Shown one piece after another: positions 1 through 49,024 of a DNA stretch of 49,024 nt. Under the pieces are notes generated by a model. It was not told where the DNA came from, ran no database searches, and saw nothing but the letters and a program-made list of their open reading frames with translations. Where the stretch lies: UHGV virus genome UHGV-0384005; one strand, given 5' to 3'. Position numbers and translations under genes: made by a program. Within the stretch, counting starts at the first letter, position 1; each line of letters starts with the position of its first letter. This stretch comes from a virus.

Positions 1-2460
1 ACTCTTACAGGAGCGGACGGTCACTACAGCATTGAGGCTGAGCCGGGTTATTACACTGTTTCACTGCTGCGGGAAGGTTTTCCTCCCTCCGTGGCCGGTG
101 ACATTTACGTGGTTCCGACCGATGCGCCGGATACCCTGAATGCGTTTCTCGATGCGCCGAAGGACGCGGACCTGCGTCCGGAGGTGATGAAACGCTTTGA
201 GGAAATGGTCAACCGCGTAGTGAATTTGAGCGGTGCAACAGAGAAGGATCGAGAACGCGCCGAGCAGGCCGCACAGTCAGCGGAACAAAGTAAGGATTCA
301 GCGGCATTGTCTGCAACGGCAGCGGCAGAGTCACAGCGCCAGGCTACACTCTCTGCAGATGCTGCTGATGCGTCAGCCCGCTCAGCTGCCGATAATGCCC
401 GACAGACAGCACAGGATGTTCTGGCTAGTGCAGCGGATGCTGATAGTGCGGCAAAGTCTGCACAGACAGCGACGGAGCAGGCCGGTCAGGCTAAAACCGC
501 CGCTGATACGGCACAGAAAGCGCAGGAGGAAGCGGGAGTCTCGGCACAGTCTGCTGCGGGAAGTGCCGAAAGTGCAGCTGCGTCAGCACAAACGGCGGGT
601 GAGCATGCCGGCAATGCAGCCGCATCTGAAACCTCAGCGCGTGAAAGTGCCTTCACGGCCACGCAGGCTGCAGAACAGGGTAATAACAGCGCGGCAGCTG
701 CAGCGCTAAGTGAACAGCATGCCAGAGAGTCCGGCGAAAAGGCTGCTAAATCAGAGGCTGCGGCATCAGCCAGTGCTAAATCAGCATCTTCAAGTGAAGC
801 ATCAGCCCTGCAGTCAGCCGAAACGGCTGAGAATCAGAAAAATGCAGCCACTGAGAGTGCCAACCGCGCAGAACAGGCCAGAGATGATGCACTGACCTCC
901 AGGAACGAGGCAGTACAAGCCGCTGAAACAGCAGCGACAGACGCGGCAGATAAAGCTGCAGGCAAGGTTTCGGATCAACTGAAAGCAGCTGTAGCCGATG
1001 ATACTCAGCGCGCAGAAGCCGCGATGGCTGGCGCTGAAAGTGCAGCTCTGGCCTCACAGGGATACCGTGATGAAGCGCGGGATATCGCTGAAGGTCTGAA
1101 GCTGGGAGACGCCAGCACAACGCAAAAAGGGCTGGTGAAGTTAAGCAGCGATGACGACAGCGACAGTGAAGCCCTTGCAGCGACACCGAAAGCCGTTAAA
1201 AAAGTCAAAGACCTGACGAAACTGAAAGCTCCGCTGGACAGTCCTGAGCTGACGGGAACGCCAACCACTCCTACGCCACCACTGACCGTTAACAACCAAC
1301 AAATTGTTAATGCTGAGTTTGTTCACGCAGCTGTTGCCGCGCTGGTTGGCTCATCTCCGGAAGCTTTGGACACCCTGGCTGAGTTAGCTAATGCCTTAAA
1401 CAATGATCCGAACTTTGCAACTACGGTGCTTAATGCGTTATCGGGTAAACAGCCTTTAGACGGTACGCTGACGAATCTGAGCGGAAAGGATGTTCCCGGG
1501 CTTATCCAATACCTTGGTTTAGTGGAAACGATAAAACTTGCTGCCGGAGCGCTGCCAACAACAGGAGGTAATTTACTTGGGCAGCTTGCTTTTTTGTTTC
1601 CAGCGACCAGAGCGGAAGCCAACTGCCTAATAGCGAACGGTGACGCTAACGGTATTCTGGCTTGCCAGTATGGTTATTATCAGGACAGATTTGACCTTCA
1701 TTTTTATGACGAAAAAGGTGCATGGGAATCAAATCCATTAGCCATAGGGCGTAATGGAAATATGACAGTCGTTGGTAATTTGTCGGGGCGTGCTGTTTTT
1801 GAAGGTGGCGTACGGGTTTATTCACCAAATAATCCCCCTCCTGACTCCTACCCTGTAGGTGCGCCAATTCCCTGGCCTTCAGACACGCCACCTGCTCGCC
1901 ATGCGATTATGCAGGGACAATCATTTGATAAGTCTGCCTATCCACTACTGGCTGTAGCTTATCCATCAGGCGTCATCCCTGATATGAGAGGGCAGACGAT
2001 AAAGGGCAAACCTGATGGTCGTGCTGTATTGTCGCAAGAACTTGATGGTATTAAGTCACACGACCATGGTGCGACGGTCGCAGCTACCGACCTCGGAAAC
2101 CGTGACACCACCGGATTTGATTACGGAAATAAAGAAACAACAGGTTTTGATTACGGTACAAAAACAACCGATGTTCAGGGTGCTCACGCGCACAATTACT
2201 CATTCCTGGCATGGCAAGCAGGTTGGGGATATCCAGCCGGAAACCAAAACATGGGGGCTGTCACGCAAACGACCTCCACTGACGGCGCTCATGCACACAA
2301 CGTTTATATAGGTGCACATAGTCATATTGTTGGCATTGGGGCACATGCCCACTCTGTCTATATTGGCGCGCACAGCCACGGTGTGACTGTTTCTCCGTCA
2401 GGTCATGCTGAAAACACCGTAAAAAATACCGCATTTAACTATATTGTGAGACTTGCATAA
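1..2460 (+). CDS. stf: Side tail fibre protein (lambda Stf-like), 5' end missing. Reading frame is open from nt 1 and continues the ORF at the window end (48905..49024).
   Basis: Frame open from nt 1 ([10 protein letters not shown]...). Carries the Ala-rich coiled-coil repeats, the [30 protein letters not shown] and GAHAH/GAHSH repeat motifs and the [12 protein letters not shown]-terminus that I recall from lambda Stf. Confidence 0.85.
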
Positions 2461-3044
2461 TGACTTTTAAAATGACTAACACCAATCGCACGATTACTAT
2501 TTATAACCTGTCATCTTCTACTAATGAATTTATTGGTAAAGGTGATGGATATATTCCAGCAAACACAGGATTACCTGCCTACAGTACTGATATTGCACCG
2601 CCAACTACAAAGGATGGATTTGTCGCTGTATTTAATTTTGATTCAGGTAAATGGTCACTCGTCGAAGACCATCGTGGGAAAGTTGTCTACGATATTCACA
2701 CAGGGGAATCCACCACAATTAACCAGTTAGGTAAGTTGCCTGATGATGTCGTTTCTGTTGCTCCTGAAGGCCATTTTGTTAAATGGGACGGTAAAAAGTG
2801 GGTGCATGATGCTGACTCAGAAAAAATAGCGCAGATTACGCAGGCGACACAACAAAAAGAAAGCCTACTGGCTCTGGCCGCCTCAAAAATCGCTCCCTTA
2901 CAGGACGCAGTTGATCTTGATATTGCAACAGAAGCGGAAGCGGCACTTTTGCTGGCGTGGAAAAAATACCGCGTTTTACTCAACCGCATAAATCCAAATG
3001 ATGCGCCAGATATTAACTGGCCGCCCATGCCAGACACAGAATAA
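2460..3044 (+). CDS. tfa: Tail fibre assembly protein (Tfa-like)
   Basis: 194 aa, starts at the stf stop (overlap). Same size and position as lambda Tfa; the conserved C-terminal region ends with a lambda Tfa-like C-terminus (...WPPMPDTE). Confidence 0.8.
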   Translation: MTFKMTNTNRTITIYNLSSSTNEFIGKGDGYIPANTGLPAYSTDIAPPTTKDGFVAVFNFDSGKWSLVEDHRGKVVYDIHTGESTTINQLGKLPDDVVSVAPEGHFVKWDGKKWVHDADSEKIAQITQATQQKESLLALAASKIAPLQDAVDLDIATEAEAALLLAWKKYRVLLNRINPNDAPDINWPPMPDTE

Positions 3045-3045
3045 G

Positions 3046-3555
3046 TTATTCTAATTTTTTTTTGAATACCGCAGGTGAGCCAGCATAGAGTGTATTAGGC
3101 AGAACATCACAATTTACAACGCTGTTAGCCGCCACGATGCTACCATCACCGATAGTTACTCCAGGAAAAATAACTGCTCCAGCACCGATCCAAACGTTAT
3201 TACCGATGTTTATTGGGTGCATTAACAATCTGTCGCATCTTTCTTTAGGAGATATTGGATGAGCAACTGTTGTTAGAGTTACATGTGGTCCAATGAAGGT
3301 ACTTTCACCGATAACTACCTGCGCATGATCTAAAATGACGCATCCTGAGTTTATGTAAGAGTTATTTCCTATCTGAATATTCCCTTTCTCAAAGAAAAAC
3401 GGAGGTCTGACAGTGAAGCTTCCATTCGTTTCTATACCAGCTTTAACGAGTATTCTGTTTTTCTTTTTTCTACTTGCTTGTGATGAATTGAAGAATACAG
3501 ATGCGGATACTGGAGAAACCTTTTTTTTAAGACTTAAGAACCAGTAAGTAAACAT
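3046..3555 (-). CDS. Hexapeptide-repeat (left-handed beta-helix) acetyltransferase, Maa/LacA-like. Probable moron.
   Basis: Repeated [LIV]G-x-x-x-x-[LIV] hexapeptides (IGNNVWIGAGAVIFPGVTIGDGSIVAANSVV). Sits in an AT-rich island, convergent with tfa. Confidence 0.7.
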   Translation of the reverse strand: MFTYWFLSLKKKVSPVSASVFFNSSQASRKKKNRILVKAGIETNGSFTVRPPFFFEKGNIQIGNNSYINSGCVILDHAQVVIGESTFIGPHVTLTTVAHPISPKERCDRLLMHPINIGNNVWIGAGAVIFPGVTIGDGSIVAANSVVNCDVLPNTLYAGSPAVFKKKLE

Positions 3556-3667
3556 AGTTGTAATTTAGCTCCTATCCTTGGTGTAACGTGCATTGCTGCA
3601 ATTTTTTCTATGCGTAATGTGGAGCAAAGACACACAGTGTTTATGCCCATCTCGAAAGCAGAGAGGA

Positions 3668-3711
3668 TAGCAGGTAATGCCTGTCAGTTGTTTAGCTAAC
3701 TGGCATTACCT
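3668..3711. repeat. Inverted repeat with 12-bp arms (GCAGGTAATGCC ... GGCATTACCTGC), just downstream of sopB
   Basis: Read directly from the sequence. No clear U-tract follows, so it may be a weak terminator or a protein-binding site. Confidence 0.5.
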
Positions 3712-3760
3712 GCGCTGGGTACTCATCAATAAAACTGAACGTACGTCAATACATTGAGTT

Positions 3761-4732
3761 TTAAGATTTGGTTTCACCAAGTTCGGCTTCCAGAAACGCT
3801 TCTATTTTTTTCATCAAACCAGAAGGTATTTTGCGGTTGTCTAACTTTAGGGTAACAAAATTCCCCTTGTATTTAGCGACAACGGCATCGCCATAAGTTT
3901 TCTCGGTTCTCGGTGGATCTTGCTTATCTATCAGGATTACGTCATGCAGAATCTGGATAATTCGAGCTGGCTCAAGAATCTCTCCGGCTCGCTTCATGTT
4001 CAGCAGCTGCCGCGCACCATCCAGCATAGCCTTCTCGTTAGCCTGGTAAACTTTGAATAAGTCGTTTCCGGCCCTGGCAGAGAGTTCCCCTGGATGCTGG
4101 AAGATAGCCAGAATCTCTTTTGGTAAGCCTGCTGTGTTGATACAGCGGGTTATGATATTTCTATCTATACCCTCTGCTTCTGCCAGAGCTTTTACGTTGC
4201 CATCAAAATCGTTCAGTCGACGTTGATATCTTTTTCCTCGCTCATATGCGCTGGTTGGGCGGTAGTCGTTACCGACTTGCGATAACCACTGCATTTGTTC
4301 ATCGTCTAACTCCCCGACTAACACACGGTAGTCAGTGCCGGTGATGATAGCTGTTTTGCGCCGACGCGAGCCGTCCGCAACTTCAATAATGCCTGAAATC
4401 TTGCGCGCGAACGCTGGGTTTTGCTGTCCTGATGTGATGAACGATGGAATCAGGTCCGCGAGTGCCGATTCGTTCAGCAATTCCTGATCGCGTTCGTTAC
4501 CCAGCCAGACCATTGTGGCCATTTCAACTTTATCTGCAGGAACGGTTTCCAGCTTGAATGTTACGTTGCGGCCACAAACGGGAAGTGTAATGCTGTTCCC
4601 TGATAGCGAACTAAGCTGGCGCTGCAAATCTCCTACCATTGGCGATACGGGCTGAGATTTTGGAGCGTGGTGTGTATTGCTCATAAATTTGTCGATATCG
4701 GGTGCATTTTTTAGCGGAGTGCGTTGTCTCAT
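3761..4732 (-). CDS. sopB: ParB-family centromere-binding partition protein SopB
   Basis: ITLPVCGR, GNERDQELL, GQQ.PAF, YRPTSAYERG and HPGELSA blocks shared with F SopB. The start was moved to the internal ATG (ORF track start: 4795), 2 nt after the sopA stop, with a GGAGGA RBS. Confidence 0.9.
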   Translation of the reverse strand: MRQRTPLKNAPDIDKFMSNTHHAPKSQPVSPMVGDLQRQLSSLSGNSITLPVCGRNVTFKLETVPADKVEMATMVWLGNERDQELLNESALADLIPSFITSGQQNPAFARKISGIIEVADGSRRRKTAIITGTDYRVLVGELDDEQMQWLSQVGNDYRPTSAYERGKRYQRRLNDFDGNVKALAEAEGIDRNIITRCINTAGLPKEILAIFQHPGELSARAGNDLFKVYQANEKAMLDGARQLLNMKRAGEILEPARIIQILHDVILIDKQDPPRTEKTYGDAVVAKYKGNFVTLKLDNRKIPSGLMKKIEAFLEAELGETKS

Positions 4733-4734
4733 TA

Positions 4735-5898
4735 TTAGTCCTCCCAACGTGGCTTGATCAAGTCGTCGAAAATTTCCATGCAGACAGGTTCCCAAATAGA
4801 TACCGCATTCCTCCAGGCATTCAGCGTTGACCGCTGGTTGGCGGCTTGTTCAAAAACGGTACGCATTTTTATTTGGCCTTTTCCTACCTCGTCTGTGACC
4901 CGTACTACCTGCCGCAATACCATCGCGCCCCAGGTATTTCGTATTTGTTCCTCCATCCATCTGGACTGATTTCCGTTAACCGTGCTGTATTTAGTCAGTA
5001 ACAAACGGACAGTAGGCTCGAATCCACCTAAATCAACGGTTTCCAGTAGGTCCAGCAGCATAGTGAAAAACTGAAGTACGGATGCGTAATCGAACAATTC
5101 AGCAGGTGTAGCGACAACGATTACATCAGCGGCACAAACGACATTAATAGTGCCGGTACCGAGGTTAGGAGCGCTGTCTATTACGATAATATCGTAGTTA
5201 TCCCATACAGATTCGATAGCGGCTCGAAGCATAAGGTGCGGAGGATGTGGTAATTTCCCCTGAGCATGATATTGCATCAAATCGGTTTCGATGCGATGCA
5301 GAGCTAGGCAACTAGGAATGATGTCCAGTCCTGGCCAGCAGGTAGGTTTTATAGCGTACTCTGCGTTGTCTCGTTCACCGAGATAAAATGGGAGCAAGGT
5401 ATCTTCTGCGTGGATATGTAAATCAGGAACATACCCATGATACATAGATGCTGTTCCTTGTGGATCATTCCCTTCGACAAGTAACACGCGGTGTCCCTGC
5501 AATGCCAGCCATTGCGCCTGGTGTACGGCAGACGAAGTTTTATAGACACCACCCTTATGTGACATTACGGAGAGAACAACAGGGTTCTTACTTTCCGGAC
5601 GTTGATTTGGATTACCAAAAACACTACGCATGTTGCTTATTTGGTCAATCGTGTATCCAGCACGGCGCTCTACTCTGCCGCGAGTTTCAAAATCAGGCGC
5701 AGGAAGACGCCCCGTTTTTTCAGCATCTCTTATTGCTTGCGGTGTAACCCCAATCAAGTCAGCAACTTCGGTAATTCCCCAGCGACGAGTAATGCGACGA
5801 GCTTCAGGGCTATCATCACCGAACTGAGCGATTGCTATGGCCTGAGTCATCTCCTGACCACGTCTGATACACTCATGTAACAAATTGATAAGCGACAT
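4735..5898 (-). CDS. sopA: Type Ia ParA ATPase SopA
   Basis: Near-colinear with F SopA: N-terminal HTH, Walker A KGGVYKTS, LLVEGNDPQGTASMYHGYVPDLHIHAEDTLLPFYLGE. The start was moved to MSLINLL... (ORF track start: 5982; the first 28 codons lie in the operator region). Confidence 0.9.
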   Translation of the reverse strand: MSLINLLHECIRRGQEMTQAIAIAQFGDDSPEARRITRRWGITEVADLIGVTPQAIRDAEKTGRLPAPDFETRGRVERRAGYTIDQISNMRSVFGNPNQRPESKNPVVLSVMSHKGGVYKTSSAVHQAQWLALQGHRVLLVEGNDPQGTASMYHGYVPDLHIHAEDTLLPFYLGERDNAEYAIKPTCWPGLDIIPSCLALHRIETDLMQYHAQGKLPHPPHLMLRAAIESVWDNYDIIVIDSAPNLGTGTINVVCAADVIVVATPAELFDYASVLQFFTMLLDLLETVDLGGFEPTVRLLLTKYSTVNGNQSRWMEEQIRNTWGAMVLRQVVRVTDEVGKGQIKMRTVFEQAANQRSTLNAWRNAVSIWEPVCMEIFDDLIKPRWED

Positions 5899-5944
5899 TC
5901 TGTATCCTCTCTTATGAGCGTTTTTCTTTGCGTTATTTATATCA

Positions 5945-6003
5945 CTTTGCTTAAAAAAAGCAAAGTTTCGTAAAAAAAGCAAAGCTTAATGAAAAAAGCA
6001 AAG
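5945..6003. promoter_or_regulatory. sopAB promoter/operator: CTTTGC hexamer as the palindrome CTTTGCTT-A6-AGCAAAG, plus two more AAAAAAGCAAAG direct repeats
   Basis: CTTTGC/GCAAAG occurs four times in 60 bp upstream of sopA. F SopA autoregulates through CTTTGC repeats. Confidence 0.55.
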
Positions 6004-6270
6004 CTAAAAATTTAACCACCTGGCTAAGCGTTTTGTGACGCAACCCAAGTCTTATTGTGAGAAATGAGTCGGTCACTTTGATAGGATTTAATCTAAACAT
6101 ATGTTTTTAAATGATATTTTATAAATCAAAACCCCTCCATTCTTTAATGAAACATACGAATTCCCACCTTCATTTTATGATCGTTATCACATTACTCACT
6201 AACCAAAACAAATAATCACACAAGTAGAGATCGTAAAATCAATGATTTGTTTATCAATGTGAAAACGAGA

Positions 6271-6360
6271 TTATCATAACACAATCGAACAAGTCAACGC
6301 ATCATAACACAATCAGATCACCAAAGATAACACAATTGGGATTTATCATAACATGTATAT
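6271..6360. repeat. Left flank of the telomere-resolution site: TCATAACACAAT repeats. Direct copies at ~6274, 6302, 6327 (partial) and 6346; the last is part of a CATAACAT-gtat-ATGTTATG palindrome.
   Basis: Read directly from the sequence. Confidence 0.6.
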
Positions 6361-6366
6361 GTTATG

Positions 6367-6422
6367 TATCAACACACAATTGCCCATTATACGCGCGTAT
6401 AATGGGTAATTGTGTGCTGATT
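6367..6422. other. telRL: Uncut telRL-type telomere resolution site. 56-bp near-perfect palindrome TATCAACACACAATTGCCCATTATACGCG|CGCGTATAATGGGTAATTGTGTGCTGATTA, centred at 6394/6395.
   Basis: 22-bp arms with one mismatch. Matches my recollection of the N15 telRL sequence (central TACGCGCGTA telO) in all but a few positions. Lies immediately upstream of the protelomerase gene. Confidence 0.8.
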
Positions 6423-6559
6423 ATCATAACACAGTCCAACATTGATTTGAATACCAAATTGAATTGTGTTATCTTGTTATTGTGTGATAGTGTTATCATA
6501 AATCACTTAAACTATTGTACTTTGATTGTGTTATCTTTCTCTTATTGTGTTATGATAAT
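6418..6559. repeat. Right flank of the tel site. One direct TTATCATAACACA copy, then inverted copies (ATTGTGTTATC at ~6462, 6526; ATTGTGTTATGATAA at 6545 is the exact reverse complement of the left repeat).
   Basis: Read directly from the sequence. The arrangement mirrors the left flank, giving extended dyad symmetry around telRL. Confidence 0.6.
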
Positions 6560-6582
6560 TGAAGGGCTAAAACAGGAGAGCC

Positions 6583-8502
6583 ATGATGAGCAAAGTAAAG
6601 ATTGGTGAACTTATTAATTCGCTTGTGAAAGAGGTTGAGACAATCGACGCCTCTGATCGCCCGCAGGGTGATAAAACAAAAAAAATTAAAGCAGCAGCAA
6701 TAAAATATAAAAACGCATTATTTAATGATAAAAGAAAATTTCGTGGGAAAGGTTTATCAAAAAGAATAACAGCAAACACCTTTAATGCTTATATGAGCCG
6801 CGCAAGAAAGCGCTTTGATGATAAACTTCATCATAGTTTTGAAAGTAATATAAATAGGTTGTCAGGAAAGTATCCTTTATATAGTGAGGAATTATCTTCA
6901 TGGCTAGCTATGCCTGCTGCATCTATTCGCCAGAATATGTCAGCATTGCAAAGTAAATTAAAATCAATAATGCCTTTAGCAGAAGAATTATCAAGTTTGA
7001 AACTTGGGGCGAAAAACAGTGAGGCAAAAATAACAAAACTTGCTAATAAATATCCTGAGTGGAGTTTTGCTATTAGTGATTTAAACAGTGATAACTGGAA
7101 AGATAGTCGGGACTATCTTTATAAGCTATTCCAACAAGGTTCCTCCCTTTTAGAAGAGTTAAACCATCTCAAGGTCAACCATGAGGTGTTGTATCACCTA
7201 CAGCTCAGTTCTGCTGAGCGAGCATCTATCCAGCAGCGCTGGGCAGACGTCCTCAGTGAGAAAAAGCGCAGCGTGGTTGTGATTGACTATCCTCGCTATA
7301 TGCAGGCCATATACGACATTATCAATAAACCATTAGCATCATTCGATTTAACTACTCGTCGTGGTATGGCTCCATTGGCTTTCGCACTTGCCGCATTATC
7401 CGGGCGCAGGATGATAGAAATAATGCTTCAGGGTGAGTTTTCTGTTTCTGGAAGATATACAGTTAACTTTATAGGACAAGCTAAAAAACGCTCTGAAGAC
7501 AAAGGTACATCAAGAAATATATATACACTATGCGATGCAAAGTTATTCGTTGAGTTAGTTTATGAACTTCGCTCCTGTCCTGCTGCTGCCGACTTCAATG
7601 AAGTTATTAAAGGGTATGGTGAAAATGACACACGTTCTGAAAATGCCAGAATTAATGCTATTCTCGCAACAGCTTTTAATCCGTGGGTAAAATCTTTTTT
7701 AGGTGATGACCGTCGCGTTTATAAAGATAGCCGCGCTATTTATGCACGTATCGCCTATGAAATGTTTTTCCGCGTCGACCCTCGGTGGAAAAATGTCGAT
7801 GAAGACGTTTTCTTTATGGAGATACTCGGTCATGACGACGAGAACACCCAGCTACACTACAAACAGTTTAAATTAGCGAACTTTTCCAGAACCTGGAGGC
7901 CGGATGTTGGTGAAGAAAATACCCGGCTTGCGGCTCTACAGAAGCTGGATGAAGAGATGCCAGGCTTCGCCAGAGGTGATGCCGGTATCCGTATTCATGA
8001 AGCTGTGAAGCAGCTGGTGGAGCAAGATCCCGATATAAAAATTACCAACAGCACTTTGCGCCCTTATAACTTCAGCACCAGAATGATCTCCCGCTATCTG
8101 GAGTTTGCTGCTGATGCTTTAGGCCAGGTCGTAGGCGAAAACGGACAATGGCAACTGAAAACAGAAGCACCCGCTATCATACTGAATGATGAAGAAGAAA
8201 CAGTACCGGTGGAAGAGCAGGATATAGGCGAAGAATCCCTGGAAGAAGACGATCTGGATGAGGATGAAATCGACCTGGATGAAGGCGAAACAGAGGAAGC
8301 TGGAGATAAGCCTGGCGACACCGATGATATCGCCTCAGAGGAAAGCAAGCCCGTGAAGCCAGTATTTAAAGCCCCCAGGGATAACGGTGATGGAACGTTT
8401 ATGGTGGAGTTTGAATATGATGGTCGCCAGTATGCCTGGAGCGGCGCTGCCGATAGTAAGCTAATGGCCATGCAGGCCGCGTGGAAAACATACTTCAAGT
8501 AA
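6583..8502 (+). CDS. telN: Protelomerase (telomere resolvase, TelN/TelK family)
   Basis: 639 aa. Near-colinear with N15 TelN as I recall it (MSKVKIGELIN..., YSEELSSWL, KVNHEVLYHLQLS, GMAPLAFALAA.SGRRMIEIM, RSENARINAIL, HDDENTQLHYKQFKLANFSRTWRP) and an acidic C-terminal tail. Confidence 0.95.
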   Translation: MMSKVKIGELINSLVKEVETIDASDRPQGDKTKKIKAAAIKYKNALFNDKRKFRGKGLSKRITANTFNAYMSRARKRFDDKLHHSFESNINRLSGKYPLYSEELSSWLAMPAASIRQNMSALQSKLKSIMPLAEELSSLKLGAKNSEAKITKLANKYPEWSFAISDLNSDNWKDSRDYLYKLFQQGSSLLEELNHLKVNHEVLYHLQLSSAERASIQQRWADVLSEKKRSVVVIDYPRYMQAIYDIINKPLASFDLTTRRGMAPLAFALAALSGRRMIEIMLQGEFSVSGRYTVNFIGQAKKRSEDKGTSRNIYTLCDAKLFVELVYELRSCPAAADFNEVIKGYGENDTRSENARINAILATAFNPWVKSFLGDDRRVYKDSRAIYARIAYEMFFRVDPRWKNVDEDVFFMEILGHDDENTQLHYKQFKLANFSRTWRPDVGEENTRLAALQKLDEEMPGFARGDAGIRIHEAVKQLVEQDPDIKITNSTLRPYNFSTRMISRYLEFAADALGQVVGENGQWQLKTEAPAIILNDEEETVPVEEQDIGEESLEEDDLDEDEIDLDEGETEEAGDKPGDTDDIASEESKPVKPVFKAPRDNGDGTFMVEFEYDGRQYAWSGAADSKLMAMQAAWKTYFK

Positions 8503-8509
8503 CAGAAAA

Positions 8510-8540
8510 GCCACTGGTGTTTACCAGTGGCTCAATTTTA
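8510..8540 (+). terminator. Stem-loop GCCACTGGT-gttt-ACCAGTGGC plus a weak U-tract after telN
   Basis: Read directly from the sequence. Confidence 0.4.
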
Positions 8541-8674
8541 GTGGCCTGTCCCTGCCCGTTCCCTGCAAGAAACGGAAGGATGAGGCGGGAACCGCAGCTG
8601 CAACAACAGACATCGCCGTCCCGACTGCAGGGACTTCCCCGCCAGGGCGGGGCATAAACTCGGGCTGGCCAGCC

Positions 8675-9448
8675 CTATTTATCAGCGACTGCAGGTGCCG
8701 CTAATTTTGCAGATAACGCCTCAAGTTTCTCGATGGCCAGCACGAAATGAGCAGGTAAAACCTTTTCCTCCGGCGTACTGATATCGGTGATCGGTAACTC
8801 TTTATGGGACATGCTCCGGCGACCGCCACGAACAACATCACGCAATAATTCCCGCTCACAAGCTCTCATGTTCTCCAGCGCGACTTCCGCCGCCGTGAGT
8901 ATCCTCCGCAGTTCGGCAGCTATCGCTGGGATATCATCAACTGTAATCGGATTGGGCGCCGGGTTTCTGCATGCGCGGCGCAACGCCATCCAAACCCCAC
9001 TTACCCATGCATTACGGTATTGAAAGCTCTGCGCTATATCGTTAATCAGTCCTCGCAGTTCCTCTTTCTGTCGCCAGTTCAACGGCTCACCAGCGCATTT
9101 TGGAACGGGTTCTACATAGCCATATTCACCATTCTTCCGGATAGCTGGCAGCACCTCGTTCGTTACCCACTTGCGGAATCGCCACGCGGTGGTTCCATGC
9201 TTTACTGCATCGCGGCAGCGGAGGATCAGGGTGTAGAGGCCGGATTCGTTGATGATATTGGCTTCACCCTGACGACCTATGTTAAACATAGACCGCTCAT
9301 CATCGTCCAATCGTGCGATAGCCTGCGTAACATTCTGGATATTTAAGGCAGTGCAAATGTCATTTGCCACAAACCACGGCTCACCATCAACCATCACCAC
9401 GCGTACCGGGTGGTTTTCCTGAAATGAAAATACGGCAAGAGCGCTCAT
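8675..9448 (-). CDS. Antirepressor with an N-terminal Bro-N domain
   Basis: FSFQENHPVRVVMVDGEPWFVANDICTALNI...INESGLYTLILRCRDAVKHGTTAWRFRKWVTNEVLPAIRKNGEYG matches the Bro-N/Ant consensus. Last gene of a minus-strand operon. Confidence 0.8.
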   Translation of the reverse strand: MSALAVFSFQENHPVRVVMVDGEPWFVANDICTALNIQNVTQAIARLDDDERSMFNIGRQGEANIINESGLYTLILRCRDAVKHGTTAWRFRKWVTNEVLPAIRKNGEYGYVEPVPKCAGEPLNWRQKEELRGLINDIAQSFQYRNAWVSGVWMALRRACRNPAPNPITVDDIPAIAAELRRILTAAEVALENMRACERELLRDVVRGGRRSMSHKELPITDISTPEEKVLPAHFVLAIEKLEALSAKLAAPAVADK

Positions 9449-9675
9449 TCTCCCCCCTTATCATTCAGTTGTTCCGACAGGGACAGCGAGCAGCCTCGCG
9501 CTTCCTGTGTCAGTTCGCGAGCGACGATAAGGAGTTTGGCAGCCTCCTGCATATATAGCGATGCTTCATAACTGGAGATTGTGCGGTGGACTGATGATAC
9601 CAGTGCTTCTACTTGCGCCAGGCGCTCGTCAATCAGCTCCAGATGGCCCTGGATATTTAGCTGTACCTGATTCAT
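9445..9675 (-). CDS. Hypothetical protein of the antirepressor operon, coiled-coil-like. Start overlaps the upstream gene.
   Basis: 76-aa ORF, translationally coupled on both sides. Confidence 0.5.
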   Translation of the reverse strand: MNQVQLNIQGHLELIDERLAQVEALVSSVHRTISSYEASLYMQEAAKLLIVARELTQEARGCSLSLSEQLNDKGGE

Positions 9676-9836
9676 ACGGCTACCCCGCTAACCGGGATAC
9701 GGGCAGACAGAACGAGCACAAAGCGGCTGGCAAACTGGCGACGGGCTTCCCGTTCGGACGGGGCGATCGTGGTCAGTTGATGAATATGGGATTTTTTATC
9801 TGTGCGGACGACTGCCGCGAAAGTGAATTTGAACAT
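9672..9836 (-). CDS. Small leading ORF of the ant operon (MFKFTFAAVV...), in the icd-like position
   Basis: Internal ATG of ORF 9672..10001; the 5' part of that ORF is the structured leader/sRNA region. Confidence 0.35.
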   Translation of the reverse strand: MFKFTFAAVVRTDKKSHIHQLTTIAPSEREARRQFASRFVLVLSARIPVSGVAV

Positions 9837-9997
9837 GGTGCACACTCCAGTTTGGTTATGGGTGCTACCACCAGAGTTCTCACGCTCTAAGGGGTGGTAG
9901 CCCAGACGGGGGTGAGAATACCGGCCCAAACGACACCGGCCAGCCTTTCGGCTGCCCCGCCTGGGCCACCATAATTCAGGTGTGCGCAGGCACTGAC

Positions 9998-10095
9998 ACA
10001 AAAAAACACGCTGGCGCGTGTTGTGCGCGTTTGGGGATTCGGGTTCTCACGCCCGGCTGCGGATTTTGCCGCAACGCGCTAACTCTACCGTCCAA
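9998..10095 (-). ncRNA. Candidate c4/CA-like antisense regulatory RNA at the head of the antirepressor operon
   Basis: Minus-strand promoter-like TTGACG-18-TAGAGT (~10111..10082). Several stem-loops. An intrinsic terminator (ACACGC-tggc-GCGTGT + U7) ends near 10000. The motif GTGAGAAC recurs twice downstream in the mRNA leader (9877-9886, and a complementary UUCUCAC at ~9913). Confidence 0.4.
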
Positions 10096-10133
10096 ACGTC
10101 ACGCACGTCAATAATTTAAGTCAATATTTTACC

Positions 10134-10149
10134 CTGTGACCAGTCACAG
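10134..10149. promoter_or_regulatory. LexA-box-like palindrome CTGTGACCAGTCACAG (CTGT-N8-ACAG) upstream of the ant-operon sRNA promoter. Also a member of the GTGAC-NN-GTCAC family.
   Basis: Sequence match to the CTGT-N8-ACAG frame. The centre is GC-rich, unlike the canonical AT-rich boxes. Confidence 0.35.
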
Positions 10150-10182
10150 GAACAGGTGTTTTTATAGTTTACTTTACTTTGA

Positions 10183-10821
10183 TTGGTAGGAAAAACATCA
10201 TATACATCATATAATAACCACATTCTTATAGGTGTTATGTCTGGAGTTCGTAAAATGGATTTGTTGACTTGTTTTCTATTTGTACTTTCTGAAAAAGCAA
10301 GTGATTTAAAAGAGTATTGGAGAATAGAAGTTATCCGTAAAGATAAGTTTTCGTGGCGAAGATTATTAGCCAGAAAGAGTGACCGGAACCGTAAATTTCT
10401 CTTCTGGTGGCGTCTGGCCAATGAGATGTACCTACAAGGTTCCAGGCACCAGAGAAAGGTCGCTACAAAGATTCAGGATAAGCTAAAAAACGCATATGCA
10501 GCTGACATAGAGTTGGGATTAACTGTAGGCTCCGGGCTAACCATACACCACCACACAGGCATTGTGATTTACCACAAGGCAATTATTGGGAAAAACTTTA
10601 CCATCCGTCAAAATACCACGATAGGTGGAGTTCAGGGCATGGATGAAAACGAGCGAATGGTTATTGGTGATAACGTCGACATCGGTGCTAATTCATGTCT
10701 GGTTGGTCGATTTCATATTGGTGATAATGTCACTGTCGGCGCTATGTCTTTTGTGAATAAAGATATACCAGCCAATAGCACTTACATTTGTCGTAAAAAT
10801 CCAACCATTAAACAAAAGTAA
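10183..10821 (+). CDS. Hexapeptide-repeat acetyltransferase (CysE/WcaB-like). Moron in an AT-rich island; start codon uncertain (M1/M19/M25).
   Basis: LbH repeats IGKNFTIRQNTTIGGV...IGDNVDIGANSCLVGRFHIGDNVTVGAMSFV. Confidence 0.65.
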   Translation: MVGKTSYTSYNNHILIGVMSGVRKMDLLTCFLFVLSEKASDLKEYWRIEVIRKDKFSWRRLLARKSDRNRKFLFWWRLANEMYLQGSRHQRKVATKIQDKLKNAYAADIELGLTVGSGLTIHHHTGIVIYHKAIIGKNFTIRQNTTIGGVQGMDENERMVIGDNVDIGANSCLVGRFHIGDNVTVGAMSFVNKDIPANSTYICRKNPTIKQK

Positions 10822-10897
10822 AATGTATACGATTACTATCGGCTGATAGCAAAAAAAGTAATTAAGCCGGTGGGATTATCACCTCCGGCCTTAAACA

Positions 10898-11233
10898 CTA
10901 TCTCAGCCCCGTAATGCGGCTAATGAATTCTCCCACCTTCGACGTTGACTCAAAACCCATACGCCCACGGATGAGCCACTGAAAAGGGATTGTCAGCAAG
11001 TACAGCGGAACGAACCACAAACGGTTCAGGCGCTGCCAGAACGTCCCGTCACTGCACTCCATCCACTCGGTATTGTCGACAACCTGATAAGCAAAATGGC
11101 TGCGCTCATCCTCCAGACGGCCACCACACAAAAAGCTGGTAATTTCTTCATAGTTTTCGAAGCCTTCATCCTTCAGCTTCTTTTCCAACTGATAACGGTG
11201 GAGTACAGGTACCCATCCTCTGCGGTAAATCAT
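10898..11233 (-). CDS. Hypothetical protein (111 aa)
   Basis: ORF at the distal end of the repA-downstream minus-strand gene string; its start overlaps the upstream ORF's stop. Confidence 0.5.
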   Translation of the reverse strand: MIYRRGWVPVLHRYQLEKKLKDEGFENYEEITSFLCGGRLEDERSHFAYQVVDNTEWMECSDGTFWQRLNRLWFVPLYLLTIPFQWLIRGRMGFESTSKVGEFISRITGLR

Positions 11234-11751
11234 GATTTAGATCTCCTGTATTTCGGTGCAACGGCCAGCGCCCTTTTCCAGGCAAGGGAATAACTATCAG
11301 CTGCTGATAGAGCGCTCTCCATCTCCAGCGTGATCTCTTTCGGCACCAGTTGCCAACCAGCTGGTTCCACCGGTAATGGCGTCAGATCCACTTCTTCCAG
11401 CCTTTTCTCAAAACACACATCGTCAAAATACTTCTGCTCAACTTTCAACTCAAAGTCATTCAGCGTCATTTCTACAGGTCTGATACCGTAAAGCAGGGTA
11501 CCTTTATTCATATCAAACCTTTCCGTTCCTTCTTTGGTCCCTGCATCTTCCAGAACAGATTTAGCTATGTCAGAAAAACAAATCGCGGCACACCGAAAAT
11601 CGGCAAAAGCCCGGTGCTCTCCCCACTCAGTGACGACATAAACAACACGTGTAGGGCCGCTGGCGCGGCGCTTAATTTCGAGATCAATATCTCGCTTAAG
11701 CTCGTCCAGTTCGTAGTCATTTAACTTGTTAACGCTAATATCCATCGCCAA
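11230..11751 (-). CDS. Hypothetical protein (173 aa)
   Basis: Translationally coupled ORF downstream of repA. Confidence 0.55.
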   Translation of the reverse strand: MAMDISVNKLNDYELDELKRDIDLEIKRRASGPTRVVYVVTEWGEHRAFADFRCAAICFSDIAKSVLEDAGTKEGTERFDMNKGTLLYGIRPVEMTLNDFELKVEQKYFDDVCFEKRLEEVDLTPLPVEPAGWQLVPKEITLEMESALSAADSYSLAWKRALAVAPKYRRSKS

Positions 11752-12078
11752 TCACCCCCACTGGCCATCAGCGAATAAAGCGTTGTACTCCGACAACGGC
11801 AGGCGCTGGCCCTCGATGTAAATATTCAGTTCGTAACGTGTCTCCGGGTTTTCTTTATCGGCATCTGCCCAGCGTTCAGCAGCTGCTGCAGCAAGACATT
11901 CGACCGCCTTCGGGTAGTCCTCTGTTCGAAACCAGCCAAAGTTGATCCCGCCATCAGTCACAGCCCAGGCCACCTTTTTTTCTTCTTCCTGAATGGCCCT
12001 GATTCGTGCCTCGCACTCATCGCGGCAAAACTTCAACTGGTCATAGTCCAGACTGTCTAAATAGTTAGTTGTCGACAT
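11752..12078 (-). CDS. Hypothetical protein (108 aa)
   Basis: Translationally coupled ORF downstream of repA. Confidence 0.55.
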   Translation of the reverse strand: MSTTNYLDSLDYDQLKFCRDECEARIRAIQEEEKKVAWAVTDGGINFGWFRTEDYPKAVECLAAAAAERWADADKENPETRYELNIYIEGQRLPLSEYNALFADGQWG

Positions 12079-12271
12079 TTTTCCGATCCCCGTTCATCCG
12101 TAATTCCCGATATACCCGCTGCCACATTCGGTAGTTGTGCGCAAATGCTTCTCCACGAAATAAGGCCCGACGAACCCTGCTACCCTCCCGAAGATATAAC
12201 CTGGTCCGGTAATCAAACCATTGCTGGAAGATAAACAGCACAACCACAACTAACAGCGCCAAACTACCCAT
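12065..12271 (-). CDS. Small hydrophobic protein (about 68 aa, MGSLALLVVVVLFIF...), starts at the repA stop
   Basis: Internal ATG of ORF 12065..12388; the N-terminal part of that ORF overlaps repA. Confidence 0.35.
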   Translation of the reverse strand: MGSLALLVVVVLFIFQQWFDYRTRLYLREGSRVRRALFRGEAFAHNYRMWQRVYRELRMNGDRKNVDN

Positions 12272-15200
12272 AGAACGCCTCCGGCGCATCGTAGCCGCCT
12301 GTAGCCATTCCAGTGATGTATTCGCGCAGTCTCCGCAGTTCGTTGCTGGAGAGGCGATCCATAAACTCTGTGAGGTACAGGGAGGCAAAGGTCATCGCGA
12401 TGCTGGCTGGCGACCAGGTATTCATTGTGGCCAGCTCATCGTCGGACAGCGCGGTCATAGCCCAGGCCTCCGGAACAGGCACCGGCAACGTGGCCAGAGC
12501 CTCAGATATTACTGAATGAGGGGCGTCCAGATTCTGCCCGTCTGTGGATCGTGTTTTATGATCCATATATATATTGAGATCCAAACCGTGATCCACTTCG
12601 GTGGCCTTCTTATCGCCCTTATGCAATTGCAGGGACAGGCCGTCTTCCTGGCGGTTCTCCAGGATTTCCATCATGAACGCTGCCGACTCTGGATCAACGA
12701 AGCGGATGGTTGGGCGTTTGTCTCCCTCCCTGGCGCGGCGCTTGTCGGTCTTCAGGCCGAGTGATTCGCAAATGTTTTTAAACAGCGCCTCCGGGACCTT
12801 TGGCTTGCCTTTCGGTGTCATAAAGCCACCAATGCGCAGGACGTTGTTTAACAGGTCGCGCCGTTCGTCTGTCATGAGTTTATCCCTAGCATACTTCATC
12901 CTCGCCTGGGTGGCCTCTCCGGTCATTGTCTCCGGGTCGATACCGCAGTCGATGAAATACTGGCGCAGCGCTGCGGATTTAAGCGCGTAGAACCCGCGCA
13001 TGCCGACTTCAACCGCAGGCGTTGCTTTCACTTTGTAGTCGGTAATACCCGGATGCTTGGCCTGGAATGCTTCATCCGCCTGCTCACGCGTCATGGCCGT
13101 GACAACAAAATATTGCCACTGGCCTGTCTGTTTAAAGGCGTAGGTAAAGTTGATCGCCGATTCTTCGCGGTCATAGCGTCGTGCCGTGACCTCATCGAGC
13201 AGCATGGTTTCGTAGCGGCGAACTTTATCCCGAGCGCCGTCGAAGTAGAATTTCAGGTTGTCTTCGTTAACCGGAATTTTTAACTCGTTCTCAATATCCC
13301 AGCGGACCAGCTTCGCCTGCTCCTCCAGCGTCAGCGCCCGTTTTTTCAGGATTTCCTCGCGTTCTGATTCGTCGGGTGTCTCAATATTCAGATGCAGATC
13401 CAGCGTCTGTTCCCATACGATTTCTCTGGCTTCCTTACGCAGCTCCTTGCCGATAGAGTTCGCCAGTTCGTCAGATGCCAGGGGGGCGACTTTATAGCCA
13501 TCGCTGTGCATGATGCAGATCATATTGCAGGCGTAGTCATTACGTGCCGAGGCTTCTATCGCTGCAGCCTTGATTTTCATCCTGGTGAAATCGGTGTTGG
13601 CCACACCCATTGAAATGCGATCACCATCAAACACAACGTCCGTCACTTCGCCATTCATGCCAGCAGTGGCCAGCAGAGCCTGGGCGAATGCGCGTTCGAT
13701 TTTTTTCGGGTCTGTCTCGCGTTTTGCCCGGACCTTATCAAAGCCGATAATGAATTCTTTAGCGGTACGGTCGCGGCGCAACATCTGGATAGCATCGCTG
13801 GGGACTACTTCGCCGCAGAACATGCCGAAGTGGCGATCAAAGTGTTTTTGTTCAATGGATACGCCAGAAGATATGGATGGGCTGTAAATCAGGCCATCGT
13901 ATTTTTTGACCATCTGTTTTGGCTTATTGGTGAACGCTTCAACCTCTGGCTCCGGTTTACTTTTCTGGTTCACACAAAGGAATTTTTTCTCCGGATAACG
14001 CTGGCGCAGCGTGGCCGTCACGTCCTCCGCAAATGTCGAACTGTCGGTCGCCAGCATGATTTTTTCACCGAGTTCCACCGCCTTAATAACCTCGGTCATA
14101 ATGCGATCCTTCTCGGTATAGAAGACGCGGATAGGTTCTCCGGTTTCGCGGTTGCGAACGTCGACCGGCAATTCGATAACATGAATCTGCAGCCATGCTG
14201 GCAGGCCCATTTCCTCGCGGCGTTTCATTGCCAGTTCTGCCAGGTCAACCAGCAGGTCGTTGGCATCGGCATCCACCATAATGGGGTGCAATTCTGTTCT
14301 GGCCAGCGCGTCGATTAGGGTATTGAAAACGGCAACCGGGTTTTCCATCGCCTTACCTGAAAGAATGGCGCGTAGCCCTTGCGTGGCTTCATCAAATCCA
14401 AAATAGTCGTGCTGGCGCATCAATGGCTGCCAGCAGCCTTTGACGATGGAGTTTATGCAGATAGTCAGCTTATTAGCGTATGGGGCCATTTCCTGATAAC
14501 CAGGATCCTGATAATGCAGAATGTCAGCTTTTGCGCCTTTCTTCTCTGTCATCATTTCCCATAAGCCACCGATAAGGCTTACCCTGTGAGCCACGGAAAC
14601 GCCACGGTCCGCGTCATGCATCAATGGGCGTAACAGGCCTGTCGATTTTCCCGACCCCATGCCGGCACGAACAATCACGATTCCCTGCAGCTGTTGCACG
14701 TACTGCAGAACCTCTTCGGTCATGACTGACGTTTCAAAGCGTTTATACGTGATGTGCTGGGGCCGTTTATTGGGATCGGTAATGCGGTCACTGAAGGAAC
14801 GCGGAGCCTGCGCGGTGCGGCATTTACGGTTAAGGCGACGGGCAATGTGGTCTTTTATCGTTGCGCGGTAAACGTTCTCCAGATCCATTTCCCGCAGAAC
14901 GATGCAGAACATTTTAAACAGGTCCGATGGGCTGTTCGGTACCGGGCATGTGAGCATGCCGATATCCACCGCCTGCAGCAGCTCTTTCGCGAACGTTCGA
15001 CGGTTGTCCCGCTTAATGGTTTTCAGCTTGTTAAGCGTGAGTGTAAGTAAATCTGTGCTGGTACTCAGGCGGTTTGCCTTGCCGAACAACTGGCGAGTTG
15101 TTTCCCGCAGGCCGCGTAATTTGTGCAGGTCGTTGAAGTCGCTGCACTCCAGCTGGGGATCATCTTCGAAAATGGGGTAAACGCATTTTATGCCGTTAAA

Positions 15201-16268
15201 TTTCGCGATGATTTCGTAGCCAGTGCGCAGGCCTGTGTTGCCTTTCCCTTCCGCTGATGATTTGCGGTCGTTATCCAGTGTGCAGGTAATTTTTGCGGCC
15301 GGGTACAGGTTCACCAGCTGCTCAACAACATGAATCATGTTATTTGCCGATACGGCGACAACTACGGCATCAAAGCGCTTTTTCGGATCCTTTCTAGTCG
15401 CCAGCCATACTGATGCGCCTGTTGCGAAGCCTTCGGCTACCGCGATATTTTGCGCGCCTTTCAGGTTGCCGATCACGAAGCAGGAACCCACGAAATCACC
15501 GGTGATGACGGCGTTGGTCTGAAATTTACCGCCACGCTTATCAATACGCTGCCAGCCGACTATTTGCCCGTCTTTGCGCCCGTCCAGATGGGACAGAGGG
15601 ATAGCCATATAAGTGGTTGGCCCGCTGCTCCATCTGGCGCTATCGTGACTGGTCACGCGACGTACATCACACGCGCTAAATACGTCACGAATGCCTTTTT
15701 TCACAGCGTAAGGCCATGAACCGTCCTCAGCAGGCGCATGCTCCCAGGCGTGATGGAATGCAAGCCAGCCAAGCAAACGCTCATGGTCTAATTGGTTGTT
15801 TCGTAAGTCATTAATGCGTTGCTGTTCGGCGCGGCGTCTGCGGGCTTCTGCCTGGCGTTCGATGCGGGCGCGTTCTTCTGCTGGCTGTGCGACCACGGTC
15901 GCATGATTTTTTTGTTGGTCACGGCGGTACTCGGAGAAAAGGAAGGAAAACCCACTCCAGGAACCAGCATCACTGCCCTTCTGGACAAAGTTTATAAAGG
16001 GGTAGCTGATGCCGTCTTTGCTGTGTTCCAGGCGCGAATAGATTTCGACGCGGCCTTTGAGGCTCTTTTCCAGTGCTTCTGGCGAAGGGCCATTATAGGT
16101 GGAATAGCGTTCCTGTCCGCCGCGCGGATTCAACTGGATGTTATCAGCACAGGCTGGCCAGTTAATGCCAGCCATCTTTGCCAGCTCTGTTAGCTCATCC
16201 CGTGCAGCTTCAAGCAATGAGAACGGATCGCTGCCAAAGCGATCCGCATAGAATTCTTGTAAGGTCAT
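12264..16268 (-). CDS. repA: Multifunctional replication protein RepA (primase-helicase), N15 RepA-like
   Basis: 1334 aa. Walker A GMGSGKST. Its size and position (between the tel/ant region and cB) match N15 RepA, which I recall as about 1324 aa. Confidence 0.9.
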   Translation of the reverse strand: MTLQEFYADRFGSDPFSLLEAARDELTELAKMAGINWPACADNIQLNPRGGQERYSTYNGPSPEALEKSLKGRVEIYSRLEHSKDGISYPFINFVQKGSDAGSWSGFSFLFSEYRRDQQKNHATVVAQPAEERARIERQAEARRRRAEQQRINDLRNNQLDHERLLGWLAFHHAWEHAPAEDGSWPYAVKKGIRDVFSACDVRRVTSHDSARWSSGPTTYMAIPLSHLDGRKDGQIVGWQRIDKRGGKFQTNAVITGDFVGSCFVIGNLKGAQNIAVAEGFATGASVWLATRKDPKKRFDAVVVAVSANNMIHVVEQLVNLYPAAKITCTLDNDRKSSAEGKGNTGLRTGYEIIAKFNGIKCVYPIFEDDPQLECSDFNDLHKLRGLRETTRQLFGKANRLSTSTDLLTLTLNKLKTIKRDNRRTFAKELLQAVDIGMLTCPVPNSPSDLFKMFCIVLREMDLENVYRATIKDHIARRLNRKCRTAQAPRSFSDRITDPNKRPQHITYKRFETSVMTEEVLQYVQQLQGIVIVRAGMGSGKSTGLLRPLMHDADRGVSVAHRVSLIGGLWEMMTEKKGAKADILHYQDPGYQEMAPYANKLTICINSIVKGCWQPLMRQHDYFGFDEATQGLRAILSGKAMENPVAVFNTLIDALARTELHPIMVDADANDLLVDLAELAMKRREEMGLPAWLQIHVIELPVDVRNRETGEPIRVFYTEKDRIMTEVIKAVELGEKIMLATDSSTFAEDVTATLRQRYPEKKFLCVNQKSKPEPEVEAFTNKPKQMVKKYDGLIYSPSISSGVSIEQKHFDRHFGMFCGEVVPSDAIQMLRRDRTAKEFIIGFDKVRAKRETDPKKIERAFAQALLATAGMNGEVTDVVFDGDRISMGVANTDFTRMKIKAAAIEASARNDYACNMICIMHSDGYKVAPLASDELANSIGKELRKEAREIVWEQTLDLHLNIETPDESEREEILKKRALTLEEQAKLVRWDIENELKIPVNEDNLKFYFDGARDKVRRYETMLLDEVTARRYDREESAINFTYAFKQTGQWQYFVVTAMTREQADEAFQAKHPGITDYKVKATPAVEVGMRGFYALKSAALRQYFIDCGIDPETMTGEATQARMKYARDKLMTDERRDLLNNVLRIGGFMTPKGKPKVPEALFKNICESLGLKTDKRRAREGDKRPTIRFVDPESAAFMMEILENRQEDGLSLQLHKGDKKATEVDHGLDLNIYMDHKTRSTDGQNLDAPHSVISEALATLPVPVPEAWAMTALSDDELATMNTWSPASIAMTFASLYLTEFMDRLSSNELRRLREYITGMATGGYDAPEAFYG
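15644..15657. repeat. Palindrome CGTGACTGGTCACG (family GTGAC-NN-GTCAC), inside repA
   Basis: Identical 14-mer at 22759. Related site at 10134. Confidence 0.35.
15887..15904. repeat. SopB-box-like palindrome GTGCGACCACGGTCGCAt, one arm mismatch, inside repA coding sequence
   Basis: Member of a 5-copy family resembling the F sopC core TGGGACCACGGTCCCA. Confidence 0.55.
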
Positions 16269-16391
16269 TTTTTAGCCTTTCCATGCGAATTATGTTTTTT
16301 TCGGGTTGAAAAAATCCGCAGGAGCAGCCACAATAAACGCACGATCTTCTGAAGGATGCGGTGCTGGTTTTGTGGGTGCTGCTCCTGAAAA

Positions 16392-16421
16392 AGGCCCGAG
16401 TTTGCCGACTCGGGTTTTTTT
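16392..16421. terminator. Bidirectional intrinsic terminator (CCCGAGT-ttgccg-ACTCGGG, A5 upstream and T8 downstream) between cB and the repA promoter region
   Basis: Read directly from the sequence. Confidence 0.5.
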
Positions 16422-16518
16422 TCGTCTTTTTTTCGGCTGCCGCAATCTGATTCAACCGCGATAAATTATAGATCGCATTAAACCAGATTTATAGGCAGCA
16501 ATAAACCCCGTTATTCTT

Positions 16519-17127
16519 TCATCTACCCTCTACCATGAAAGATTTGATCGTACCTACGACCTGATGCACGAATTGAAGATCACTTTTATCATGTATAACC
16601 CGTTGAGAGTTAGCGCTATCTAAGTAGTAGCGCTCATCGTCGAAACGGGCTAATCGCTGAATTGTGATCTCGCCGTTGTTTTCGCAAACTAATACATCCT
16701 CACCCGGTACCGGAGTAAGGGTTGAGTCAACCAGGATTACATCGCCTGGCTGATAGTTTCGCTGAACCTGGTTCCCTATCGTTAACGCATACACGGTATT
16801 CCGCTGGCTAACGAACGGCAGGAATCGTTCTGTGCTGGCAGGTTCTCCTGGCTGCCAGTCTTTATCCGGACCACTCTCTGTCGTACCAATAACAGGAACG
16901 CGGTCTGGATCAGATTCAGTGCCATACAGTATCCATTGCACTGGTTTGCGCAGGCATTTCGCCAGGGCCAGCCCGATTTCCAGCGACGGCATAACGTCGC
17001 CACGTTCTAAGTTTTGGACGCCAGGAAGAGAGATTCCCACACTTTCTGCTACCTGCTTCAGTGTCAGCTTCAGCTCTAAACGGCGTGCTTTCAGTCGTTC
17101 GCCTCGTGTTTTCATACTGTTAATCAT
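16519..17127 (-). CDS. cB: Prophage repressor CB (CI/LexA-like: HTH plus S24-peptidase-type C-terminal domain)
   Basis: 202 aa. N-terminal HTH (LTLKQVAESVGISLPGVQNLERG). Divergent from cro. N15 CB is about 201 aa. Confidence 0.85.
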   Translation of the reverse strand: MINSMKTRGERLKARRLELKLTLKQVAESVGISLPGVQNLERGDVMPSLEIGLALAKCLRKPVQWILYGTESDPDRVPVIGTTESGPDKDWQPGEPASTERFLPFVSQRNTVYALTIGNQVQRNYQPGDVILVDSTLTPVPGEDVLVCENNGEITIQRLARFDDERYYLDSANSQRVIHDKSDLQFVHQVVGTIKSFMVEGR

Positions 17128-17138
17128 AAATGATCTGT

Positions 17139-17202
17139 TTATAGCTGGCTATAAAATTTATAAATTATACCTGGCTTTAATTTGAAGTTATTGGTTATAA
17201 TA
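17139..17202. promoter_or_regulatory. Candidate CB operators in the cB-cro intergenic region. Perfect palindrome TTATAGC-tg-GCTATAA (17139-17154) and two degenerate copies (~17165-17180, ~17187-17202).
   Basis: Read directly from the sequence. The tripartite layout is typical of OR regions. Confidence 0.45.
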
Positions 17203-17207
17203 ATTTT

Positions 17208-17423
17208 ATGAAGCCAGAAGAACTTATCCGCCACTTTGGCGATGTTGAAAAAGCTGCTGAAGGCGTGGGTGTGACACCTTGCGCGGTCTACCAATGGCTG
17301 GCTGCAGGAGTAATTCCCCCTCTTCGGCAAAGCGATATAGAAGTCCGGACGGCTTATCAACTGAAAAGTGATTTCACTGTTCGTCGTGTTGGTAAGAAAG
17401 GTGATGGTCATGGAGCTGAATAA
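17208..17423 (+). CDS. cro: Cro-like early regulator
   Basis: 71 aa, divergent from cB, with an HTH-like GVTPCAVYQW. Confidence 0.7.
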   Translation: MKPEELIRHFGDVEKAAEGVGVTPCAVYQWLAAGVIPPLRQSDIEVRTAYQLKSDFTVRRVGKKGDGHGAE

Positions 17424-18147
17424 CATACGCATTTGGGTATCTACGGCTCTTTCCGACATTCACTACCTCCAACGCGGCATCCTTGAGGTTCAGTTAGAGC
17501 AGCTGCGTCTTGCCAGTTCTGACAGATTCACTGATAAGCCGACCAGAACAATCAGTATAGGAGAGAGTGAAGTCTATGAAATATCTGTTCCTGCCGATCC
17601 GGTTCGTTTTCACGTTGGGAAAACATTTAAGCAATCCTCAATGCTGCTGACTGAATTAGATTTTGCTACCACCAGCTGGCGCAGAGCTATTGGGCAGTTA
17701 AACCGAGAGGAAACAGCATGGTTATATTATTGCTATGGCTGTAAACCTGATTACAACAACGACGTGATTATTTGCCAGTGGCTATGGCTTGATTTTTTAG
17801 TTGCCCATTCGAAGTCCGGATTTAAAAAGATGAAAACGGCAACTAAAAAAAACATGTGGAAATTGACGTATAACAGTATTCAGGAAGTTAAAGCCGAAAT
17901 TATCCGCAATGAACCTCCAGACGAAAAATACGAGGATGAGCATTTTAGTTACTTGCTCAATATATCGGTTGATAGCTGGAGAAAAGATTACAAAAAACGC
18001 TGGTCATTATTGAAATCACGATGCCTTTATCTGAATAAAACCGCATTGCTTAATGCGGCGGAGAAACGTAGTGAAATCATTAACCTCAATAGGGCAGGAA
18101 GTCCCAACCTGCCTGTGCCAGCAGATTATGCACAGGAAACCAGGTAG
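17410..18147 (+). CDS. Putative late-gene antiterminator (Q-like by position, as in N15). Start moved to MELNNIRIW... with an AGGTGA RBS.
   Basis: Immediately follows cro. The call rests on gene order in N15-type immB regions, not on recognised sequence motifs. Confidence 0.35.
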   Translation: MELNNIRIWVSTALSDIHYLQRGILEVQLEQLRLASSDRFTDKPTRTISIGESEVYEISVPADPVRFHVGKTFKQSSMLLTELDFATTSWRRAIGQLNREETAWLYYCYGCKPDYNNDVIICQWLWLDFLVAHSKSGFKKMKTATKKNMWKLTYNSIQEVKAEIIRNEPPDEKYEDEHFSYLLNISVDSWRKDYKKRWSLLKSRCLYLNKTALLNAAEKRSEIINLNRAGSPNLPVPADYAQETR

Positions 18148-18373
18148 GCCAGAGCTTAGGTATTCAGGTGTCCGGAAAGAGTTCATCATCTGGTGCCCTA
18201 CCTGTAACTATCGTACTCATCCGGACACGAACCGACAGGCAGTTATCACAGAGTGGTATTTGTCTAATCAGCCAGGAAATAAGCATATAGAGAAAATATG
18301 GCTTAGACGCTACATGGAAATCAGAGAGGGTGCGACCACGGTCGCACAGGATGATAATGAAAACACCATTTAA
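18131..18373 (+). CDS. Hypothetical small Cys-containing protein (CPTCNY)
   Basis: Internal ATG of ORF 18053..18373. Contains SopB-box copy 18330-18347. Confidence 0.4.
   Translation, partial: HRKPGRPELRYSGVRKEFIIWCPTCNYRTHPDTNRQAVITEWYLSNQPGNKHIEKIWLRRYMEIREGATTVAQDDNENTI
18330..18347. repeat. SopB-box-like palindrome GTGCGACCACGGTCGCAC (perfect)
   Basis: Family of 5. Confidence 0.6.
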
Positions 18374-18557
18374 GCAAGGCCCAATGTCTTTTAAAGACGC
18401 TGAAGATATTTCCAGAACTTACAGAAAGAAAGGCCACAAAGTTGTTATCGCTGATTCTTTCGATAAAAAAGGTGAATACTTTGTTTATGTTCATCTACCT
18501 GAGTCAAGAAAAGAGCCTGTTCCATCACGGACATTTCAACAAAAAATTTGGGAGTAA
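18351..18557 (+). CDS. Hypothetical protein (about 68 aa)
   Basis: ORF in the early operon. Confidence 0.4.
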   Translation: MIMKTPFKQGPMSFKDAEDISRTYRKKGHKVVIADSFDKKGEYFVYVHLPESRKEPVPSRTFQQKIWE

Positions 18558-19174
18558 TCATGTTTAATACGCAAAAGAAGATTTTAAGCATAATTATGGA
18601 AAAGTGGATTAATGGCAGTTATGTCATTATCGACACTGAAACCACGGGGCTAAAAGTTGATGACGAAATCATTGAAATAGCAATTATTAATATGCGTGGT
18701 GATGTATTACTTAACACGCTTGTTAAACCAGTTAATCCCATTCCTCCTGAAGCGACAAAAATTAACAATATCACCAATGAAATGGTCGCCAGCGCGCCTG
18801 TATGGCGTGATGTGTTTCCTTTGGTGAAAGATATCATTTCAAACTATAAGTGGCTGGCCTGGAATTCTCGCTTCGATGCCCGAATGATGGTCCAGACCTG
18901 TGAAAAAGCCGGTGTTTTTGCAGGTATGACGCCCTTATCCATTACCTCAATAGCTACGGCTATCCATACCAGCCACATCGACGCAAAAGCGACTTATGAC
19001 CAGTGGTACGGTGAATTTGACAGCAAGCGGAATAACTTCAAACGGCAAAGCCTGGCCACCGCTGCAGAACGTCACAATGTGTCAGTTAAAGGCGCACACA
19101 GGGCGCTGGCCGACTGCCTGATGGTTCTTGGTGTTTTGAATACTGTATGCCAGCCCCAGGATAAGGGGGAATGA
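18548..19174 (+). CDS. DEDDh 3'-5' exonuclease (DnaQ/epsilon-like)
   Basis: Exo I motif IIDTETTGL, plus downstream H/D motifs (HRALADCL). Confidence 0.8.
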   Translation: MGVIMFNTQKKILSIIMEKWINGSYVIIDTETTGLKVDDEIIEIAIINMRGDVLLNTLVKPVNPIPPEATKINNITNEMVASAPVWRDVFPLVKDIISNYKWLAWNSRFDARMMVQTCEKAGVFAGMTPLSITSIATAIHTSHIDAKATYDQWYGEFDSKRNNFKRQSLATAAERHNVSVKGAHRALADCLMVLGVLNTVCQPQDKGE

Positions 19175-19423
19175 ATGGGAACAAAAACCATTTGGGATGG
19201 GAAAGACCTTCCTCCCATCGGCTGTCAGGTACTAATCAACCTGTCTTCTGTTGGCATGCGGCCATATGAAGTTACTGGTTATGAGGTAAGGCGATCAGTA
19301 AACGAAGTGCAATACCCAGCCTGGCTTTATGTGGTGAACATCAAAGTTAAATCGTCCGATGGAAAGTCAACAAATGAGCGCTTTCTTAATGAAGTTTTCC
19401 CTCTGGACTGGCGCGAGAATTGA
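19175..19423 (+). CDS. Hypothetical protein
   Basis: Tightly packed early-operon ORF. Confidence 0.5.
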   Translation: MGTKTIWDGKDLPPIGCQVLINLSSVGMRPYEVTGYEVRRSVNEVQYPAWLYVVNIKVKSSDGKSTNERFLNEVFPLDWREN

Positions 19424-19659
19424 CCATCATGAGACTGAAAATGAATACGCCAGATGATTCGGTGATAGTCGAAACCAACCTGGTGACGCAGTTCTATCCA
19501 GACCACGAAAGCGGCGGCGAGTTGACGACCATCGAGACAGTTTCGGCTACTGGAGAAACTTTCTCTGTGAAGGTCAAGCATTCGTTTTATCAAGTGGCGC
19601 ATGCGCTGGCTACAGCCTGGAGCGTCGATGAAAAGAAAGCTGAAGGAGCTGCATCATGA
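19420..19659 (+). CDS. Hypothetical protein
   Basis: Overlapping start and stop with its neighbours. Confidence 0.5.
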   Translation: MTIMRLKMNTPDDSVIVETNLVTQFYPDHESGGELTTIETVSATGETFSVKVKHSFYQVAHALATAWSVDEKKAEGAAS

Positions 19660-19955
19660 GCAAAGATGAGAGAAAAGACCTTCACCTTTGGTTTGGGTTG
19701 TCATACGCAGCATTTCTCGTGATGCCGCGCATTGCAATGATGCAAATGCCGGAAGATTGGCAGGAGAAAATGGCCGAGTTGCTCAATCAGTATGATGAAA
19801 CCATTGATACAGCAGCATTTGGCGTAAAAGGCTGCAGAGTTAATGCGTTAACTGGTGACGGAAAGTTAATGAAAATGCCGGAAGAATTATTGAATTACCG
19901 CCACCCACAGCCAGAAACGATAGCGGCGCTTTTACTGCCAAAAGGTGAGGATTAA
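19656..19955 (+). CDS. Hypothetical protein
   Basis: Overlapping start and stop with its neighbours. Confidence 0.5.
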   Translation: MSKDERKDLHLWFGLSYAAFLVMPRIAMMQMPEDWQEKMAELLNQYDETIDTAAFGVKGCRVNALTGDGKLMKMPEELLNYRHPQPETIAALLLPKGED

Positions 19956-19958
19956 CCA

Positions 19959-20210
19959 ATGACAACTAACCACCCTGCACACGGTCCTGTATCACTTGAT
20001 CGCCTGCACCAGATACGCGAAATACTCAGCAAAGCAGCAGCACAAAGTGACGGCGGTAATCTCGGCTACGCAATGGCTGATGCTGTAAAGGTGATTGATG
20101 AAGTGCTGGAACTTCGCACAGCCAGAAACAACCAGTGCTGTCACGGTGCTCTCGATAATGAGGATGGTGTCATTACCTGTCGGTCATGCGGTAAGGAATG
20201 GAATATATGA
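19959..20210 (+). CDS. Hypothetical protein with a C-x2-C...C-x2-C motif
   Basis: ORF; possible zinc ribbon (CCHGALDNEDGVITCRSCG). Confidence 0.5.
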   Translation: MTTNHPAHGPVSLDRLHQIREILSKAAAQSDGGNLGYAMADAVKVIDEVLELRTARNNQCCHGALDNEDGVITCRSCGKEWNI

Positions 20211-20452
20211 ACAATAACAAACTAACAAGCCGGGAAATACGCGCGAAGCGCAAAGGTGGTTCTATCGTGCATGTGCTGGAGCTTACGGAATATGGCTACG
20301 CGCCATCGTCTGGTGCTCTTTGTGGTGATAAGCCTCGCCAAGACCGCTATAGCAGCATGAACCGTGCTGGCTGGTATCGGATGAAAGAGCATGTCGAAAT
20401 TAATTGCCCTAAGTGCCTCAAAATTTTGAGCGGGCGGGAGCAGGCCAAATGA
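20198..20452 (+). CDS. Hypothetical protein (MNNNKLT... start motif, C-terminal CPKC)
   Basis: ATGA-coupled to the upstream gene. Confidence 0.5.
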   Translation: MEYMNNNKLTSREIRAKRKGGSIVHVLELTEYGYAPSSGALCGDKPRQDRYSSMNRAGWYRMKEHVEINCPKCLKILSGREQAK

Positions 20453-20766
20453 CCAATAAACTAACAGAAGGACAATTGCTTTTTCGTCTTCAGGATTTTT
20501 ATGGTGCAGAAAAGGATGCTTTAGCAATTGGAGACTATGAGTTCGCACAGGAATGCTCAGATATTGTGAGTGTTATCCGCGAGCTGCAGGAGCGCCGTAA
20601 ATTCGATCAGGCAAAACTAATCAATAAATTCTATGAACGGTATCCCTTAGATACGTTCAAGAGCGATAGCGAACGCGCGGAGGCGTTGGGCTATTACATG
20701 GCTGGCGCTGAATTGCAGCGTTGCGGGGAATTTATCGTTTATGAGGATGCCGACTGTGATGAATAA
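20449..20766 (+). CDS. Hypothetical protein (MTNKLT... start motif)
   Basis: ATGA-coupled; internal start of ORF 20413..20766. Confidence 0.5.
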   Translation: MTNKLTEGQLLFRLQDFYGAEKDALAIGDYEFAQECSDIVSVIRELQERRKFDQAKLINKFYERYPLDTFKSDSERAEALGYYMAGAELQRCGEFIVYEDADCDE

Positions 20767-21397
20767 CAAACTAACAGACGAGCGCGTGAATCACTATGCG
20801 GAGCATGGATTTATCTGCGGGTATAACCGTCGAGATATTCAAATGATGGCAGTTGAGCTACAGCAACGTCGCCAAGCCGATAAAAATTACTTTATGTATG
20901 GCATTGCCGACCCCGATGGTAAGCCATACCTGGATGAGTTTTGCGTATCAAGCGACCTGGGATTAATGGAAGATGAAGTGTCGGCGCTGAATGATACCTT
21001 TGAAACTGACGGTTATCGCGTCGTGGCGCTGTATACCGTATTACCACTAACTGATAACGAACGCGAAGAACTGCAGAAGTGTCGCCAGTTTGATTTGCGT
21101 GAAAAAGTTCGCGCCGATCATGCTGCGTGGGCGGATAAAACTTTCGGCAGCATAGGTCCTGTTGGGCCACTAAAACACCTCTCTAAAGAAGCGCTGGAAG
21201 CCGCAGCTGCTCCCGGCGACTTTAGCGAATGGGCTGATATGCAATTCCTGTTATGGGATGCGCAACGTCGTGCCGGTATCAGTGATGAGCAGATCACCCA
21301 AGCAATGATTGAAAAGCTGGTTGTGAACAAGGCTCGCAGGTGGCCGGAACCGAAAGATGGTGAGCCGCGTCTGCATATCAAAGAGGTGGCAAAATGA
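20762..21397 (+). CDS. DUF550 / MazG-like nucleotide pyrophosphohydrolase domain protein (MNNKLT... start motif)
   Basis: C-terminal half (GPLKHLSKEALEAA..EWADMQFLLWDAQRRAGISDEQITQAMIEKLVVNKARRWPEP) resembles the dATP/dGTP pyrophosphohydrolase DUF550 family. Confidence 0.5.
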   Translation, partial: NNKLTDERVNHYAEHGFICGYNRRDIQMMAVELQQRRQADKNYFMYGIADPDGKPYLDEFCVSSDLGLMEDEVSALNDTFETDGYRVVALYTVLPLTDNEREELQKCRQFDLREKVRADHAAWADKTFGSIGPVGPLKHLSKEALEAAAAPGDFSEWADMQFLLWDAQRRAGISDEQITQAMIEKLVVNKARRWPEPKDGEPRLHIKEVAK

Positions 21398-22437
21398 CCA
21401 CTATTACCAGAGAACGGGCTCAGAAAATTATTGATGCTGCCGACGAGGTTATCACTGCACTGGCTGGCACAAATGAGGATGTTCACCCTGAAAGCGACAA
21501 CATGCTCCGCCTGTGGGATGACCTGAATGACCGTTACGCCCCGCCTGAAGTTGTGCGTGAGCTGGCGCGTATCGCGCTGGCATCACTGGAGGCTGCATCC
21601 CGATCAACAACTTCATACCCTGAAAAGCTGCCATGCCCTGTGTTTCTGGAGCCTGGGTTACGGTTTAGTAAAGGGGTTAAAACGTCACTAATGCTGGATG
21701 CTCTACAGCGCCGCGCAGAATACCACGCCGAGCTTGACGCGATGACGCCGGAACAGCGAGCAGAGCATGATGCTGGAATTGCTGAATTTAAAGCGATGCT
21801 TGGACAGCCGGTCATAACGGATAACGTTGGTTTGATAACGGATAAGCAGCCAGCGCCGGTGATGGTTGCTGAATGTGAGATTTGCGGTAAAGGCTGTACC
21901 AATGCCAATCATCCTATGAAAGCGGTTGCGGTTGAGCCTCCGCTGAATGTCTCAGAGAGAGCAGAGCTCGAGGCTTTTCGTCGTGCGGCTTGCAATCATG
22001 GTTTTCCCCCAGGAGCACATACACAGGGAGTTGTAGGGTGTGAAAAATGTTGTGGTCGTAGAGTCATGATTTGGGAGTTAGGAGGATGTCACACCCATCA
22101 AATACCGGGTTTGAAGCAAGAAGAAATCACACCAGGTATGGCGCTGCATCTTGGGATTGGCAGCGACGGCACCAACGGTAAAGCACTTGCCAGAGGAGAT
22201 ACTTTTGCCAACGAGCTTGTAACTCAGGATGGTTCGGAGGATTCAAAACGTCTTGATTGGTTAGATGCCCAGAATAAAAGGCTTAATGAGTATTACGGAA
22301 CATCATACGGCTGGAAATTTGACGCAAATTTCCAGAGGAACGCCATGATGCTCAATGATAGCAACTATCCAGTACTGACTGTTCGCCAGGCCATTGATGA
22401 GGCTATCGCAGCAGCAACTAAAAAGGAGGGAGCCTGA
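21394..22437 (+). CDS. Hypothetical Cys-rich protein (347 aa; CEICGKGC, CEKCCGRR)
   Basis: ORF; overlapping start and stop. Confidence 0.5.
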   Translation: MTTITRERAQKIIDAADEVITALAGTNEDVHPESDNMLRLWDDLNDRYAPPEVVRELARIALASLEAASRSTTSYPEKLPCPVFLEPGLRFSKGVKTSLMLDALQRRAEYHAELDAMTPEQRAEHDAGIAEFKAMLGQPVITDNVGLITDKQPAPVMVAECEICGKGCTNANHPMKAVAVEPPLNVSERAELEAFRRAACNHGFPPGAHTQGVVGCEKCCGRRVMIWELGGCHTHQIPGLKQEEITPGMALHLGIGSDGTNGKALARGDTFANELVTQDGSEDSKRLDWLDAQNKRLNEYYGTSYGWKFDANFQRNAMMLNDSNYPVLTVRQAIDEAIAAATKKEGA

Positions 22438-22763
22438 TGGCCATGACCCCAGCAGAACGGCAGAAGTTGCGCCGTGAGAGACTAAAGAAATCTGGTACCA
22501 GCCGCCGCGACTGGATCCTTGAACCAGAAGAACTTCGAATGTTAGCTGAAATTTGTGTACAGCGCCGTCCGGGCAGAACCCCATATTCCGAAAATGAGGT
22601 TATTGGGTTACTGATTAGGAAAAACTACAAAGAACTTCAGAAAACCCTGTCCGGATCCTGCCAGCGATGCGGTCAGAAGTTTCCAATATCTGAATGTATT
22701 TGTGACGGTGATGGTTCATGTGCGTTAACGACAATCCGTCTGAAACTCGCCATCAAAGCGTGA
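22437..22763 (+). CDS. Hypothetical protein (108 aa, basic N-terminus, Cys cluster)
   Basis: ORF. Confidence 0.5.
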   Translation: MAMTPAERQKLRRERLKKSGTSRRDWILEPEELRMLAEICVQRRPGRTPYSENEVIGLLIRKNYKELQKTLSGSCQRCGQKFPISECICDGDGSCALTTIRLKLAIKA

Positions 22764-22772
22764 CTGGTCACG
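22759..22772. repeat. Palindrome CGTGACTGGTCACG (family GTGAC-NN-GTCAC), overlapping the RBS region of gene 22784
   Basis: Identical to 15644-15657. Confidence 0.35.
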
Positions 22773-22783
22773 GAGGGTAAAAA

Positions 22784-23005
22784 ATGGATAAGGTGACATT
22801 ACTTTTAGACAAGCTACAGCAACGAACTAAAAGCAGTCTGGCCAGTGGCGGTGATGGTTTTGTTTTTGCGTCAATGCTGGCATTTGATGTAGGTCTGAAT
22901 ACGAGGACGATACGCGGGATACTGGATGCCGAAGTATCCCGTGGTGCTCTTGAAAAGAAAGAGCGAGGTACAGGCCGCGCGCATAAATATCGTACAATTC
23001 AGTGA
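22784..23005 (+). CDS. Hypothetical small protein, possibly winged-helix
   Basis: ORF; last gene of the early + strand string. Confidence 0.45.
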   Translation: MDKVTLLLDKLQQRTKSSLASGGDGFVFASMLAFDVGLNTRTIRGILDAEVSRGALEKKERGTGRAHKYRTIQ

Positions 23006-23054
23006 GTTGAATCAAAATTTTTTGTAAATTCAGCTATATCGTTTGCGAATGCAA

Positions 23055-23070
23055 CTGTATTTTTATACAG
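23055..23070. promoter_or_regulatory. LexA (SOS) box aaCTGTATTTTTATACAGta, overlapping the promoter region of gene 23094
   Basis: Matches TACTGT-(AT)4-ACAGTA at nearly every position. Confidence 0.6.
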
Positions 23071-23093
23071 TATAAACAATGTTGGTAAGGATA

Positions 23094-23324
23094 ATGGTAG
23101 ACAATTCGATGGCAGAAATGGTCGTATCAGGTTGTGAAAAATTGGATGCCCAACTAAGCGATCTCGACGCTGTTCTTGATATGGTTAGTATCGCGATAGC
23201 ATCGCCAGAGGTCAGCCTGCATCTTAGGGAAGTTAACCGTATGCTCCACATGTCCCGCAGGATGGTGAATACGTGTCGGGATTTGAATGCAGCTGAAGGA
23301 AGAGCCACCCAACCAATTAAATAA
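23094..23324 (+). CDS. Small protein (76 aa) behind a LexA box. Candidate SOS-inducible antirepressor or induction factor.
   Basis: AAGGAT RBS. A terminator follows. The 2007 report that the N15 antirepressor belongs to the SOS regulon (and Tum/GfoA-type small antirepressors) supports the inference. Confidence 0.45.
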   Translation: MVDNSMAEMVVSGCEKLDAQLSDLDAVLDMVSIAIASPEVSLHLREVNRMLHMSRRMVNTCRDLNAAEGRATQPIK

Positions 23325-23327
23325 AAG

Positions 23328-23356
23328 AAAAAGGTGAGAATGTTCTCACCTTTTTT
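23328..23356. terminator. Bidirectional terminator AAAAAGGTGAGAA-tg-TTCTCACCTTTTTT between gene 23094 and hicB
   Basis: Read directly from the sequence. Confidence 0.6.
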
Positions 23357-23369
23357 CATTCCGGTCCTG

Positions 23370-23804
23370 TCACTGCCGTGCAGCGGCAACAGATACGCCG
23401 ATATTTTTGTTTAGCTGATGCAAGGCCAGCTCAATAGTTTCGGCCTTTGAAGAGTGCTCGACGTCCAGCAGGCGATCAATCTGAGTCCCACTTTTCCCCA
23501 ACTTGCGGGCCAGCTCGGCTTTGCGCGTTCCCGTTTCAATCATGGCGTTGTGCAGTGCCGCTTTCATTGCGGGGAGAACGGGAAGATAAACAACGTACTC
23601 CCCTTCTTGCGGTTCGCTACCCTGTGGAACGGGGCGTCGTTCTTCAATCTCAATAGCAACCGCAGCCACTAAGCCATAACTTGCCTCAAGCAGCGCCTCT
23701 TCTACGGAATAGCCTACAGAGTTCATCAGGGGTAAATCTCTGCAGGAGACTATATACGCACCGGTATCAGTGTCGTATTCCAATTTTACCGGGTAGTTGA
23801 ACAT
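23370..23804 (-). CDS. hicB: HicB-family antitoxin (RNase H-like fold plus C-terminal HTH)
   Basis: 144 aa, downstream of and co-directional with hicA. Domain assignment is by recollection of HicB family layout. Confidence 0.75.
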   Translation of the reverse strand: MFNYPVKLEYDTDTGAYIVSCRDLPLMNSVGYSVEEALLEASYGLVAAVAIEIEERRPVPQGSEPQEGEYVVYLPVLPAMKAALHNAMIETGTRKAELARKLGKSGTQIDRLLDVEHSSKAETIELALHQLNKNIGVSVAAARQ

Positions 23805-23846
23805 ACAGATCCCCTCACGCGTGTTGTTGCTGAAAAAGGCTGGGGC

Positions 23847-24029
23847 TTAAAGCCCCAGGTCCTTCATTATTTTTTTCCTTAGTGGTTCTGGCATTTCTTT
23901 AGAACCGTGGTCCGGAAAAATTGACCTCATACCGTTCAAACTGACTTTTTGGTGGCTTCCGCCTCCTGGTGCCTTTTTGAACTCGGCCCCCTGCTGAACT
24001 AGCCAGCGTCTGAACTCCGAATATTTCAC
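23847..24029 (-). CDS. hicA: HicA-family mRNA interferase toxin
   Basis: GSHQK motif and PEPLRKKIMKDLGL C-terminus. The start was moved to an internal GTG with an AAGGAAG RBS; the long AT-rich N-terminal extension of ORF 23847..24119 is unlikely to be coding. I could not fully reconcile the displayed sequence with the ORF track near 23940, so the boundary is approximate. Confidence 0.7.
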   Translation of the reverse strand: MKYSEFRRWLVQQGAEFKKAPGGGSHQKVSLNGMRSIFPDHGSKEMPEPLRKKIMKDLGL

Positions 24030-24202
24030 AAGCTTCCTTATGTAACTTCTTCTTCGTGGGCAAAATAATAATAACATACAAGATGAAAAACACAACAAAT
24101 AAATATAAAAATACATCATAAATGTGTATAAAAAGACTGGATGTGTTTAGCGATGAGAGTTACAGTTCGTGTCATTGAAGCAAAGCAATAACCGATAACC
24201 AG

Positions 24203-24442
24203 ATGAATTTAGAGGGAATTATGAATTATCAAGGCAACGAAAAAATGCGACAGGACGCGGCAGAAATTTCTAACGAACTGTATGAACTCTGGCAGAAAGT
24301 AAAACGGTTTGAACGTGAATACAGTTTTAACAGCGACAACCTGACCGACCGCCTGGCAGGTCGCCTGGTTGGAACAATGGAACCGAAATTAGCCGACCTA
24401 AACAGCTTTATGGCCAATGTTGATTACCAGTTTGAAGATTAA
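24203..24442 (+). CDS. Hypothetical protein
   Basis: ORF. Confidence 0.5.
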   Translation: MNLEGIMNYQGNEKMRQDAAEISNELYELWQKVKRFEREYSFNSDNLTDRLAGRLVGTMEPKLADLNSFMANVDYQFED

Positions 24443-24453
24443 GGAGAGGCACC

Positions 24454-24681
24454 ATGAACGTTAAAAAAATTCGCGAAACAATGACTGAGGCGGCTTTAAG
24501 TGTTGAGGGGGTTATGCGGGGCCACCCTCGCATTTCCCTGCCAGAGTTAAGCGAAGCCTGCGGTATCAGCGCCTCTTCTGTAGAGTTGATTGTAGAGCAA
24601 ATGGTTATTTTTGGAGTTGCGCAGCGCGGCGCTTTCGGGCGTTATTCCCTGACCACAGAATATAAAAACGGGCAATTTTGA
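24454..24681 (+). CDS. Hypothetical protein, possibly winged-helix
   Basis: ORF. Confidence 0.5.
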   Translation: MNVKKIRETMTEAALSVEGVMRGHPRISLPELSEACGISASSVELIVEQMVIFGVAQRGAFGRYSLTTEYKNGQF

Positions 24682-24686
24682 AAATC

Positions 24687-24704
24687 GTGCGACCACGGTC
24701 GCAC
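24687..24704. repeat. SopB-box-like palindrome GTGCGACCACGGTCGCAC (perfect; arms extend to 10 bp, TCGTGCGACC..GGTCGCACGA)
   Basis: Family of 5. Sits about 20 bp upstream of the candidate late promoter. Confidence 0.6.
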
Positions 24705-24723
24705 GAACTAAAAACGAAAAAGG

Positions 24724-24752
24724 TTGGCAAAATAGCCTTTTTTAGGTATCGT
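24724..24752 (+). promoter_or_regulatory. Candidate late promoter TTGGCA-17-TATCGT, preceding a short terminated leader
   Basis: Pattern match only. Position is analogous to lambda PR'. Confidence 0.3.
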
Positions 24753-24787
24753 TTTTCTAAGTTGGGATTTTTACGCCTGACTACTAA

Positions 24788-24810
24788 TAACCGCCGCCAG
24801 GCGGTTTTTT
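24788..24810 (+). terminator. Intrinsic terminator AACCGCC-gccag-GCGGTTTTTTT (tR'-like position)
   Basis: Read directly from the sequence. Confidence 0.6.
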
Positions 24811-24946
24811 TGTGCCTGAAAAGTGGGCGCGGGATAAGTTGCAGCTCATCCCGCAGTAAACCCATAACCTAGCTATAGGCTAAACCCTAAGCCCACCCGC
24901 GATGCGCATCGCTGGGTTAGCTTACCCAGGCAAAACCATAATAGCC

Positions 24947-26017
24947 ATGTTAAAAACCATTAATATCAAGGAAGCGCAGCTCGTTTGCGCAGATTCTCTG
25001 CAATTTATTAAAACCATCCCGGACAGTTCAGTGAACCTGATCGCAACTGACCCACCCTATTTCGGCGTAAAGGCGAATTCATGGGATAACCAATGGGAAA
25101 GCGATGCTGATTTCCTGGGCTGGCTTGATGAGTTTCTGGCAGAGTTCTGGCGAATATTGGCCCCTAATGGAAGCCTCTACATGTTCACTGGCTCACGGCT
25201 TGCGTCCAATATCGAAATTCTTACTCGTAACCGTTTTAATGTGTTGAACCATATCACTTGGGCAAAGCCTAGCGGTGTCTGGAAGCGATGCCACAAAGAA
25301 GATCTACGCAGTTATTTTCCTGCAACTGAGCGCATCATATTTGCCGAGCATTATGGCGCATCTGGTTATGCGAAAGGCCAGTCGGGATATGCGAGTAAGT
25401 GTGCAGACCTGCAGAGAGATATTTTCTCACCGCTTATTGAATTGTTTGCATCAGCGCGTCGTCAGTTGGGCATCTCGGCAGCTGATATCAATGCAGCAAC
25501 GGGAAAACAAATGTGTTCACACTGGTTTTCTTCGTCGCAGTGGCGACTACCGGCGCTGGCTGATTTCAACAAGCTGCAGACGTTGTTTCAGTGCCGCGCA
25601 GATTCGCTGGGTGTCCCTTGCCCTCCTCCGTTTGATGTTGGGTATGGTGAACACCAGCAACATTACGCAGACCTGAAGCAGCGCTATGAGGCTGTCAAAC
25701 TTCAGTATGGCGACCTTAAAGCACAATACGAAAACCTGCGGCGTCCGTTCTCTGTAACCGCTGATGTTCCCTATACCGATGTTTGGGAGTTTCCTCCGGT
25801 ACAGTATTACCCTGGAAAGCATCCATGTGAGAAACCGGCAGCGTTGATGGAGCACATCATCGAAAGCAGTTCTCGCCCTGGCGATGTTGTTGCTGATTTC
25901 TTTATGGGATCCGGCTCAACAGTAAAAGCTGCGCTAAAGCTGGGCAGGAAAGCTATCGGCGTTGAACTTGAAGAGGAGCGATTCCTTCAGACGGTTAACG
26001 AGATAGAAAAACTTTAA
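24947..26017 (+). CDS. Beta-class DNA N6-adenine (or N4-cytosine) methyltransferase
   Basis: DPPY motif IV near the N-terminus (IATDPPYFG) and an FxGxG motif I near the C-terminus (FFMGSGST). Start moved to the internal ATG. Confidence 0.8.
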   Translation: MLKTINIKEAQLVCADSLQFIKTIPDSSVNLIATDPPYFGVKANSWDNQWESDADFLGWLDEFLAEFWRILAPNGSLYMFTGSRLASNIEILTRNRFNVLNHITWAKPSGVWKRCHKEDLRSYFPATERIIFAEHYGASGYAKGQSGYASKCADLQRDIFSPLIELFASARRQLGISAADINAATGKQMCSHWFSSSQWRLPALADFNKLQTLFQCRADSLGVPCPPPFDVGYGEHQQHYADLKQRYEAVKLQYGDLKAQYENLRRPFSVTADVPYTDVWEFPPVQYYPGKHPCEKPAALMEHIIESSSRPGDVVADFFMGSGSTVKAALKLGRKAIGVELEEERFLQTVNEIEKL

Positions 26018-26079
26018 CCAACCAACAGCCTCGCTTAGTGCGGGGCTTTTTATTGCCCGCCGCGCGGGATGGCGGAGCT

Positions 26080-26391
26080 ATGACAACGGCAATTGAGTAC
26101 ACAAATCCCGATCTCTGGCTGGTCTTGCTCATGTTGATTGCTGGGGCGATTTCCAGCGCCCTGCTCTCTGATACCCCCATTAACATGCGCCGGCTTCTTG
26201 GTGATGTTCTCCGGGGAATTATCGTCGCCATCCTTCTTTGGTCCTACGGTGCGCTGGGCAACTTTTCCATTTTAAAAGTAATCACCATTGCTGGTCTGTC
26301 AGCTATTGCATGGCCACATACCGTCAATGAAATCACGGGTTTTGCGAAACGAACAATCAGCCGGATATTCGGCGGGAGAAACAAACGATGA
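26080..26391 (+). CDS. Putative holin (2-3 TMDs)
   Basis: Hydrophobic small protein at the head of the lysis cassette. Confidence 0.45.
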   Translation: MTTAIEYTNPDLWLVLLMLIAGAISSALLSDTPINMRRLLGDVLRGIIVAILLWSYGALGNFSILKVITIAGLSAIAWPHTVNEITGFAKRTISRIFGGRNKR

Positions 26392-26876
26392 ATTATGGAC
26401 TGGCAAATAAACGGGATGCAGTCCTGTTTGCTGAGGCTGTATGTAACGTTATCGGTGGCGGTAAAAATAACAGCGCTGTTTTGCTCTGCGTTGAAACAGC
26501 CGCAGCCGAAACACTATTGGGTGACTTTAAAGACCCCACCCCGAACGGTGCAGGAACAGGGCTAACGCAAGTCGATTTGGGAACCTTTGAATGGCTTCGC
26601 GATAAATATAAAAACAGTCGCTATGCCAGCGTTCTCTTAAAAGAATTCGGCGTCGATTTAAGTCGAACGGTGTATCAGGAACTTAAAACATCGCCGCTGC
26701 TGGCCATGCTTTTTTGTCGTTTACGTTATCTGGCAGTTTCCGAACCTATCCCACAGACCAGAGAAGGCAGAGCCGCCTACTGGAAAAAGTATTACAACAC
26801 TTCTGCAGGCAAAGGTACGCCGCAGGATTATCTCAATAAATGCCAACGTGCAGGCGTTGATGCACTGTTCACGTAG
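26388..26876 (+). CDS. Putative endolysin, assigned by position only
   Basis: Sits between the holin-like and spanin-like genes. No motif recognised. Confidence 0.3.
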   Translation: MNYGLANKRDAVLFAEAVCNVIGGGKNNSAVLLCVETAAAETLLGDFKDPTPNGAGTGLTQVDLGTFEWLRDKYKNSRYASVLLKEFGVDLSRTVYQELKTSPLLAMLFCRLRYLAVSEPIPQTREGRAAYWKKYYNTSAGKGTPQDYLNKCQRAGVDALFT

Positions 26877-26895
26877 TGAGCCGTAAGGAGTGACT

Positions 26896-27360
26896 ATGAA
26901 AAGTTTAAAACGAATGGTTAAAGCATGGCTACTGATGAACGTTACTTTCGCCCTGCTCGTTATGGCCACGCAGCCGGCACTGGCCAGCGATAGTCTGGAT
27001 CTGGATTCCATCATTAATGCCCTCCCAGCGGGCTGGGGAAGTGTCGTAGCCGGTGTATTTATTGTGCTGTATGCGGTGGCGCAGCTGCGTGCCGTTCTCC
27101 CCCCTTCTGTTACCAACAAAATCCCGACAGTGGTTATGAAAATCCTGGATTTTGTTGCAGCGAACTATGCTCACGCCCGTAATGCTGATGCGGTAAGCAA
27201 AGCAGCGAAGGAGGCAGCAAAGGCAGAGGGGCCATCTGATGACGAGTATCGCGTGATGGTTGAGACAGCCAAGAACAAAGGGGAACTGCGTGGAAGCCGC
27301 ATTGAGAGCGCTGGCGATTATCCTGGAGATGATAGGCCAGGCAGTAAAAGCACGAAGTGA
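26896..27360 (+). CDS. Putative i-spanin / membrane protein
   Basis: Hydrophobic N-terminus, charged C-terminus, AAGGAG RBS. Confidence 0.4.
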   Translation: MKSLKRMVKAWLLMNVTFALLVMATQPALASDSLDLDSIINALPAGWGSVVAGVFIVLYAVAQLRAVLPPSVTNKIPTVVMKILDFVAANYAHARNADAVSKAAKEAAKAEGPSDDEYRVMVETAKNKGELRGSRIESAGDYPGDDRPGSKSTK

Positions 27361-27386
27361 AGATGAGCGACAGCAGAGGATAGATT

Positions 27387-27605
27387 ATGCGCGGAATAAT
27401 CCCGCTGATTATCTGCGTCGTTTTGGCAGGGTGCGGGATGTCTCCCGCACTCACGCCGATGCTGGAGCCGACGCAATGCGCAGCGGAAAAACCGACGATT
27501 GATATTGTTCATTTAGACGGGTACTTCGTTATATCTGATGACGATATGGGAAGGTTGACCGGATATATTGCCGCACTTGAGTCTGGTTGCGTTGCGCCTA
27601 AATGA
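27387..27605 (+). CDS. Lipoprotein (lipobox LAGC), putative o-spanin
   Basis: Signal peptide plus Cys lipobox. Confidence 0.5.
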   Translation: MRGIIPLIICVVLAGCGMSPALTPMLEPTQCAAEKPTIDIVHLDGYFVISDDDMGRLTGYIAALESGCVAPK

Positions 27606-27628
27606 ACAACTTACTTTTAGGATAGATA

Positions 27629-27934
27629 ATGAAAGTCTACATCGCCGGTCCCATGACCGGGCTGGATAATTTTAATCGTGATACTTTCAATAAAGAGGCG
27701 GATCGCCTTTCTCGTCATGGCCATACGGTATTAAATCCGGCAATGCTGCCGAATGGCCTGGAGCAACGAGAATATATGGATATTTGCTTTGCGATGCTCC
27801 GCTGTGCTGATGCCATTCTTTTGTTACCTGGCTGGAAGTCTTCAGCAGGTGCAACTGCTGAATATCACTATGCCTACAAAATGGAGTTACCGGTTTATTC
27901 AACGCTGAAATATCCTCCGGTAGCAGCAAAATAA
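27629..27934 (+). CDS. DUF4406 (nucleoside 2-deoxyribosyltransferase-like) protein
   Basis: MKVYIAGPMTG...N-terminal signature. Confidence 0.55.
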   Translation: MKVYIAGPMTGLDNFNRDTFNKEADRLSRHGHTVLNPAMLPNGLEQREYMDICFAMLRCADAILLLPGWKSSAGATAEYHYAYKMELPVYSTLKYPPVAAK

Positions 27935-27945
27935 TAAAGGGAATA

Positions 27946-28864
27946 ATGAGCGCGTTTTACAATGAAATAGATGGATACCCCGCCACCTGGCTAAATAACT
28001 TGATCGCAAATGGTTTAATTGCCGATGGTGTTGTTGATGAGCGTTCAATTGTCGAAATAGTTTCTTCGGATGTTATTGGAAAGACGCAGTGTCATTGGTT
28101 TGCCGGGATTGGTGTCTGGAGCTATGCGCTGCGTTTAGCGGGCTGGCCTGATAGCCGCCCTGTATGGACAGCAAGCCTGCCCTGTCAGCCCTGGAGTTCT
28201 GCAGGGAAAGGAGGAAAATTTGAAGACGAGCGACATCTCTGGCCTGTGTTTTTCCGACTCGTTAAAGAGTGCCGCCCTCCAGTCATATTTGGTGAACAGG
28301 TTTCAAGCAAGGACGGACTCGAGTGGTTCTCAGCTGTACAAGCTGACCTGGAAAATGCGGGATATGCCGTTGCGGCGGTTGATACATGCGCAGCGAGCGT
28401 CGGTGCGCCGCATATCAGACAACGACTCTTCTGGATGGCCTACGACTACAGCCAGCAATACCAAAACAGCGATAAAAGATGTATTGAAAATAATGGCAAG
28501 GAAAGCAGCAGGAAGACAGTCGAACCTGCAGGATGTAGCGGTACTTGCCGGATGGAACACCCCAACAGCCAGCGACAGCAAAGGCGGCTATGTAGGCGGG
28601 AGGATCCGGAACGGGAAATTATCCACCGACCGCCTGGATGTAACCTCTCAACTGGCCAGCTGGCCAGAGAACAAAGAACTGCAGAACCTATTGCAGACAT
28701 TAACCATCCCTTACGGCCCATGCCGGTTGACTCATTCTGGCGAGATACTGACTGGCTCTTCTGCCAGGATGGAAAGTGGAGGCCAGTTGAACCCACATCA
28801 TTCCCGTTGGCTCATGGGGTTGCCGGTAGAGTGGGCCAACTGCGCGCCTATGGCAACGCGATAG
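27946..28864 (+). pseudogene. DNA (cytosine-5)-methyltransferase whose coding sequence is split between two frames (probable +1 frameshift near 28410-28440)
   Basis: Frame 1 carries motifs I (FAGIG), IV (PCQ), VI (ENV-like GEQV) and VIII (QRLFW). Frame 2 (ORF 28220..28864) carries a GW(P/N)TPTASD repeat pair and a ...[21 protein letters not shown]-terminus that I recall from prophage C5-MTases. Confidence 0.55.
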
Positions 28865-28985
28865 TAGCACCATTAGCCGCAGCATTTATTTCCTCAGCAA
28901 GCAGCGCCATTCAGGCATTCGAATCTGATTTAAAGAGTGCGGACAGCAGTCAATAACGCACCAACTAGAAGTAGTGTTCCGCTTC

Positions 28986-29003
28986 CGTGCGACCACGGTC
29001 GCA
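28986..29003. repeat. SopB-box-like palindrome GTGCGACCACGGTCGCAC (perfect), followed by a T6 run, so terminator-like on the + strand
   Basis: Family of 5. Confidence 0.6.
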
Positions 29004-29094
29004 CGCTTTTTTCTTCTCATCAGAATATCTACGAAACTCTCGTTATCAGGCCGGACATGCGTCTACATACGTAGTCCGCCCGTTCCCTTTAAAA

Positions 29095-29730
29095 ATGGAA
29101 AAGCCAATGAAAGCCAAAGAATTTTTGAATAGCCATCAACTTGTAGTTATCAGCGATTTTATAAAAAGCATTGAGGATGTCCCTGCAGATAAATGGCTAC
29201 ATGACTTTATGCAGGAAGAGTTAGCCTTCTTGATTAAGCAAGGAACGACGCTGGCCAATCATGATGATTATGTATCTCTTGATATGGTTCGCAGTTCTAC
29301 ATGGTTAATGGCTATTTACAGAGCCTACTCAGGTTCGTACCCCGCAACATTGGTCCAGAAACCGTCCGATATTATTCAGGAATGGAGCGTTAAAAAAGAA
29401 GCCAACCAGTATACAGTCACTATGGGAATAGCGATCGACACCAGCGACGCACAGGCCGCACTTGCAGCGCTTGAAGAACAAATACAGTCAAGTTCAGCAC
29501 TTAAAGTTTTATCTGGTGCTATTCGTGACGGAGCAGAACCTTATTACGGAGTAGCAACTTTATGCTCCACAGAGAGCAGCAGCATTGAACAGCAAACGTT
29601 GAGCACTGTACTTGGGAATACCCTACACACCGTTTCATCCAATATGGCTTCTTCTACGGCGGTTGAGTTAGCTCAGGCCGTGAAAACAGCATTTGATGTG
29701 CTGGACAATAAGAATGCCACCACGCGCTAA
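29095..29730 (+). CDS. Hypothetical protein (about 210 aa)
   Basis: Internal ATG of ORF 28987..29730; the upstream part of that ORF covers the palindrome. Confidence 0.5.
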   Translation: MEKPMKAKEFLNSHQLVVISDFIKSIEDVPADKWLHDFMQEELAFLIKQGTTLANHDDYVSLDMVRSSTWLMAIYRAYSGSYPATLVQKPSDIIQEWSVKKEANQYTVTMGIAIDTSDAQAALAALEEQIQSSSALKVLSGAIRDGAEPYYGVATLCSTESSSIEQQTLSTVLGNTLHTVSSNMASSTAVELAQAVKTAFDVLDNKNATTR

Positions 29731-30076
29731 ACGCCCATGCCGACACAAGGGATGTGCGGCAATCACCAACGATGCCAGCGGGTATTGTGAACAACACAGG
29801 CAGCAGCATGCCGGTGATGGCTGGCGTAACTATCAGGCAGGTAAGAGCAGGCAGGAACGTGGATACGGTCGGCCCTGGGAAATCATACGGGCGCGTATCC
29901 TACAGCGTGATCAATATCTGTGTCAGAACCATCGCCGGCAGAAGATAGCGAAGAAAGCGACCAGCGTTGACCACATCATCCCAAAAGCTCATGGCGGTAC
30001 TGATGACGATTCCAATCTTGAGTCGTTGTGCTGGGAATGTCACAGAGCGAAGACGGCAAGAGAGCGTATCCGATGA
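29693..30076 (+). CDS. HNH endonuclease (packaging-associated)
   Basis: C-x2-C...VDHIIPKAHGGTDDDSNLESLCWECHRAKT. Adjacent to a P27-family terS, as in HK97-type cos phages. Confidence 0.85.
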   Translation: MMCWTIRMPPRAKRPCRHKGCAAITNDASGYCEQHRQQHAGDGWRNYQAGKSRQERGYGRPWEIIRARILQRDQYLCQNHRRQKIAKKATSVDHIIPKAHGGTDDDSNLESLCWECHRAKTARERIR

Positions 30077-30273
30077 GTTATACCCATTGCACATACTGTG
30101 GTTCACGGCTTCATACATACGCGAACTGCCCTAAAACATGGGGTGGTTCCTCCCGCCGCGCCAACCTGCGCTGCGGCTATTGTGGGCAGTCAGGGCATAA
30201 CTCCAATGCCTGTCCACACAATGCAAGCAGCGGTCGTCGTCGCAGCCTGAATGATGACTTCCATCTTGATTGA
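30073..30273 (+). CDS. Small protein with two CCHC zinc knuckles (C-x2-C-x4-H-x4-C, twice)
   Basis: CTYCGSRLHTYANC and CGYCGQSGHNSNAC. ATGA-coupled to the HNH gene. Confidence 0.5.
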   Translation: MSYTHCTYCGSRLHTYANCPKTWGGSSRRANLRCGYCGQSGHNSNACPHNASSGRRRSLNDDFHLD

Positions 30274-30279
30274 TGCCGG

Positions 30280-30400
30280 CACAGGCCAGGGGGGTAGGGG
30301 GGTAAAATCCCTGACCCCTTTCGCGCTTCAGGACTGCCGCTCCCGGTAGATTTTTGCGCGTGAGAAATAAGAAATTTTTTTTTGAGCATATTTAGAGGTG
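30280..30400. other. Candidate cos/packaging-site region (G-rich GGGGGGTAGGGGGG tract, AT-rich run) between the HNH/zinc-knuckle genes and terS
   Basis: Positional analogy to HK97-type phages. No cohesive-end sequence identified. Confidence 0.25.
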
Positions 30401-30407
30401 TTTCGAC

Positions 30408-30842
30408 ATGGGATCAGGAGTGAGAGCACCTGGCGGCGGTCGTAAGTCGAATAACACAGGAACGCAGGTTAGTTCTCTTACAAGAGCCGTTTCCCCGCCT
30501 GATGAGCTTCTTGGTGAAATGGCTGTTGATGCCTGGCGACGAACGTGCAAAATCCTGATCAACAGGGGTACGTTCGAGATGGAAGATTGTTATTTGCTGA
30601 TGGAATACTGCAATACAGTGCAGCTTCTGTACGACGCAAATCAGGAAATTAAAAGCGATGGTATTGGCGACGACACGGCTGCAGGCGGACAAAAGCTGGG
30701 CGCGGCGGTTAAGGCCAGGAGCAAATATATCAGCGAACTTATTCGTCTCAGTGTTGTGTTGAAACTGGACCCCAACAGCCGCGTCAGGAAAAAGCAGCCA
30801 GGAGATAACACCAACCCAGGAAACGAATTCGACGAATTTTAA
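30408..30842 (+). CDS. Terminase small subunit (P27 family)
   Basis: 144 aa, immediately upstream of terL. The family assignment rests on its length, its position between the HNH gene and terL, and a general resemblance I could not pin to a specific motif. Confidence 0.8.
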   Translation: MGSGVRAPGGGRKSNNTGTQVSSLTRAVSPPDELLGEMAVDAWRRTCKILINRGTFEMEDCYLLMEYCNTVQLLYDANQEIKSDGIGDDTAAGGQKLGAAVKARSKYISELIRLSVVLKLDPNSRVRKKQPGDNTNPGNEFDEF

Positions 30843-30868
30843 TTGGGACTTTAGTCCCTTTTTTATGG

Positions 30869-32593
30869 GTGGAGTATATGGCGGCATACCCGAGCGTCAA
30901 TCTGGCGAACGCTTATGCACGCGATGTACTAAGCGGGAAAATCCTCGCATGTCGATATATCAAACTGGCATGTCAGCGCCATTTTGATGACCTGAAAAAA
31001 TCACTGGATAAGAACTACCCCTATCAATTCAACAGGGATTTAGCTGAACGTGCATGCAGATTCGTTCAGTTGTTACCCCATTCCAGCGGGGATTTAGCCG
31101 GGCAAAAGTTGATACTGGAACCGTGGCAGAGTTTCATTTTCTGCTCAATTTTTGGGTGGGTAACAAAAACAGATAAAAAGCGTCGGTTTCGCGAAGCGTA
31201 TATCCGGGTAGCCAGGAAAAATGGTAAGTCATTTTTTGCGGCCGGGATTGGCACTTACATGTTTTGCGCTGATGGTGAAAACAGTGCAGAAGTTTATTGT
31301 GGTGCCACGACTATGGCGCAGGCAAAGAAGGTTTTCACCCCAGCTAGGCAAATGGCGGACCGATTACCTTCTCTCCGGGCTAAATTTGATATCTCAGTAT
31401 GGGTGGACAGCCTGACCCGCCCTGATGGTTCCGTATTCGCACCAATGGCAGGGAAACCTGGCGACGGTGACAGCCCGCATTGCGCGATTATTGATGAATA
31501 TCACGAGCATGATACGGATCACATGTATGAAGCGATGACGATGGGGATGGGGGCGCGTTCTCAGCCACTAACACTCATTATCACGACTGCAGGTACATCT
31601 CTTGAATCACCATGTTATGACAAAGACAAAGAGGTAAAAGAGGCTCTCAGCGGCATAGTCAGCAATGAGCGTCTGTTCGGCATGATTTACGAGCTGGATG
31701 ATGGCGATGACTGGACTGACCCTAAAAACCTGATTAAAGCGAACCCCAACCTTGATGTTTCCGTCAAGTACAGCGATTTGGTTGAGTTATTGGAAGTCGC
31801 AAAACAGGTCCCGCGTAAGGTAAATGCCTTCAAAACTAAACGCCTCAACATCTGGGTGTCTGGTAAGTCGGCGTACTACAACATGACGCAATGGCAGGCG
31901 GCGGAAGATAAGTCTCTGCGGTATGAAGATTTTGCCGGCGAGGATTATTACCTCGGTCTGGACCTTGCGCGCCGTCTTGATCTTAATGCCGGCGTTGGTG
32001 TTTTTGTCCGGGAAATCGAAGGCAAAAAGCACTACTACTGCGTAAGCCCGATATTTTGGGTACCTGAAGATACAATCAACAGTACGGATCCGAAAGAAGC
32101 TAAAACTGCTGATCGTTATCGTAAATTCAAAGAAATGGGTGTTCTGGAGGCAACAGATGGAGCAGAGGCAGATTATCGCGAGATTCTGGCCAGCATTATC
32201 GACCTGCAGGACATCCATAAGGTTCGTATCAGCGAGATCCCCATAGACCCTAGCGGAGCAACAGCGCTCAGTCATGAGCTTCAGGATAGCGGTTTTGAAC
32301 CGATTTCCATCCGGCAGGATTACACCAACATGTCTCCACCAATGAAAGAGCTTGAAGCAGCGCTCGCCGGTGGACGCTTCCATCATGACGGAAACCCTGT
32401 TCTGTCATGGTGTATCAGCAATGTCATCGGCAAAACGGTACCGGGTAGCGATGATATCGTCCGACCAACGAAAGGTGACAAGCAGTCAAAAATTGACGGC
32501 GCAACGGCGCTTTTTATGGCTATAGGTCGTGCAATGTTGAATGGCCGGGTGAGTAATTCATCCGTTTACGACGAGGAAGATATAGCATGCTAA
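30869..32593 (+). CDS. Terminase large subunit
   Basis: 574 aa. ATPase plus nuclease domains at the expected position. Confidence 0.9.
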   Translation: MEYMAAYPSVNLANAYARDVLSGKILACRYIKLACQRHFDDLKKSLDKNYPYQFNRDLAERACRFVQLLPHSSGDLAGQKLILEPWQSFIFCSIFGWVTKTDKKRRFREAYIRVARKNGKSFFAAGIGTYMFCADGENSAEVYCGATTMAQAKKVFTPARQMADRLPSLRAKFDISVWVDSLTRPDGSVFAPMAGKPGDGDSPHCAIIDEYHEHDTDHMYEAMTMGMGARSQPLTLIITTAGTSLESPCYDKDKEVKEALSGIVSNERLFGMIYELDDGDDWTDPKNLIKANPNLDVSVKYSDLVELLEVAKQVPRKVNAFKTKRLNIWVSGKSAYYNMTQWQAAEDKSLRYEDFAGEDYYLGLDLARRLDLNAGVGVFVREIEGKKHYYCVSPIFWVPEDTINSTDPKEAKTADRYRKFKEMGVLEATDGAEADYREILASIIDLQDIHKVRISEIPIDPSGATALSHELQDSGFEPISIRQDYTNMSPPMKELEAALAGGRFHHDGNPVLSWCISNVIGKTVPGSDDIVRPTKGDKQSKIDGATALFMAIGRAMLNGRVSNSSVYDEEDIAC

Positions 32594-32766
32594 TGACGTT
32601 TTTGAGTTTTTTTATCGGCCTCGCCGGAGCCGCGTTACTGTCTGCCGGTGCCTGGCTTATCTTACCTGCAGCAGGGCTTATTACTGGCGGTTTGATTTGC
32701 CTGCTGTGGTCTTTTTTAATAGCGAAATCGATGTCCGCCAGCGTAATTAAATCGGGGGGTGAATAA
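32587..32766 (+). CDS. Un-tracked small two-TMD membrane protein (59 aa, MLMTFLSFFIGLAGAALLSAGAWLILPAAGLITGGLICLLWSFLIAKSMSASVIKSGGE), wedged between terL and portal
   Basis: Hand-translated ORF. Its start overlaps the terL stop, and its TAA overlaps the portal ATG (TAATG). Confidence 0.45.
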   Translation: MLMTFLSFFIGLAGAALLSAGAWLILPAAGLITGGLICLLWSFLIAKSMSASVIKSGGE

Positions 32767-34025
32767 TGTTCATTCCCCAGATGTTTCGGGGTAAATCTCA
32801 GTCTGGTGGTGGCTTCTGGCAGACTATGCTGGGTGGTGTGAGTTCCAGCCAGAGCAAAGCGGGAATAATGGTCACACCTGAAACTGCGATGGCGCTATCG
32901 GCGGTCCGCGCATGTGTAACGCTTCTGGCAGAATCGGTGGCGCAGCTGCCGTGTGAACTTTACAGGCGAGGAGCTAACGGAGGCCGTGAACGTGCGACTG
33001 ACCACCCTGTTTATGATCTGATACATTCCCAGCCCAATAAAAAAGACACCTCGTTTGAATACTTTGAGCAGCAGCAGGGCCTGCTCGGGCTGGAGGGGAA
33101 TTGCTACTCGATCATCGACAGGGACGGGAAAGGGTATCCCCGCGAATTAATCCCGGTTAATCCCAAAAAAGTCATCGTCCTGAAAGGGCCTGACGGGATG
33201 CCTTATTATGAACTCCCCGAAATTGGCGAAACGTTGCCAATGCGCATGATGCATCATGTGAAGGTTTTCTCGCTGGATGGTTATATCGGCAGTTCTCCAA
33301 TCCAGACGAACGCCGACGTTCTTGGGCTAAGTCTGGCAGTGGAAGAGCATGCTTCTCAGGTTTTTCGCCGTGGCTGTACGATGAGCGGCGTTATTGAGCG
33401 CCCAAAAGAAGCTGCGACAATCAAAAGCCAGGATGCTATCGACCGCCTGCTGGCAAAGTGGACGGACAGATATTCCGGCGTTAGAAACGCCTTCTCTGTT
33501 GCATTGCTTCAGGAGGGGATGAGCTACAAGCAGTTATCTCAGGACAATGAGAAAGCGCAGCTGTTGCAGTCCCGCCAGTGGGGGGTGGAGGAGGTGTGCC
33601 GGCTCTATAAAATTCCGCCGCATATGGTGCAGATGTTGGCGAAAGCCACGAATAACAACATTGAGCACCAGGGACTGCAGTTTGTGATGTACACGCTGTT
33701 AGCCTGGCTGAAGCGTCATGAAGGCGCATTAATGCGCGATCTGCTTTTACCCAGCGAGCGCGGTGATTTGTACATTGAATTTAATGTTTCTGGCCTGCTG
33801 CGCGGGGATCAGAAGTCACGCTATGAATCTTATGCGTTAGGCCGTCAGTGGGGCTGGTTATCGGTTAATGACATTCGCCGCATGGAGAACCTTCCCCCCA
33901 TCGCCGGAGGGGACAAATACCTGACGCCTCTGAATATGGTCGACAGTGCGAGCATTTTGCCCGGAAATAACAAGCCTACAGCGCAGCAAATGACGGAAAT
34001 TGAAGCCATTCTGGCGAGAGCGTAA
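32766..34025 (+). CDS. Portal protein (HK97 family)
   Basis: 419 aa. Size and position fit; sequence resembles HK97-type portals. Confidence 0.9.
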   Translation: MFIPQMFRGKSQSGGGFWQTMLGGVSSSQSKAGIMVTPETAMALSAVRACVTLLAESVAQLPCELYRRGANGGRERATDHPVYDLIHSQPNKKDTSFEYFEQQQGLLGLEGNCYSIIDRDGKGYPRELIPVNPKKVIVLKGPDGMPYYELPEIGETLPMRMMHHVKVFSLDGYIGSSPIQTNADVLGLSLAVEEHASQVFRRGCTMSGVIERPKEAATIKSQDAIDRLLAKWTDRYSGVRNAFSVALLQEGMSYKQLSQDNEKAQLLQSRQWGVEEVCRLYKIPPHMVQMLAKATNNNIEHQGLQFVMYTLLAWLKRHEGALMRDLLLPSERGDLYIEFNVSGLLRGDQKSRYESYALGRQWGWLSVNDIRRMENLPPIAGGDKYLTPLNMVDSASILPGNNKPTAQQMTEIEAILARA

Positions 34026-34057
34026 AGCAATTCTTCATCATTATTACAGGCTGACTA

Positions 34058-34405
34058 ATGAAATATATCTTCTCTATTGGCGTGGACATACTTGTTCTCG
34101 TCAGCATTGTCATGGGTTTTTACTTAGGAAATGAATCCCTTCTGAACATTCCACATTTCATTGGGTGGTTTGTCGGGGTTGTCAATTTACAGGCTCATTT
34201 AAGTACGAAATCAAAAGAGGGAATGGCGGAAAAATATAAATCGCAGCCACTTTTATTCCGCATATATGACGTTTTGACTGACGTTATTTTTGTGAGCTTC
34301 TGTGCCTATCAGGGGTGGATGTTTATGGCCGCTGTTTATTCAGCAGCTGCATGCCTTAAGGCTGAATTTAAGCATTCGATGGAAAAGAAAATATGCAAAA
34401 AATGA
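34058..34405 (+). CDS. Membrane protein (3-4 TMDs), AT-rich moron inserted between portal and prohead protease
   Basis: Hydrophobic ORF. AT-rich relative to the flanking head genes. Confidence 0.55.
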   Translation: MKYIFSIGVDILVLVSIVMGFYLGNESLLNIPHFIGWFVGVVNLQAHLSTKSKEGMAEKYKSQPLLFRIYDVLTDVIFVSFCAYQGWMFMAAVYSAAACLKAEFKHSMEKKICKK

Positions 34406-35310
34406 TTAACCTGCCGCACCTCGCTCAGATGGTCTTCGGTGTTCCTCACTATGTGACACAGCAGACGATGGACGCAGTGAAAGCGGTTTTACTTCCCCGC
34501 ATTCAGGGAACGGTGACAGACCCAGCCATCACGATGGCGTTAAATCCAGATGATTCGCCATCCCCTGAATATGTTCAGCCAGCAGGGGGTATTGCTGTGA
34601 TACCTGTTCACGGGATACTGGTTCCTCGTCGCGGGCAAATTACAGCGATGTGTACCGAACTGACGAGTTATGAGCGTATCCGCAGCCAGCTGCATTCAGC
34701 ATTAAATGACCCCTCCATCAGTGAAATTGTTCTGGATATCAATTCCGGAGGTGGTGCAGCGGCAGGTTGCAAAGAGCTGGCGGATTATATTTACCAGTCG
34801 CGAGAAACGAAACCGATCACCGCGATTGTGAATTTCAACGCTTTTTCTGCTGCGTATTTCATTGCTTCAGCATGCAGCAAAATCGTCATCAGTCAGACCA
34901 GCGGCGTCGGTTCCATCGGCGTCATCATGGAGCACCTGGATACGTCAAAGCTGGAAGAAAACGTGGGGGTAAAATTTACTGCGCTATACCGGGGAGATAA
35001 CAAAAATAATGCAACGCCACATGCACCGTTGAGCGAATCGGCCCTTGCAATGATCGACAAAATGCTCGACGACATGTACGAAATATTTACCTCATCAGTT
35101 GCCGAATATCGTGGCCTCAAACAGCAGGCAGTCGTTGATACTCAAGCTGGTCTGTATTTCGGTGGCGATGCCATTTCAGCAGGTCTTGCCGATGAAATAT
35201 CGGATCCTCAGTCTGCGATTAATGCCATTGCGGCAAAGTACAAACAACCTCAACAAACCACTTCCATAAAGTTGCAGGCCGCCGCGATGGACCTGCAAAC
35301 CAGAATGTGA
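34393..35310 (+). CDS. Prohead protease (S49/ClpP-like)
   Basis: ILDINSGGGAAAG...SIGVIMEHLD motifs; sits between portal and major capsid. Confidence 0.85.
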   Translation: MQKMINLPHLAQMVFGVPHYVTQQTMDAVKAVLLPRIQGTVTDPAITMALNPDDSPSPEYVQPAGGIAVIPVHGILVPRRGQITAMCTELTSYERIRSQLHSALNDPSISEIVLDINSGGGAAAGCKELADYIYQSRETKPITAIVNFNAFSAAYFIASACSKIVISQTSGVGSIGVIMEHLDTSKLEENVGVKFTALYRGDNKNNATPHAPLSESALAMIDKMLDDMYEIFTSSVAEYRGLKQQAVVDTQAGLYFGGDAISAGLADEISDPQSAINAIAAKYKQPQQTTSIKLQAAAMDLQTRM

Positions 35311-35336
35311 CCCGGCGCTAACGCGTCATTACCAGA

Positions 35337-35364
35337 AAGCAGCCTGTTGGCTGCTTTTTTTATG
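35337..35364 (+). terminator. Stem-loop AGCAGCC-tgtt-GGCTGCT plus a T-run between the protease and major capsid genes (attenuator-like)
   Basis: Read directly from the sequence. Confidence 0.35.
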
Positions 35365-35382
35365 CCAAAAAGAGAGAAAACT

Positions 35383-36669
35383 ATGCCACAGATTGAAGAA
35401 TTACGTCGTCAGCGTGCGGGTATTAATGAACAGGTACAGGCCCTGGCCACGATTGAAACTACCGGTGGAACGCTGACAGCGGAGCAGTTAACCGAATTTG
35501 CCAGCCTGCAGCAGCAGTTCACGGATATCAGCGCCAAAATTGAGCGTCTGGAAGCGGCTGAACGTGCTGCAGCTCTGGTTGCCAAACCGGTTAAAGGCAC
35601 ACAGCATGCTCCTGGTATCAGCGTTAAGGCTGAGCCAAAGCAATATACCGGCGCAGGCATGACCCGTCTGGTAATGTCGATTGCAGCAGCACAGGGTAAC
35701 GTCCAGGATGCCGCAAAATTTGCAGCTGAAGAGCTGAATGACCAGTCTGTCTCGATGGCCATCAACACTGCCGCTGCGTCAGGCGGTGTTCTTATTCCGC
35801 AAAACCTGCACAGCGAGGTGATCGAACTGCTACGCGATCGCACCATCGTTCGTAAGCTGGGCGCGCGATCCATTCCGCTGCCGAACGGTAATATGGCGCT
35901 GCCGCGTCTGGCCGGTGGTGCGACGGCGAGCTACACCGGGGAAGGCAAGGATGCGAAAGTATCCGAAGCCCGCTTTGATGATGTGAAACTCACCGCGAAA
36001 ACCATGATTGCAATGGTGCCAATCTCCAACCAGCTGATTGGTCGTGCCGGCTACAACGTGGAGCAGCTGGTCCTGCAGGATATTCTGACCGCGATCTCTG
36101 TTCGTGAAGATAAAGCCTTTATGCGTGATGACGGTACCGGTGATACGCCTGTCGGTATGAAAGCGCGAGCAACCCAATGGAACCGCCTGCTGCCGTGGGA
36201 AGCTGCTGCAGAGGTTAATCTGCAGACGATTGATGCGTATCTCGACAGCATCATCCTGATGGCGATGGACGGGAACAGCAACATGATCAGCTGCGGCTGG
36301 GGCATGTCGAACCGTACTTACATGAAACTGTTCGGGCTGCGCGACGGGAACGGTAACAAGGTCTACCCGGAAATGGCCCTGGGTATGCTGAAGGGATATC
36401 CGATTCAGCGTACCAGCGCTATCCCGGCAAATCTCGGTGACGGCGGCAAAGAGTCAGAAATTTATTTCGCTGACTTTAATGACGTGGTTATCGGTGAAGA
36501 CGGCAACATGAAAGTGTCGTTCTCGCAGGAAGCCTCCTACCAGGACGGGGATGGCAATCTGGTTTCCGCGTTCTCCCGTAACCAGTCGTTGATCCGTGTG
36601 GTGACGGAGCATGATATCGGCTTCCGTCATCCGGAAGGTCTTGTACTCGGGACAAAAGTGCTGTTTTAA
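35383..36669 (+). CDS. Major capsid protein (HK97 fold)
   Basis: About 428 aa. N-terminal coiled-coil delta-like region then capsid domain. Start moved to MPQIEEL. Confidence 0.9.
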   Translation: MPQIEELRRQRAGINEQVQALATIETTGGTLTAEQLTEFASLQQQFTDISAKIERLEAAERAAALVAKPVKGTQHAPGISVKAEPKQYTGAGMTRLVMSIAAAQGNVQDAAKFAAEELNDQSVSMAINTAAASGGVLIPQNLHSEVIELLRDRTIVRKLGARSIPLPNGNMALPRLAGGATASYTGEGKDAKVSEARFDDVKLTAKTMIAMVPISNQLIGRAGYNVEQLVLQDILTAISVREDKAFMRDDGTGDTPVGMKARATQWNRLLPWEAAAEVNLQTIDAYLDSIILMAMDGNSNMISCGWGMSNRTYMKLFGLRDGNGNKVYPEMALGMLKGYPIQRTSAIPANLGDGGKESEIYFADFNDVVIGEDGNMKVSFSQEASYQDGDGNLVSAFSRNQSLIRVVTEHDIGFRHPEGLVLGTKVLF

Positions 36670-36684
36670 CCGATCCTGCACTCT

Positions 36685-36702
36685 GTGCGACCACGGTCGC
36701 AC
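36685..36702. repeat. SopB-box-like palindrome GTGCGACCACGGTCGCAC (perfect; arms extend to 12 bp, CTCTGTGCGACC..GGTCGCACAGAG)
   Basis: Family of 5. Confidence 0.6.
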
Positions 36703-36727
36703 AGAGTAAAAGCACGTAATCTCCCAG

Positions 36728-36752
36728 GCCCGCAGCAGCGGGTTTTTTCTTT
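36728..36752 (+). terminator. Intrinsic terminator CCCGC-agca-GCGGG plus T6 after the major capsid gene
   Basis: Read directly from the sequence. Confidence 0.55.
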
Positions 36753-36766
36753 TCAGGAGCAAAACG

Positions 36767-37138
36767 ATGACAACGAAAGCGGCAAAAGCAGCGGCAGCTG
36801 CAACCGGGGATGTGAAAAAGCCGGATGAACTGACGCCGGAAAATACAGTGGACGGGAATGACGGTCAGAATACTGCAGCGGGTTCAGGTGATACCGGTGT
36901 TGATCTGACCGGAAGTGAAACAAACGGGGCCACGGGCCTGACGGGAGCAGAAGTGGCGCGGAAAGCGGTTTTTTTCCTGGGACCCTATCATCGTTATTCA
37001 CGCGGTGATACGGCCTGTTTTGATGCTGAGTACGCAGAAAAACTGGTTGAACGCCATATTGCGGTATGGCCAGAAGATGCGGAAAAGGCGCTGAGTCCCC
37101 GCAAGGGAGCCGATGACCATGATACTGACATTGGATGA
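36767..37138 (+). CDS. Head-associated protein (Gly/Thr-rich N-terminus), function unknown
   Basis: ORF in the head-completion block. Confidence 0.4.
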   Translation: MTTKAAKAAAAATGDVKKPDELTPENTVDGNDGQNTAAGSGDTGVDLTGSETNGATGLTGAEVARKAVFFLGPYHRYSRGDTACFDAEYAEKLVERHIAVWPEDAEKALSPRKGADDHDTDIG

Positions 37139-37436
37139 TGTGAAAACCCAGCTCCGTCTGGAGCCGGATTTCACGGAGCATGACGACATGCTCACTAAAA
37201 TGGTGGCGGCTGCGCAAAAGAGTATTGAGCGTGACTACTACTGCAAACTGGTGGGAAGCGATGACGAACTGCAGGCGCTGCCGGAAGGGGTACGCGGTTT
37301 TGTGGCGGATGAAGATATCCAGCTGGCCATGCAGTATCTGGTCGGGGATGCGTATCTGAATGGTTTCACCGGTCAGTGGCTGGAGACGGCTGCGGTCCGG
37401 CACCTTCTTTTCCCGTTGCAGGAGAACACCGTATGA
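37113..37436 (+). CDS. Head-tail connector (gp6-like)
   Basis: MTMILTLDDVKTQLRLEP... is typical of phage gp6-like DNA-packaging/connector proteins. Confidence 0.55.
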   Translation: MTMILTLDDVKTQLRLEPDFTEHDDMLTKMVAAAQKSIERDYYCKLVGSDDELQALPEGVRGFVADEDIQLAMQYLVGDAYLNGFTGQWLETAAVRHLLFPLQENTV

Positions 37437-37783
37437 GCCTGAAGCCGGAAGAGATGACCTGCCGTCTTTCGATTGGGTATATGCAATCCGGCCGGGGGCC
37501 GCTGGGTGAACATCTGCCGGAACAACTGGTCGCGACCGGGAAAGCCTGGGCGAAGCGCGAACTGGTGTCGGGCAGAAAGGTCCGCACACTGGATCAACTG
37601 CAGGTTGTTGAAACATGTCTTTTTACCACTCATCCGAACCTGAATATTGATATCGACTGGAAAATAACAACGTCTGACCGGATTTATACCGTTCGTAACG
37701 TCGAACGTCTTGCGGACCGCATCATCATCACAGGGGAGGCAGACGCACGTCATGATCGAGCTGGCATTAAAGACAGCACTTGA
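37433..37783 (+). CDS. Head closure / head-tail adaptor protein
   Basis: Position; GGAGAA RBS; internal start of ORF 37376. Confidence 0.45.
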   Translation: MSLKPEEMTCRLSIGYMQSGRGPLGEHLPEQLVATGKAWAKRELVSGRKVRTLDQLQVVETCLFTTHPNLNIDIDWKITTSDRIYTVRNVERLADRIIITGEADARHDRAGIKDST

Positions 37784-38141
37784 ACGCCTGACCGGGCTGA
37801 ATGTTTACCCTCTGCTCCTGCCTGATGAGCTGCAGGAGGGGATTACTTACCAGTGTATCTCGGATCCGGAACTGTACGCCGGACTGTTGCGCACAGGTCT
37901 GATTGCGGGCCGCTTCCAGATAGCGATTCATCTGCTTAATGACTACACCCGCCTGTTACAGCTGGATAAGAAAATCAGCGCGGAATGGACCGCTATCGTG
38001 CATGGCCAGCTGGAGGGTTTTCCCGTGCAGAATGTGGTCCGTGGTGGAATACAGCAGAGTAAAACGGTACTGACCAGCGGCAATATTCAGTACCGGCTCG
38101 TGCGGGATTTTACCTTTCACTACCGGGACGTCTCACCATGA
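37752..38141 (+). CDS. Tail completion / head-tail joining protein
   Basis: Position; internal start of ORF 37710. Confidence 0.45.
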   Translation: MIELALKTALERLTGLNVYPLLLPDELQEGITYQCISDPELYAGLLRTGLIAGRFQIAIHLLNDYTRLLQLDKKISAEWTAIVHGQLEGFPVQNVVRGGIQQSKTVLTSGNIQYRLVRDFTFHYRDVSP

Positions 38142-38539
38142 TCACTATGGACGTAAAAGGGCTGGACGAGCTGGAGCGGCAGCTTACTGCGCTCGGTGAA
38201 AAGGTCGGCGCGAAGGTGTTACGTGATGCAGGGCGTGAGGCGCTGAAAGTGGTGGAAGAAGACATGAAACAACATGCCGGCTTCGACGATGCGTCCTCTG
38301 CAGAGCATATGCGTGATTCCATCAAAATTCGCGCCTCCACCCGGAAAGGTCGCGGAAATACGGTGGTCACCCTTCGGGTTGGCCCCAGCAAAAAGCATTA
38401 CATGAAAGCGCTGGCCCAGGAGTTCGGGACGGTTAAACAGGTTGCCGATCCGTTCATCCGTCCGGCACTGGATTACAACGTCCAGAAGGTTCTGCGCATT
38501 CTGACCGTAGAAATCCGCAATGGCATTCAGAACAGGTAG
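38138..38539 (+). CDS. HK97 gp10-family tail component
   Basis: MITMDVKGLDELERQL... N-terminus, characteristic of the family. Confidence 0.55.
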   Translation: MITMDVKGLDELERQLTALGEKVGAKVLRDAGREALKVVEEDMKQHAGFDDASSAEHMRDSIKIRASTRKGRGNTVVTLRVGPSKKHYMKALAQEFGTVKQVADPFIRPALDYNVQKVLRILTVEIRNGIQNR

Positions 38540-38572
38540 CAACCGCTGCCCACTATTTAAGAGAGAATCATT

Positions 38573-39055
38573 ATGGCTGATGAAAATAACACGCCAAAAT
38601 CATCCCCTGAGTACGCAATGCTTCCTGCCGGGACGGTGGTGAAGTTTGGGGAGGTAGGAGCCGCTGTAGCGGCATTGAAACCGCTGATTAACTGCAAGGC
38701 GCTGGGCGCGACAGGTCAGACGGGAGGATTTGTCGACTGTACCACCCTGCTGGACAAGAGTAAGCAGTCGGTGTCAGACCTGCCGGAAGGGCCGGAGAAA
38801 TCGCTGGGCTTCATTGACGACCCGGAAAACGAAGATTTCACCGCATTCCTCAATGCAGCGGAACAGCGTAAGACCGTTCAGTTTTATATTGAGCTGCCGA
38901 ACAAACGAACGGCCTCAATGATCCTTGCGCTTTCAGGCTGGCAGATGAACGAAATCACCGCCCCTGCCAGTGAAGTTATCCAGATTACGGTGCAGGGTAA
39001 GCAAAACAACATTAAATGGGGGATCGCCGCCCCGGCGCCAGATGCCGGAGCGTAA
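38573..39055 (+). CDS. Major tail protein
   Basis: Position before the G/GT/TMP genes. A terminator-like hairpin follows. Confidence 0.6.
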   Translation: MADENNTPKSSPEYAMLPAGTVVKFGEVGAAVAALKPLINCKALGATGQTGGFVDCTTLLDKSKQSVSDLPEGPEKSLGFIDDPENEDFTAFLNAAEQRKTVQFYIELPNKRTASMILALSGWQMNEITAPASEVIQITVQGKQNNIKWGIAAPAPDAGA

Positions 39056-39070
39056 TCCGTTTCCCGTTAC

Positions 39071-39096
39071 ACACCGCCTCCGGGCGGTTTTTTTTC
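39071..39096 (+). terminator. Hairpin ACCGCC-tccg-GGCGGT plus T8. Copy 1 of a recurring AACCGCCTCCGGGCGGTTTT element.
   Basis: Read directly from the sequence. Confidence 0.55.
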
Positions 39097-39117
39097 GTCT
39101 GAAAAACAGGATACACC

Positions 39118-39480
39118 ATGTCTGAATTTAGCCTCTCCGCACTGAAAAATGCACTGCTCAAAACGAAATCCACGCCTACTGAAACTGAAATTTTAGGCAC
39201 AAAGGTTTACCTGCGTCGGCTGACGGCGGCTGAGCTTATTGATCATGAAGATGCACTCATCGAGGCGCAGACCTCTGGCAATGCCCGCATGGCGTCTGAG
39301 CTGAGCGTACAGATTGTTATCGACAGCCTGGTTCAGCCTGACGGCTCGCCAATTAAAGCCAAAGACAAACCCACGGCGAAGGAGTTGCTGGCGGCACACG
39401 ATAACGTTGTGCTTCTGGATGCCATCGACAAAGTGAAAAAACACGCCATCGGTAAGCTGGAAACCGCCGAAAAAAACTGA
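39118..39480 (+). CDS. G: Tail assembly chaperone (lambda gpG-like)
   Basis: 120 aa, ending at the A_AAA_AAC slippery site. Confidence 0.7.
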   Translation: MSEFSLSALKNALLKTKSTPTETEILGTKVYLRRLTAAELIDHEDALIEAQTSGNARMASELSVQIVIDSLVQPDGSPIKAKDKPTAKELLAAHDNVVLLDAIDKVKKHAIGKLETAEKN

Positions 39481-39728
39481 GTGACTCGCCCTGGCTGGAG
39501 CTGATTTTCTGGCTGGCCGACCGCTGGGGCGAGCCTGACCCGTCAAAAATTGCGGCGCTTCCGGCTGACACGCTTTTCCACTGGCGTGCTTTTTTCCTCA
39601 AACAGGGCATTTTCAAAAAGCCTTCGCCAGAAGGTTCTGACAATAACCCGCCCCCTGTTAAATCACCCGCAGCAGCGAACCAGAGTCTGGATGCGCAGTG
39701 TGCGGCAGTCATGAAGGTATTAATGTAA
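39118..39728 (+). CDS. GT: Tail assembly chaperone GT-like fusion, via a programmed -1 frameshift at A_AAA_AAC (39471-39477)
   Basis: The -1 frame is open from the slippery heptamer to the TAA at 39726-39728 (TAATG overlap with the tape measure gene). It encodes a ...LFHWRAFFLKQG... gpT-like segment. Confidence 0.55.
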
Positions 39729-42700
39729 TGGGTGACGTTGCCTCTCTTGCCGTTGGGCTGCATCTGAATGCAGCGAACTTTAAATCGCAGCTGATGAGCG
39801 CCTACGGCAGCGCTGAGAGTCAGTCACGCCAGTTTAACCGCAATGCCCAGGCTGATGCGAAAAAGACGGAGGATGCCTATAAGCGTGTTTCCGCTTCGGT
39901 ATCGGGGCTGGCTGGCAGGCTGGCAGGTTTTGCCGGGGCGGGATTATCGCTGGGCACTATTATCAGCACCACGCGGCAGTACAGCCAGTCGTTGTCGGAT
40001 TTGCAGGCCATCACTGGTGCCACCAGTGCGCAGATGAAACTGTACGATCAGGCGGCGCAGGAAATGGGCCGCACAACGGAATACAGCGCATCACAGGCCG
40101 CTGAGGCCATTAAGCTGATGGCTTCGGCAAAGCCTGAACTGCTGAGTACCTCTGCGGGGCTGACGGCGGCGACCAAAAGCGCGTTAACGCTGACCCAGGC
40201 CGCTGGTACCACGCTTCCGGATGCCACCCGAACGCTGGCCCTGTCATTAAACCAGTTTGGCGCGGGAGCCAGTGAAGCCGACCGGTATATCAACGTGCTG
40301 GCTGCCGGCGCGAAATTTGGTTCGTCGGAGATAGCCGACACGGCTGCTGCGATTAAAAATGGCGGGGTGGCAGCGGCACAGGCTGGCGTGGGTTTTGAAA
40401 CCCTCAATGCCGCCATACAGGTACTGGCAGAGCGCGAAGTGAAAGGTGGCGAAGCCGGGACCGCGCTGCGTAACGTGATCCTGAATCTGGAGAAGGGAAC
40501 CGATAAGACCCTGAAGCCTTCTGTTGTCGGGCTGAGTCAGGCGCTGGAGAACCTGGCCGGGAAAAACCTGTCAACCAGGCAGGCCGTGAAGCTGTTCGGG
40601 GTGGAAAACCTCAGCGCTGCATCCATCCTGGTGCAGAACCGCGAGAAGGTGGAGTCGCTGACCGCCGCCCTGACCGGTACACAGACCGCGCATGAGCAGG
40701 CTGAAATCAGGGTAAATAACCTGAACGGCGATCTTCTCAGCCTGACTTCGGCTTTTGAAGGTCTGATTATTAAGGTAGGGCAGAGCGGAAACGGCCCGCT
40801 GCGCAGTGGTGTTCAGACCGTTACCGATGCCATTAATGGCCTGACGGATAATTTTAATACGGTCGCCAACGTTGCGCTGTATACGCTGATTCCTGTTCTG
40901 GCGACAAAACTAACGGCAGGTATCAGGGGCAACATCGGTGCCTGGGTGGAGCAGCAGCAGGCAGTCAGGGCCAGCGCGATGGCGCAGGCCGATATGGCGC
41001 GAAAAACGCTGGAAAGTACCGCCGCCACGCTGGCACAGAATAACGCAGAATTTGGGCGTTATCGGGAAATGGAGAAGTCAGCAAGACTTCATAATCTGAA
41101 TGTCAGCTATCAGAGCGAATTTAACCGCTTAATCCGGCAGGAAACCGAGCAGACACTGCTCTCCACCCAGGCAAAGAACCAGCTGAATGCTGCCAATAAA
41201 CAGCTTTCCGTTTCAGCCCGCGCAGCCTCTGCAGCGGTAGGTATGGCCAGAGGGGCGCTGGCACTGGTGGGCGGTCCTGTGGGCGCAGCGATGCTGGCCG
41301 GTTCGGCGCTGCTCTACTTCCATAATCAGGCAAAGAATGCCCGTCAGTCAGCGATTGACCTGAAAAATGCTGTCGTTGAAACGAATGAAGAACTCAAAAA
41401 ACTGTCGCTTAACCAGCTCAACGTGAAGCAGCTGGACATTGATGAACAGTTTGAGAATCAGGTTATTCAGCGAAATAAACTGATTAAGGAAATTCAGGAT
41501 GCGGACAGCCGTATTGATGGATTGAGCGGCTTCGATCCGTTTGGACAGCTTAAAGGCGTACAGAACGACAAAACCCGCTACAAAGGGGATCTGGATGCCG
41601 TTGAGCAGGGGTTAAAACTCCTCAAGGAACGGCAAAAAATTGTCAAAGAGGCCATAGAACAGGCTAAATCCGGGAAAACCGATCCCACGCCGAAGCCGGA
41701 TAAACCAGGGAATGAAACAGGGAGCGATAAACCCGATACCCCCTGGACCGGGGAAGGCGGGGATACGGGTAAGGGGCAAAAGGCGAAGGTTAACCAGTAT
41801 GAGCAACTGCGGCGTGAAATTGAAGCGGCGCATGCCTCAAGTCTCGGACGTATCAACCTGCAGGAGCAGGAAAGCGCCAGAAAACTCCTTGAAGCCGCCC
41901 GCACGGACGGAGCCAGTGAAGCTGATATTCAGAAGACGCTGCTGCTGAATGCTGAAAATTATCAGAAACAGCGCCTCGAGCTGGCAGAACAGTATGCGCC
42001 GGCCAGAGCCTCTCTGACGAAAGAGCGCGAAGCGAGCCAGGCGCTGAAGTCGCTCCTGGATGCCCGTCTTCTGGATGAAAAGGAATACCAGACGGCCAGA
42101 ATTACGCTGGCGCAAAGTACGGCCCGCGAACTGTTACAGGCACAGGCAGCGGCAATGTCTGCCCCTCTGATTGATATCGCCGGCACGGTTGATCCTCTTG
42201 TTGAATTGCGTAATCAGCTGACTGAACGTCAGTCACTGCTGCAGGCTTTTTACCAGAACGATGCGATCAACAAAGAGCAGTACGAACTGCTGAAGCAAAA
42301 GGCTGACAAGGATTCTGCGGATGCACAGTACCAGACGGCGGTGGAGCTGTATAAGTCGCAGGGGAATCTGAACAGCCTTGCTATCGGCCTGATGGAAACC
42401 ACCCAGGAGCGAACCTCCAACATGCTGACCGGCATGCTGAACGGTACGCAGACACTCCGTGACGGGATGATCGGGTTGTTTTCCTCCCTGACTCAGTCGG
42501 TGATTAAAAACCTTGTCGATATGGCGGCGCAGGCGCTGATTACCAACACCATCCTGAAATCCATTATGGGCATCGGCGGCAGTCTTTTTGGCGGCGCAGC
42601 CACCGCGAGTACCGGCACGGCCATCAGCAGTTTTGGCAGCAGTTTTAGCTTTAATGCGAAAGGCGGTGTCTATGATTCACCCTCATTAAGTTCCTACAGC

Positions 42701-43030
42701 AACGGCATCTATGACAGCCCGACCCTGTTTGCTTTTGCAAAGGGAGCAGGTGTGTTTGGTGAAGCTGGTCCGGAAGCCATTATGCCTCTGGCGAAAACGA
42801 CTGACGGTACGTTGGGTGTCAGGGCGCTGGGTGACCCGGGTTCCTCTGGTGGTGGTATGAATGGGGGGATTGCTTATTCACCTGTGTATCACATTGCCAT
42901 TCAGAATGACGGGCAAAACGGGGAGATAGGGCCGCAGGCATCACAGATGCTGGTTAAGATGATCGATACGCGTGTCATGAGCATCCTGAGAACTCAGGGC
43001 CGCGATGGCGGCATGCTGGCGGGAGGATAA
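39728..43030 (+). CDS. H: Tail tape measure protein (lambda gpH-like)
   Basis: About 1100 aa, with a coiled-coil-rich centre and a Gly-rich C-terminus. Confidence 0.9.
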   Translation: MGDVASLAVGLHLNAANFKSQLMSAYGSAESQSRQFNRNAQADAKKTEDAYKRVSASVSGLAGRLAGFAGAGLSLGTIISTTRQYSQSLSDLQAITGATSAQMKLYDQAAQEMGRTTEYSASQAAEAIKLMASAKPELLSTSAGLTAATKSALTLTQAAGTTLPDATRTLALSLNQFGAGASEADRYINVLAAGAKFGSSEIADTAAAIKNGGVAAAQAGVGFETLNAAIQVLAEREVKGGEAGTALRNVILNLEKGTDKTLKPSVVGLSQALENLAGKNLSTRQAVKLFGVENLSAASILVQNREKVESLTAALTGTQTAHEQAEIRVNNLNGDLLSLTSAFEGLIIKVGQSGNGPLRSGVQTVTDAINGLTDNFNTVANVALYTLIPVLATKLTAGIRGNIGAWVEQQQAVRASAMAQADMARKTLESTAATLAQNNAEFGRYREMEKSARLHNLNVSYQSEFNRLIRQETEQTLLSTQAKNQLNAANKQLSVSARAASAAVGMARGALALVGGPVGAAMLAGSALLYFHNQAKNARQSAIDLKNAVVETNEELKKLSLNQLNVKQLDIDEQFENQVIQRNKLIKEIQDADSRIDGLSGFDPFGQLKGVQNDKTRYKGDLDAVEQGLKLLKERQKIVKEAIEQAKSGKTDPTPKPDKPGNETGSDKPDTPWTGEGGDTGKGQKAKVNQYEQLRREIEAAHASSLGRINLQEQESARKLLEAARTDGASEADIQKTLLLNAENYQKQRLELAEQYAPARASLTKEREASQALKSLLDARLLDEKEYQTARITLAQSTARELLQAQAAAMSAPLIDIAGTVDPLVELRNQLTERQSLLQAFYQNDAINKEQYELLKQKADKDSADAQYQTAVELYKSQGNLNSLAIGLMETTQERTSNMLTGMLNGTQTLRDGMIGLFSSLTQSVIKNLVDMAAQALITNTILKSIMGIGGSLFGGAATASTGTAISSFGSSFSFNAKGGVYDSPSLSSYSNGIYDSPTLFAFAKGAGVFGEAGPEAIMPLAKTTDGTLGVRALGDPGSSGGGMNGGIAYSPVYHIAIQNDGQNGEIGPQASQMLVKMIDTRVMSILRTQGRDGGMLAGG

Positions 43031-43363
43031 GTGAAAACCTTTCATTGGGCACCCAGGGAGGGGATGCAGTCGTCTGTTTCCCCTTCGGTGACAACCATTA
43101 AATTTGGGGATGGCTATGAGCAACGTCGTCCGACCGGACTCAACCATCAGTTAATTAACTTCCAGCCTGTTTTCCGTATCACGTCGGACAATTCCCGCAC
43201 CGCACTTGAAGCGTTTCTGGTCGAGCACGGAGGATATAAAGCCTTTTTGTGGCGACCGCCAAAATACAACCGCACGATTAAAGTTGTCTGCCGGGAATGG
43301 TCTGTTACGGACAACGTCACGTATTCTGATTTCAGCTGTAAATTTGAGCAGGTTATTGCTTAA
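43031..43363 (+). CDS. M: Minor tail protein M
   Basis: MKTF.W....M...V.PSV..I.FGDGY.QR...GLN...EEHGGYKAFLW.PP is near-colinear with lambda gpM as I recall it. Confidence 0.9.
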   Translation: MKTFHWAPREGMQSSVSPSVTTIKFGDGYEQRRPTGLNHQLINFQPVFRITSDNSRTALEAFLVEHGGYKAFLWRPPKYNRTIKVVCREWSVTDNVTYSDFSCKFEQVIA

Positions 43364-43371
43364 GGATCCTT

Positions 43372-44067
43372 ATGCAGGATATTCCTCAGAACACCCTCAA
43401 CGAAACCACGAAAACCGAGCAGTCTGCCCGTATTGATTTGTGGGAAATCGACCTGACGGCTTTTGGTGGCCAGCGTTACTATTTTTCAAATGAAGCGAAC
43501 GAGAAGGGCGAGCCGGTCACCTGGCAGGGCCGGAAGTATGACGTTTACCCGATACAGGGAACCGGATTCGACCTTGTAGGGAAAGGGACATCTGCCCGAC
43601 CGACGCTGGCGGTGTCGAACCTGTTTGGCATGGTCACGGGACTCGCAGAAGATGTGCAGAGCCTGGTGGGGGCAACGGTGGTAAGGCGCGTGGTATACGC
43701 CCGTTTTCTCGATGCGGTGAACTTTACAGGCGGCAATCCGGAGGCCGACCCGGAACAGGAAGTGGTCAGCCGCTGGGTGATAGAACAGCTGTCGGAGCTG
43801 AAAGCCACCACGGCGACCTTCGTGCTGGCCACACCGACCGAAACGGACGGCAGCGTGTTTCCGGCGCGGATCATGCTGGCTGATGTCTGCAACTGGACCT
43901 ACCGTTCGCAGGAGTGTGGCTATGCCGGGCCGCCTGTGGCGGATGAGTTTGACAAGCCCACGGCAGACCCGGCAAAAGATGCCTGCAGTAAATGCCGTAC
44001 TGGCTGCGAGCTGCGTAATAACCTGCCGCGCATTGGCTGTTTCCTCTCCATTAACCGTCTTTCCTGA
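43372..44067 (+). CDS. L: Minor tail protein L
   Basis: Colinear with lambda gpL as I recall it (WEIDLT, TWQGR.Y.PYPIQG.GF, RPTL.VSNL.GMVTG, C-terminal Cys cluster). Confidence 0.9.
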   Translation: MQDIPQNTLNETTKTEQSARIDLWEIDLTAFGGQRYYFSNEANEKGEPVTWQGRKYDVYPIQGTGFDLVGKGTSARPTLAVSNLFGMVTGLAEDVQSLVGATVVRRVVYARFLDAVNFTGGNPEADPEQEVVSRWVIEQLSELKATTATFVLATPTETDGSVFPARIMLADVCNWTYRSQECGYAGPPVADEFDKPTADPAKDACSKCRTGCELRNNLPRIGCFLSINRLS

Positions 44068-44813
44068 TGGATATACCCATGAAAAAAACTATCCTGGCGC
44101 ATGCTGCTGCGTGTGCGCCGGCTGAATCGTGCGGCTGGGTGGTGAACACGACTGCCGGGGAGCGGTATTTTCCCTGCCAGAATCTTTCCGCTGAACCGAC
44201 CCTGTATTTCCGTATGGATCCGGCAGATTACCTCCAGGCGCAGGCGGCGGGGGATGTGGTGGCCCTGGTACACAGCCATCCCGATGGCCTGCCGTTCCTC
44301 AGCGATGTTGATCGCCGCCTGCAGGTACAGAGTGGCCTGCCGTGGTGGCTGGTCTGCGATGACCGGATATACAAATTTCGCTGCATGCCGTTTCTCACCG
44401 GGCGGGCATTTGAGCATGGCGTGACGGACTGTTACACCCTGTTCCGCGATGCGTACCATCTGGCGGGTATTGAGATGCCGGATTTTGCGCGGGGGGAGGA
44501 CTGGTGGAAGCAGGGAGATAATCTCTATCTGGATAATCTGGAGGCGACCGGTTTTTACCGCGTGAATGCCGCAGAGGCACAGCCCGGAGACATTCTGATT
44601 TGTTGTTTTGGTTCATCGGTTGCCAACCATGCCGCGATTTACTGCGGCGACGGCGAACTGTTGCACCATATTCCTGATCAGCTCAGTAAACGCGAGAGGT
44701 ATACCGACAAATGGCAACGCCGCACACACTCAATCTGGCGACACCGGGCATGGCACGAGTCTGCCTTCACGGGGATTTACAACGATTTGGCCGCCGCTTC
44801 AGCCTCAGTATAA
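44067..44813 (+). CDS. K: Tail assembly protein K (MPN/JAMM plus NlpC/P60 domains)
   Basis: HSHPDG JAMM motif and Cys-His peptidase region, as in lambda gpK. Confidence 0.9.
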   Translation: MDIPMKKTILAHAAACAPAESCGWVVNTTAGERYFPCQNLSAEPTLYFRMDPADYLQAQAAGDVVALVHSHPDGLPFLSDVDRRLQVQSGLPWWLVCDDRIYKFRCMPFLTGRAFEHGVTDCYTLFRDAYHLAGIEMPDFARGEDWWKQGDNLYLDNLEATGFYRVNAAEAQPGDILICCFGSSVANHAAIYCGDGELLHHIPDQLSKRERYTDKWQRRTHSIWRHRAWHESAFTGIYNDLAAASASV

Positions 44814-45388
44814 AAACGGGGGCCGAGGCCATTTACGCGCTGGCCATGCAGATACCGGGCTTCCGGCAGAAAATGAATGATGGCTGGTATCAGATACGCA
44901 TCGCCGGTCAGGATGTGGATGAAACCAGCGTGTCAGCCCGTCTGCATGAGTCACTGCCGGACGGGGCCATTATTCATATTGTCCCGCGTATGGCAGGGGC
45001 TGGAAAAGGTGGTCTGTTCCAGGTTGTGCTGGGTGCGGTGGCAATCGGCGCATCCTTTTTAACTGGCGGGGCAACTCTTGCTCTTTGGGGTAGCGCATTA
45101 TCTGCTGGTGCTATTTCGGCATCCTCGGTCCTTTTTTCTATGGGGGTAGCCATGATGCTGGGCGGTGTGGCGCAGATGCTGACACCCCAGGCAAAAATAC
45201 CCTCCTCCCGGCAGACCGACAACGGCAAACAGAACACCTATTTTTCGTCACTGGACAACATGGTGGCGCAGGGTAATGCCCTGCCGGTGTTATACGGTGA
45301 AATGCTGGTCGGTTCCCGCACGATCTCCCAGGAAATCAGCACACGGGATGAAGGTGGCGGGGGACAGGTGGTGATCATCGGTCGCTGA
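44711..45388 (+). CDS. I: Tail assembly protein I
   Basis: Strongly colinear with lambda gpI as I recall it (TLNLATPGMARVCLHGDLQRFGRR...KTGAEAIYALAMQ...NGKQNTYFSSLDNMVAQGNALPVLYGEM.VGSR). Confidence 0.9.
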   Translation: MATPHTLNLATPGMARVCLHGDLQRFGRRFSLSIKTGAEAIYALAMQIPGFRQKMNDGWYQIRIAGQDVDETSVSARLHESLPDGAIIHIVPRMAGAGKGGLFQVVLGAVAIGASFLTGGATLALWGSALSAGAISASSVLFSMGVAMMLGGVAQMLTPQAKIPSSRQTDNGKQNTYFSSLDNMVAQGNALPVLYGEMLVGSRTISQEISTRDEGGGGQVVIIGR

Positions 45389-45417
45389 CTTACTGCAGCA
45401 TATTTGTATTTACATAG

Positions 45418-45437
45418 AACCGCCTCCGGGCGGTTTT
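45418..45437 (+). terminator. Hairpin AACCGCCTCCGGGCGGTTTT (copy 2) between I and J. Short U-tract.
   Basis: Read directly from the sequence. Confidence 0.45.
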
Positions 45438-48400
45438 GTCGTTTCAGAGGGAACAGATTATGGGTAAGGGTGGTGGCAGCAGTAAAACGCCGCATGAGGC
45501 TCCTGACGACCTGAAATCCAGTCAGATGCTGACGGTAGTTGATGCCATCTGCGAGGGACCGATTGAAGGTCCTGTGGACGGGCTAAAGAGTGTCAGAATT
45601 AACAAAACGCCGGTCCTCGACAGCGAAGGTAACGCGATGGTTCACGGTGTCACCGTGGTTTACCGCGTGGGGGAGGATGAGCAGACCGCGATGGAGGGGT
45701 TCGAAGACTCCGGTGCGGAAACCCTGCTGAGTGTGGAGGTGAAGAAGTCAGAGCCAGTGACCCGCACCATTACCACCAAAACGCTGGACCGTCTGCGCTT
45801 TACCTTTGGTGTGCAGTCGCTGGTCAGCACCAGTACCAAAGGTGACCGCAACCCGACCAGCGTACAGATGCTGATCCAGTTTCGCCGGGATGGCCAGTGG
45901 CAGGTGGAGCGGGATATCACCATTACGGGGAAAACGACCACGCAGTTTCTGGCATCTGTGGTGATTGATGATTTACCGCCCCGGCCGTTTGAAGTCCGCA
46001 TGCTTCGCCTCACTGATGACAGCACGACAGACCTGCTGCAGAACAAAACGGTGTGGTCGGGCTATACCGAAATCATCGATGTGAAACAGTGCTACCCGAA
46101 CACCGCCGTTATCGGGGTAAAAGTGGATGCGGAGCAGTTTGGCAGCCAGCAGGTCACGCGAAACTATCACCTGCGCGGGCGTATTGTGCCGGTGCCGTCG
46201 AATTACGATCCGTTAAAACGTACATATACCGGGATATGGGACGGTACTTTCAAACCGGCATATACGAACAATCCGGCCTGGTGTGTGCTGGATATGCTGA
46301 CTCACCCGCGCTATGGCATGGGAAGCCGCATTGGTGTTGCCGATGTGGACAAGTGGGCGCTGTATGCCATTGCACAGTACTGCGATCAGCCTGTTCCTGA
46401 CGGTTTCGGCGGGACGGAGCCGCGTATCACCTGCAATGCGTATCTGACGGACCAGCGCAAAGCGTGGGACGTGCTGGGGGACTTCTGTTCCCTGATGCGC
46501 TGTATGCCGGTCTGGAACGGCAGCACCCTGACGTTTGTGCAGGACCGGCCCGCCGATAAAGTCTGGACCTATACGCAGAGTAATGTGGTGATGCCCGCTG
46601 ATGGTGCGCCGTTCATCTACAGCTTCAGCGCCCTGAAAGAGCGCCACAATGCCGCCGAGGTCCGTTACACCGACCCGAACAACGGCTGGGAAACATCCAC
46701 CGAACTGGTGGAAAACGACGCTGCCATCCGTCGCTACGGTCGCAACGTTCTGAAGATGGATGCGTTCGCCTGTACCAGCCGTGGGCAGGCGCACCGCGCA
46801 GGACTGTGGGCCATCACCACCGAATTGCTGGAAACGCAGACGGTGGATTTTTCCGTAGGGGCTGAGGGGCTGCGACATGTTCCTGGCGATATCATTGAGG
46901 TCTGCGACAGTGATTATGCTGGCGTGACCGTGGGCGGACGCATTCTGTCGGTCGACAGCCTGACGCGCACGCTCACGCTGGACCGTGAGGTGGAGATACC
47001 GGCAGGCGGCAATGTGGTGCTGAACCTGGTGGGCAGCAATGGCCAGCCTGTTACCGTCGCAGTTACCGCACATCCGGCTCCGGACCGCGTGAGCGTCAGC
47101 CAGTTACCCGATGGCGTGGCGGAGTACAGCGTGTGGGGGCTGAAACTGCCGGACCTGCGCCAGCGGCTGTTTCGCTGTGTGGCCATACGGGAAAACGATG
47201 ACGGCACGTATGCTATTACTGCCGTACAGCATGTTTCGGAGAAAGAAGCCATCGTGGATAACGGGGCGACGTTTGATCCGTTACCGGACACCGGTATCAC
47301 GAATACGCCGCCTGCCGTGCAGCACCTGACCACAGATATTCTGGCAGAGGAGGGGCAGTATCAGGCGCGGGCGCGATGGGATACCCCGCGTGTGGTGAAG
47401 GGGGTGAACTTTTCCCTGCGCCTGACGGTGAAAGCGGAAGATAACAGCGACCGTCTGGCCAGCAGCCTGACCCTGACCGAAACGGAGCATACTTTCCGTA
47501 ACCTGACGCCGGGACGTTACACCCTGACGGTACGGGCGGTGAACAGCCAGGGCCAGCAGGGTGACCCTGCCAGCACGGATTTCAGCATCGCCGCGCCCGC
47601 AGTACCGTCTTATGTTGAGCTGACCCCCGGCTATTTCCAGATAACCGCCACCCCGTGCCAGGCAGTATATGACCCCACGGTGCAGTATGAATTCTGGTTT
47701 ACAGATACGCAGATTGCCGATATCCGCCAGGTGGAAACCGATGCGCGTTATCTCGGCACCGCGCTGTACTGGATTGCAGCAAACGCGAATATTAAACCCG
47801 GCAAGGATTATTACTTCTATATCCGGGCCGTGAACCAGGTCGGAAAATCGGCGTTCGTGGAGGCTAAAGGGCAGGCCAGCAACGATGCGGCGGGTTATCT
47901 GGATTTCTTCAAAGGGAAAATCACCGAAAGCCACCTGGGTAAAGAGTTGCTGGAGAAGGTGGAGCTGACGGAAGACAACGCCAGCCGGCTGGATCAGTTT
48001 TCGGAAGAATGGCAGGACGCGAACGGCAAATGGAATGCCATGTGGGGTGTGAAGATAGAGCAGACCAAAGACGGGAAGCACTATGTGGCTGGTCTGGGCC
48101 TGAGCATGGAAGACACGGAAGAAGGGAAGGTAAGCCAGTTCCTGGTGGCCGCTGACCGTATCGCGTTTATCAATCCGGCGAATGGCAATGAAACTCCCGC
48201 CTTCGTGATGCAGGGTGACCAGATATTTATGAACGAGGTATTCCTCAAATATCTGACAGCGCCGAGCATCACCAGCGGCGGAAACCCGCCGACCTTTACG
48301 CTGACGCCTGACGGCAGGCTGACTGCCCGTAATGCGGATATCAGCGGTCATATCAGCGCGAACTCTGGCGCTCTCAACAATGTGACAATTGAGGAAAACT

Positions 48401-48864
48401 GCACCATCAAAGGGACGCTCCGGGCCGAGCGAATTCTTGGGGATATTGTTAAGGCAGCGGGCAGGGAGTTTCCTTACTTCCGTATACCTAACACAGGTGA
48501 AAAACGGTACGCCAACGGGACGCTGACAGTCGTGATTGAAGATGACCAGTCTTTTGACCGACAGGTTTCCATTCCTGGGATTACCTTTCAGGGTGCAGCG
48601 TATGACAGCCAGACCAGTAATGACGTATGGGATGCCTGTACGCTGATTGTCAGGAAAAACGGGGTGGAGATATACAAGCAGACAAGCAGAGGTGTACCGG
48701 CCGTTTTTACGCGAACACTGGATATGCCTGCCGGGAGCGGACGGATGACGCTGAGTTTCAGCGTCAGTACACACGGTAACAGCAGCGGCTATCCATTTTC
48801 CCGAATCAGTGACCTGCTGGTTATTGTGACGAAAAAGTCATCAGCCGGGATAACAATAAGTTAA
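45436..48864 (+). CDS. J: Host specificity / central tail fibre protein J
   Basis: 1142 aa, in the position expected for a lambda gpJ homologue (I recall lambda gpJ as about 1130 aa). Confidence 0.9.
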
Positions 48865-48870
48865 TGACAG

Positions 48871-48893
48871 AACCGCCTCCGGGCGGTTTTTTT
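48871..48893 (+). terminator. Hairpin AACCGCCTCCGGGCGGTTTTTTT (copy 3) after J
   Basis: Read directly from the sequence. Confidence 0.55.
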
Positions 48894-48904
48894 ATGGAGG
48901 TACT

Positions 48905-49024
48905 ATGCCGGTACTCATATCAGGCATTCTCAGAGATGGTGCGGGAAAACCCGTACAGGACTGCACCATTCAACTGAGTGCTAAGCAAACCATCCCGACC
49001 GTTGTTGTGGAGGTGACTTCATCC
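48905..49024 (+). CDS. stf: N-terminal 40 codons of the side tail fibre gene (MPVLISGILRDGAGKPVQDCTIQLSAKQTIPTVVVEVTSS), running off the window end
   Basis: Matches the lambda Stf N-terminus as I recall it (MAVKISGVLKDGTGKPVQNCTIQLKA...TVVV). In frame with position 1 if the record is circular. Confidence 0.8.
   Translation, partial: MPVLISGILRDGAGKPVQDCTIQLSAKQTIPTVVVEVTSS

Follow-up and report, generated by a model that had tools for sequence, protein, structure and literature searches.

The stretch of viral DNA analysed here (49,024 nucleotides, hereafter the window) carries a telRL palindrome followed by a protelomerase gene, and we estimate the probability that the two form a functional telomere resolution module of the N15/phiKO2 type at about 93%. 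The identity of the protein and of the site, their conservation, the purifying selection and the position of the telomere in relatives were observed directly; catalysis in this element, the exact cuts and the function of the flanking repeats we infer. The module is an intact, ordinary copy of a well-studied system that is already known. By its sequence, the element that carries it is a Citrobacter-type N15-group phage-plasmid, of which the databases already hold a copy. Coordinates are collected in Table 1.

Table 1 Positions of the telomere resolution module and neighbouring features in the window
Feature	Position	Strand	Remarks
sopB, ParB-like partition, L arm	3761..4732	-	PHROG 1146 E=9e-114; Pfam SoPB_HTH
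sopA, ParA-like ATPase	4735..5898	-	last gene before left telomere; PHROG 164 E=2e-105
L-terminal variable cassette	5900..6394		sopA-tel intergenic region, left repeats and left arm; 103 differences vs AR_0116
Three left repeats, core ATAACACAAT	6272-6285, 6300-6313, 6323-6336	+	cores at 6276, 6304, 6327; facing the dyad
Degenerate pair ATAACAT / ATGTTAT	6343..6366		adjoins left arm; read from sequence
telRL, 56-bp telomere resolution site	6367..6422		left arm 6367-6394, right arm 6395-6422
telO, perfect 22-bp palindrome CCATTATACGCGCGTATAATGG	6384..6405		invariant in window, N15, phiKO2 and two Citrobacter plasmids
CGCGCG	6392..6397		between two predicted scissile phosphates; cut positions predicted by homology
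Repeat copy TATCATAACACAGT	6422..6435	+	core 6426-6435; direct, faces away from the dyad, adjoins right arm
Five right repeats	6463-6472, 6479-6488, 6487-6496, 6525-6534, 6544-6553	-	facing the dyad, between telRL and telN
Candidate extended -10 for telN, TGtTATGATAAT	6548..6559	+	suggested by sequence; within last right repeat
Shine-Dalgarno AGGAGA	6574..6579	+	AGGAG 6574-6578; ATG 6586 is 7 nt downstream
telN/telK-type protelomerase gene	6586..8502	+	638 aa; alternative ATG 6583 gives 639 aa
Bidirectional terminator-like hairpin after telN	8509..8532		both strands in terminator scan

The telomere resolution site

The palindrome is an N15-type telRL. Its dyad is centred at 6394/6395, where the predicted hairpin tips also lie, with arms at 6368-6394 and 6395-6421, no spacer and 25 of 27 positions paired. 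The next-best centre in the window pairs at only 19/27, the maxima in 20 shuffles were 16-19, and a second palindrome of like quality was not found anywhere in the 49-kb window. The sequence TACGCGCGTA occurs once in the window. The dyad centre sits 191 nt upstream of the ATG at 6586, between sopA and tel, and the gene order is that of N15 and phiKO2. The original prediction, a palindrome with the N15 telRL core about 190 bp upstream of the gene, is therefore borne out. Alignment with published telRL/telO sites, which it had put forward as a check, gave 51/56 identity with N15 telRL, and telO is the same in N15 and phiKO2. The N15 telRL/tos record carries the annotation 'cut site for prophage formation; cut at 24802/3', a position that aligns to 6394/6395. 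N15 differs in the spacer, which is TGC/ACT as opposed to TGC/GTA here, and in having G in place of the window's A at 6372. Further matches to telO were found in 37 IMG/VR stretches and in one Pseudocitrobacter contig. The outer 14-bp inverted repeats, TATCAGCACACAAT and ATTGTGTGCTGATA, are both present, each with one substitution (A 6372 on the left, T 6422 on the right). In all known protelomerases the cuts are 6 bp apart, and CGCGCG separates the scissile positions of the TelK site (PMC3558466); the CGCGCG centre of phiKO2 is the same as that of the window. The Tel/pal system of the Yersinia phage PY54 shares the central TACGCGCGTA and the overall logic (PMC3540006). The PY54 site is, however, a 42-bp perfect palindrome with another flanking inverted repeat, and its Tel is more distant (tel is reported to be ~60% identical to N15 telN).

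The two arms are not fully symmetric. Position 23 (6372 A / 6417 C) and position 13 (6382 G / 6407 T) are mismatched, and position 28 has T on both sides (6367 and 6422). The asymmetry at 6372 and the extra T on the right arm had both been picked out beforehand and are indeed seen, the latter being the T at position 28; the third, at 6382/6407, had been missed. The 6372 substitution, in the outer left arm, is absent from N15 and phiKO2. The 6372 A and 6422 T variants recur in independent assemblies, and 6372 A is a recurrent natural variant. That small asymmetries could set the efficiency of TelN cutting had been raised as a possibility. In nature two left arms of different sequence accompany the same 638-aa enzyme, and family members are hypervariable at positions 13-14, so that the arm asymmetries look like tolerated variation.

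The protelomerase

The ORF at 6586-8502 is a protelomerase of the TelK/TelN family, as had been proposed. It matches the Pfam families TelK_N, TelK_muzzle, ResT-TelK_cat and TelK_stirrup (E 1e-23 to 1e-55, all far above the gathering cut-offs), and the TelK crystal chain (PDB 2v6e_A) aligns over its full length, residues 2-538, with E=0. The protein alignments suggested as a further check, with phiKO2 TelK and N15 TelN, gave 82% and 76% identity respectively. The frame is open over the 639 aa originally described (6583..8502, + strand); the start is nevertheless better placed one ATG later, which leaves 638 aa. The ATG at 6586 is favoured over that at 6583 by the gene calls in the source contig and RefSeq relatives, the alignment with N15 TelN and the Shine-Dalgarno spacing.

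In the segments that surround the catalytic residues (GRRMIEIM, GQAKKRSEDKG, VYKDSRAIYARIAYEMFF and ILGHDDENTQLHYKQFKLANF) the protein is identical to TelK. Arg-276, Lys-301, Arg-384, His-417 and Tyr-426 (639-aa numbering), the tyrosine nucleophile among them, all lie within these identical segments; we take them to be the counterparts of TelK R275/K300/R383/H416/Y425, the set reported by Aihara et al. 2007. The equivalent active-site set in TelA is R255, K286, Y363, R366, H394 and Y405 (PMC3558466). The gene has a dN/dS of 0.06-0.07 (0.05 in the core), indicating strong purifying selection. The exact protein has been deposited as AXZ46007.1, 'protelomerase (plasmid) [Citrobacter freundii]', and is present on 35 contigs; its 90% protein cluster includes members from Citrobacter and Salmonella.

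TelK of the Klebsiella phage phiKO2 (2V6E) has the same domains in the same order: TelK_N, muzzle, catalytic, stirrup, an acidic linker and a small C-terminal domain. Its identity with the protein studied here is higher over the 538 crystallised residues than overall. The neighbourhood is also the same, with sopBA, telRL, the tel gene, a bidirectional terminator and antB-antA-icd; the phiKO2 record annotates a 'putative bidirectional' terminator at the place matching 8509..8532. phiKO2 differs in its DNA (~78% identical), at arm positions 13-18 and 23-26, and in its host, Klebsiella as opposed to Citrobacter here.

Flanking repeats

With at most one mismatch allowed, ATAACACAAT has 9 copies in the 49-kb window against 3.3 expected, and all nine lie within 6276-6553. 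Zero copies outside this interval rule out a common AT-rich word. A looser 14-mer search with 3 mismatches returned 9 matches against 4.65 expected, which is not significant alone. Repeats had been predicted to be direct on the left of the palindrome and inverted on the right. This holds for 3/3 copies on the left and for five of the six on the right, the copy with its core at 6426-6435 being direct. The left repeats are at offsets -119, -91 and -68 from the centre, which are conserved in Citrobacter relatives and partly in phiKO2; across 23 unique L arms the columns that they occupy are conserved. Offsets +68, +92, +130 and +149 on the right are conserved in relatives, the last in N15 too, and the columns among 29 unique R arms. 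phiKO2 has flanking repeats at the same offsets as here, at -122, -47, +92, +130 and +149, whereas those of N15 have diverged and match the motif at the +149 copy only. Conservation of the outward-facing copy extends to phiKO2 and the Citrobacter relatives, though not to N15; this copy is mirrored, ~2 nt out of register, by the degenerate pair adjoining the left arm. Extra repeats in the DNA flanking telRL, the wider tos region, are described for N15 (PMC12624138). In the PY54/P840 system the flanking inverted repeat is dispensable for processing in vivo (PMC10612081).

The likeliest role of the converging repeats is that of additional binding sites for the protelomerase, which would load the enzyme onto the site and hold it both there and on the finished telomeres. 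It is quite unlikely that they are instead operators or promoter elements (of SopA/SopB autoregulation, for example) or divergent sopA/telN promoters. The repeats do fill both intergenic regions, promoter-like hexamers on the - strand overlap them (6372->6345 and 6297->6270) and TGnTATGAT forms part of the last right repeat; compared with shuffles, however, promoter-like hits are not enriched here (9 vs 7.1 +/- 2.3), and both the resemblance of the repeat motif to the outer 14-bp telRL arm, at 12/14 positions, and the arrangement converging on the dyad argue for protelomerase sites. Regulation and protelomerase binding are not mutually exclusive roles. As they cover the DNA upstream of both telN and sopA, the repeats may in addition link occupancy to expression.

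The block at 6548..6559 is conserved in all five aligned relatives. The promoter scan gave no sigma-70 promoter on the + strand from telRL to the ATG, a -35 match being missing, and TGnTATGAT as a telN promoter element is only a suggestion. Our literature search on the telN promoter, autoregulation and the definition of the tos repeats found nothing usable.

The element and its relatives

The window represents a complete element in circularly permuted form (ENA ERZ1744672 NODE_51), and its two ends are contiguous in a relative. The plasmid arm, defined by a RepA primase-helicase, SopAB with centromere sites, immB (cB-cro-Q) and immA (antA-icd-antB), is present: PHROG, Pfam and the annotation of a 99%-identical relative identify a 1334-aa RepA, SopA/SopB, a CB-like repressor, Cro, Q and an anti-repressor locus. 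sopA is so annotated in a 99%-identical relative. The 16-bp SopB-type palindrome TGCGACCACGGTCGCA occurs in five dispersed copies. The siphovirus morphogenesis and packaging set is complete, with terminase, portal, protease, capsid, tape measure and L, K, I and J homologues, and the morphogenesis genes, including those for the lambda-like tail, are ordered as in annotated relatives. The N15/phiKO2-family context that had been proposed from sopAB, repA, cB/cro and the lambda-like tails is confirmed, and it includes Q and the anti-repressor locus as well. N15 itself has the same sopBA-telRL-telN order and a RepA/CB/Cro/Q plasmid arm.

Plasmid unnamed4 of C. freundii AR_0116 (NZ_CP032182.1) has the identical 638-aa protelomerase and the same gene order, with 99.1% DNA identity over 26 kb. 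It differs in the ~500 bp left of the dyad, the left arm included, which are only 66-78% identical, and in the tail-fibre region. It is probably the single C. freundii N15-group member in Pfeifer et al. 2021 (PMC7969092).

Proposed mechanism and physical form

On infection, the cos-ended phage DNA would circularise and a dimer of the 638-aa protelomerase would bind the 56-bp telRL. Both strands would be cut 6 bp apart, flanking CGCGCG at 6392-6397, via a 3'-phosphotyrosine intermediate; the self-complementary overhangs would then fold back and be resealed. The predicted product is a linear plasmid prophage with hairpin tips at 6394 (telL, on the sopA side) and 6395 (telR, on the telN side). 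After rounds of RepA-driven replication the same enzyme would resolve the perfectly symmetric telLL and telRR junctions.

Signs of resolution in vivo at the dyad are indirect and come from records of relatives, with the switch in relatedness at the centre as the only one within the lineage itself. Klebsiella phage NAR688 has a linear record, which stops precisely at the homologue of 6395. Among the 37 IMG/VR stretches with telO, ~9 fold back as perfect palindromes about this centre (telLL or telRR) and ~15 contigs end 11-99 nt past the centre, all but one of them at 11-51 nt. Within the exact lineage, contigs ending at the telomere were not found in a look-up that collapses similar places, which returned telRL-internal contigs only. 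Replication intermediates of the linear plasmid are telLL and telRR, and telRL is characteristic of virion DNA or of DNA that has just circularised (PMC10612081). The tel site had originally been read as uncut, in a virion or replicative-intermediate configuration; 'uncut' holds for the written sequence, since the dyad in it lies between sopA-side and telN-side DNA, and telRL would fit a virion, but plasmid replication intermediates would be telLL/telRR. The window is a circularised assembly with both cos and tel away from its ends, and is thus not informative on the physical form in the sample.

That the module is inactive and the element is kept as an ordinary circular plasmid seems to us very improbable. 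NZ_CP032182.1 and NZ_CP056423.1 are annotated as circular, and contiguity of the window's ends in a relative and the internal telRL in every inspected ~49-kb contig with the exact protein would fit such a plasmid. 'Circular' labels in the N15 group are, however, probable annotation errors according to Pfeifer et al. 2021 (PMC7969092). ORF and dyad are intact, with dN/dS at ~0.06, the fold-back and contig-end signatures fall at the dyad centre in related assemblies, and relatedness switches at the centre within the lineage, as expected of a physical end. A decayed or circular-plasmid reading was rejected on the purifying selection and the comparative evidence. It is also conceivable, if somewhat unlikely, that uncut telRL was not the dominant form, most of the DNA being linear hairpin-ended prophage and the assembler having closed the circle through a mis-join or with a minority of reads that span telRL and stem from spontaneously released virions. 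At 49,079 bp the source, a SPAdes-style NODE, exceeds the window by 55 nt, the difference that trimming of a k-mer overlap would leave; moreover, a true circle needs both cos and tel junctions, and neither of the canonical forms, virion and prophage, contains the two together. On the other hand, the sequence common to the L and R arms is a perfect palindrome of only 24 bp, which would be too short to bridge at k=55 without telRL reads, and the same telRL was assembled independently in three samples. Against a functional N15/phiKO2-type module weigh the circularised assemblies of the window and its closest relatives, the telRL-form contigs of the exact lineage, the 6372 substitution and the dispensable inverted repeat of PY54/P840; such a module remains our preferred reading.

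Meaning for the N15 group

For N15 and phiKO2 the system is in the textbooks, structure and chemistry included, and GenBank already lists the exact protein under its name. For annotation, the contig is an N15-group telomere phage-plasmid in Citrobacter, to be treated as linear and not as circular, with predicted prophage ends at 6394/6395. The analysis also yielded a catalogue of natural telRL arm variants that occur with identical or near-identical enzymes, a modest addition that is useful for engineering TelN/TelK substrates.

We note that the relatedness of close relatives switches sharply at the resolution point. Compared with the C. freundii AR_0116 plasmid, the nearest difference to the left lies 12 nt from the centre, whereas the first difference to the right is 3,699 nt away; the Klebsiella pair L028/L031 shows the mirror pattern. 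Tentatively, and with the odds somewhat against it, the telomere-proximal segments may reassort independently, with the mosaic boundary at the resolution point itself. Linear topology would then have left a population-genetic footprint in such a boundary, since a whole end is exchanged by one crossover between linear prophages; or else the protelomerase could join the L end of one phage to the R end of another when telRL re-forms. If segments do reassort in this way, the arrays of flanking repeats would be cassettes specific to one end, each carried along with its telomere. The switch in relatedness at the telomere, again a modest addition, could become a read-free test for linear topology.

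Results and discussion

The open reading frame 6583..8502 (+) is genuine, and its product matches all four Pfam protelomerase models (E-values of 1e-23 to 1e-55; see the table). The crystallised phiKO2 TelK chain (2v6e_A) aligns with residues 2-538 at E=0; identity is 82% to full-length phiKO2 TelK and 76% to N15 TelN. These matches bear out the original prediction of a TelN/TelK-family protelomerase. The active-site segments are the same as in TelK, with R276, K301, R384, H417 and Y426 present (639-aa numbering); they were placed using the residue numbering of the TelK structure paper. Against three relatives, dN/dS is 0.06-0.07 overall, about 0.05 in the core and about 0.2 in the acidic C-terminal tail. 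A length of 639 aa had been proposed; the frame is indeed open, but the ATG at 6586 is the likelier start, giving 638 aa, since it is used by gene calls on the source contig and RefSeq relatives, matches Met1 of TelN in the alignment and has AGGAG 7 nt before it.

A dyad without spacer is centred at 6394/6395, its arms pairing at 25 of 27 positions. It is unique in the 49-kb window (the runner-up centre pairs at 19/27, and the maxima in 20 shuffles were 16-19). The 56-bp site, 6367-6422, is identical to N15 telRL at 51/56 positions, which together with the dyad pairing upholds its description as an N15-type telRL palindrome. The 22-bp core, telO (CCATTATACGCGCGTATAATGG), shows no variation among the window, N15, phiKO2 and two Citrobacter plasmids. 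The N15 annotation 'cut site for prophage formation; cut at 24802/3' aligns with 6394/6395, and the linear GenBank record of Klebsiella phage NAR688 has its terminus exactly at the base homologous to 6395. The 56-bp site is reported to be enough by itself for processing (PMC3540006). In Enterobacter phage MStein-2023a (CP115603.1, 3625-3679) the megablast match is limited to the 55-bp telRL (92.7%), with the protelomerase gene unmatched; the site is thus conserved beyond the gene similarity detectable at the DNA level.

Homology with TelK and TelN suggests that telRL would be bound by a protelomerase dimer, which would cut the two strands at positions staggered by 6 bp around the dyad and become joined to the DNA through 3'-phosphotyrosine linkages. 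The CGCGCG overhangs, being self-complementary, would then fold back and be resealed into two hairpins (PMC3558466); the prophage is thus predicted to end at 6394 towards sopA and at 6395 towards telN. Plasmid replication would follow, giving telLL and telRR, junctions of two left or two right ends, as perfectly symmetric substrates; the phage life cycle is described in PMC10612081.

Counted outward from the centre, the arms are asymmetric at positions 13 (6382 G / 6407 T), 23 (6372 A / 6417 C) and 28 (T/T). The A at 6372 and an extra T (position 28) had both been noted correctly, with the proposal that they could set TelN cutting efficiency; the 6382/6407 difference had been missed. Past position 28 the two sides are still related, about 2 nt out of register. 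Two further assemblies, both independent (ERZ28588593 and GCA_045196885.1), carry the identical telRL, which rules out a sequencing error as the source of the A at 6372. The same 638-aa enzyme occurs with another left arm (TATCAGCACACAATTATCC...) in the Citrobacter freundii plasmid AR_0116 unnamed4 and in GCA_052187455.1, positions 13-14 are hypervariable among unique arms, and the base equivalent to 6372 A is found again in 6/23 left arms. The varying positions therefore appear to tolerate change in nature. Since telLL and telRR are symmetric, left/right asymmetries would come into play only once, when telRL is processed at lysogenisation. A promoter-like site (10/12) at 6345-6372 (-) runs from the left telRL arm towards sopA, with TG-TATGAT at 6345-6352; the G-to-A at 6372 changes CTGATA to TTGATA on the minus strand. 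Promoter-like matches around telRL are not above shuffle expectation.

If up to one mismatch is allowed, the window contains 9 copies of ATAACACAAT, where chance would give 3.3; none of them lies outside 6276-6553. The repeats had been described as direct on the left and inverted on the right. This holds for all three left copies (plus strand) and for five of six on the right (minus strand), which converge on the dyad; the ninth, 6426-6435, is direct and adjoins the right arm. At 12/14 positions, the longer motif TATCATAACACAAT agrees with TATCAGCACACAAT, the outer arm of telRL. The offsets from the centre (-119, -91, -68, +31, +68, +92, +130, +149) recur in Citrobacter relatives, several also in phiKO2 and +149 also in N15. 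Alignments of 23 unique left and 29 unique right arms from public contigs display the repeat columns as conserved patches amid variable spacers. The repeats are most plausibly accessory sites at which protelomerase binds. TelN remains bound to finished hairpins, shielding them from SbcCD (PMC12624138), and an array of arm-like sites beside each end would fit such a protecting role. The right array takes up the 160 bp that precede telN, and the left array fills the stretch preceding sopA, so protein bound to the repeats might in addition regulate both operons by feedback.

Over nucleotides 1-18,502 the window matches ENA ERZ1744672 NODE_51_length_49079_cov_98 without a difference, and the gene has the same position in both; the contig is longer by 55 nt, as expected from k-mer overlap trimming. 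The window's end and start are contiguous in a relative (a single 3,459-nt alignment over the junction), so the window is a circularly permuted complete element, opened in the tail-fibre gene. ORF 91..2460 is the 3' part of this gene, which starts near the window end (48865-49024). Together with the region to about 2900, the gene diverges more from AR_0116 than any other part does, consistent with host-range variation; AR_0116 has 99.1% identity over 26 kb.

The N15 plan is matched by SopB, SopA, an anti-repressor, a 1334-aa RepA, a CB-like repressor, Cro, Q and terminase. The proposed N15/phiKO2-family context is thereby confirmed, its lambda-like tail genes by comparison with relatives. The packaging/head module is joined to these tail genes (tape measure, L, K, I, J). 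Two acetyltransferase genes, in the plasmid and immunity region, flank the sop-tel-ant block and may be accessory cargo. A 16-bp palindrome, TGCGACCACGGTCGCA, has five identical dispersed copies (0.17 expected), resembling the dispersed SopB centromere sites reported for N15.

Features of the element and of its protelomerase
Feature	Position	Detail
telRL arms	6368-6394, 6395-6421	
Hexapeptide-repeat acetyltransferases	3046-3555 (-), 10255-10821 (+)	one DapH/GlmU-like, one serine acetyltransferase-like
TGCGACCACGGTCGCA copies	15888-15903, 18331-18346, 24688-24703, 28988-29003, 36686-36701	
Packaging/head module	30408-36669	P27 small terminase, HNH endonuclease, HK97-type portal, S49 protease, capsid (annotated relatives compared)
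TelK_N	residues 5-79	Pfam match
TelK_muzzle	residues 82-199	Pfam match
ResT-TelK_cat	residues 262-429	Pfam match
TelK_stirrup	residues 445-535	Pfam match

A telO scan of IMG/VR gave 37 stretches in three classes. About 13 have the telRL form, with unlike left and right flanks; about 9 are perfect fold-back palindromes (L/L or R/R) reaching at least 143-200 nt, and one whole 13,664-bp contig (L014) is a single palindrome centred on telO; about 15 stop 11-99 nt past the centre (all but one 11-51 nt). The fold-back and contig-end classes are what hairpin ends yield in assemblies. Several PLSDB records of 70-110 kb with two protelomerase matches may be fold-back artefacts too. Among the contigs seen, the window's own lineage has the telRL form only, so the physical form in the sample is not readable from sequence. 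The circular assembly is a composite of forms, since a true circle needs both a cos and a tel junction. A pure mis-join at k=55 seems unlikely, because the left and right arms have just a 24-bp perfect palindrome in common. Pfeifer et al. (2021) considered 'circular' labels on such records probable errors, and their N15 group already listed one C. freundii member (PMC7969092).

Conclusions

The original observation is correct and well described; the system is known and the lineage already catalogued. The 638-aa protein is exactly GenBank AXZ46007.1, 'protelomerase (plasmid) [Citrobacter freundii]', and is known from 35 contigs. Its 90%-identity cluster (window 6586-8499) has 73 members in C. 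freundii, C. braakii, C. portucalensis and Salmonella enterica; this telomere-phage lineage thus spans several enterobacterial genera. The Salmonella members (at least 90% identity) cover several serovars.

At the resolution point there is a switch in the degree of similarity to close relatives, a pattern for which no description was found in the literature searched. Right of the centre, the first difference from AR_0116 comes at 3,699 nt, with four in more than 11 kb; the left side has 103 of them between 5900 and 6394, the closest of which is at position 12 from the centre. Conversely, the Citrobacter plasmid RHBSTW-00524 has the left cassette in common with the window and differs from it over roughly 150-200 nt at the right terminus, where 50-nt bins have 80-92% identity. 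Between two Klebsiella-type contigs (L028 and L031), identity is 99-100% for 1.5 kb on the left and 80-92% on the right, from position 13, and several further pairs are discordant between sides; the loci compared include L002 and L005. Recombination between linear molecules with ends at the resolution point would be expected to give such a switch, which may be the footprint of end exchange between linear prophages. Double crossovers, for which the conserved core would supply an island of homology, could also produce it.

Follow-up and report, generated by a model that had tools for sequence, protein, structure and literature searches.

Gene content and organization of the locus

The window (the whole 49,024-nt stretch of the UHGV virus genome UHGV-0384005) encodes a protelomerase, recognized by four TelK/ResT Pfam domains, and a 1334-aa RepA-like ORF. 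The locus described here is 99.9% identical to Citrobacter freundii AR_0116 plasmid unnamed4 and comprises a minus-strand operon of three genes, preceded by a structured leader. A search of the whole window against Rfam returned exactly 3 matches, all on the minus strand, full length and above the gathering threshold, and all of them fall at this leader. In the direction of transcription the features are as follows:

10133-10150, no strand assigned: palindrome CCTGTGAC-TG-GTCACAGG, the LexA-like box of the sequence-only reading
10082-10111, minus strand: predicted sigma-70-type promoter TTGACG-18-TAGAGT, counterpart of N15 Pa
10001-10075, minus strand: IsrK/seqA-type 5' leader, about 75 nt if terminated (Rfam isrK, c4-a1b1)
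10044-10050, minus strand: a1 target GUGAGAA, in the loop of leader hairpin 2
10028-10035, minus strand: b1 target CCCAAACG, complementary to the loop of C4 hairpin 2
10000-10022, minus strand: intrinsic terminator, stem ACACGC/GCGUGU, loop GCCA, 7 T at 10006-10000
9890-9976, minus strand: C4/CA-type antisense RNA, an outer stem of 17 bp enclosing two hairpins, with a single-stranded junction
9925-9932, minus strand: b' antisense site CGUUUGGG, in the loop of C4 hairpin 2
9912-9918, minus strand: a' antisense site UUCUCAC, in the single-stranded junction of C4
9873-9888, minus strand: AGAG/CUCU hairpin carrying the a2 target GUGAGAA (9883-9877) in its loop
9864-9872, minus strand: alternative-helix strand GGUGGUAGC, a possible partner of 9901-9893, the 3' strand of the C4 outer stem
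9845-9855, minus strand: b2 target CCAAAC (9855-9850) and icd Shine-Dalgarno sequence GGAG (9848-9845)
9672-9836, minus strand: icd-like gene, 54 aa (NCBIfam NF033153 phage_ICD_like, 64.5 bits; phiKO2 annotation)
9445-9675, minus strand: antA-like gene, 76 aa (phrog_6301 / phrog_10889, anti-repressor; 82% identical to N15 gp31)
8675-9448, minus strand: antB-like gene for a Bro-N protein of 257 aa (Pfam Bro-N, 1.3e-21; PHROG anti-repressor Ant)

An operon made up of a small ORF, a 76-aa ORF and a Bro-N antirepressor had been proposed from the sequence alone, and it was borne out by these assignments (9836-9672, 9675-9445 and 9448-8675, respectively). The three genes are joined by ATGA overlaps, in which the ATG of antA overlaps the stop codon of icd and the ATG of antB that of antA. 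The 257-aa antB-like protein matches the product of N15 gene 30.

Promoter and terminated leader

The leader was compared across a set of 40 distinct sequences collected from phage records and IMG/VR contigs, this window among them. The promoter-like element of the sequence-only reading was readily found (TTGACG-18-TAGAGT, 10111-10082), and it is retained as TTGACG...TA(A/G)AGT in 40 relatives. From the geometry of the promoter and the isrK model, which begins at 10075, we infer a transcription start near G10075. The isrK family (RF01394) matched positions 10075-10001 of the minus strand, terminator included, with 67.7 bits against a threshold of 50, and c4-a1b1 (RF03163) matched positions 10088-10036 of the same strand with 51.2 bits against a threshold of 46.7 (Rfam). 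The order of elements in the leader is hairpin 1 (10075-10056), hairpin 2 (10055-10040, with a1 in the loop), b1 and the terminator. Hairpin 1 is 100% paired in the 40 leaders, with 4 compensatory pairs; the folding of the terminated leader as a whole is modest (z = -1.5 relative to shuffled sequences).

The clean intrinsic terminator announced near 10000 is present, with its stem and U-run on the minus strand, and its stem can be extended to 7 bp (AACACGC/GCGUGUU, 10022-10005); the loop given earlier as 'tggc' is the plus-strand reading of GCCA. It was also picked up by an independent terminator scan, is 99.3% paired across the relatives, and is annotated as a putative terminator in the records of N15 and phiKO2.

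The C4/CA-type antisense RNA

Downstream of the terminator and upstream of icd lies a GC-rich block, which was assigned to the C4 family. The cmscan comparison with Rfam C4, by which the c4 idea was to be checked, was positive (RF01695: 77.3 bits, threshold 45, model positions 1-87 of 87, minus strand 9976-9890). The minimum free energy of the block is -54 kcal/mol (z = -4.6), and the corresponding fold is identical to the structure of the Rfam model. The outer stem is 100% paired in the 40 sequences, and 4 of the 5 pairs of hairpin 1 have changed on both sides. Taken together, the intramolecular helices (two leader hairpins, terminator and C4 fold) are 98.5% paired in the 40 leaders, with 11 compensatory pairs, as compared to 32-47% in slid controls.

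The strand GGUGGUAGC is invariant, and the helix that it can form excludes the C4 fold; its pairing with the C4 3' strand is kept in all 40 sequences, and phiKO2 supplies the two compensatory changes seen. For the read-through leader two near-isoenergetic folds were predicted, one of -115.0 kcal/mol with a1b1 paired in cis to b'a', and one of -112.0 kcal/mol with the C4 fold. By analogy, this pair of predicted folds mirrors structures A and B of IsrK (PMC4825925). Nested co-folding of CA with its targets predicted no intermolecular pairs, because loop-loop contacts fall outside of what this model represents.

Pairing sites and their co-variation

The sequence GUGAGAAC occurs at 10050-10043 and again at 9883-9876, and these are two of the three copies of this 8-mer in the 49-kb window. 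The earlier claim that a leader motif is repeated or complementary downstream stood as far as the two copies and the complement at 9918-9912 are concerned; it failed where it made the leader a regulator of the downstream copy, since the leader GUGAGAAC is identical, not complementary, to 9883-9876 and therefore unable to pair there. The carrier of the complement UUCUCAC is the C4-type RNA (9890-9976), and both GUGAGAA copies are its targets. The arrangement is that of c4, CA and CI: a' and b' are complementary to a1 and b1 upstream as well as to a2 and b2 downstream in the same transcript, and the downstream target b2 abuts the ribosome-binding site of an icd-like first gene, with 1 nt between b2 and the Shine-Dalgarno sequence and the icd AUG at 9836.

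The a':a2 helix is paired in 40/40 leaders, and at 5 of its 7 pairs both partners have changed (one position reads GC in 20 leaders, CG in 16 and UA in 4); a1:a' is 88.9% paired. Column-based counts for the b helices are lower (68-72% paired) because the lengths of the b loops differ between types. Alignment-free duplex energies for cognate versus non-cognate partners were -14.9 versus -7.2 kcal/mol for a'/a1, -9.3 versus -3.5 for a'/a2, -13.9 versus -9.0 for b'/b1 and -10.5 versus -6.8 for b'/b2, i.e. cognate duplexes are better by 4-8 kcal/mol. The leaders fall into five a-types and about seven b-types, joined in at least 14 combinations, with each type matched at all three of its sites; the number of combinations implies that the two specificity modules assort independently. 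That the three sites stay matched in spite of this independent assortment is strong evidence that the predicted pairings are functional. In every lineage the duplexes with a1/b1 have a higher predicted stability than those with a2/b2, and the latter are short, with a predicted 7 bp for a'/a2 and 6 bp for b'/b2, so the sites proximal to the ribosome-binding site may not be the primary site of action.

These data bear directly on the identity of the terminated RNA. With the C4 match downstream of the terminator and the isrK match upstream of it, the terminated 75-nt leader is, judged by its sequence, a target-bearing RNA of the IsrK/seqA type, homologous to Salmonella IsrK and P4 seqA, and not c4. 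The sequence-only reading had taken the structured stretch of about 80-100 nt ending near 10000 for the c4/CA-like repressor itself, pairing with the downstream sites and blocking the translation of icd/ant. It is true that the terminated leader is a genuine RNA element and conserved (67.7 bits to Rfam isrK), that IsrK, to which it is homologous, is a stable sRNA acting in trans (PMC4825925) and that the leader holds a sequence complementary to 9918-9912. However, its GUGAGAA is identical and not complementary to 9883-9877, so that no pairing is possible there; the C4 covariance model matches 9890-9976 and not the terminated stretch, whose own folding is modest and whose own matches are to isrK and c4-a1b1; and the homologous short RNA of Gifsy-1 activates expression (PMC4825925). 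We therefore regard this assignment as very improbable, and a repressor role of the terminated leader is already contradicted by its sequence. An RNA of about 75 nt ending near 10000 will probably be detectable, yet it would not be c4. The call of the P1 c4 / N15 CA family was nonetheless correct, as an antisense module with an Rfam C4 match does head the icd-antA-antB (Bro-N) operon, and the raw sequence features listed in the sequence-only reading are all present, with positions accurate to within a few bases.

The palindrome upstream of the promoter

The palindrome lies in the sequence CGTGACTGGTCACG. A CTGT-N8-ACAG box had been noticed here and linked to LexA; the box exists literally, at 10134-10149 and 22 bp upstream of the -35 element, but the LexA role did not survive the analysis. 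With an ad hoc matrix for the 20-bp operator of E. coli, the palindrome obtained a heterology index of 22.7 and rank 587 in the window, compared to values of at most 9.9 in the reference set. The CTGT-N8-ACAG pattern is matched twice in the window, where 0.52 matches are expected, and as many are reached in 11 of 100 shuffled sequences, i.e. its occurrence is not significant. The spacer is GC-rich (GACTGGTC). The other 39 relatives read CCGTGAC-(T/G)G-GTCAC(G/A)G or, in one case, lack the site; CTG/CAG on both arms is found in 1 of the 40 relatives, namely in this window, and the N15 counterpart reads ACGTGAC...GTCACGG.

A canonical LexA box, AACTGTATTTTTATACAGTA, is found elsewhere in the window, at 23053-23072 (core 23055-23070), with a heterology index of 1.6 by the same ad hoc matrix. 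It is located directly upstream of an 81-aa AntC-like ORF (23079-23324), which shares PHROG 6301 with AntA (both are strong matches) and can be aligned with an N15 ORF, itself unannotated, located after the box that N15 has. A BLASTP comparison of AntA with this ORF gave no alignment; the two proteins align at 21-29% identity. AntC of N15 is a LexA-controlled antirepressor (PMC3121763, PMC4488713), and a canonical box upstream of the AntC-like ORF fits the published LexA control of N15 AntC.

Could the promoter of the ant operon nevertheless be under SOS control, with LexA bound to CTGT-N8-ACAG at 10134-10149 and repressing or modulating transcription? The exact minimal core and the known LexA-controlled antirepressors of this phage group, such as N15 AntC (PMC3121763, PMC4488713), speak for it; the heterology index far above the reference set and above that of the box at 23053-23072 (both by the ad hoc matrix), the GC-rich spacer, the position of the site 22 bp upstream of the -35 element and not over the promoter, the lack of CTG on one or both arms in 39/40 relatives, and the presence of the same core inside repA and at 22760, places without SOS logic, make it scarcely credible.

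The supposed LexA site is a different palindrome and belongs to a three-copy family. GTGAC-TG-GTCAC is present in the window in exactly 3 copies (10136, 15645 and 22760), with about 0.05 expected by chance, and in N15 likewise in 3 copies, at syntenic positions (28550, 33237 and 39269). The 14-bp form CGTGAC-TG-GTCACG is kept at three syntenic places in N15 and in the window, of which one lies upstream of immA, one is internal to repA and one precedes the gene47/antC region. A scan of viral contigs for the 14-mer returned N15-like ones with 2-3 copies apiece among single matches on many others, a distribution that gives no indication of function. A search of the literature for the 12-mer returned only unrelated mammalian primer sequences.

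Several other identities of the palindrome were considered and rejected. The Sop sites of N15 and of the window, expected for a SopB centromere, are of the form GCGACC-NN-GGTCGC and are located elsewhere; the annotated operators of the N15 CB repressor are AT-rich and unrelated; a CRP-like site (TGTGA...TCACA) would require a spacing of 6 instead of 4, and the relatives read CGTGA; and an RNA hairpin or terminator would have a 2-nt loop and no U-run after it.

Annotation of the C4 region

In public records of this phage group the C4 region is labelled as a protein 'transcriptional repressor', as Icd-like, or left blank, and the PLSDB gene table (without RNA genes) of the near-identical Citrobacter plasmid shows no feature there. 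A protein-coding role for the interval from the terminator to icd, as a 'secondary immunity repressor' (N15 cA/gene 32, phiKO2 gp30, P4 cI; here ORF 10001-9672), is practically untenable even though a 109-aa ORF with a TTG start spans the region and database records annotate such ORFs as repressors, a label inherited by PHROGs, because 1- and 2-nt indels among the relatives (alignment columns 296 and 335-337) fall inside the C4 block and therefore break any reading frame, the substitutions are compensatory for RNA helices, a conserved protein signal begins only at the ATG at 9836 (the NCBIfam Icd-like model covers residues 2-49 of the 54-aa ORF), and such elements are treated as RNAs in the literature (PMC3632133). 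The annotation is corrected accordingly: the C4 region is an RNA element, not a protein repressor.

Relationship to known immunity systems

The region is very probably the regulatory leader of an immA-type 'anti-immunity' operon (icd-antA-antB) of an N15-like telomere phage-plasmid, for which control by a CA RNA is proposed; the RNA family matches, the folds, the synteny with N15 and the three-way co-variation of the pairing sites carry this assignment. N15 immA and the window have the gene order telN, antB (Bro-N), antA, icd, CA RNA, terminator and promoter in common, and in phiKO2 the order telN, antB (Bro-N), antA, icd, RNA and terminator is as in the window. The N15 cA 'secondary immunity' locus shows about 77% nucleotide identity and is colinear over the whole 336-nt leader, the likeness spanning the promoter, the two hairpins, the terminator, the C4-type RNA and the a2/b2 region; N15 AntA is 82% identical to the 76-aa protein. 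The N15 palindrome occupies the same upstream position, with its outer base pair changed symmetrically relative to the window, and the genes upstream of the palindrome are replaced in the window by a divergent serine acetyltransferase. The pairing specificities differ (N15: a = CUCUCAA, b = ACAAGAAG; window: a = GUGAGAA, b = CCCAAACG), hence cross-immunity at this locus is not expected. The N15 immA locus with CA RNA, icd, antA and antB was reportedly described by Ravin, Svarchevsky and Deho in 1999; for the action of CA (termination versus translation) we draw on general background and secondary citations. The immA locus is stated to comprise icd, antA and antB (PMC4488713), and IsrK and C4 are homologues of seqA and CI, with similar systems used by P1, P7 and N15 (PMC3632133).

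The immI region of P1/P7 shares with the window the Rfam families C4 and c4-a1b1, targets that flank the antisense RNA, b2 at the icd ribosome-binding site, and an Icd-like first gene followed by an antirepressor. In P1/P7, the c4 RNA is said to control icd-ant through the a1 b1 and a2 b2 sites, as described by Citron and Schuster in 1990. No nucleotide match of P1 to the locus was present among the matches listed. Unlike in P1/P7, the antirepressors of the window are a 76-aa AntA and a Bro-N AntB, and b1 is separated from the antisense RNA by an intrinsic terminator, a feature of the isrK model too. Excision of the antisense RNA from the leader is RNase P-dependent in P1 and P4, and the RNA represses in trans. 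The satellite phage P4 is 81% identical in the C4 core and in a portion of the leader; its seqA corresponds to the IsrK-type leader of the window and its CI to the C4-type RNA (PMC3632133, PMC4825925). In P4, however, the system terminates transcription of the replication operon, whereas the downstream genes in the window are icd and the antirepressors.

The isrK-orf45(STnc1160)-anrP locus of Salmonella Gifsy-1 (Hershko-Shalev et al. 2016, PMC4825925) resembles the window in the full-length match to the isrK model, terminator included, in read-through, proposed for the window, into a processed RNA and an antirepressor gene, and in two near-isoenergetic leader folds, one of which joins mid-leader sequence to the RNA further downstream; the genes that follow are not the same (orf45/anrP versus icd/antA/antB). 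The short IsrK RNA of Gifsy-1 activates translation in trans and does not repress it (PMC4825925). It is a stable Hfq-binding sRNA that acts in trans on its own read-through mRNA, as described for Gifsy-1 only (PMC4825925).

Proposed mechanism

Processing of the RNA, termination, translational block and the decoy role of the leader are modelled here on the homologues. Transcription would start near 10075 from the promoter at 10111-10082, and most transcripts would end at the intrinsic terminator, giving the IsrK/seqA-type RNA of about 75 nt, as for IsrK (PMC4825925). Read-through transcripts would carry the C4/CA RNA (9976-9890), which, by analogy to P1 c4 and P4 CI, may be excised as a stable RNA of about 80 nt. 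Its junction (a') and the loop of its hairpin 2 (b') are predicted to pair with a2 (9883-9877) and b2 (9855-9850) at the icd ribosome-binding site, which would block the translation of icd. By analogy with P1 c4, P4 CI and N15 CA, antA and antB would be silenced along with icd, owing to the ATGA stop/start overlaps, and the untranslated operon RNA would be exposed to premature termination.

The a' and b' sites may also pair, and more strongly, with a1 and b1 of the leader, which are predicted to bind the CA RNA about 6 kcal/mol tighter than a2 and b2. In cis, in the precursor, this pairing would compete with the C4 fold; in trans, it could involve the short leader RNA, as for IsrK in Gifsy-1. 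By this analogy the short leader may possibly act as a CA decoy, and hence as an activator. Two further readings, that the 75-nt leader is an IsrK-type anti-antisense decoy and that the palindrome is an operator of an uncharacterised regulator, are offered tentatively, and we consider them somewhat doubtful.

Significance

The system as such is already known from N15 CA, P1 c4, P4 CI and IsrK; the locus is an ordinary telomere-phage member of this group and leaves the current understanding unchanged. It is of modest interest that the a/b specificity code is modular, that the upstream targets are the stronger ones and that the palindrome is present in three copies.

Telomere phage-plasmids are common in Enterobacterales, Klebsiella among them. 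From the a/b code it can be predicted which of these phages, when co-resident or superinfecting, are able to cross-regulate each other's antirepressors, and the independently shuffled a and b modules are a compact natural case of RNA-based hetero-immunity. If the palindrome is indeed an operator, its regulator may link anti-immunity, replication and SOS induction. If the leader is indeed a decoy, then, given the two precursor folds of similar energy, telomere phages would have a self-contained RNA toggle for the expression of their antirepressors, set by how many transcripts terminate relative to those that read through.

The palindrome upstream of the immA promoter

GTGAC-TG-GTCAC, an exact palindrome whose 14-bp form is CGTGACTGGTCACG, occurs in three copies in the window, and the trio is syntenic between the window phage and N15:

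window 10136-10147, 15645-15656 and 22760-22771: palindrome copies
N15 (sequence L010) 28550, 33237 and 39269: palindrome copies

One copy lies 5' of the promoter of immA, the icd-antA-antB antirepressor operon, another about 620 nt within repA, and the third in the junction preceding the gene-47 homologue; sites 1 and 3 have in common the wider context GTGACTGGTCAC-N-G(A)GGGTAAAA. The copy beside immA had been taken for a LexA-like box in the sequence-only reading; for all three copies, identification as a LexA, SopB or CB site was rejected.

The window carries, divergent from the immA promoter region, a gene for a hexapeptide-repeat serine acetyltransferase:

window 10255-10821, plus strand: hexapeptide-repeat serine acetyltransferase gene

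The surroundings of this gene look AT-rich by eye. At its position 38 of the 39 relatives exhibit instead a double CTGATCAG-GTT-CTGATCAG element, with two GATC sites, and small genes on the same strand. The acetyltransferase region looks like a moron insertion with a boundary just 5' of the palindrome. The conserved element ACTGATCAGGTTCTGATCAGT (N15 L001:2024-2044, for example) consists of two palindromic CTGATCAG units with one Dam GATC site in each and precedes the palindrome by about 20 bp in almost every relative (columns 14-33 of A2, the alignment of immA leaders); it is absent from the window.

Dispersed repeats, probably of SopB type

The motif GCGACCACGGTCGC is scattered across the window in five exact copies, one more than the four members of its family in N15:

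window 15889, 18332, 24689, 28989 and 36687: GCGACCACGGTCGC copies
N15 33481, 35932, 41126 and 45563: members of the GCGACCACGGTCGC family

Two positions of the family, just 3' of gene Q and just 5' of the late promoter, presumably correspond to IR2 and IR3, the dispersed SopB centromere sites described for N15.

Annotation and assembly of immA loci

Public records place protein-coding genes over the C4 RNA block, namely N15 gene 32, phiKO2 gp30, KpLi5_32, P4 cI and the minus-strand ORFs of Kpn74, annotated as 'transcriptional repressor', 'Icd-like' or hypothetical proteins. PHROG 1743 and 6928, labelled 'transcriptional repressor', really are the Icd-like protein.

Several IMG/VR contigs, e.g. 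IMGVR_UViG_2703718687_000004 and 3300045988_113976, contain the immA locus twice, in opposite orientations (sequences L024, L025, L026; L029, L031, L032; L042-L045; L046, L047). Assembly of hairpin-ended linear genomes as head-to-head dimers may account for the opposed copies.

A LexA box and a probable AntC-type ORF

A canonical LexA box is found directly 5' of an 81-aa ORF, which belongs to the same PHROG as AntA:

window 23055-23070: LexA box CTGTATTTTTATACAG, heterology index (misfit to the E. coli operator matrix) 1.6
window 23079-23324, plus strand: 81-aa ORF, PHROG 6301

The N15 counterpart of this ORF starts at ATG 39604 and is without annotation in NC_001901. The 81-aa product is probably an AntC-type antirepressor under SOS control.

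What the first reader, a model, noticed from the sequence alone, without database searches (positions are those of the whole stretch)
15887..36702. Five dispersed copies of an F-sopC-like SopB box (GTGCGACC-ac-GGTCGCAC): a scattered centromere
There are perfect or near-perfect copies at 15887-15904 (in repA, one mismatch), 18330-18347 (in an early ORF), 24687-24704, 28986-29003 and 36685-36702. Each has the same 8-bp arms and 2-bp AC spacer as the F sopC core TGGGACC-ac-GGTCCCA, with GGG changed to GCG. No sopC-like array lies next to sopAB. In N15 the centromere is known to be split into four dispersed inverted repeats that bind SopB; this element appears to carry five. The 18-mer plus flanks is far too long to recur by chance.
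Basis: partly seen in the sequence, partly recalled or inferred. Interest (0 to 1): 0.7.

Follow-up and report, generated by a model that had tools for sequence, protein, structure and literature searches.

The report
N15-type dispersed plasmid centromere, five sites
The five scattered 18-bp palindromes are real and are almost certainly the partition (centromere) sites of an N15-like linear plasmid-prophage from Citrobacter; four match the known N15 sites in sequence and position, and the fifth, in the head-gene region, is a small variation also seen in relatives.

Summary
GTGCGACC-AC-GGTCGCAC occurs five times (four perfect copies, one with one mismatch) against 0.03 expected by chance, and nowhere else in the complete 49.8-kb element.

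The window is Citrobacter freundii plasmid NZ_CP032182.1, an N15-like telomere phage-plasmid with telN, telRL, repA and sopAB.

- **Motif:** it is the same as the published SopB-binding sites IR1-IR4 of N15. phiKO2 carries four copies, annotated as "putative plasmid partitioning site".
- **Sites 1-4:** they are positional orthologues of IR1-IR4, lying at 19/24/37/45% of the linear prophage map against 19/24/35/45% in N15.
- **Proteins:** SopB is 81% and SopA 95% identical to the N15 proteins.
- **Co-variation:** the box type tracks the SopB recognition helix. GCG boxes go with DRN, and F-like GGG boxes go with SRK.
- **No array:** no sopC array flanks sopAB.
- **Site 5:** it lies between the capsid stop codon and a terminator. 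It is conserved in two or three related plasmids. Other relatives (KpLi5, 48ST307, a Salmonella plasmid, PY54) carry a head-region box inside the next ORF.
- **Copy number:** the family carries about 4 to 11 boxes.

This is a new member of a known kind, of low to moderate interest.

The parts
15887..15904 (.). SopB box 1 (GTGCGACCACGGTCGCAT). It is the orthologue of N15 IR1, inside repA, where it is read on the minus strand as H-A-T-V-V-A-Q around codons 121-127.
   Evidence: The box occupies the same repA position in N15 (33479) and phiKO2 (37905), and phiKO2 carries the same terminal T variant.
18330..18347 (.). SopB box 2, the orthologue of N15 IR2. It lies downstream of Q, inside the 3' end of a conserved Lar-like/'QD1' ORF (18053-18373), where it encodes G-A-T-T-V-A-Q.
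   Evidence: alignment A1: arms invariant, spacer varies AC/GC/TC/GT; variation biased to third codon positions: 10/27, 5/28, 19/28.
24687..24704 (.). SopB box 3, the orthologue of N15 IR3. It is intergenic and ends 19 bp upstream of the -35 hexamer of the Q-dependent late promoter.
   Evidence: N15 annotates -35/-10 at 41162/41185, just after IR3 at 41124.
24724..24752 (+). Late promoter (-35 TTGGCA at 24724-24729, -10 TATCGT at 24747-24752), followed by a terminator at about 24791-24812. This is context for box 3.
   Evidence: Aligned to the annotated N15 and phiKO2 late promoters. Assigned by homology only.
28987..29004 (.). SopB box 4, the orthologue of N15 IR4. It lies 30 bp after the cytosine methyltransferase gene and is followed by a T-run, so it also has the shape of an intrinsic terminator.
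   Evidence: 16 of 18 box columns invariant while the flanks are about 53% identical; terminator-like hit 28986-29005 followed by CTTTTTTCTT. N15 annotates the equivalent site as a stem-loop.
36685..36702 (.). SopB box 5, with no counterpart in N15 or phiKO2. It sits between the major capsid stop codon (36669) and a separate intrinsic terminator (36726-36745). In this element the palindrome extends to 13-bp arms (ACTCT...AGAGT).
   Evidence: It lies in an insertion of about 40 bp relative to phiKO2, 48ST307 and the Salmonella plasmid. The insertion is shared with pRHBSTW-00524_3 and K. pasteurii pHNAH8130-2.
3761..4732 (-). sopB (323 aa), the ParB-family centromere-binding protein.
   Evidence: It is 81% identical to N15 SopB and 80% to phiKO2 SopB. 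Pfam SoPB_HTH matches at E=8.6e-22. F SopB structures 3MKY/3MKW/3MKZ match at E=1e-38. The recognition helix is EGIDRNIITRC and the F-R219 equivalent is conserved.
4735..5898 (-). sopA (387 aa), a ParA Walker-type ATPase with an N-terminal HTH.
   Evidence: It is 95% identical to N15 SopA. Pfam AAA_31 and CbiA match, with a weak MerR-type HTH at residues 42-69.
5926..6005 (-). sopAB promoter/operator: three direct CTTTGC hexamers with a 19-bp period, plus inverted GCAAAG copies.
   Evidence: The architecture matches that described for F, N15 and phiKO2 in PMC8465637.
6368..6421 (.). telRL, the 54-bp palindrome that TelN resolves into the hairpin telomeres. It defines the ends of the linear prophage map used to place the boxes.
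   Evidence: (27-nt arms, 93% complementary, no gap between them). The adjacent telN (6583-8502) matches all four protelomerase Pfam domains.

Best explanation
The five palindromes are the cis-acting centromere (sopC/parS-equivalent) sites of the type Ia SopAB partition system of an N15-like linear plasmid-prophage. Each box would bind one SopB dimer, with one helix-turn-helix plus the conserved Arg (F R219 equivalent) per 8-bp arm; the 2-bp spacer is not read. By analogy with F and N15, bound SopB nucleates a larger SopB assembly, and this partition complex stimulates and follows nucleoid-bound SopA-ATP so that sister plasmids are placed on either side of the division plane. As in N15, the boxes are not arrayed beside sopAB. 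They are scattered through the replication, early and late regions, at 19-61% of the linear map. Boxes 1-4 are inherited orthologues of IR1-IR4. Box 5 is an extra site, acquired in a ~40-bp insertion after the capsid gene, that puts a centromere beyond the midpoint of the molecule. Some boxes probably have second roles: box 4 as a terminator hairpin, and box 3 as a SopB roadblock or silencer next to the late promoter. What is shown here: the sequence, its position, its conservation and its co-variation with SopB. What is inferred: SopB binding, partition activity and any silencing.
For: (1) The motif is far from chance: five sites against 0.03 expected, and the arms occur nowhere else.
(2) It matches the N15 IR1-IR4 sequences used experimentally as SopB binding sites (PMC7205306 Table 4; N15 genome scan) and the four sites annotated in phiKO2.
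(3) Sites 1-4 are positional orthologues. They share the same flanking genes, their flanks align, and their fractional map positions are 19.1/24.0/36.7/45.4% against 18.7/24.0/35.2/44.8% in N15.
(4) The boxes are under purifying selection. At site 4 the arms are invariant in seven sequences whose flanks average 53% identity. At site 5 the box is identical in three elements with diverged flanks. Only the spacer varies (AC, GT, GC, TC, AT).
(5) The cognate proteins are present. SopB is 81% and SopA 95% identical to N15, with the SoPB_HTH domain and the CTTTGC operator.
(6) Protein and DNA co-vary. Elements with GCG boxes (window, N15, phiKO2) have the SopB helix EG(I/V)DRNI. Elements with F-like GGG boxes (F, PY54, Salmonella plasmid) have ENISRKI. 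F K191, which is Asn here, is a base-contacting residue (PMC3177203).
(7) No tandem sopC array is present anywhere in the element.
Against: No binding or stabilisation data exist for this element, so everything rests on homology to N15. Box 1 carries one mismatch in the outermost base, though phiKO2, the sister plasmid, PhiR46_1, KpLi5 and 48ST307 share that T at the repA site. Box 4 fits an intrinsic-terminator consensus and box 5 sits in a terminator region, so a transcriptional role cannot be separated from a centromere role by sequence alone. Whether a fifth site adds anything to stability is unknown, since N15 and phiKO2 manage with four.
Confidence: 0.9

Rival explanations
1. The palindromes are mainly transcription signals, either RNA hairpins/terminators or operator-like sites that punctuate the early and late operons, and their likeness to sopC is incidental.
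For: Box 4 scores as an intrinsic terminator (8-bp stem, CACG loop, T-run), and N15 annotates its IR4 as a putative rho-independent terminator. Box 3 lies just upstream of the late promoter. Box 5 sits 22 nt before a terminator. All boxes fold into stable hairpins as RNA.
Against: Boxes 1 and 2 lie inside coding sequences with no conserved T-run. Box 1 would be a hairpin on the antisense strand of repA in this orientation. Box 5 is followed by its own separate, conserved terminator, so a second one is redundant. A terminator needs only a GC-rich stem, yet 16 specific bases are invariant across diverged phages while the loop varies. The arm sequence also switches between GCG and GGG together with the SopB recognition helix, which a terminator role does not predict. 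In N15 these sites are used experimentally as SopB-binding centromeres.
Confidence: 0.05
2. Boxes 1-4 are the working centromere. Box 5 is a recent, neutral or non-partition copy, for example one carried in on a small insertion, or one used only for SopB-dependent silencing of head genes, and it contributes nothing to segregation.
For: N15 and phiKO2 lack any head-region box. Box 5 lies in an insertion of about 40 bp that is absent from phiKO2, 48ST307 and the Salmonella plasmid. The extension to 13-bp arms is not conserved in the sister elements.
Against: The box is perfectly conserved in three elements whose flanks have diverged to about 79% identity. Four other relatives independently carry a head-region box at a different spot, inside the next ORF, which argues for selection for a box in this part of the genome. 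The sequence is identical to the other boxes, so SopB should bind it equally well.
Confidence: 0.2
3. The repeats are targets of another element-encoded DNA-binding or DNA-modifying protein (a repressor, RepA, or one of the three DNA methyltransferases) rather than of SopB.
For: The element encodes several DNA-binding proteins and methyltransferases. Box 1 lies within repA.
Against: The N15 CB operators are annotated elsewhere, beside the repressor gene, at positions distinct from the IR1-IR4 boxes. The box type tracks SopB helix residues across six systems. In N15 the same sequences form SopB foci in vivo (PMC7205306).
Confidence: 0.02

Closest known systems
N15 dispersed centromere sites IR1-IR4 with N15 SopAB (Ravin & Lane 1999; Grigoriev & Lobocka 2001; sequences in PMC7205306 Table 4)
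   Same: The 8-bp arms (GTGCGACC / GGTCGCAC) and 2-bp spacer are identical. The four locations are the same: in repA, after Q in the QD1 ORF, before the late promoter, and after the C5-methyltransferase gene. The fractional positions on the linear map match. SopA is 95% and SopB 81% identical. There is no array next to sopAB. The telN/telRL linear-prophage context is the same.
   Different: There is a fifth box in the head-gene region, at 61% of the map, where N15 has none. All spacers here are AC, whereas N15 uses AC, TC, AT and AC. The virion module is HK97/phiKO2-like, not lambda-like. The host is Citrobacter.
phiKO2 (Klebsiella oxytoca) 'putative plasmid partitioning sites' (GenBank NC_005857 annotation; Casjens et al. 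2004)
   Same: The motif is the same, including the terminal T variant at the repA site. The four positions are the same. SopB is 80% identical, with an identical DRNIITRC recognition segment. The head module is of the same type.
   Different: After its capsid gene phiKO2 has only the terminator, with no box.
Klebsiella telomere phages KpLi5 and 48ST307, E. coli PhiR46_1, Citrobacter pRHBSTW-00524_3, K. pasteurii pHNAH8130-2
   Same: All use the GCG-type box and carry five or more copies in KpLi5, 48ST307, PhiR46_1 and pRHBSTW-00524_3 (5, 7, 5 and 5). pRHBSTW-00524_3 and pHNAH8130-2 have box 5 at the same intergenic spot.
   Different: KpLi5 and 48ST307 place the head-region box inside the ORF after the capsid gene. 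48ST307 and PhiR46_1 duplicate the IR3 or IR4 positions. For K. pasteurii pHNAH8130-2 only the capsid region was examined, so its total box count is unknown.
F plasmid sopC (tandem 43-bp repeats, each with TGGGACCACGGTCCCA) and F SopB (PDB 3MKY/3MKW/3MKZ)
   Same: The protein family and the overall palindrome geometry are the same (7-8 bp arms, 2-bp Pu-Py centre). The base-contacting residues R190, R195 and R219 are conserved. The CTTTGC SopA operator is the same.
   Different: The sites are dispersed single copies, not a tandem array beside sopB. The arm has GCG instead of GGG. F K191 is Asn and S189 is Asp in this SopB.
PY54 (Yersinia) and a Salmonella diarizonae telomere phage-plasmid (NZ_CP117191.1)
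   Same: Both are telomere phage-plasmids with many dispersed single boxes (about 10-11 and 7), including sites in repA, after Q and in the head region.
   Different: Their boxes have the F-like GGG core, and their longer ParB (393 aa) carries the F-like SRK helix.

Membership tests
N15-type dispersed SopB centromere (IR sites) of a type Ia SopAB partition system | Palindromic box matching the N15 IR consensus GTGCGACC-NN-GGTCGCAC | tested here: met
   Five sites with 0-1 mismatch. The N15 genome has the same motif four times. The published IR1-IR4 oligonucleotides are in PMC7205306.
N15-type dispersed SopB centromere (IR sites) of a type Ia SopAB partition system | Sites are single, dispersed and remote from sopAB, with no tandem array | tested here: met
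   The sites lie 9.5-30.3 kb from the left telomere, and sopAB is at the right end of the map. TRF and the repeat finder show no array.
N15-type dispersed SopB centromere (IR sites) of a type Ia SopAB partition system | Positional orthology with IR1-IR4 | tested here: met
   The flank alignments A1-A3 and the fractional map positions agree. Box 5 has no N15 counterpart.
N15-type dispersed SopB centromere (IR sites) of a type Ia SopAB partition system | Cognate SopB with an N15-type DNA-recognition segment encoded in the element | tested here: met
   SopB is 81% identical to N15 SopB. The SoPB_HTH domain matches. The DRNI helix is shared with N15 and phiKO2 and differs from the SRKI helix of the GGG-box systems.
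N15-type dispersed SopB centromere (IR sites) of a type Ia SopAB partition system | SopA Walker ATPase with N-terminal HTH and a CTTTGC-hexamer operator | tested here: met
   SopA is 95% identical to N15 SopA. Pfam AAA_31 and CbiA match. The hexamers lie at 5926-6005 and are compared with PMC8465637.
N15-type dispersed SopB centromere (IR sites) of a type Ia SopAB partition system | Linear plasmid-prophage context (telN and telRL) | tested here: met
   All four protelomerase Pfam domains match. A 54-bp perfect-centre palindrome lies at 6368-6421.
N15-type dispersed SopB centromere (IR sites) of a type Ia SopAB partition system | SopB binds the boxes, and the boxes confer sopAB-dependent stabilisation and incompatibility | not testable with these tools
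   This needs EMSA, ChIP-seq and plasmid-loss assays. The only support here is homology and the protein-DNA co-variation.
F-type sopC centromere | Tandem array of 43-bp repeats immediately downstream of sopB | tested here: not met
   No tandem repeat lies downstream of sopB, and none in the window contains the box.
F-type sopC centromere | Core 5'-TGGGACCACGGTCCCA-3' | tested here: not met
   All five sites differ at two positions (GGG to GCG in each arm), and there are no closer matches in the window.
Rho-independent terminators | GC-rich hairpin immediately followed by a T-run on the transcribed strand | tested here: inconclusive
   Box 4 meets the criterion. Box 5 does not and is followed by a separate terminator. 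Box 3 lies upstream of a promoter rather than at the end of an operon. Boxes 1 and 2 lie inside ORFs.

The most novel reading that the evidence does not exclude
Telomere phage-plasmids with HK97-type heads have repeatedly and independently gained a SopB box in the capsid/gp7 region. In the Citrobacter and K. pasteurii elements it is intergenic, and in Klebsiella, Salmonella and Yersinia elements it lies inside the next ORF. This could mean selection to place a centromere beyond the midpoint of the linear replicon, so that both arms are held in the partition complex. Alternatively it could mean selection to let SopB silence or insulate head-gene transcription in the lysogen. If so, centromere number and placement on a linear replicon would be adaptive rather than an accident of N15 history.
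Probability: 0.3. Interest if true: 0.45.

Novelty: new member of a known kind. Interest (0 to 1): 0.25.

Why it matters
The finding mostly confirms that the unusual N15 arrangement, a centromere split into single boxes scattered among phage genes, is conserved in sequence and position in a Citrobacter phage-plasmid. It also shows that RefSeq leaves these sites unannotated.

Practical points:
- The element should be partition-incompatible with N15- and phiKO2-type prophages, because the boxes are identical.
- The boxes can serve as a simple diagnostic for this phage-plasmid family.
- The family-wide variation offers natural material for studying ParB-parS specificity switching and why linear replicons use dispersed centromeres. 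That variation covers 4 to about 11 boxes, two placements of the head-region box, and the GCG/GGG switch coupled to the SopB helix.

None of this overturns current understanding.

Tried and rejected
- **Degenerate or half sites:** I searched the window and the complete record. None exist beyond the five.
- **Hidden sopC array:** I searched with TRF and the repeat finder. I found only the SopA operator repeats and the telRL-flanking repeats.
- **Site 2 in a spurious ORF:** rejected. The 106-aa ORF is conserved in N15, and variation is biased to third codon positions.
- **Uniform AC orientation of all five spacers:** I asked whether it is meaningful. Relatives mix AC, GT, GC, TC and AT at orthologous sites, so it is not conserved.
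- **13-bp arm extension of box 5:** it is not conserved in the sister elements.
- **Primary papers:** I could not read Ravin & Lane 1999 (PMC94163) or Casjens et al. 2004 (PMC355964), because neither is held. Statements about them rest on citing papers and GenBank annotations.
- **Locus export:** several plasmid loci were not exported to the Python sandbox, so per-locus scans were done with the DNA search instead.

Full report
**1. The observation**

A scan for GTGCGACCACGGTCGCAC with up to three mismatches finds exactly five sites, all with the AC spacer on the + strand:

| Site | Coordinates | Match |
|---|---|---|
| 1 | 15887-15904 | one mismatch, final C to T |
| 2 | 18330-18347 | perfect |
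| 3 | 24687-24704 | perfect |
| 4 | 28987-29004 | perfect |
| 5 | 36685-36702 | perfect |

Dinucleotide-preserving shuffles give 0.03 matches on average, and none of 100 shuffles reached the observed number. The 8-mer arms occur nowhere else in the window, so there are no stray half-sites.

**2. What the element is**

The window is the reverse strand of Citrobacter freundii AR_0116 plasmid unnamed4, NZ_CP032182.1. That record is 49,806 bp and is deposited as circular. The window lacks about 782 bp inside a tail gene. A scan of the full record finds only the same five boxes.

The gene content is that of an N15/phiKO2-type telomere phage-plasmid:
- The protelomerase gene (6583-8502) matches all four TelK Pfam domains.
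- A 54-bp telRL palindrome lies at 6368-6421.
- repA lies at 12264-16268 on the minus strand, with cB/cro/Q immunity genes nearby.
- The head and tail genes are HK97-like.
- sopA (4735-5898, minus strand) and sopB (3761-4732, minus strand) lie next to telRL.

SopA is 95% identical to N15 SopA. SopB is 81% identical to N15 SopB and 80% to phiKO2 SopB. It carries the SoPB_HTH domain and matches the F SopB crystal structures 3MKY/3MKW/3MKZ.

Upstream of sopA are three direct CTTTGC hexamers with a 19-bp period, plus inverted copies. This is the SopA operator architecture described for F, N15 and phiKO2 (PMC8465637). No tandem sopC-like array exists beside sopAB or anywhere else.

**3. Identity of the boxes**

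The N15 genome contains the same motif exactly four times:
- 33479, in repA.
- 35930, after Q.
- 41124, just before the annotated late promoter.
- 45561, after the cytosine methyltransferase gene, where N15 annotates a stem-loop.

These are the IR1-IR4 centromere sites. Their sequences are printed as the oligonucleotides used to build an artificial N15 centromere on which N15 SopB forms foci (PMC7205306 Table 4 and text). The IR1 oligonucleotide there reads GTGCGACC, where the genome record reads GAGCGACC. That paper also states that F SopB does not work with the N15 sites, whereas N15 SopB is more relaxed.

phiKO2 has four copies at the equivalent places, and its GenBank record annotates them as "putative plasmid partitioning site". 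So the motif is more than "F-like with GGG changed to GCG". It is the N15/phiKO2 SopB box itself.

**4. Orthology of sites 1-4**

Flank alignments show that sites 2, 3 and 4 are homologous in context to IR2, IR3 and IR4. Site 1 occupies the same codons of repA as IR1. Measured from the telRL centre, the sites lie at these fractions of the linear map:

| Element | Site 1 | Site 2 | Site 3 | Site 4 |
|---|---|---|---|---|
| Window | 19.1% | 24.0% | 36.7% | 45.4% |
| N15 | 18.7% | 24.0% | 35.2% | 44.8% |

- **Site 2** lies in the 3' end of a 106-aa ORF (18053-18373). RefSeq did not call this ORF, but it is conserved in N15 (35653-35973). Its variation is biased to third codon positions: 10/27, 5/28 and 19/28 variable sites at codon positions 1, 2 and 3.
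- **Site 3** ends 19 bp upstream of the -35 hexamer of the Q-dependent late promoter. The promoter was assigned by alignment to the annotated N15 and phiKO2 promoters.
- **Site 4** is also a good intrinsic-terminator shape.

**5. Evidence that the boxes are selected as protein-binding sites**

At site 4 the arms are invariant in seven sequences whose flanks average only 53% identity. Across relatives, the only variation inside the boxes is in the 2-bp spacer (AC, GT, GC, TC, AT) and occasionally the outermost base. This is what a dimer reading the two arms would predict.

Most tellingly, the box type co-varies with the SopB recognition helix:

| Box type | Elements | SopB helix |
|---|---|---|
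| GCG | window, N15, phiKO2 | EG(I/V)DRNI |
| GGG (F-like) | F, PY54, Salmonella plasmid NZ_CP117191.1 | ENISRKI |

F K191, which is replaced by Asn here, is one of the four base-contacting residues. The others (R190, R195, R219) are conserved (PMC3177203 and PMC3597684). A pure terminator or hairpin role would not predict this coupling.

**6. The fifth site**

Box 5 lies 15 nt after the major capsid stop codon and 22 nt before a separate, conserved intrinsic terminator at 36726-36745. Alignment shows that it sits in an insertion of about 40 bp. That insertion is absent from phiKO2, 48ST307 and the Salmonella plasmid, which go straight from the stop codon to the terminator. It is shared with Citrobacter pRHBSTW-00524_3 and Klebsiella pasteurii pHNAH8130-2. 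In all three carriers the box is identical while the flanks differ.

Other relatives have a head-region box at a different spot, inside the N-terminal part of the ORF that follows the capsid gene:
- 48ST307 at 27547.
- KpLi5 at 6074, inferred from its position just after the capsid gene, by analogy with 48ST307.
- The Salmonella plasmid at 15060.
- PY54 at 6565.

N15 and phiKO2 have none. On the linear map box 5 lies at 60.8%, which is beyond the midpoint, whereas all N15 boxes lie in the left 45%.

**7. How common is "five"?**

Box counts at up to two mismatches (PY54 at up to three, with a degenerate S in the core):

| Element | Boxes |
|---|---|
| N15 | 4 |
| phiKO2 | 4 |
| Window | 5 |
| pRHBSTW-00524_3 | 5 |
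| E. coli PhiR46_1 | 5 (IR4 region doubled) |
| KpLi5 | 5 in the first 50 of 52.4 kb |
| 48ST307 | 7 |
| Salmonella plasmid | 7 (GGG type) |
| PY54 | about 10-11 (GGG type) |

The exact motif is also widespread in IMG/VR viral contigs. Five boxes is therefore well within the family range.

**8. Mechanism**

- **Shown:** the sequence, its statistics, orthology, conservation, the cognate genes, and the protein-DNA co-variation.
- **Inferred from the F and N15 systems:** each box binds a SopB dimer. SopB assemblies on the boxes form partition complexes that interact with SopA-ATP on the nucleoid and segregate sister plasmids.
- **Possible secondary roles, not tested:** termination at box 4, and SopB-mediated occlusion or silencing at the late promoter (box 3) and in the head operon (box 5).
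- **From my own recollection, not verified here:** Grigoriev & Lobocka 2001 and later work from the Ravin and Lane laboratories discussed silencing near the IRs and the value of several dispersed sites for linear derivatives.

**9. Verdict**

The modestly new points are:
- the fifth, intergenic head-region box and its alternative placement in relatives;
- the coupling of the SopB helix to the box type across the family;
- the consistent reading frame (A-T-x-V-A) whenever a box is embedded in a gene.

I rate it as a new member of a known kind, with interest 0.25.

Noticed in passing
window 15887-15904 (minus strand), 18330-18347; L126 27547; L124 15060; L125 6565: Whenever a SopB box lies inside a gene it is read in the same frame, GCG-ACC-NNG-GTC-GCA, giving A-T-x-V-A. 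Examples are RepA HATVVAQ, the QD1/Lar-like ORF GATTVAQ and Klebsiella gp7-like HATVVAQ. The GGG-type boxes give G-T-x-V-P in the Salmonella plasmid and PY54. This suggests that only this frame is tolerated in proteins.
   Followed up: partly
window 18053-18373 (+): A 106-aa ORF overlaps the 3' end of Q and contains box 2. It has a CPxC zinc-ribbon-like motif and corresponds to 'orf QD1' in N15-type records and to a Lar-like ORF in PY54. RefSeq does not annotate it in this plasmid, but it is conserved in N15 and shows variation biased to third codon positions.
   Followed up: partly
window 3761-4732 (sopB) compared with L001, L003, L124, L125 and F SopB: The start of the SopB recognition helix switches between DRN and SRK in step with the box core, GCG versus GGG. 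This is a natural specificity switch at the F S189/K191 positions.
   Followed up: yes
window 36640-36770; L004 24243-24405; L128 640-810: Box 5 sits in an insertion of about 40 bp between the capsid stop codon and a conserved terminator. Other relatives instead carry a head-region box inside the following ORF, so the same genome region has two alternative placements.
   Followed up: yes
window 28986-29014: Box 4 plus its flanking C/G and the downstream CTTTTTTCTT fits an intrinsic terminator. It may serve both as a centromere site and as the terminator of the methyltransferase operon. N15 annotates its IR4 only as a stem-loop.
   Followed up: partly
window 5926-6005: The sopAB operator has three direct CTTTGC hexamers with a 19-bp period followed by inverted GCAAAG copies, the same layout as the F, N15 and phiKO2 ParA-binding promoter.
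   Followed up: partly
window 6270-6560: The telRL palindrome (6368-6421) is flanked on both sides by inverted copies of a roughly 14-16-bp repeat (ATTATCATAACACAAT / ATTGTGTTATGATAAT and variants). These are presumably accessory TelN or regulatory sites, as in N15 tos.
   Followed up: no
L126 15132-15196 and 18426-18597; L127 17793-18030: Klebsiella phage 48ST307 has two boxes 47 bp apart at the IR3 position and two near the IR4 position. E. coli PhiR46_1 has two boxes 220 bp apart at the IR4 position. These are local duplications of centromere sites.
   Followed up: no
window vs NZ_CP032182.1: The coordinate sums for window and record differ by one between the repA region and the sopB region, and identity is 99.9% over 36300-37100. 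The window is therefore not byte-identical to the RefSeq record and carries at least one small indel or mismatch.
   Followed up: no
N15 L001 33479 vs PMC7205306 Table 4: The N15 reference genome has GAGCGACC in the left arm of IR1, whereas the published IR1 oligonucleotide reads GTGCGACC. This is either sequence variation or a deliberate idealisation.
   Followed up: no

Follow-up and report, generated by a model that had tools for sequence, protein, structure and literature searches.

A LexA-boxed antC orthologue as the probable link between DNA damage and prophage induction in an N15-type telomere phage-plasmid of Citrobacter freundii

The window, a stretch of 49,024 nucleotides, carries at the locus studied here a LexA (SOS) box, a putative promoter that overlaps it, a small rightward ORF and a hairpin terminator that this ORF shares with a convergent hicB gene (Table 1). 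The window, this locus included, was 100% identical to NZ_CP032182.1, the 49,806-bp plasmid unnamed4 of Citrobacter freundii AR_0116. The left half of the window showed 77–82% DNA identity to N15, phiKO2 and related telomere phages of Klebsiella, Enterobacter and Escherichia, and from sopBA to the methylase gene it followed an N15-like order (repA, cB, cro, Q, gp46, gp47, the antC ORF, a toxin-antitoxin pair, gp50, gp51, methylase). This order was interrupted at 19.2–22.4 kb, where no ORF passed the N15 match filter. The virion proteins shared 30–39% identity with those of N15, compared with 65–93% in the plasmid and regulatory half, indicating that the genome is a mosaic. NZ_CP032182.1 was deposited as circular; given that the window encodes a protelomerase (6583–8502) and keeps the gene order of N15-like phages, a linear plasmid form with hairpin ends is probable for the prophage.

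Table 1. Features of the window, the N15 counterpart of the small ORF, and protein identities to N15.
Feature	Coordinates	Strand	Remarks
Putative -35 hexamer TTGCGA, antC promoter	23043..23048	+	TTG invariant in 11 aligned relatives
LexA (SOS) box AACTGTATTTTTATACAGTA	23053..23072	.	core CTGT-N8-ACAG at 23055-23070
Putative -10 hexamer TACAGT	23066..23071	+	within right half of LexA box; invariant in 11 relatives
GGTA motif	23096..23099	+	invariant in 11-sequence alignment; upstream of conserved ATG
antC orthologue, 71 aa (likely start)	23109..23324	+	alternative, non-conserved start at 23094 gives 76 aa
Bidirectional intrinsic terminator	23327..23356	.	common to antC (+) and convergent hicB (-)
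OL operators	16466..16504	.	upstream of repA
cB prophage repressor, 202 aa	16519..17127	-	HTH and degenerate S24-like domain; presumed AntC target
OR operators	17139..17203	.	TATAGCTGGCTATA-type sites, between cB and cro
N15 counterpart ORF, presumably antC	N15 record 39604-39831 (15605-15832 in L001)		absent from N15 GenBank and RefSeq annotation
SopA			93% protein identity to N15
CB			92% protein identity to N15
Methylase			85% protein identity to N15
SopB			80% protein identity to N15
Cro			79% protein identity to N15
gp46, gp47			77% protein identity to N15
TelN			76% protein identity to N15
RepA			76% protein identity to N15
Q			72% protein identity to N15
Virion proteins	1-3600 and 30400-48900		30-39% protein identity to N15

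The pattern CTGT-N8-ACAG occurred twice in the 49-kb window (0.52 matches expected by chance), and one of the two matches, the 16-mer CTGTATTTTTATACAG, occupied exactly positions 23055–23070 within the 20-mer box. The heterology-type index with which we scored every 20-mer of the window was derived from 18 E. coli SOS boxes, and its absolute values are approximate. On this index the box scored 2.79, within the range of the umuDC and dinD boxes, while the runner-up in the window scored 13.9. When the window was simulated 100 times with a first-order Markov model, no simulation reached 2.79 (best scores: minimum 8.8, median 12.9). The box is a near-consensus, strong LexA box and the sole one in the window, and the initial annotation, which had described a site close to the E. 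coli consensus here, was confirmed to the exact position. The second CTGT-N8-ACAG match, CTGTGACCAGTCACAG at 10134, was rejected as a LexA site; it scored worse than 15.5 and has a G+C-rich spacer. It is accounted for by a palindrome at 10136 of the GTGAC-NN-GTCAC family, which recurs at the same places in N15, and belongs to a different, partition-site-like element.

The alignment of 11 upstream regions contained few invariant columns, namely the TTG of the −35 hexamer, the TGT and TACAGT that make up most of the box, the GGTA motif and a single ATG. The spacer between TTGCGA and TACAGT is 17 bp in the window, and TTG stood 17 bp from TACAGT in all 11 aligned relatives. A promoter scan with a threshold of 9/12 did not list the pair, which matches the consensus at only 8/12 positions; we retained it as a weak putative promoter on the grounds of its conservation. 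The LexA box spans the spacer and the −10 hexamer, an arrangement invariant in the 11 lineages, and the conserved TACAGT within its right half bears out the earlier proposal that the box overlaps the likely promoter of the small gene. Since the −10 hexamer overlaps the box, bound LexA would occlude RNA polymerase, and repression is presumed to work by such promoter occlusion.

The small ORF has three possible starts in frame (23079, 23094 and 23109) and a TAA stop at 23322–23324. Comparison with relatives (Nei–Gojobori, ungapped core) gave dN/dS values of 0.05–0.36 with nearly saturated synonymous sites, compared with 1.3–1.5 in two control frames, both of which lie on the ORF's own strand. 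These results indicate a protein-coding gene under purifying selection. The gene had initially been described as a 76-aa frame starting at 23094 behind an AAGGAT ribosome-binding site; the coding gene stands, and the start and the ribosome-binding site do not. The ATG at 23109, the second methionine, was invariant in all 11 aligned relatives, and a Citrobacter protein in GenBank (AXZ46031.1) is the 71-aa form beginning at this position. At 23094, phiKO2 has CTG in place of ATG, PhiR46_1 and YDC107_1 have an in-frame TGA after the ATG, and NAR688, KpLi5 and L018 lack the ATG; this codon was therefore rejected as the conserved start. The AAGGAT lies only 2 nt before this non-conserved ATG and is specific to the window. 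We consider 23109 the likely start codon on this pattern of conservation, which gives a product of 71 aa. The GGTA motif lies 9 nt from the conserved ATG in most relatives and 6 nt in one (L013), and it is kept even where the overlapping upstream ATG (23094–23096) is lost or has a stop after it; it may serve as a weak, distal Shine-Dalgarno element or as some other signal in the 5'-UTR. An antisense ORF at 23063..23389 (108 aa) is regarded as spurious.

Downstream of the ORF, the hairpin comprises 13 bp (−16.6 kcal/mol, z = −5.2; 0 of 200 shuffles folded as well). With an A-run on its left and a T-run on its right, it can terminate transcription in both directions, as the earlier description of a bidirectional terminator after the small gene had it; the terminator scan lists it on the minus strand. 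Between the end of the upstream gene (23005) and the LexA box, neither inspection of the sequence nor the terminator scan revealed a terminator.

AlphaFold2, run on a shallow alignment, predicted a helical hairpin for the product (helices at residues 2–29 and 33–66, mean pLDDT 83.5). Searches of Pfam, NCBIfam and PDB sequence profiles with the protein gave no meaningful match, and a Foldseek search of the model against PDB and BFVD returned generic helical hairpins only (E > 0.3). Two PHROG families matched both the window protein and the product of the corresponding ORF in N15: phrog_6301, whose function is not annotated (1e-24 and 1e-26, respectively), and phrog_10889, annotated 'anti-repressor' (8e-6 and 1e-8, respectively). 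An exact-sequence database look-up found no member of the family named AntC, all being 'hypothetical' except for one with an automatic 'PhoU domain-containing' label, which was disregarded.

Relatives of the gene were confined to one kind of phage in our searches. A tblastn search with the window protein found it in 13 phage records, all N15-like, and a profile search of 1.84 billion representative proteins returned nine families at E ≤ 0.001. All six contigs examined from these families had an N15-like phage context in the order repA, cB, cro, Q, gp47-like, antC ORF, optional toxin-antitoxin, methylase and lysis genes, one of them (L017, 3.2 kb) covering this order from the antC ORF onwards. 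Thirteen lineages kept the box, the promoter and the ORF, with protein identity falling as low as about 30%. In every homologue examined, a strong LexA box was the best-scoring site of its locus, lying 21–38 nt upstream of the called start, with one exception at 72 nt. This conservation supports an SOS/AntC induction route that would be general for the N15-like group.

In N15, genes 47 and 48 are separated by an unannotated stretch in which CCCTGTGTTTATATACAGTA stands 24 nt ahead of a small ORF. The product of this ORF shares 63% identity with the window protein over 68 aa (E = 3e-28). N15 proved to have just two strong LexA boxes, at 39562 before this ORF and at 21658 before gene 26. [quoted passage not shown] Since the other strong box stands at the umuD-like gene 26, the small ORF would have to be the published antC, an assignment that we infer by this elimination and from the PHROG label. 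The 2007 study (Mardanov and Ravin, J Bacteriol 189:6333) reportedly describes AntC of N15 as a LexA-repressed antirepressor acting on the CB repressor, and the small ORF would agree with this. The box at gene 26, TACTGTATAAAAAAACAGTT at 21658–21677 (L008), lies directly upstream of that gene, and both gene and box are absent from the window.

The window gene occupies the same place as N15 antC, following the gene 47 homologue and preceding a toxin-antitoxin pair that converges on it, and its LexA box likewise lies over the same −35/−10 pair. The two proteins are 63% identical, the presumed target repressors are 92% identical and the operators are conserved. The two also differ in several respects. 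The N15 box scored 6.09 on the same approximate index, compared with 2.79 for the window box, which is nearer to consensus and would predict tighter LexA repression in the window phage. The C-terminal tail of the window protein diverges from that of N15, and the host is Citrobacter. The neighbouring toxin-antitoxin pair is HicAB in the window, whereas N15, like phiKO2, has a RelE/ParE-type toxin with an HTH antitoxin (genes 48/49) at this position. Conservation is lowest for AntC among the regulators with a match in N15, at about 61–63% identity compared with 92% for CB, so that specificity cannot be assumed.

CB of the window matched HTH_3 and Peptidase_S24 in Pfam. In an alignment with LexA and lambda CI, it showed nothing that corresponds to LexA Ser119, Lys156 or the Ala-Gly cleavage site; the catalytic positions read GNQVQ, without the serine, and ITIQRL, with glutamine in place of the lysine. 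CB homologues from seven lineages were compared (six besides the window), none of which has the catalytic dyad, and the lysine position is occupied by Q, Q, Y, F, L, R and F. Lacking the Ser/Lys dyad in its S24-like domain, CB cannot self-cleave as judged at the sequence level, and the N15 repressor was found by experiment not to be cleaved on SOS induction (Silpe et al., PMC10432266, Fig. 1b). Both results uphold the earlier view of CB-type repressors as not self-cleaving. The intergenic stretch containing OR was about 82% identical to the CB operator region of N15 (record 34729–34793; 79 of 96 columns invariant), its operator part being nearly identical to that of N15. At OL, 71 of 87 alignment columns were invariant with respect to the annotated N15 CB operator region (record 34056–34094).

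A second anti-immunity locus, of the immA type, was observed on the minus strand at 8675–10088. Rfam matches comprised a C4 antisense RNA (9890–9976), isrK (10001–10075) and c4 a1/b1 targets (10036–10088), all upstream of small ORFs and a Bro-N protein (8675–9448) sharing 76% identity with gp30 of N15, annotated as 'anti-repressor Ant'. The immA anti-immunity system of N15 and P1 (AntA, Icd, AntB and the CA/C4 antisense RNA) was reportedly described by Ravin et al. in 1999. Like antC, it provides an antirepressor against CB in the same phage. It differs from antC in being controlled by a processed antisense RNA and not by LexA, in encoding other proteins and in lying 13 kb away; no Bro-N or Ant domain was found in the 71-aa protein with Pfam.

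Other phages use comparable antirepressors. Tum of coliphage 186 is one of them, reportedly described by Shearwin et al. in 1998. The logic is the same, in that a LexA box (TACTGTATGTTTATACAGTA) overlaps the p95 promoter and the product binds and inactivates a non-cleavable immunity repressor (PMC3121763). Tum, however, has 146 aa with a DinI-like C-terminal half, whereas the window protein has 71 aa and no DinI signal in Pfam, and the annotated −10 forms the left half of the box in 186 and the right half in the window. BLASTP of the window protein against Tum gave no alignment at E ≤ 100. The initial suggestion of a Tum/AntC-like induction factor thus stands in its AntC half, the gene being the positional and sequence orthologue of the LexA-boxed ORF of N15, and the resemblance to Tum is one of mechanism only.

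[quoted passage not shown] 2011, PMC3121763). They bind and displace uncleaved repressors, and since these are displaced and not cleaved, induction is reversible in principle. The Gifsy gene is the second of a dinI-antirepressor-irsA operon, whereas the window gene is monocistronic, first and alone between promoter and terminator; the gene upstream of it (22784–23005) had no Pfam match and belongs to phrog_13995. In addition, the Gifsy antirepressors act on short DicA-like repressors, whereas CB retains an S24-like domain, though a dead one.

Three other explanations of the locus were weighed, which together carry a small share of the probability. The strongest of them, still improbable, is that the small protein is SOS-induced without being an antirepressor, having another damage-linked role (e.g., DinI-like modulation of RecA and the SOS response) or a host target, and that phage induction depends on something else, such as the immA AntA system. 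A generic helical hairpin with no Pfam, NCBIfam or PDB match does not have its function dictated by sequence, the C4 RNA and Bro-N protein form a second anti-immunity locus in the same window, and DinI-type genes are likewise present in the SOS operons of phage 186 and of Gifsy prophages (PMC3121763). However, the small protein showed no similarity to DinI or Tum, is the orthologue of the one N15 protein that could be the published AntC and matches a PHROG family annotated 'anti-repressor', and it co-occurs with a non-cleavable CB in every lineage where both were examined.

Considerably less probable is that the LexA site mainly controls something besides the ORF, acting as a roadblock to read-through from the upstream early operon or as a regulator linked to the partition-type palindrome, and that the ORF is incidental. 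Although no terminator is visible between the upstream gene and the box, and a conserved palindrome, GTGACTGGTCAC, lies at 22760, about 290 bp upstream of the box, the box keeps a fixed register with the −35 and −10 hexamers and a fixed distance to the conserved start in 11 lineages, the ORF is under purifying selection and the unit has its own terminator. That the box is a chance A+T-rich inverted repeat and the ORF not a gene can practically be dismissed, for although small ORFs and A+T-rich palindromes are common in intergenic DNA and CTGT-N8-ACAG is expected about 0.5 times per window, no simulation reached the full 20-mer score, and the keeping of box and ORF across 13 lineages with saturated synonymous sites already refutes it.

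We therefore consider it very probable that the locus represents an antC module, carried by an N15-type telomere phage-plasmid of Citrobacter freundii, and that this module would induce the prophage by way of CB. In the lysogen, host LexA would sit on the near-consensus box, covering the spacer and the −10 hexamer, and keep antC silent. On DNA damage, activated RecA would prompt the self-cleavage of LexA, the antC promoter would fire, and a short monocistronic transcript ended by the hairpin would yield the helical-hairpin AntC of about 71 aa. AntC would then bind the non-cleavable CB and take it off the OR and OL operators, so that Cro, Q and RepA would be expressed and lytic growth would follow. 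The box, the conserved promoter, the coding ORF, the orthology to N15, the degenerate CB and the conserved operators are sequence-based parts of this scheme; the LexA control, the action of AntC against CB and the non-proteolytic nature of the repressor are transferred from the N15 literature by orthology. We infer by analogy with N15 that AntC binds CB in the window phage. With no terminator visible upstream of the box, it may also be speculated that read-through from the early operon after derepression could reinforce AntC synthesis.

A wider proposal, which we hold tentatively and think rather unlikely, is that the LexA box, the AntC hairpin and the dead-S24 CB belong together as a single SOS-sensing module of ancient origin, inherited jointly in all enterobacterial telomere phage-plasmids, and that AntC would dock on the relic S24 domain. 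The conserved core of AntC (LDxQLSDLDAVLDMVS...SPExSLH...MSRxMV..C) might then act across phages, because CB is 92% identical to that of N15 while AntC is only 63% identical. If this were true, cross-induction between co-resident N15-like prophages might occur, as described for Gifsy prophages.

The mechanism was already published for N15 in 2007, and the window gene is an orthologue and ordinary for its phage group. Neither Pfam nor NCBIfam has a model for the antC family, the N15 reference annotation omits the gene and other records call its product 'hypothetical', so automated annotation misses the gene that links induction to DNA damage. This concerns many N15-like phage-plasmids of Klebsiella, Citrobacter, Enterobacter and E. 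coli, and damage that includes SOS-inducing antibiotics. As by-products of the analysis, the probable start codon was fixed, and box, gene and dead-S24 CB were seen to travel together across the group.

Several further elements were observed in the window. HicB (144 aa) and HicA are encoded as a pair on the minus strand at 23370–24119 and converge on antC. In relatives, the slot next to antC holds HicAB (L012, L018), a Gp49/HTH pair (L013) or nothing (L010, L015, L017), and toxin-antitoxin cassettes thus appear to be exchanged there. GTGAC-NN-GTCAC palindromes occur at 10136–10147, 15645–15656 (inside repA) and 22760–22771, three compared with 0.01 expected, and N15 has them at the same three places (28550, 33237 inside repA, and 39269). 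A variant, GTGCGACCACGGTCGCAC at 24688–24705, is the site annotated in phiKO2 as a putative partition site. On these matches, the palindromes are probably the dispersed SopB centromere sites of N15-type plasmids. At 24720–24815, in front of the methylase gene, TTGGCA...TAGGTA resembles a late promoter and precedes a strong terminator (AACCGCCGCCAGGCGGTTTTTTT); phiKO2 and N15 carry annotations of a putative late promoter and terminator that match this region, which is presumably the site of Q antitermination. Finally, a gene resembling hexapeptide-repeat acetyltransferases (3046–3555, minus strand) adjoins the tail-fibre assembly gene.

Follow-up and report, generated by a model that had tools for sequence, protein, structure and literature searches.

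The window, a virus genome of 49,024 nucleotides (UHGV-0384005), is that of an N15/phiKO2-type telomere phage. It is identical to the Citrobacter freundii plasmid NZ_CP032182.1 over the 5 kb tested. It carries a cognate sopAB operon with an N15-type SopB recognition region. The gene for the centromere-binding protein, sopB (3761–4732, minus strand; Pfam SoPB_HTH, E=9.7e-22), likely has its true start at the ATG at 4732, within the ORF 3761–4795. The sopA ORF (4735–5982, minus strand) encodes a ParA-type ATPase (Pfam AAA_31/CbiA/ParA) and has the position of N15 gene 28. A telRL-like telomere resolution palindrome (6368–6421), whose gap-free arms of 27 nt are 93% complementary, lies between sopA and the protelomerase gene (6583–8502; a 639-aa ORF with TelK/ResT domains). 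The repA gene (12264–16268, minus strand) and a Q-type late antiterminator gene (17368–18147, plus strand; Pfam Phage_antiter_Q, PF06323, E=5e-83), positioned as N15 gene 40, follow. The SopB of the window is 81% identical to N15 SopB (gp27) over 320 aa. Its recognition region reads GIDRNIITRC, and residues 179–200, the binding specificity region, differ from N15 SopB by three conservative changes.

A pattern search located GTGCGACCACGGTCGCAC at five sites in the window (15887–15904, 18330–18347, 24687–24704, 28987–29004, and 36685–36702). The first has one mismatch, at the final T, and the other four are exact. Dinucleotide-preserving shuffles gave a mean of 0.03 matches and never attained 10 strand-matches. 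In a relaxed scan of the window, no further copies with 1–3 mismatches were found and matches with 4 mismatches were at or under the shuffled background; the set is therefore clean. At 24686–24705 and 28986–29005 the palindrome extends to the 20-bp CGTGCGACCACGGTCGCACG. All five sites fit the 18–20 bp IR-family palindrome GTGCGACCnnGGTCGCAC with 0–1 mismatch and have the C at position 4/4′ that separates the N15-type box from F sopC. The central dinucleotide is AC in all five, in contrast to AC, TC, AT, and AC in N15. The boxes are single and dispersed, at 15.9, 18.3, 24.7, 29.0, and 36.7 kb, with sopB at 3.8–4.7 kb. Their sequence is that of N15 IR1–IR4, in agreement with the published IR1–IR4 oligonucleotides, and N15 SopB has been seen to gather in foci on an array of these sites (4xIR). 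With the SopB identity and the near-identical recognition region, this bears out the initial annotation, which had called the palindromes SopB boxes, and places them in the N15 type. Judged by sequence, they are the dispersed, putatively SopB-binding centromere of an N15-type SopABC system of a linear plasmid-prophage; four are orthologues of IR1–IR4 and the fifth is extra.

The IR1 orthologue (15887–15904) lies inside repA, and its flanks match N15 33479 and phiKO2 37905, the latter an annotated partition site. This box, which the initial annotation did not discuss, is followed by GA and T7, antisense to repA. The IR2 orthologue (18330–18347) begins 183 nt past the Q stop codon, within the 3′ end of a Lar-like ORF (18053–18373; phrog_6795, E=4e-39), and its flanks are orthologous to N15 35930 and phiKO2 40345. 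The phiKO2 GenBank record (AY374448; Casjens et al. 2004) lists "putative plasmid partitioning sites" at four positions orthologous to boxes of the window.

The IR3 orthologue (24686–24705) begins 5 nt past the stop of a gp51-like gene (24454–24681). It is followed on the plus strand by an A-rich tract (GAACTAAAAACGAAAAAGG, 24706–24723) that may act as an UP element, which it resembles, and by the homologue of the N15 late promoter p52 (24724–24752). A promoter scan placed the −35 hexamer TTGGCA at 24724–24729 and, after a 17-bp spacer, the −10 hexamer TATCGT at 24747–24752. These align to the annotated N15 −35/−10 (41162/41185) and to the "putative late promoter" of phiKO2. The box ends 19 bp from TTGGCA, close to the 20 bp of the initial annotation, and its dyad is 28 bp upstream of the −35 hexamer. 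A near-invariant start-site-proximal element, TAAGTTGGG (24758–24766, plus strand), is a candidate −10-like pause/Q-loading element by analogy with lambdoid Q systems. The leader intrinsic terminator, also anticipated in the initial annotation, is at 24789–24811 (plus strand; AACCGCC-GCCA-GGCGGTT and T7). It is homologous to the N15 stem_loop 41229–41250 and the phiKO2 terminator 45489–45510; across relatives its stem is kept and its loop is variable. The window thus has the parts of a Q-dependent late promoter: a sigma-70 promoter, a conserved initial transcribed element, a Q gene, and a terminator ahead of the first of the late genes.

This unit is strongly conserved. A scan that used only the promoter motif as its anchor gathered 31 distinct promoter contexts from relatives, and every one carries a box with its dyad 28–29 bp upstream of the −35. 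The AAAAAGG directly before the −35 is present in 31/31 contexts and invariant in a four-phage alignment, and TAAGTTGGG is kept, with single-base variants, in nearly all of them. Among relatives, the type of box changes together with the recognition helix of SopB. In a lineage with F-type boxes (TGGGACCnnGGTCCCA), a box is again found just upstream of the homologous late promoter, its dyad 17 bp from the −35 and so 11 bp closer than in the N15 type, which is about one helical turn. Both the invariance of the box/late-promoter unit in 31/31 relatives and its persistence in lineages switched to F-type boxes go beyond the literature that we reached.

The first late block (24902–28956) has the gene order of N15 genes 52–58. 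By Pfam/PHROG matches it comprises, all on the plus strand, an N6 methylase (24902–26017), lysis-region ORFs (26038–27360), a DUF4406-like gene (27629–27934), and a C5 methylase (27946–28956); a terminator scan added a terminator-like hairpin at 26027–26047. The IR4 orthologue (28986–29012, plus strand) stands at the end of this lysis/methylase block and consists of the box (28986–29005), one C, and T6 (29007–29012). The same scan listed it as terminator-like on the late-sense strand, with 8 pairs and a loop of 4, and the minimum-energy RNA fold of 28970–29015, which includes this hairpin, is −14.7 kcal mol−1. The initial annotation had it as a plus-strand terminator-like hairpin, which is right at sequence level and agrees with the N15 GenBank record, where IR4 is already annotated as a putative rho-independent terminator. 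Its T6 is real as well, although it does not follow directly, since one C intervenes between the stem and the U-tract. The wider proposal that three late-region boxes double as such hairpins held for this box and failed for the two others named. A hairpin with a U-tract on the late-sense strand was found for box 28986 only; boxes 24686, 18330, and 36685 have no T-tract on that strand.

The tail of IR4 differs among relatives. It is T6 in three Citrobacter-lineage contexts and T4 in about 11 N15-like ones (in N15 itself only T4CC, a weak terminator tail), and eight phiKO2-type contexts have no T-tract, as in phiKO2 and the Klebsiella phages. In the N15/Citrobacter type, GC and T4–T6 follow the box in 13/14 contexts and a second terminator is lacking within 160 nt, whereas 7/8 phiKO2-type contexts lack the T-tract and have a canonical terminator 35–84 nt downstream. 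This complementarity follows two clades and amounts essentially to two independent observations. The confinement of the IR4 T-tract to the clade without a separate terminator there also goes beyond the literature reached.

The fifth box (core 36685–36702) is inside a perfect 28-bp palindrome (36680–36707). It starts 15 nt after the stop codon of the major capsid gene (36667–36669), and it ends about 24 nt before a separate intrinsic terminator (36726–36748, plus strand) that precedes a gp7-like gene (36767–37138); the initial annotation had placed it just so, about 25 nt ahead of the terminator. The junction is that of the annotated terminators of phiKO2 (6020–6039) and N15 (7053–7073). Neither N15 nor phiKO2 has a counterpart of this box near the capsid gene. 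It is found at the same place in 35/80 capsid-anchored relatives, and boxes at the capsid gene of relatives occur in three different embeddings, a distribution that we did not meet in the literature reached. The arms beyond the core gave no convincing covariation among the relatives listed (19 perfect versus 9 mismatched combinations). At the terS/terL junction, the window keeps a hairpin with T6 (30844–30864), in which a C/G to T/A change has preserved the palindrome but abolished the match to the box.

The closest known system is N15, which shares the box sequence, the late promoter, and the leader terminator and has its four boxes at matching places, namely within repA, past Q, ahead of the late promoter, and where the methylase block ends. 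The late-region boxes are at transcriptional junctions as the initial annotation stated, and the junctions are those of N15 and phiKO2. Since four boxes are exactly at the places of IR1–IR4, the finding is real and mostly re-describes known biology; the idea in the initial annotation is a re-statement of published N15 biology and not a new inference. The window differs from N15 in the fifth box after the capsid gene, in T6 rather than T4CC after IR4, and in a head module that is phiKO2-like, not lambda-like. phiKO2 shares the box sequence and has four boxes, one at each of these junctions, with the late promoter and terminator annotated beside the third. It lacks the capsid-gene box, and its IR4 equivalent has no T-tract but a separate terminator 35 nt downstream.

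F plasmid SopB is homologous and its sopC sites have an almost identical 16-bp core, the sole difference from the N15 sites being position 4/4′ of each half-site. The F boxes form one array of tandem 43-bp repeats beside sopB, whereas those of the window are spread over about 21 kb and none adjoins sopAB. F SopB is known for spreading and silencing. KorB of RK2/IncP, a ParB-family protein, uses dispersed palindromic operators for partition and global transcription control. These operators are lone palindromes, scattered and in some cases directly preceding a −35 hexamer, and KorB acts on them as a repressor with KorA or TrbA. The likeness to the window is one of working mode, with partition coupled to gene regulation through scattered palindromes, homology being compared at the level of the ParB family only; KorB represses, and the N15 Sop effect is said to be positive. 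The lambda PR′-qut-tR′ system resembles the window in its Q-family gene, its late promoter of the sigma-70 type, its conserved element near the start site, and its leader terminator. There Q and the late promoter adjoin, whereas in the window 6.4 kb separate the two, with a SopB box at either end of this interval.

We consider it probable, from sequence and homology, that the boxes form a dispersed centromere, that those at 18330 and 24686 also aid late transcription, and that IR4 has a role as a terminator. The primary job of the five boxes would be SopB loading for partition of the low-copy prophage, as their identity with sites tested in N15 suggests. In N15, Sop reportedly facilitates Q-dependent late expression through IR2 and IR3, by neither silencing nor SopB-dependent termination. 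The window has the layout for this, with one box just past Q, another before the −35, and kilobases between them. By homology with N15, boxes 18330 and 24686, which bracket the interval from Q to the late promoter, may help Q-dependent late transcription. The dyad of box 24686 precedes the predicted start site by about 63 bp and lies directly upstream of the A-rich UP-like tract. The likely route would be a SopB-mediated contact of the Q-side box with the late-promoter box 6.4 kb away, so that Q could find its loading site efficiently. The analysis establishes how the boxes are laid out, their orthology, and their conservation; SopB binding, facilitation of the late genes, and termination are what we infer here. 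Once transcribed, box 28986 would fold into a GC-rich hairpin of 8 bp with U6 behind it. In the Citrobacter clade it is most likely an intrinsic terminator that, without Q, ends transcription of the lysis/methylase block; polymerase modified by Q would read through it. The capsid box would be an additional SopB loading site. Placement at a junction is not obligatory, because boxes also lie inside coding sequences (repA, the Lar-like ORF, and the gp7-like gene in relatives).

We think it unlikely that the boxes serve partition purely and do nothing for transcription. Their positions would then derive from common ancestry with N15 and phiKO2 and from tolerance of an 18-bp palindrome in the few stretches without coding sequence, which in a compact genome happen to coincide with operon junctions. 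Synteny of four positions with N15 and phiKO2 suits this account, as do the boxes tolerated inside the three coding sequences just named, an IR4 T-tract that is not kept family-wide, and the behavior of the capsid-box arms. It has more difficulty with the rigid box-to-(−35) spacing in 31/31 contexts, with a box that stays at the late promoter after the F-type switch, moved by about one helical turn, and with a box that turns up beside the capsid gene in three embeddings unrelated to each other. Against it, too, is the part of the Sop system in late gene expression of N15, published by Ravin, Rech, and Lane (2008).

SopB on box 24686 might instead spread over the late promoter and silence it in lysogens, as a second lock on lytic leakage beside the absence of Q. 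This is compatible with the preferred reading, although we rate it as rather improbable. When induced, N15 SopB silences a weak promoter about 50 bp from a 4xIR array; this documents for N15 SopB the silencing of neighboring promoters to which the initial annotation had appealed. The box ends 19 bp from the −35, and in a lysogen of a Klebsiella telomere phage the few proteins detected include SopA and SopB. The documented case nevertheless used four clustered boxes and induced SopB, and the N15 phenotype is reportedly one of facilitation. Of the N15-like logic proposed in the initial annotation, the coupling of box and late promoter is supported. Silencing would also add little, since late promoters of the lambda type are as a rule constitutive, with control exerted at the terminator. 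Overproduced N15 SopB does silence a promoter near an IR array, and in lysogens late-promoter activity could on balance still be lowered.

More tentatively, and with rather little probability in our estimate, selection may act on where SopB boxes lie rather than on their sequence and so keep them, family-wide, at particular junctions of the late operon: ahead of the late promoter, where the lysis block ends, in the terS/terL gap, and just past the capsid gene. On this reading the boxes persist through the switch from N15 type to F type together with the SopB helix, reappear at the capsid gene in three unrelated embeddings, and in some clades take the place of a local intrinsic terminator. If so, the partition protein would be a built-in architectural organizer of late transcription, and some boxes would be true dual-use DNA/RNA elements.

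Selection of the late-region palindromes mainly as RNA hairpins, that is, as terminators or 3′-end stabilizers of the lysis and capsid messages with the box match secondary, seems very doubtful. The stable fold of 36670–36755 (−35.7 kcal mol−1, z-score −5.1), which joins the hairpin of palindrome 36680–36707 to the terminator, is in keeping with it, and so is the hairpin with T6 kept at terS/terL though the box is lost. Yet the 18-bp core does not vary among the five sites or between genera, a constancy well in excess of the needs of a hairpin; the box type covaries with the SopB helix, and two of the five boxes are outside the late transcripts. Least probable, to a degree that makes it remote, is the stronger version of the proposal in the initial annotation, direct modulation of elongation by SopB at 28986 and 36685, by roadblock (termination) or hairpin masking (antitermination). 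Placement is all that speaks for it, both boxes being on the path of the late transcript within 30 nt of a gene end. A protein on the DNA has no bearing on whether the RNA folds into a hairpin, and polymerase halted by a roadblock would stop short of the box, not at the U-tract. The equivalent boxes of relatives are inside coding sequences or without T-tracts, and no precedent was found in the literature reached. A trivial point of numbering is that the box starts in the initial annotation mixed those of the 18-mer and the 20-mer.

The window belongs to the linear plasmid-prophages known as telomere phages, and is of the N15/phiKO2 type. Over 24.4–29.4 kb it matches Citrobacter freundii plasmid NZ_CP032182.1 (49.8 kb) at 100% identity, and a second Citrobacter plasmid at 97%. 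The more distant matches of the head genes are Klebsiella phiKO2-like phages, and those of the late-promoter and lysis region are N15 and Enterobacter elements. We identified sopB (3761–4732, minus strand), sopA, the protelomerase gene (6583–8502), repA (12264–16268, minus strand), the late antiterminator gene Q (17368–18147), an N6 methylase, lysis-region ORFs and a C5 methylase (24902–28956), terS and terL (from 30408), and the major capsid gene (35347–36669). Between sopA and the protelomerase gene is a telRL-like perfect-dyad palindrome (6368–6421) with 27-nt arms and an TATACGCGCGTATA core. With this palindrome as the origin, the five SopB boxes fall 9.5–30.3 kb into the telN-side arm, and the tail/sop arm holds none. 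Rfam matches to C4 antisense RNA, isrK and c4-a1b1 targets at 9890–10088 (minus strand) point to a putative P1/N15-type anti-immunity RNA beside the antirepressor operon.

The presence of the boxes, palindromic SopB partition sites, was confirmed. The sequence GTGCGACCACGGTCGCAC is found at 15887 (one mismatch), 18330, 24687, 28987, and 36685, against 0.03 copies expected by chance from shuffled sequence. A search of the window for further copies with one to three mismatches gave none. The local anatomy described in the initial annotation was correct at the three boxes that we re-read. The box at 24686–24705 starts 5 nt past the stop of a gp51-like gene and ends 19 bp before the late promoter TTGGCA-17-TATCGT (described as about 20 bp); the leader terminator placed beyond this promoter is a hairpin followed by T7 (24789–24811). 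The box at 28986–29005 is followed by C and then the reported T6, and is terminator-like by scan; the minimum energy of the RNA fold of 28970–29015 is −14.7 kcal/mol. The box at 36685 lies within a 28-bp perfect palindrome that begins 11 nt past the capsid stop, and the distance from the end of the box to the separate terminator is approximately 24 nt. All five boxes have their central AC on the + strand; we dropped this orientation as a meaningful feature, as it is not conserved in relatives and has a chance probability of about 1 in 16. The box at 18330 falls within the final 15 codons of a Lar-like restriction-alleviation ORF (18053–18373; phrog_6795, E=4e-39), which is unannotated in the N15 and phiKO2 records.

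N15 holds this palindrome four times, at 33479 (in repA), 35930 (between Q and gene 41), 41124 (20 bp upstream of the annotated late-promoter −35), and 45561 (after gene 58). Published oligonucleotides confirm these as IR1–IR4, the four SopB sites of N15. The flanks of the window boxes at 15887, 18330, 24686, and 28986 align with IR1–IR4 and also with phiKO2; in the GenBank record of phiKO2, those four places bear the label "putative plasmid partitioning site". SopB of the window is 81% identical to N15 SopB; together with Pfam, this identity to N15 makes the proteins involved unambiguous at the sequence level. The centromeres of F and N15 differ at position 4/4' only, and the binding specificity of N15 SopB is set by residues 179–200, where the window protein has three conservative changes. 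Because box sequence, flank alignment, SopB identity, and specificity region all agree, we assign the boxes as N15-type centromere sites, four of them orthologues of IR1–IR4. The element is placed in the N15 IR family, which has a published link to late expression. The fifth box, after the capsid gene, is a new site relative to N15 and phiKO2.

A 2008 study by Ravin, Rech & Lane reportedly found that lysis is delayed by mutations in IR2, which follows Q, or in IR3, which precedes the N15 late promoter p52, and that an ir3-minus late-promoter fusion is poorly expressed in lytic growth. Q together with IR2 and SopAB in trans is said to lift the ir3+ fusion above the level with Q alone. The initial annotation had proposed that the N15 logic of partition and late control applies here. 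Such logic is known from N15, but the reported effect is positive and belongs to IR2 and IR3, not IR4. That interpretation is largely a restatement of the N15 literature and is partly supported. The coupling of partition to the lytic programme is already published for N15, and the window is one more member. Full-text literature searches for the N15 circuit or extra boxes in telomere phages returned reference-list citations only. If the N15 logic holds, the partition system would be wired into the lytic programme of a large enterobacterial phage-plasmid group (Citrobacter, Klebsiella, Enterobacter, Escherichia).

Viral contigs were scanned with the late-promoter motif as the sole anchor. The box dyad lies 28–29 bp upstream of the −35 in 31/31 distinct late-promoter contexts. 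The F-type box (TGGGACCnnGGTCCCA) is used by phages among which are a PY54-like contig and relatives whose capsid is 90% identical. In these phages, too, a box immediately precedes the homologous late promoter. Their dyad is 17 bp from the −35, which is 11 bp closer than in the N15-type lineage, or about one helical turn. Among loci holding both sopB and boxes, the SopB recognition helix DRNI(I/V)xRC pairs with GCGACC boxes (window, N15, phiKO2 comparison), and S/DRK(I/V)IMRC or close variants with GGGACC (F-type) boxes (L329, L299, L265, L287, and L314). The box next to the late promoter was kept through this specificity change, which argues for a function of that position beyond partition. 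An invariant box/late-promoter unit in 31 distinct relatives, persisting in F-type-box lineages, adds to what was published.

That the boxes, assigned as centromere sites, serve partition alone and owe their positions to descent and tolerance is unlikely in view of this retention. Silencing of the late promoter by SopB in lysogens is a further account that we regard as improbable, set beside the positive effect reported for N15. N15 SopB, when induced, silences a weak promoter approximately 50 bp from a 4xIR array, and silencing is compatible with our main explanation. In the explanation we prefer, SopB would load at all five boxes for partition. By homology with N15, and with moderate confidence, two boxes would assist Q-dependent late transcription: the one that follows Q, and the one near −63 relative to the late promoter, which sits just beyond an A-rich UP-like tract. 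The likely route would be that the Q gene and the Q loading site are brought together.

In three relatives (L207, L211, and L203) a second box precedes the first by 47 bp, so that the dyads are 28 and 75 bp from the −35. A HicB-like/toxin pair (phrog_497, phrog_353; 23370–24119, minus strand) immediately precedes the gp50/51-like genes and box 24686; N15 and phiKO2 have instead a RelE/ParE-type toxin-antitoxin pair at the equivalent place.

The boxes had also been described as terminator-like hairpins. This holds for one of the three late-region boxes, 28986, the only box with a late-sense T-tract; selection of the hairpins at the RNA level is, in our estimate, quite unlikely. When all 325 box contexts were screened for T-tracts under a lax criterion, about one third were flagged, too many to be informative, and a junction-specific test was used instead. 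In N15/Citrobacter-type IR4 contexts, 13/14 have the box followed by GC and T4–T6 and lack a further terminator within 160 nt. The T-tract is absent from 7/8 phiKO2-type IR4 contexts, with a canonical terminator 35–84 nt downstream. The T-tailed IR4 box, found only in the clade without a separate terminator there, fits a box hairpin that serves as local terminator in one clade, the comparison covering two clades only. In the N15 GenBank record, IR4 (stem_loop 45560–45584) carries the label "putative rho-indep. transcription terminator". An IR4 box that doubles as a clade-specific candidate terminator is a modest addition. With lower confidence, box 28986 and its U6 would probably act as an ordinary intrinsic terminator without Q, and Q-modified polymerase would probably read through it. 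SopB-dependent termination or antitermination, as first suggested, found no support and is very improbable, since a hairpin in RNA needs no DNA-bound protein and a SopB roadblock would be expected to act upstream of the box. These comparative points open the way to telling SopB binding and RNA-hairpin function apart by concrete and cheap mutations.

The ORF that begins at 28987 has no similarity to N15 gp59, and the gene after IR4 is not conserved with N15. Rfam and tRNA scans of the interval under study gave no matches. The IR4 box sits within a block of about 50 nt (28973–29022; AGTGTTCCGCTTyC-box-GCTTTTyy.TTCyCAT) that is kept across N15, Enterobacter, and Citrobacter lineages even with different neighbouring genes. 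A 44-aa minus-strand ORF (28886–29020; MRRKKRATVVARKRNT...) spans this block and is probably no gene. The repA-internal box is followed on the + strand by GA and T7 (15887–15915 with the box), which is terminator-like but antisense to repA; this T7 run is confined to the Citrobacter lineage, the tracts being interrupted in N15 and phiKO2. The terS/terL gap (30844–30864) holds TGGGAC-TTTA-GTCCC and then T6, right past the terS stop (30840–30842) and some 14 nt ahead of the ATG (30878) at which terL likely starts. F-type-box phages have a perfect SopB box TGGGACCnnGGTCCCA at this junction, with T6 directly after it in 4/5 contexts. In the window the C/G pair beside the centre, C7/G10 of the 16-bp core, is now T/A; the palindrome and T-tract are retained, whereas the GACC/GGTC core of the box is gone. 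This junction has no palindrome in phiKO2 and KpLi5.

The fifth box was surveyed in 80 capsid-anchored loci. The window arrangement, with a box 15 nt past the capsid stop, is present in 35 loci. An N15-type box lies 113–116 nt downstream in 29 loci, within the next gene, where it encodes HAT[V/T]VAQ. Seven loci have F-type-like boxes at +131 and/or +212 in the next gene (DGTAVPT); GGTCTC makes the +212 copy, and some of those at +131, imperfect. Six loci are without a box, as in phiKO2, and in three the end of the capsid gene was not located. The five boxes of Klebsiella phage KpLi5 occupy the same neighbourhoods as those of the window. From these counts and KpLi5, a fifth site is common in the family and recurs in unrelated embeddings. 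Five boxes, not four, being common in the family is likewise an addition. A search for covariation in the capsid-box arms beyond the 18-bp core gave 19 perfect against 9 mismatched combinations in sequences related by descent, which does not point to selection at the RNA level. In Klebsiella relatives (L079, 1367–1533; L340, 6036–6094), the full box in the post-capsid gene borders a 27-bp tandem array of up to 6.2 copies, which is absent from the window. The array units are degenerate boxes (GTGCGGTCTCAGTCGCAT) in which the outer arms are retained and the core is altered. The array is sopC-like, but lies inside coding sequence.
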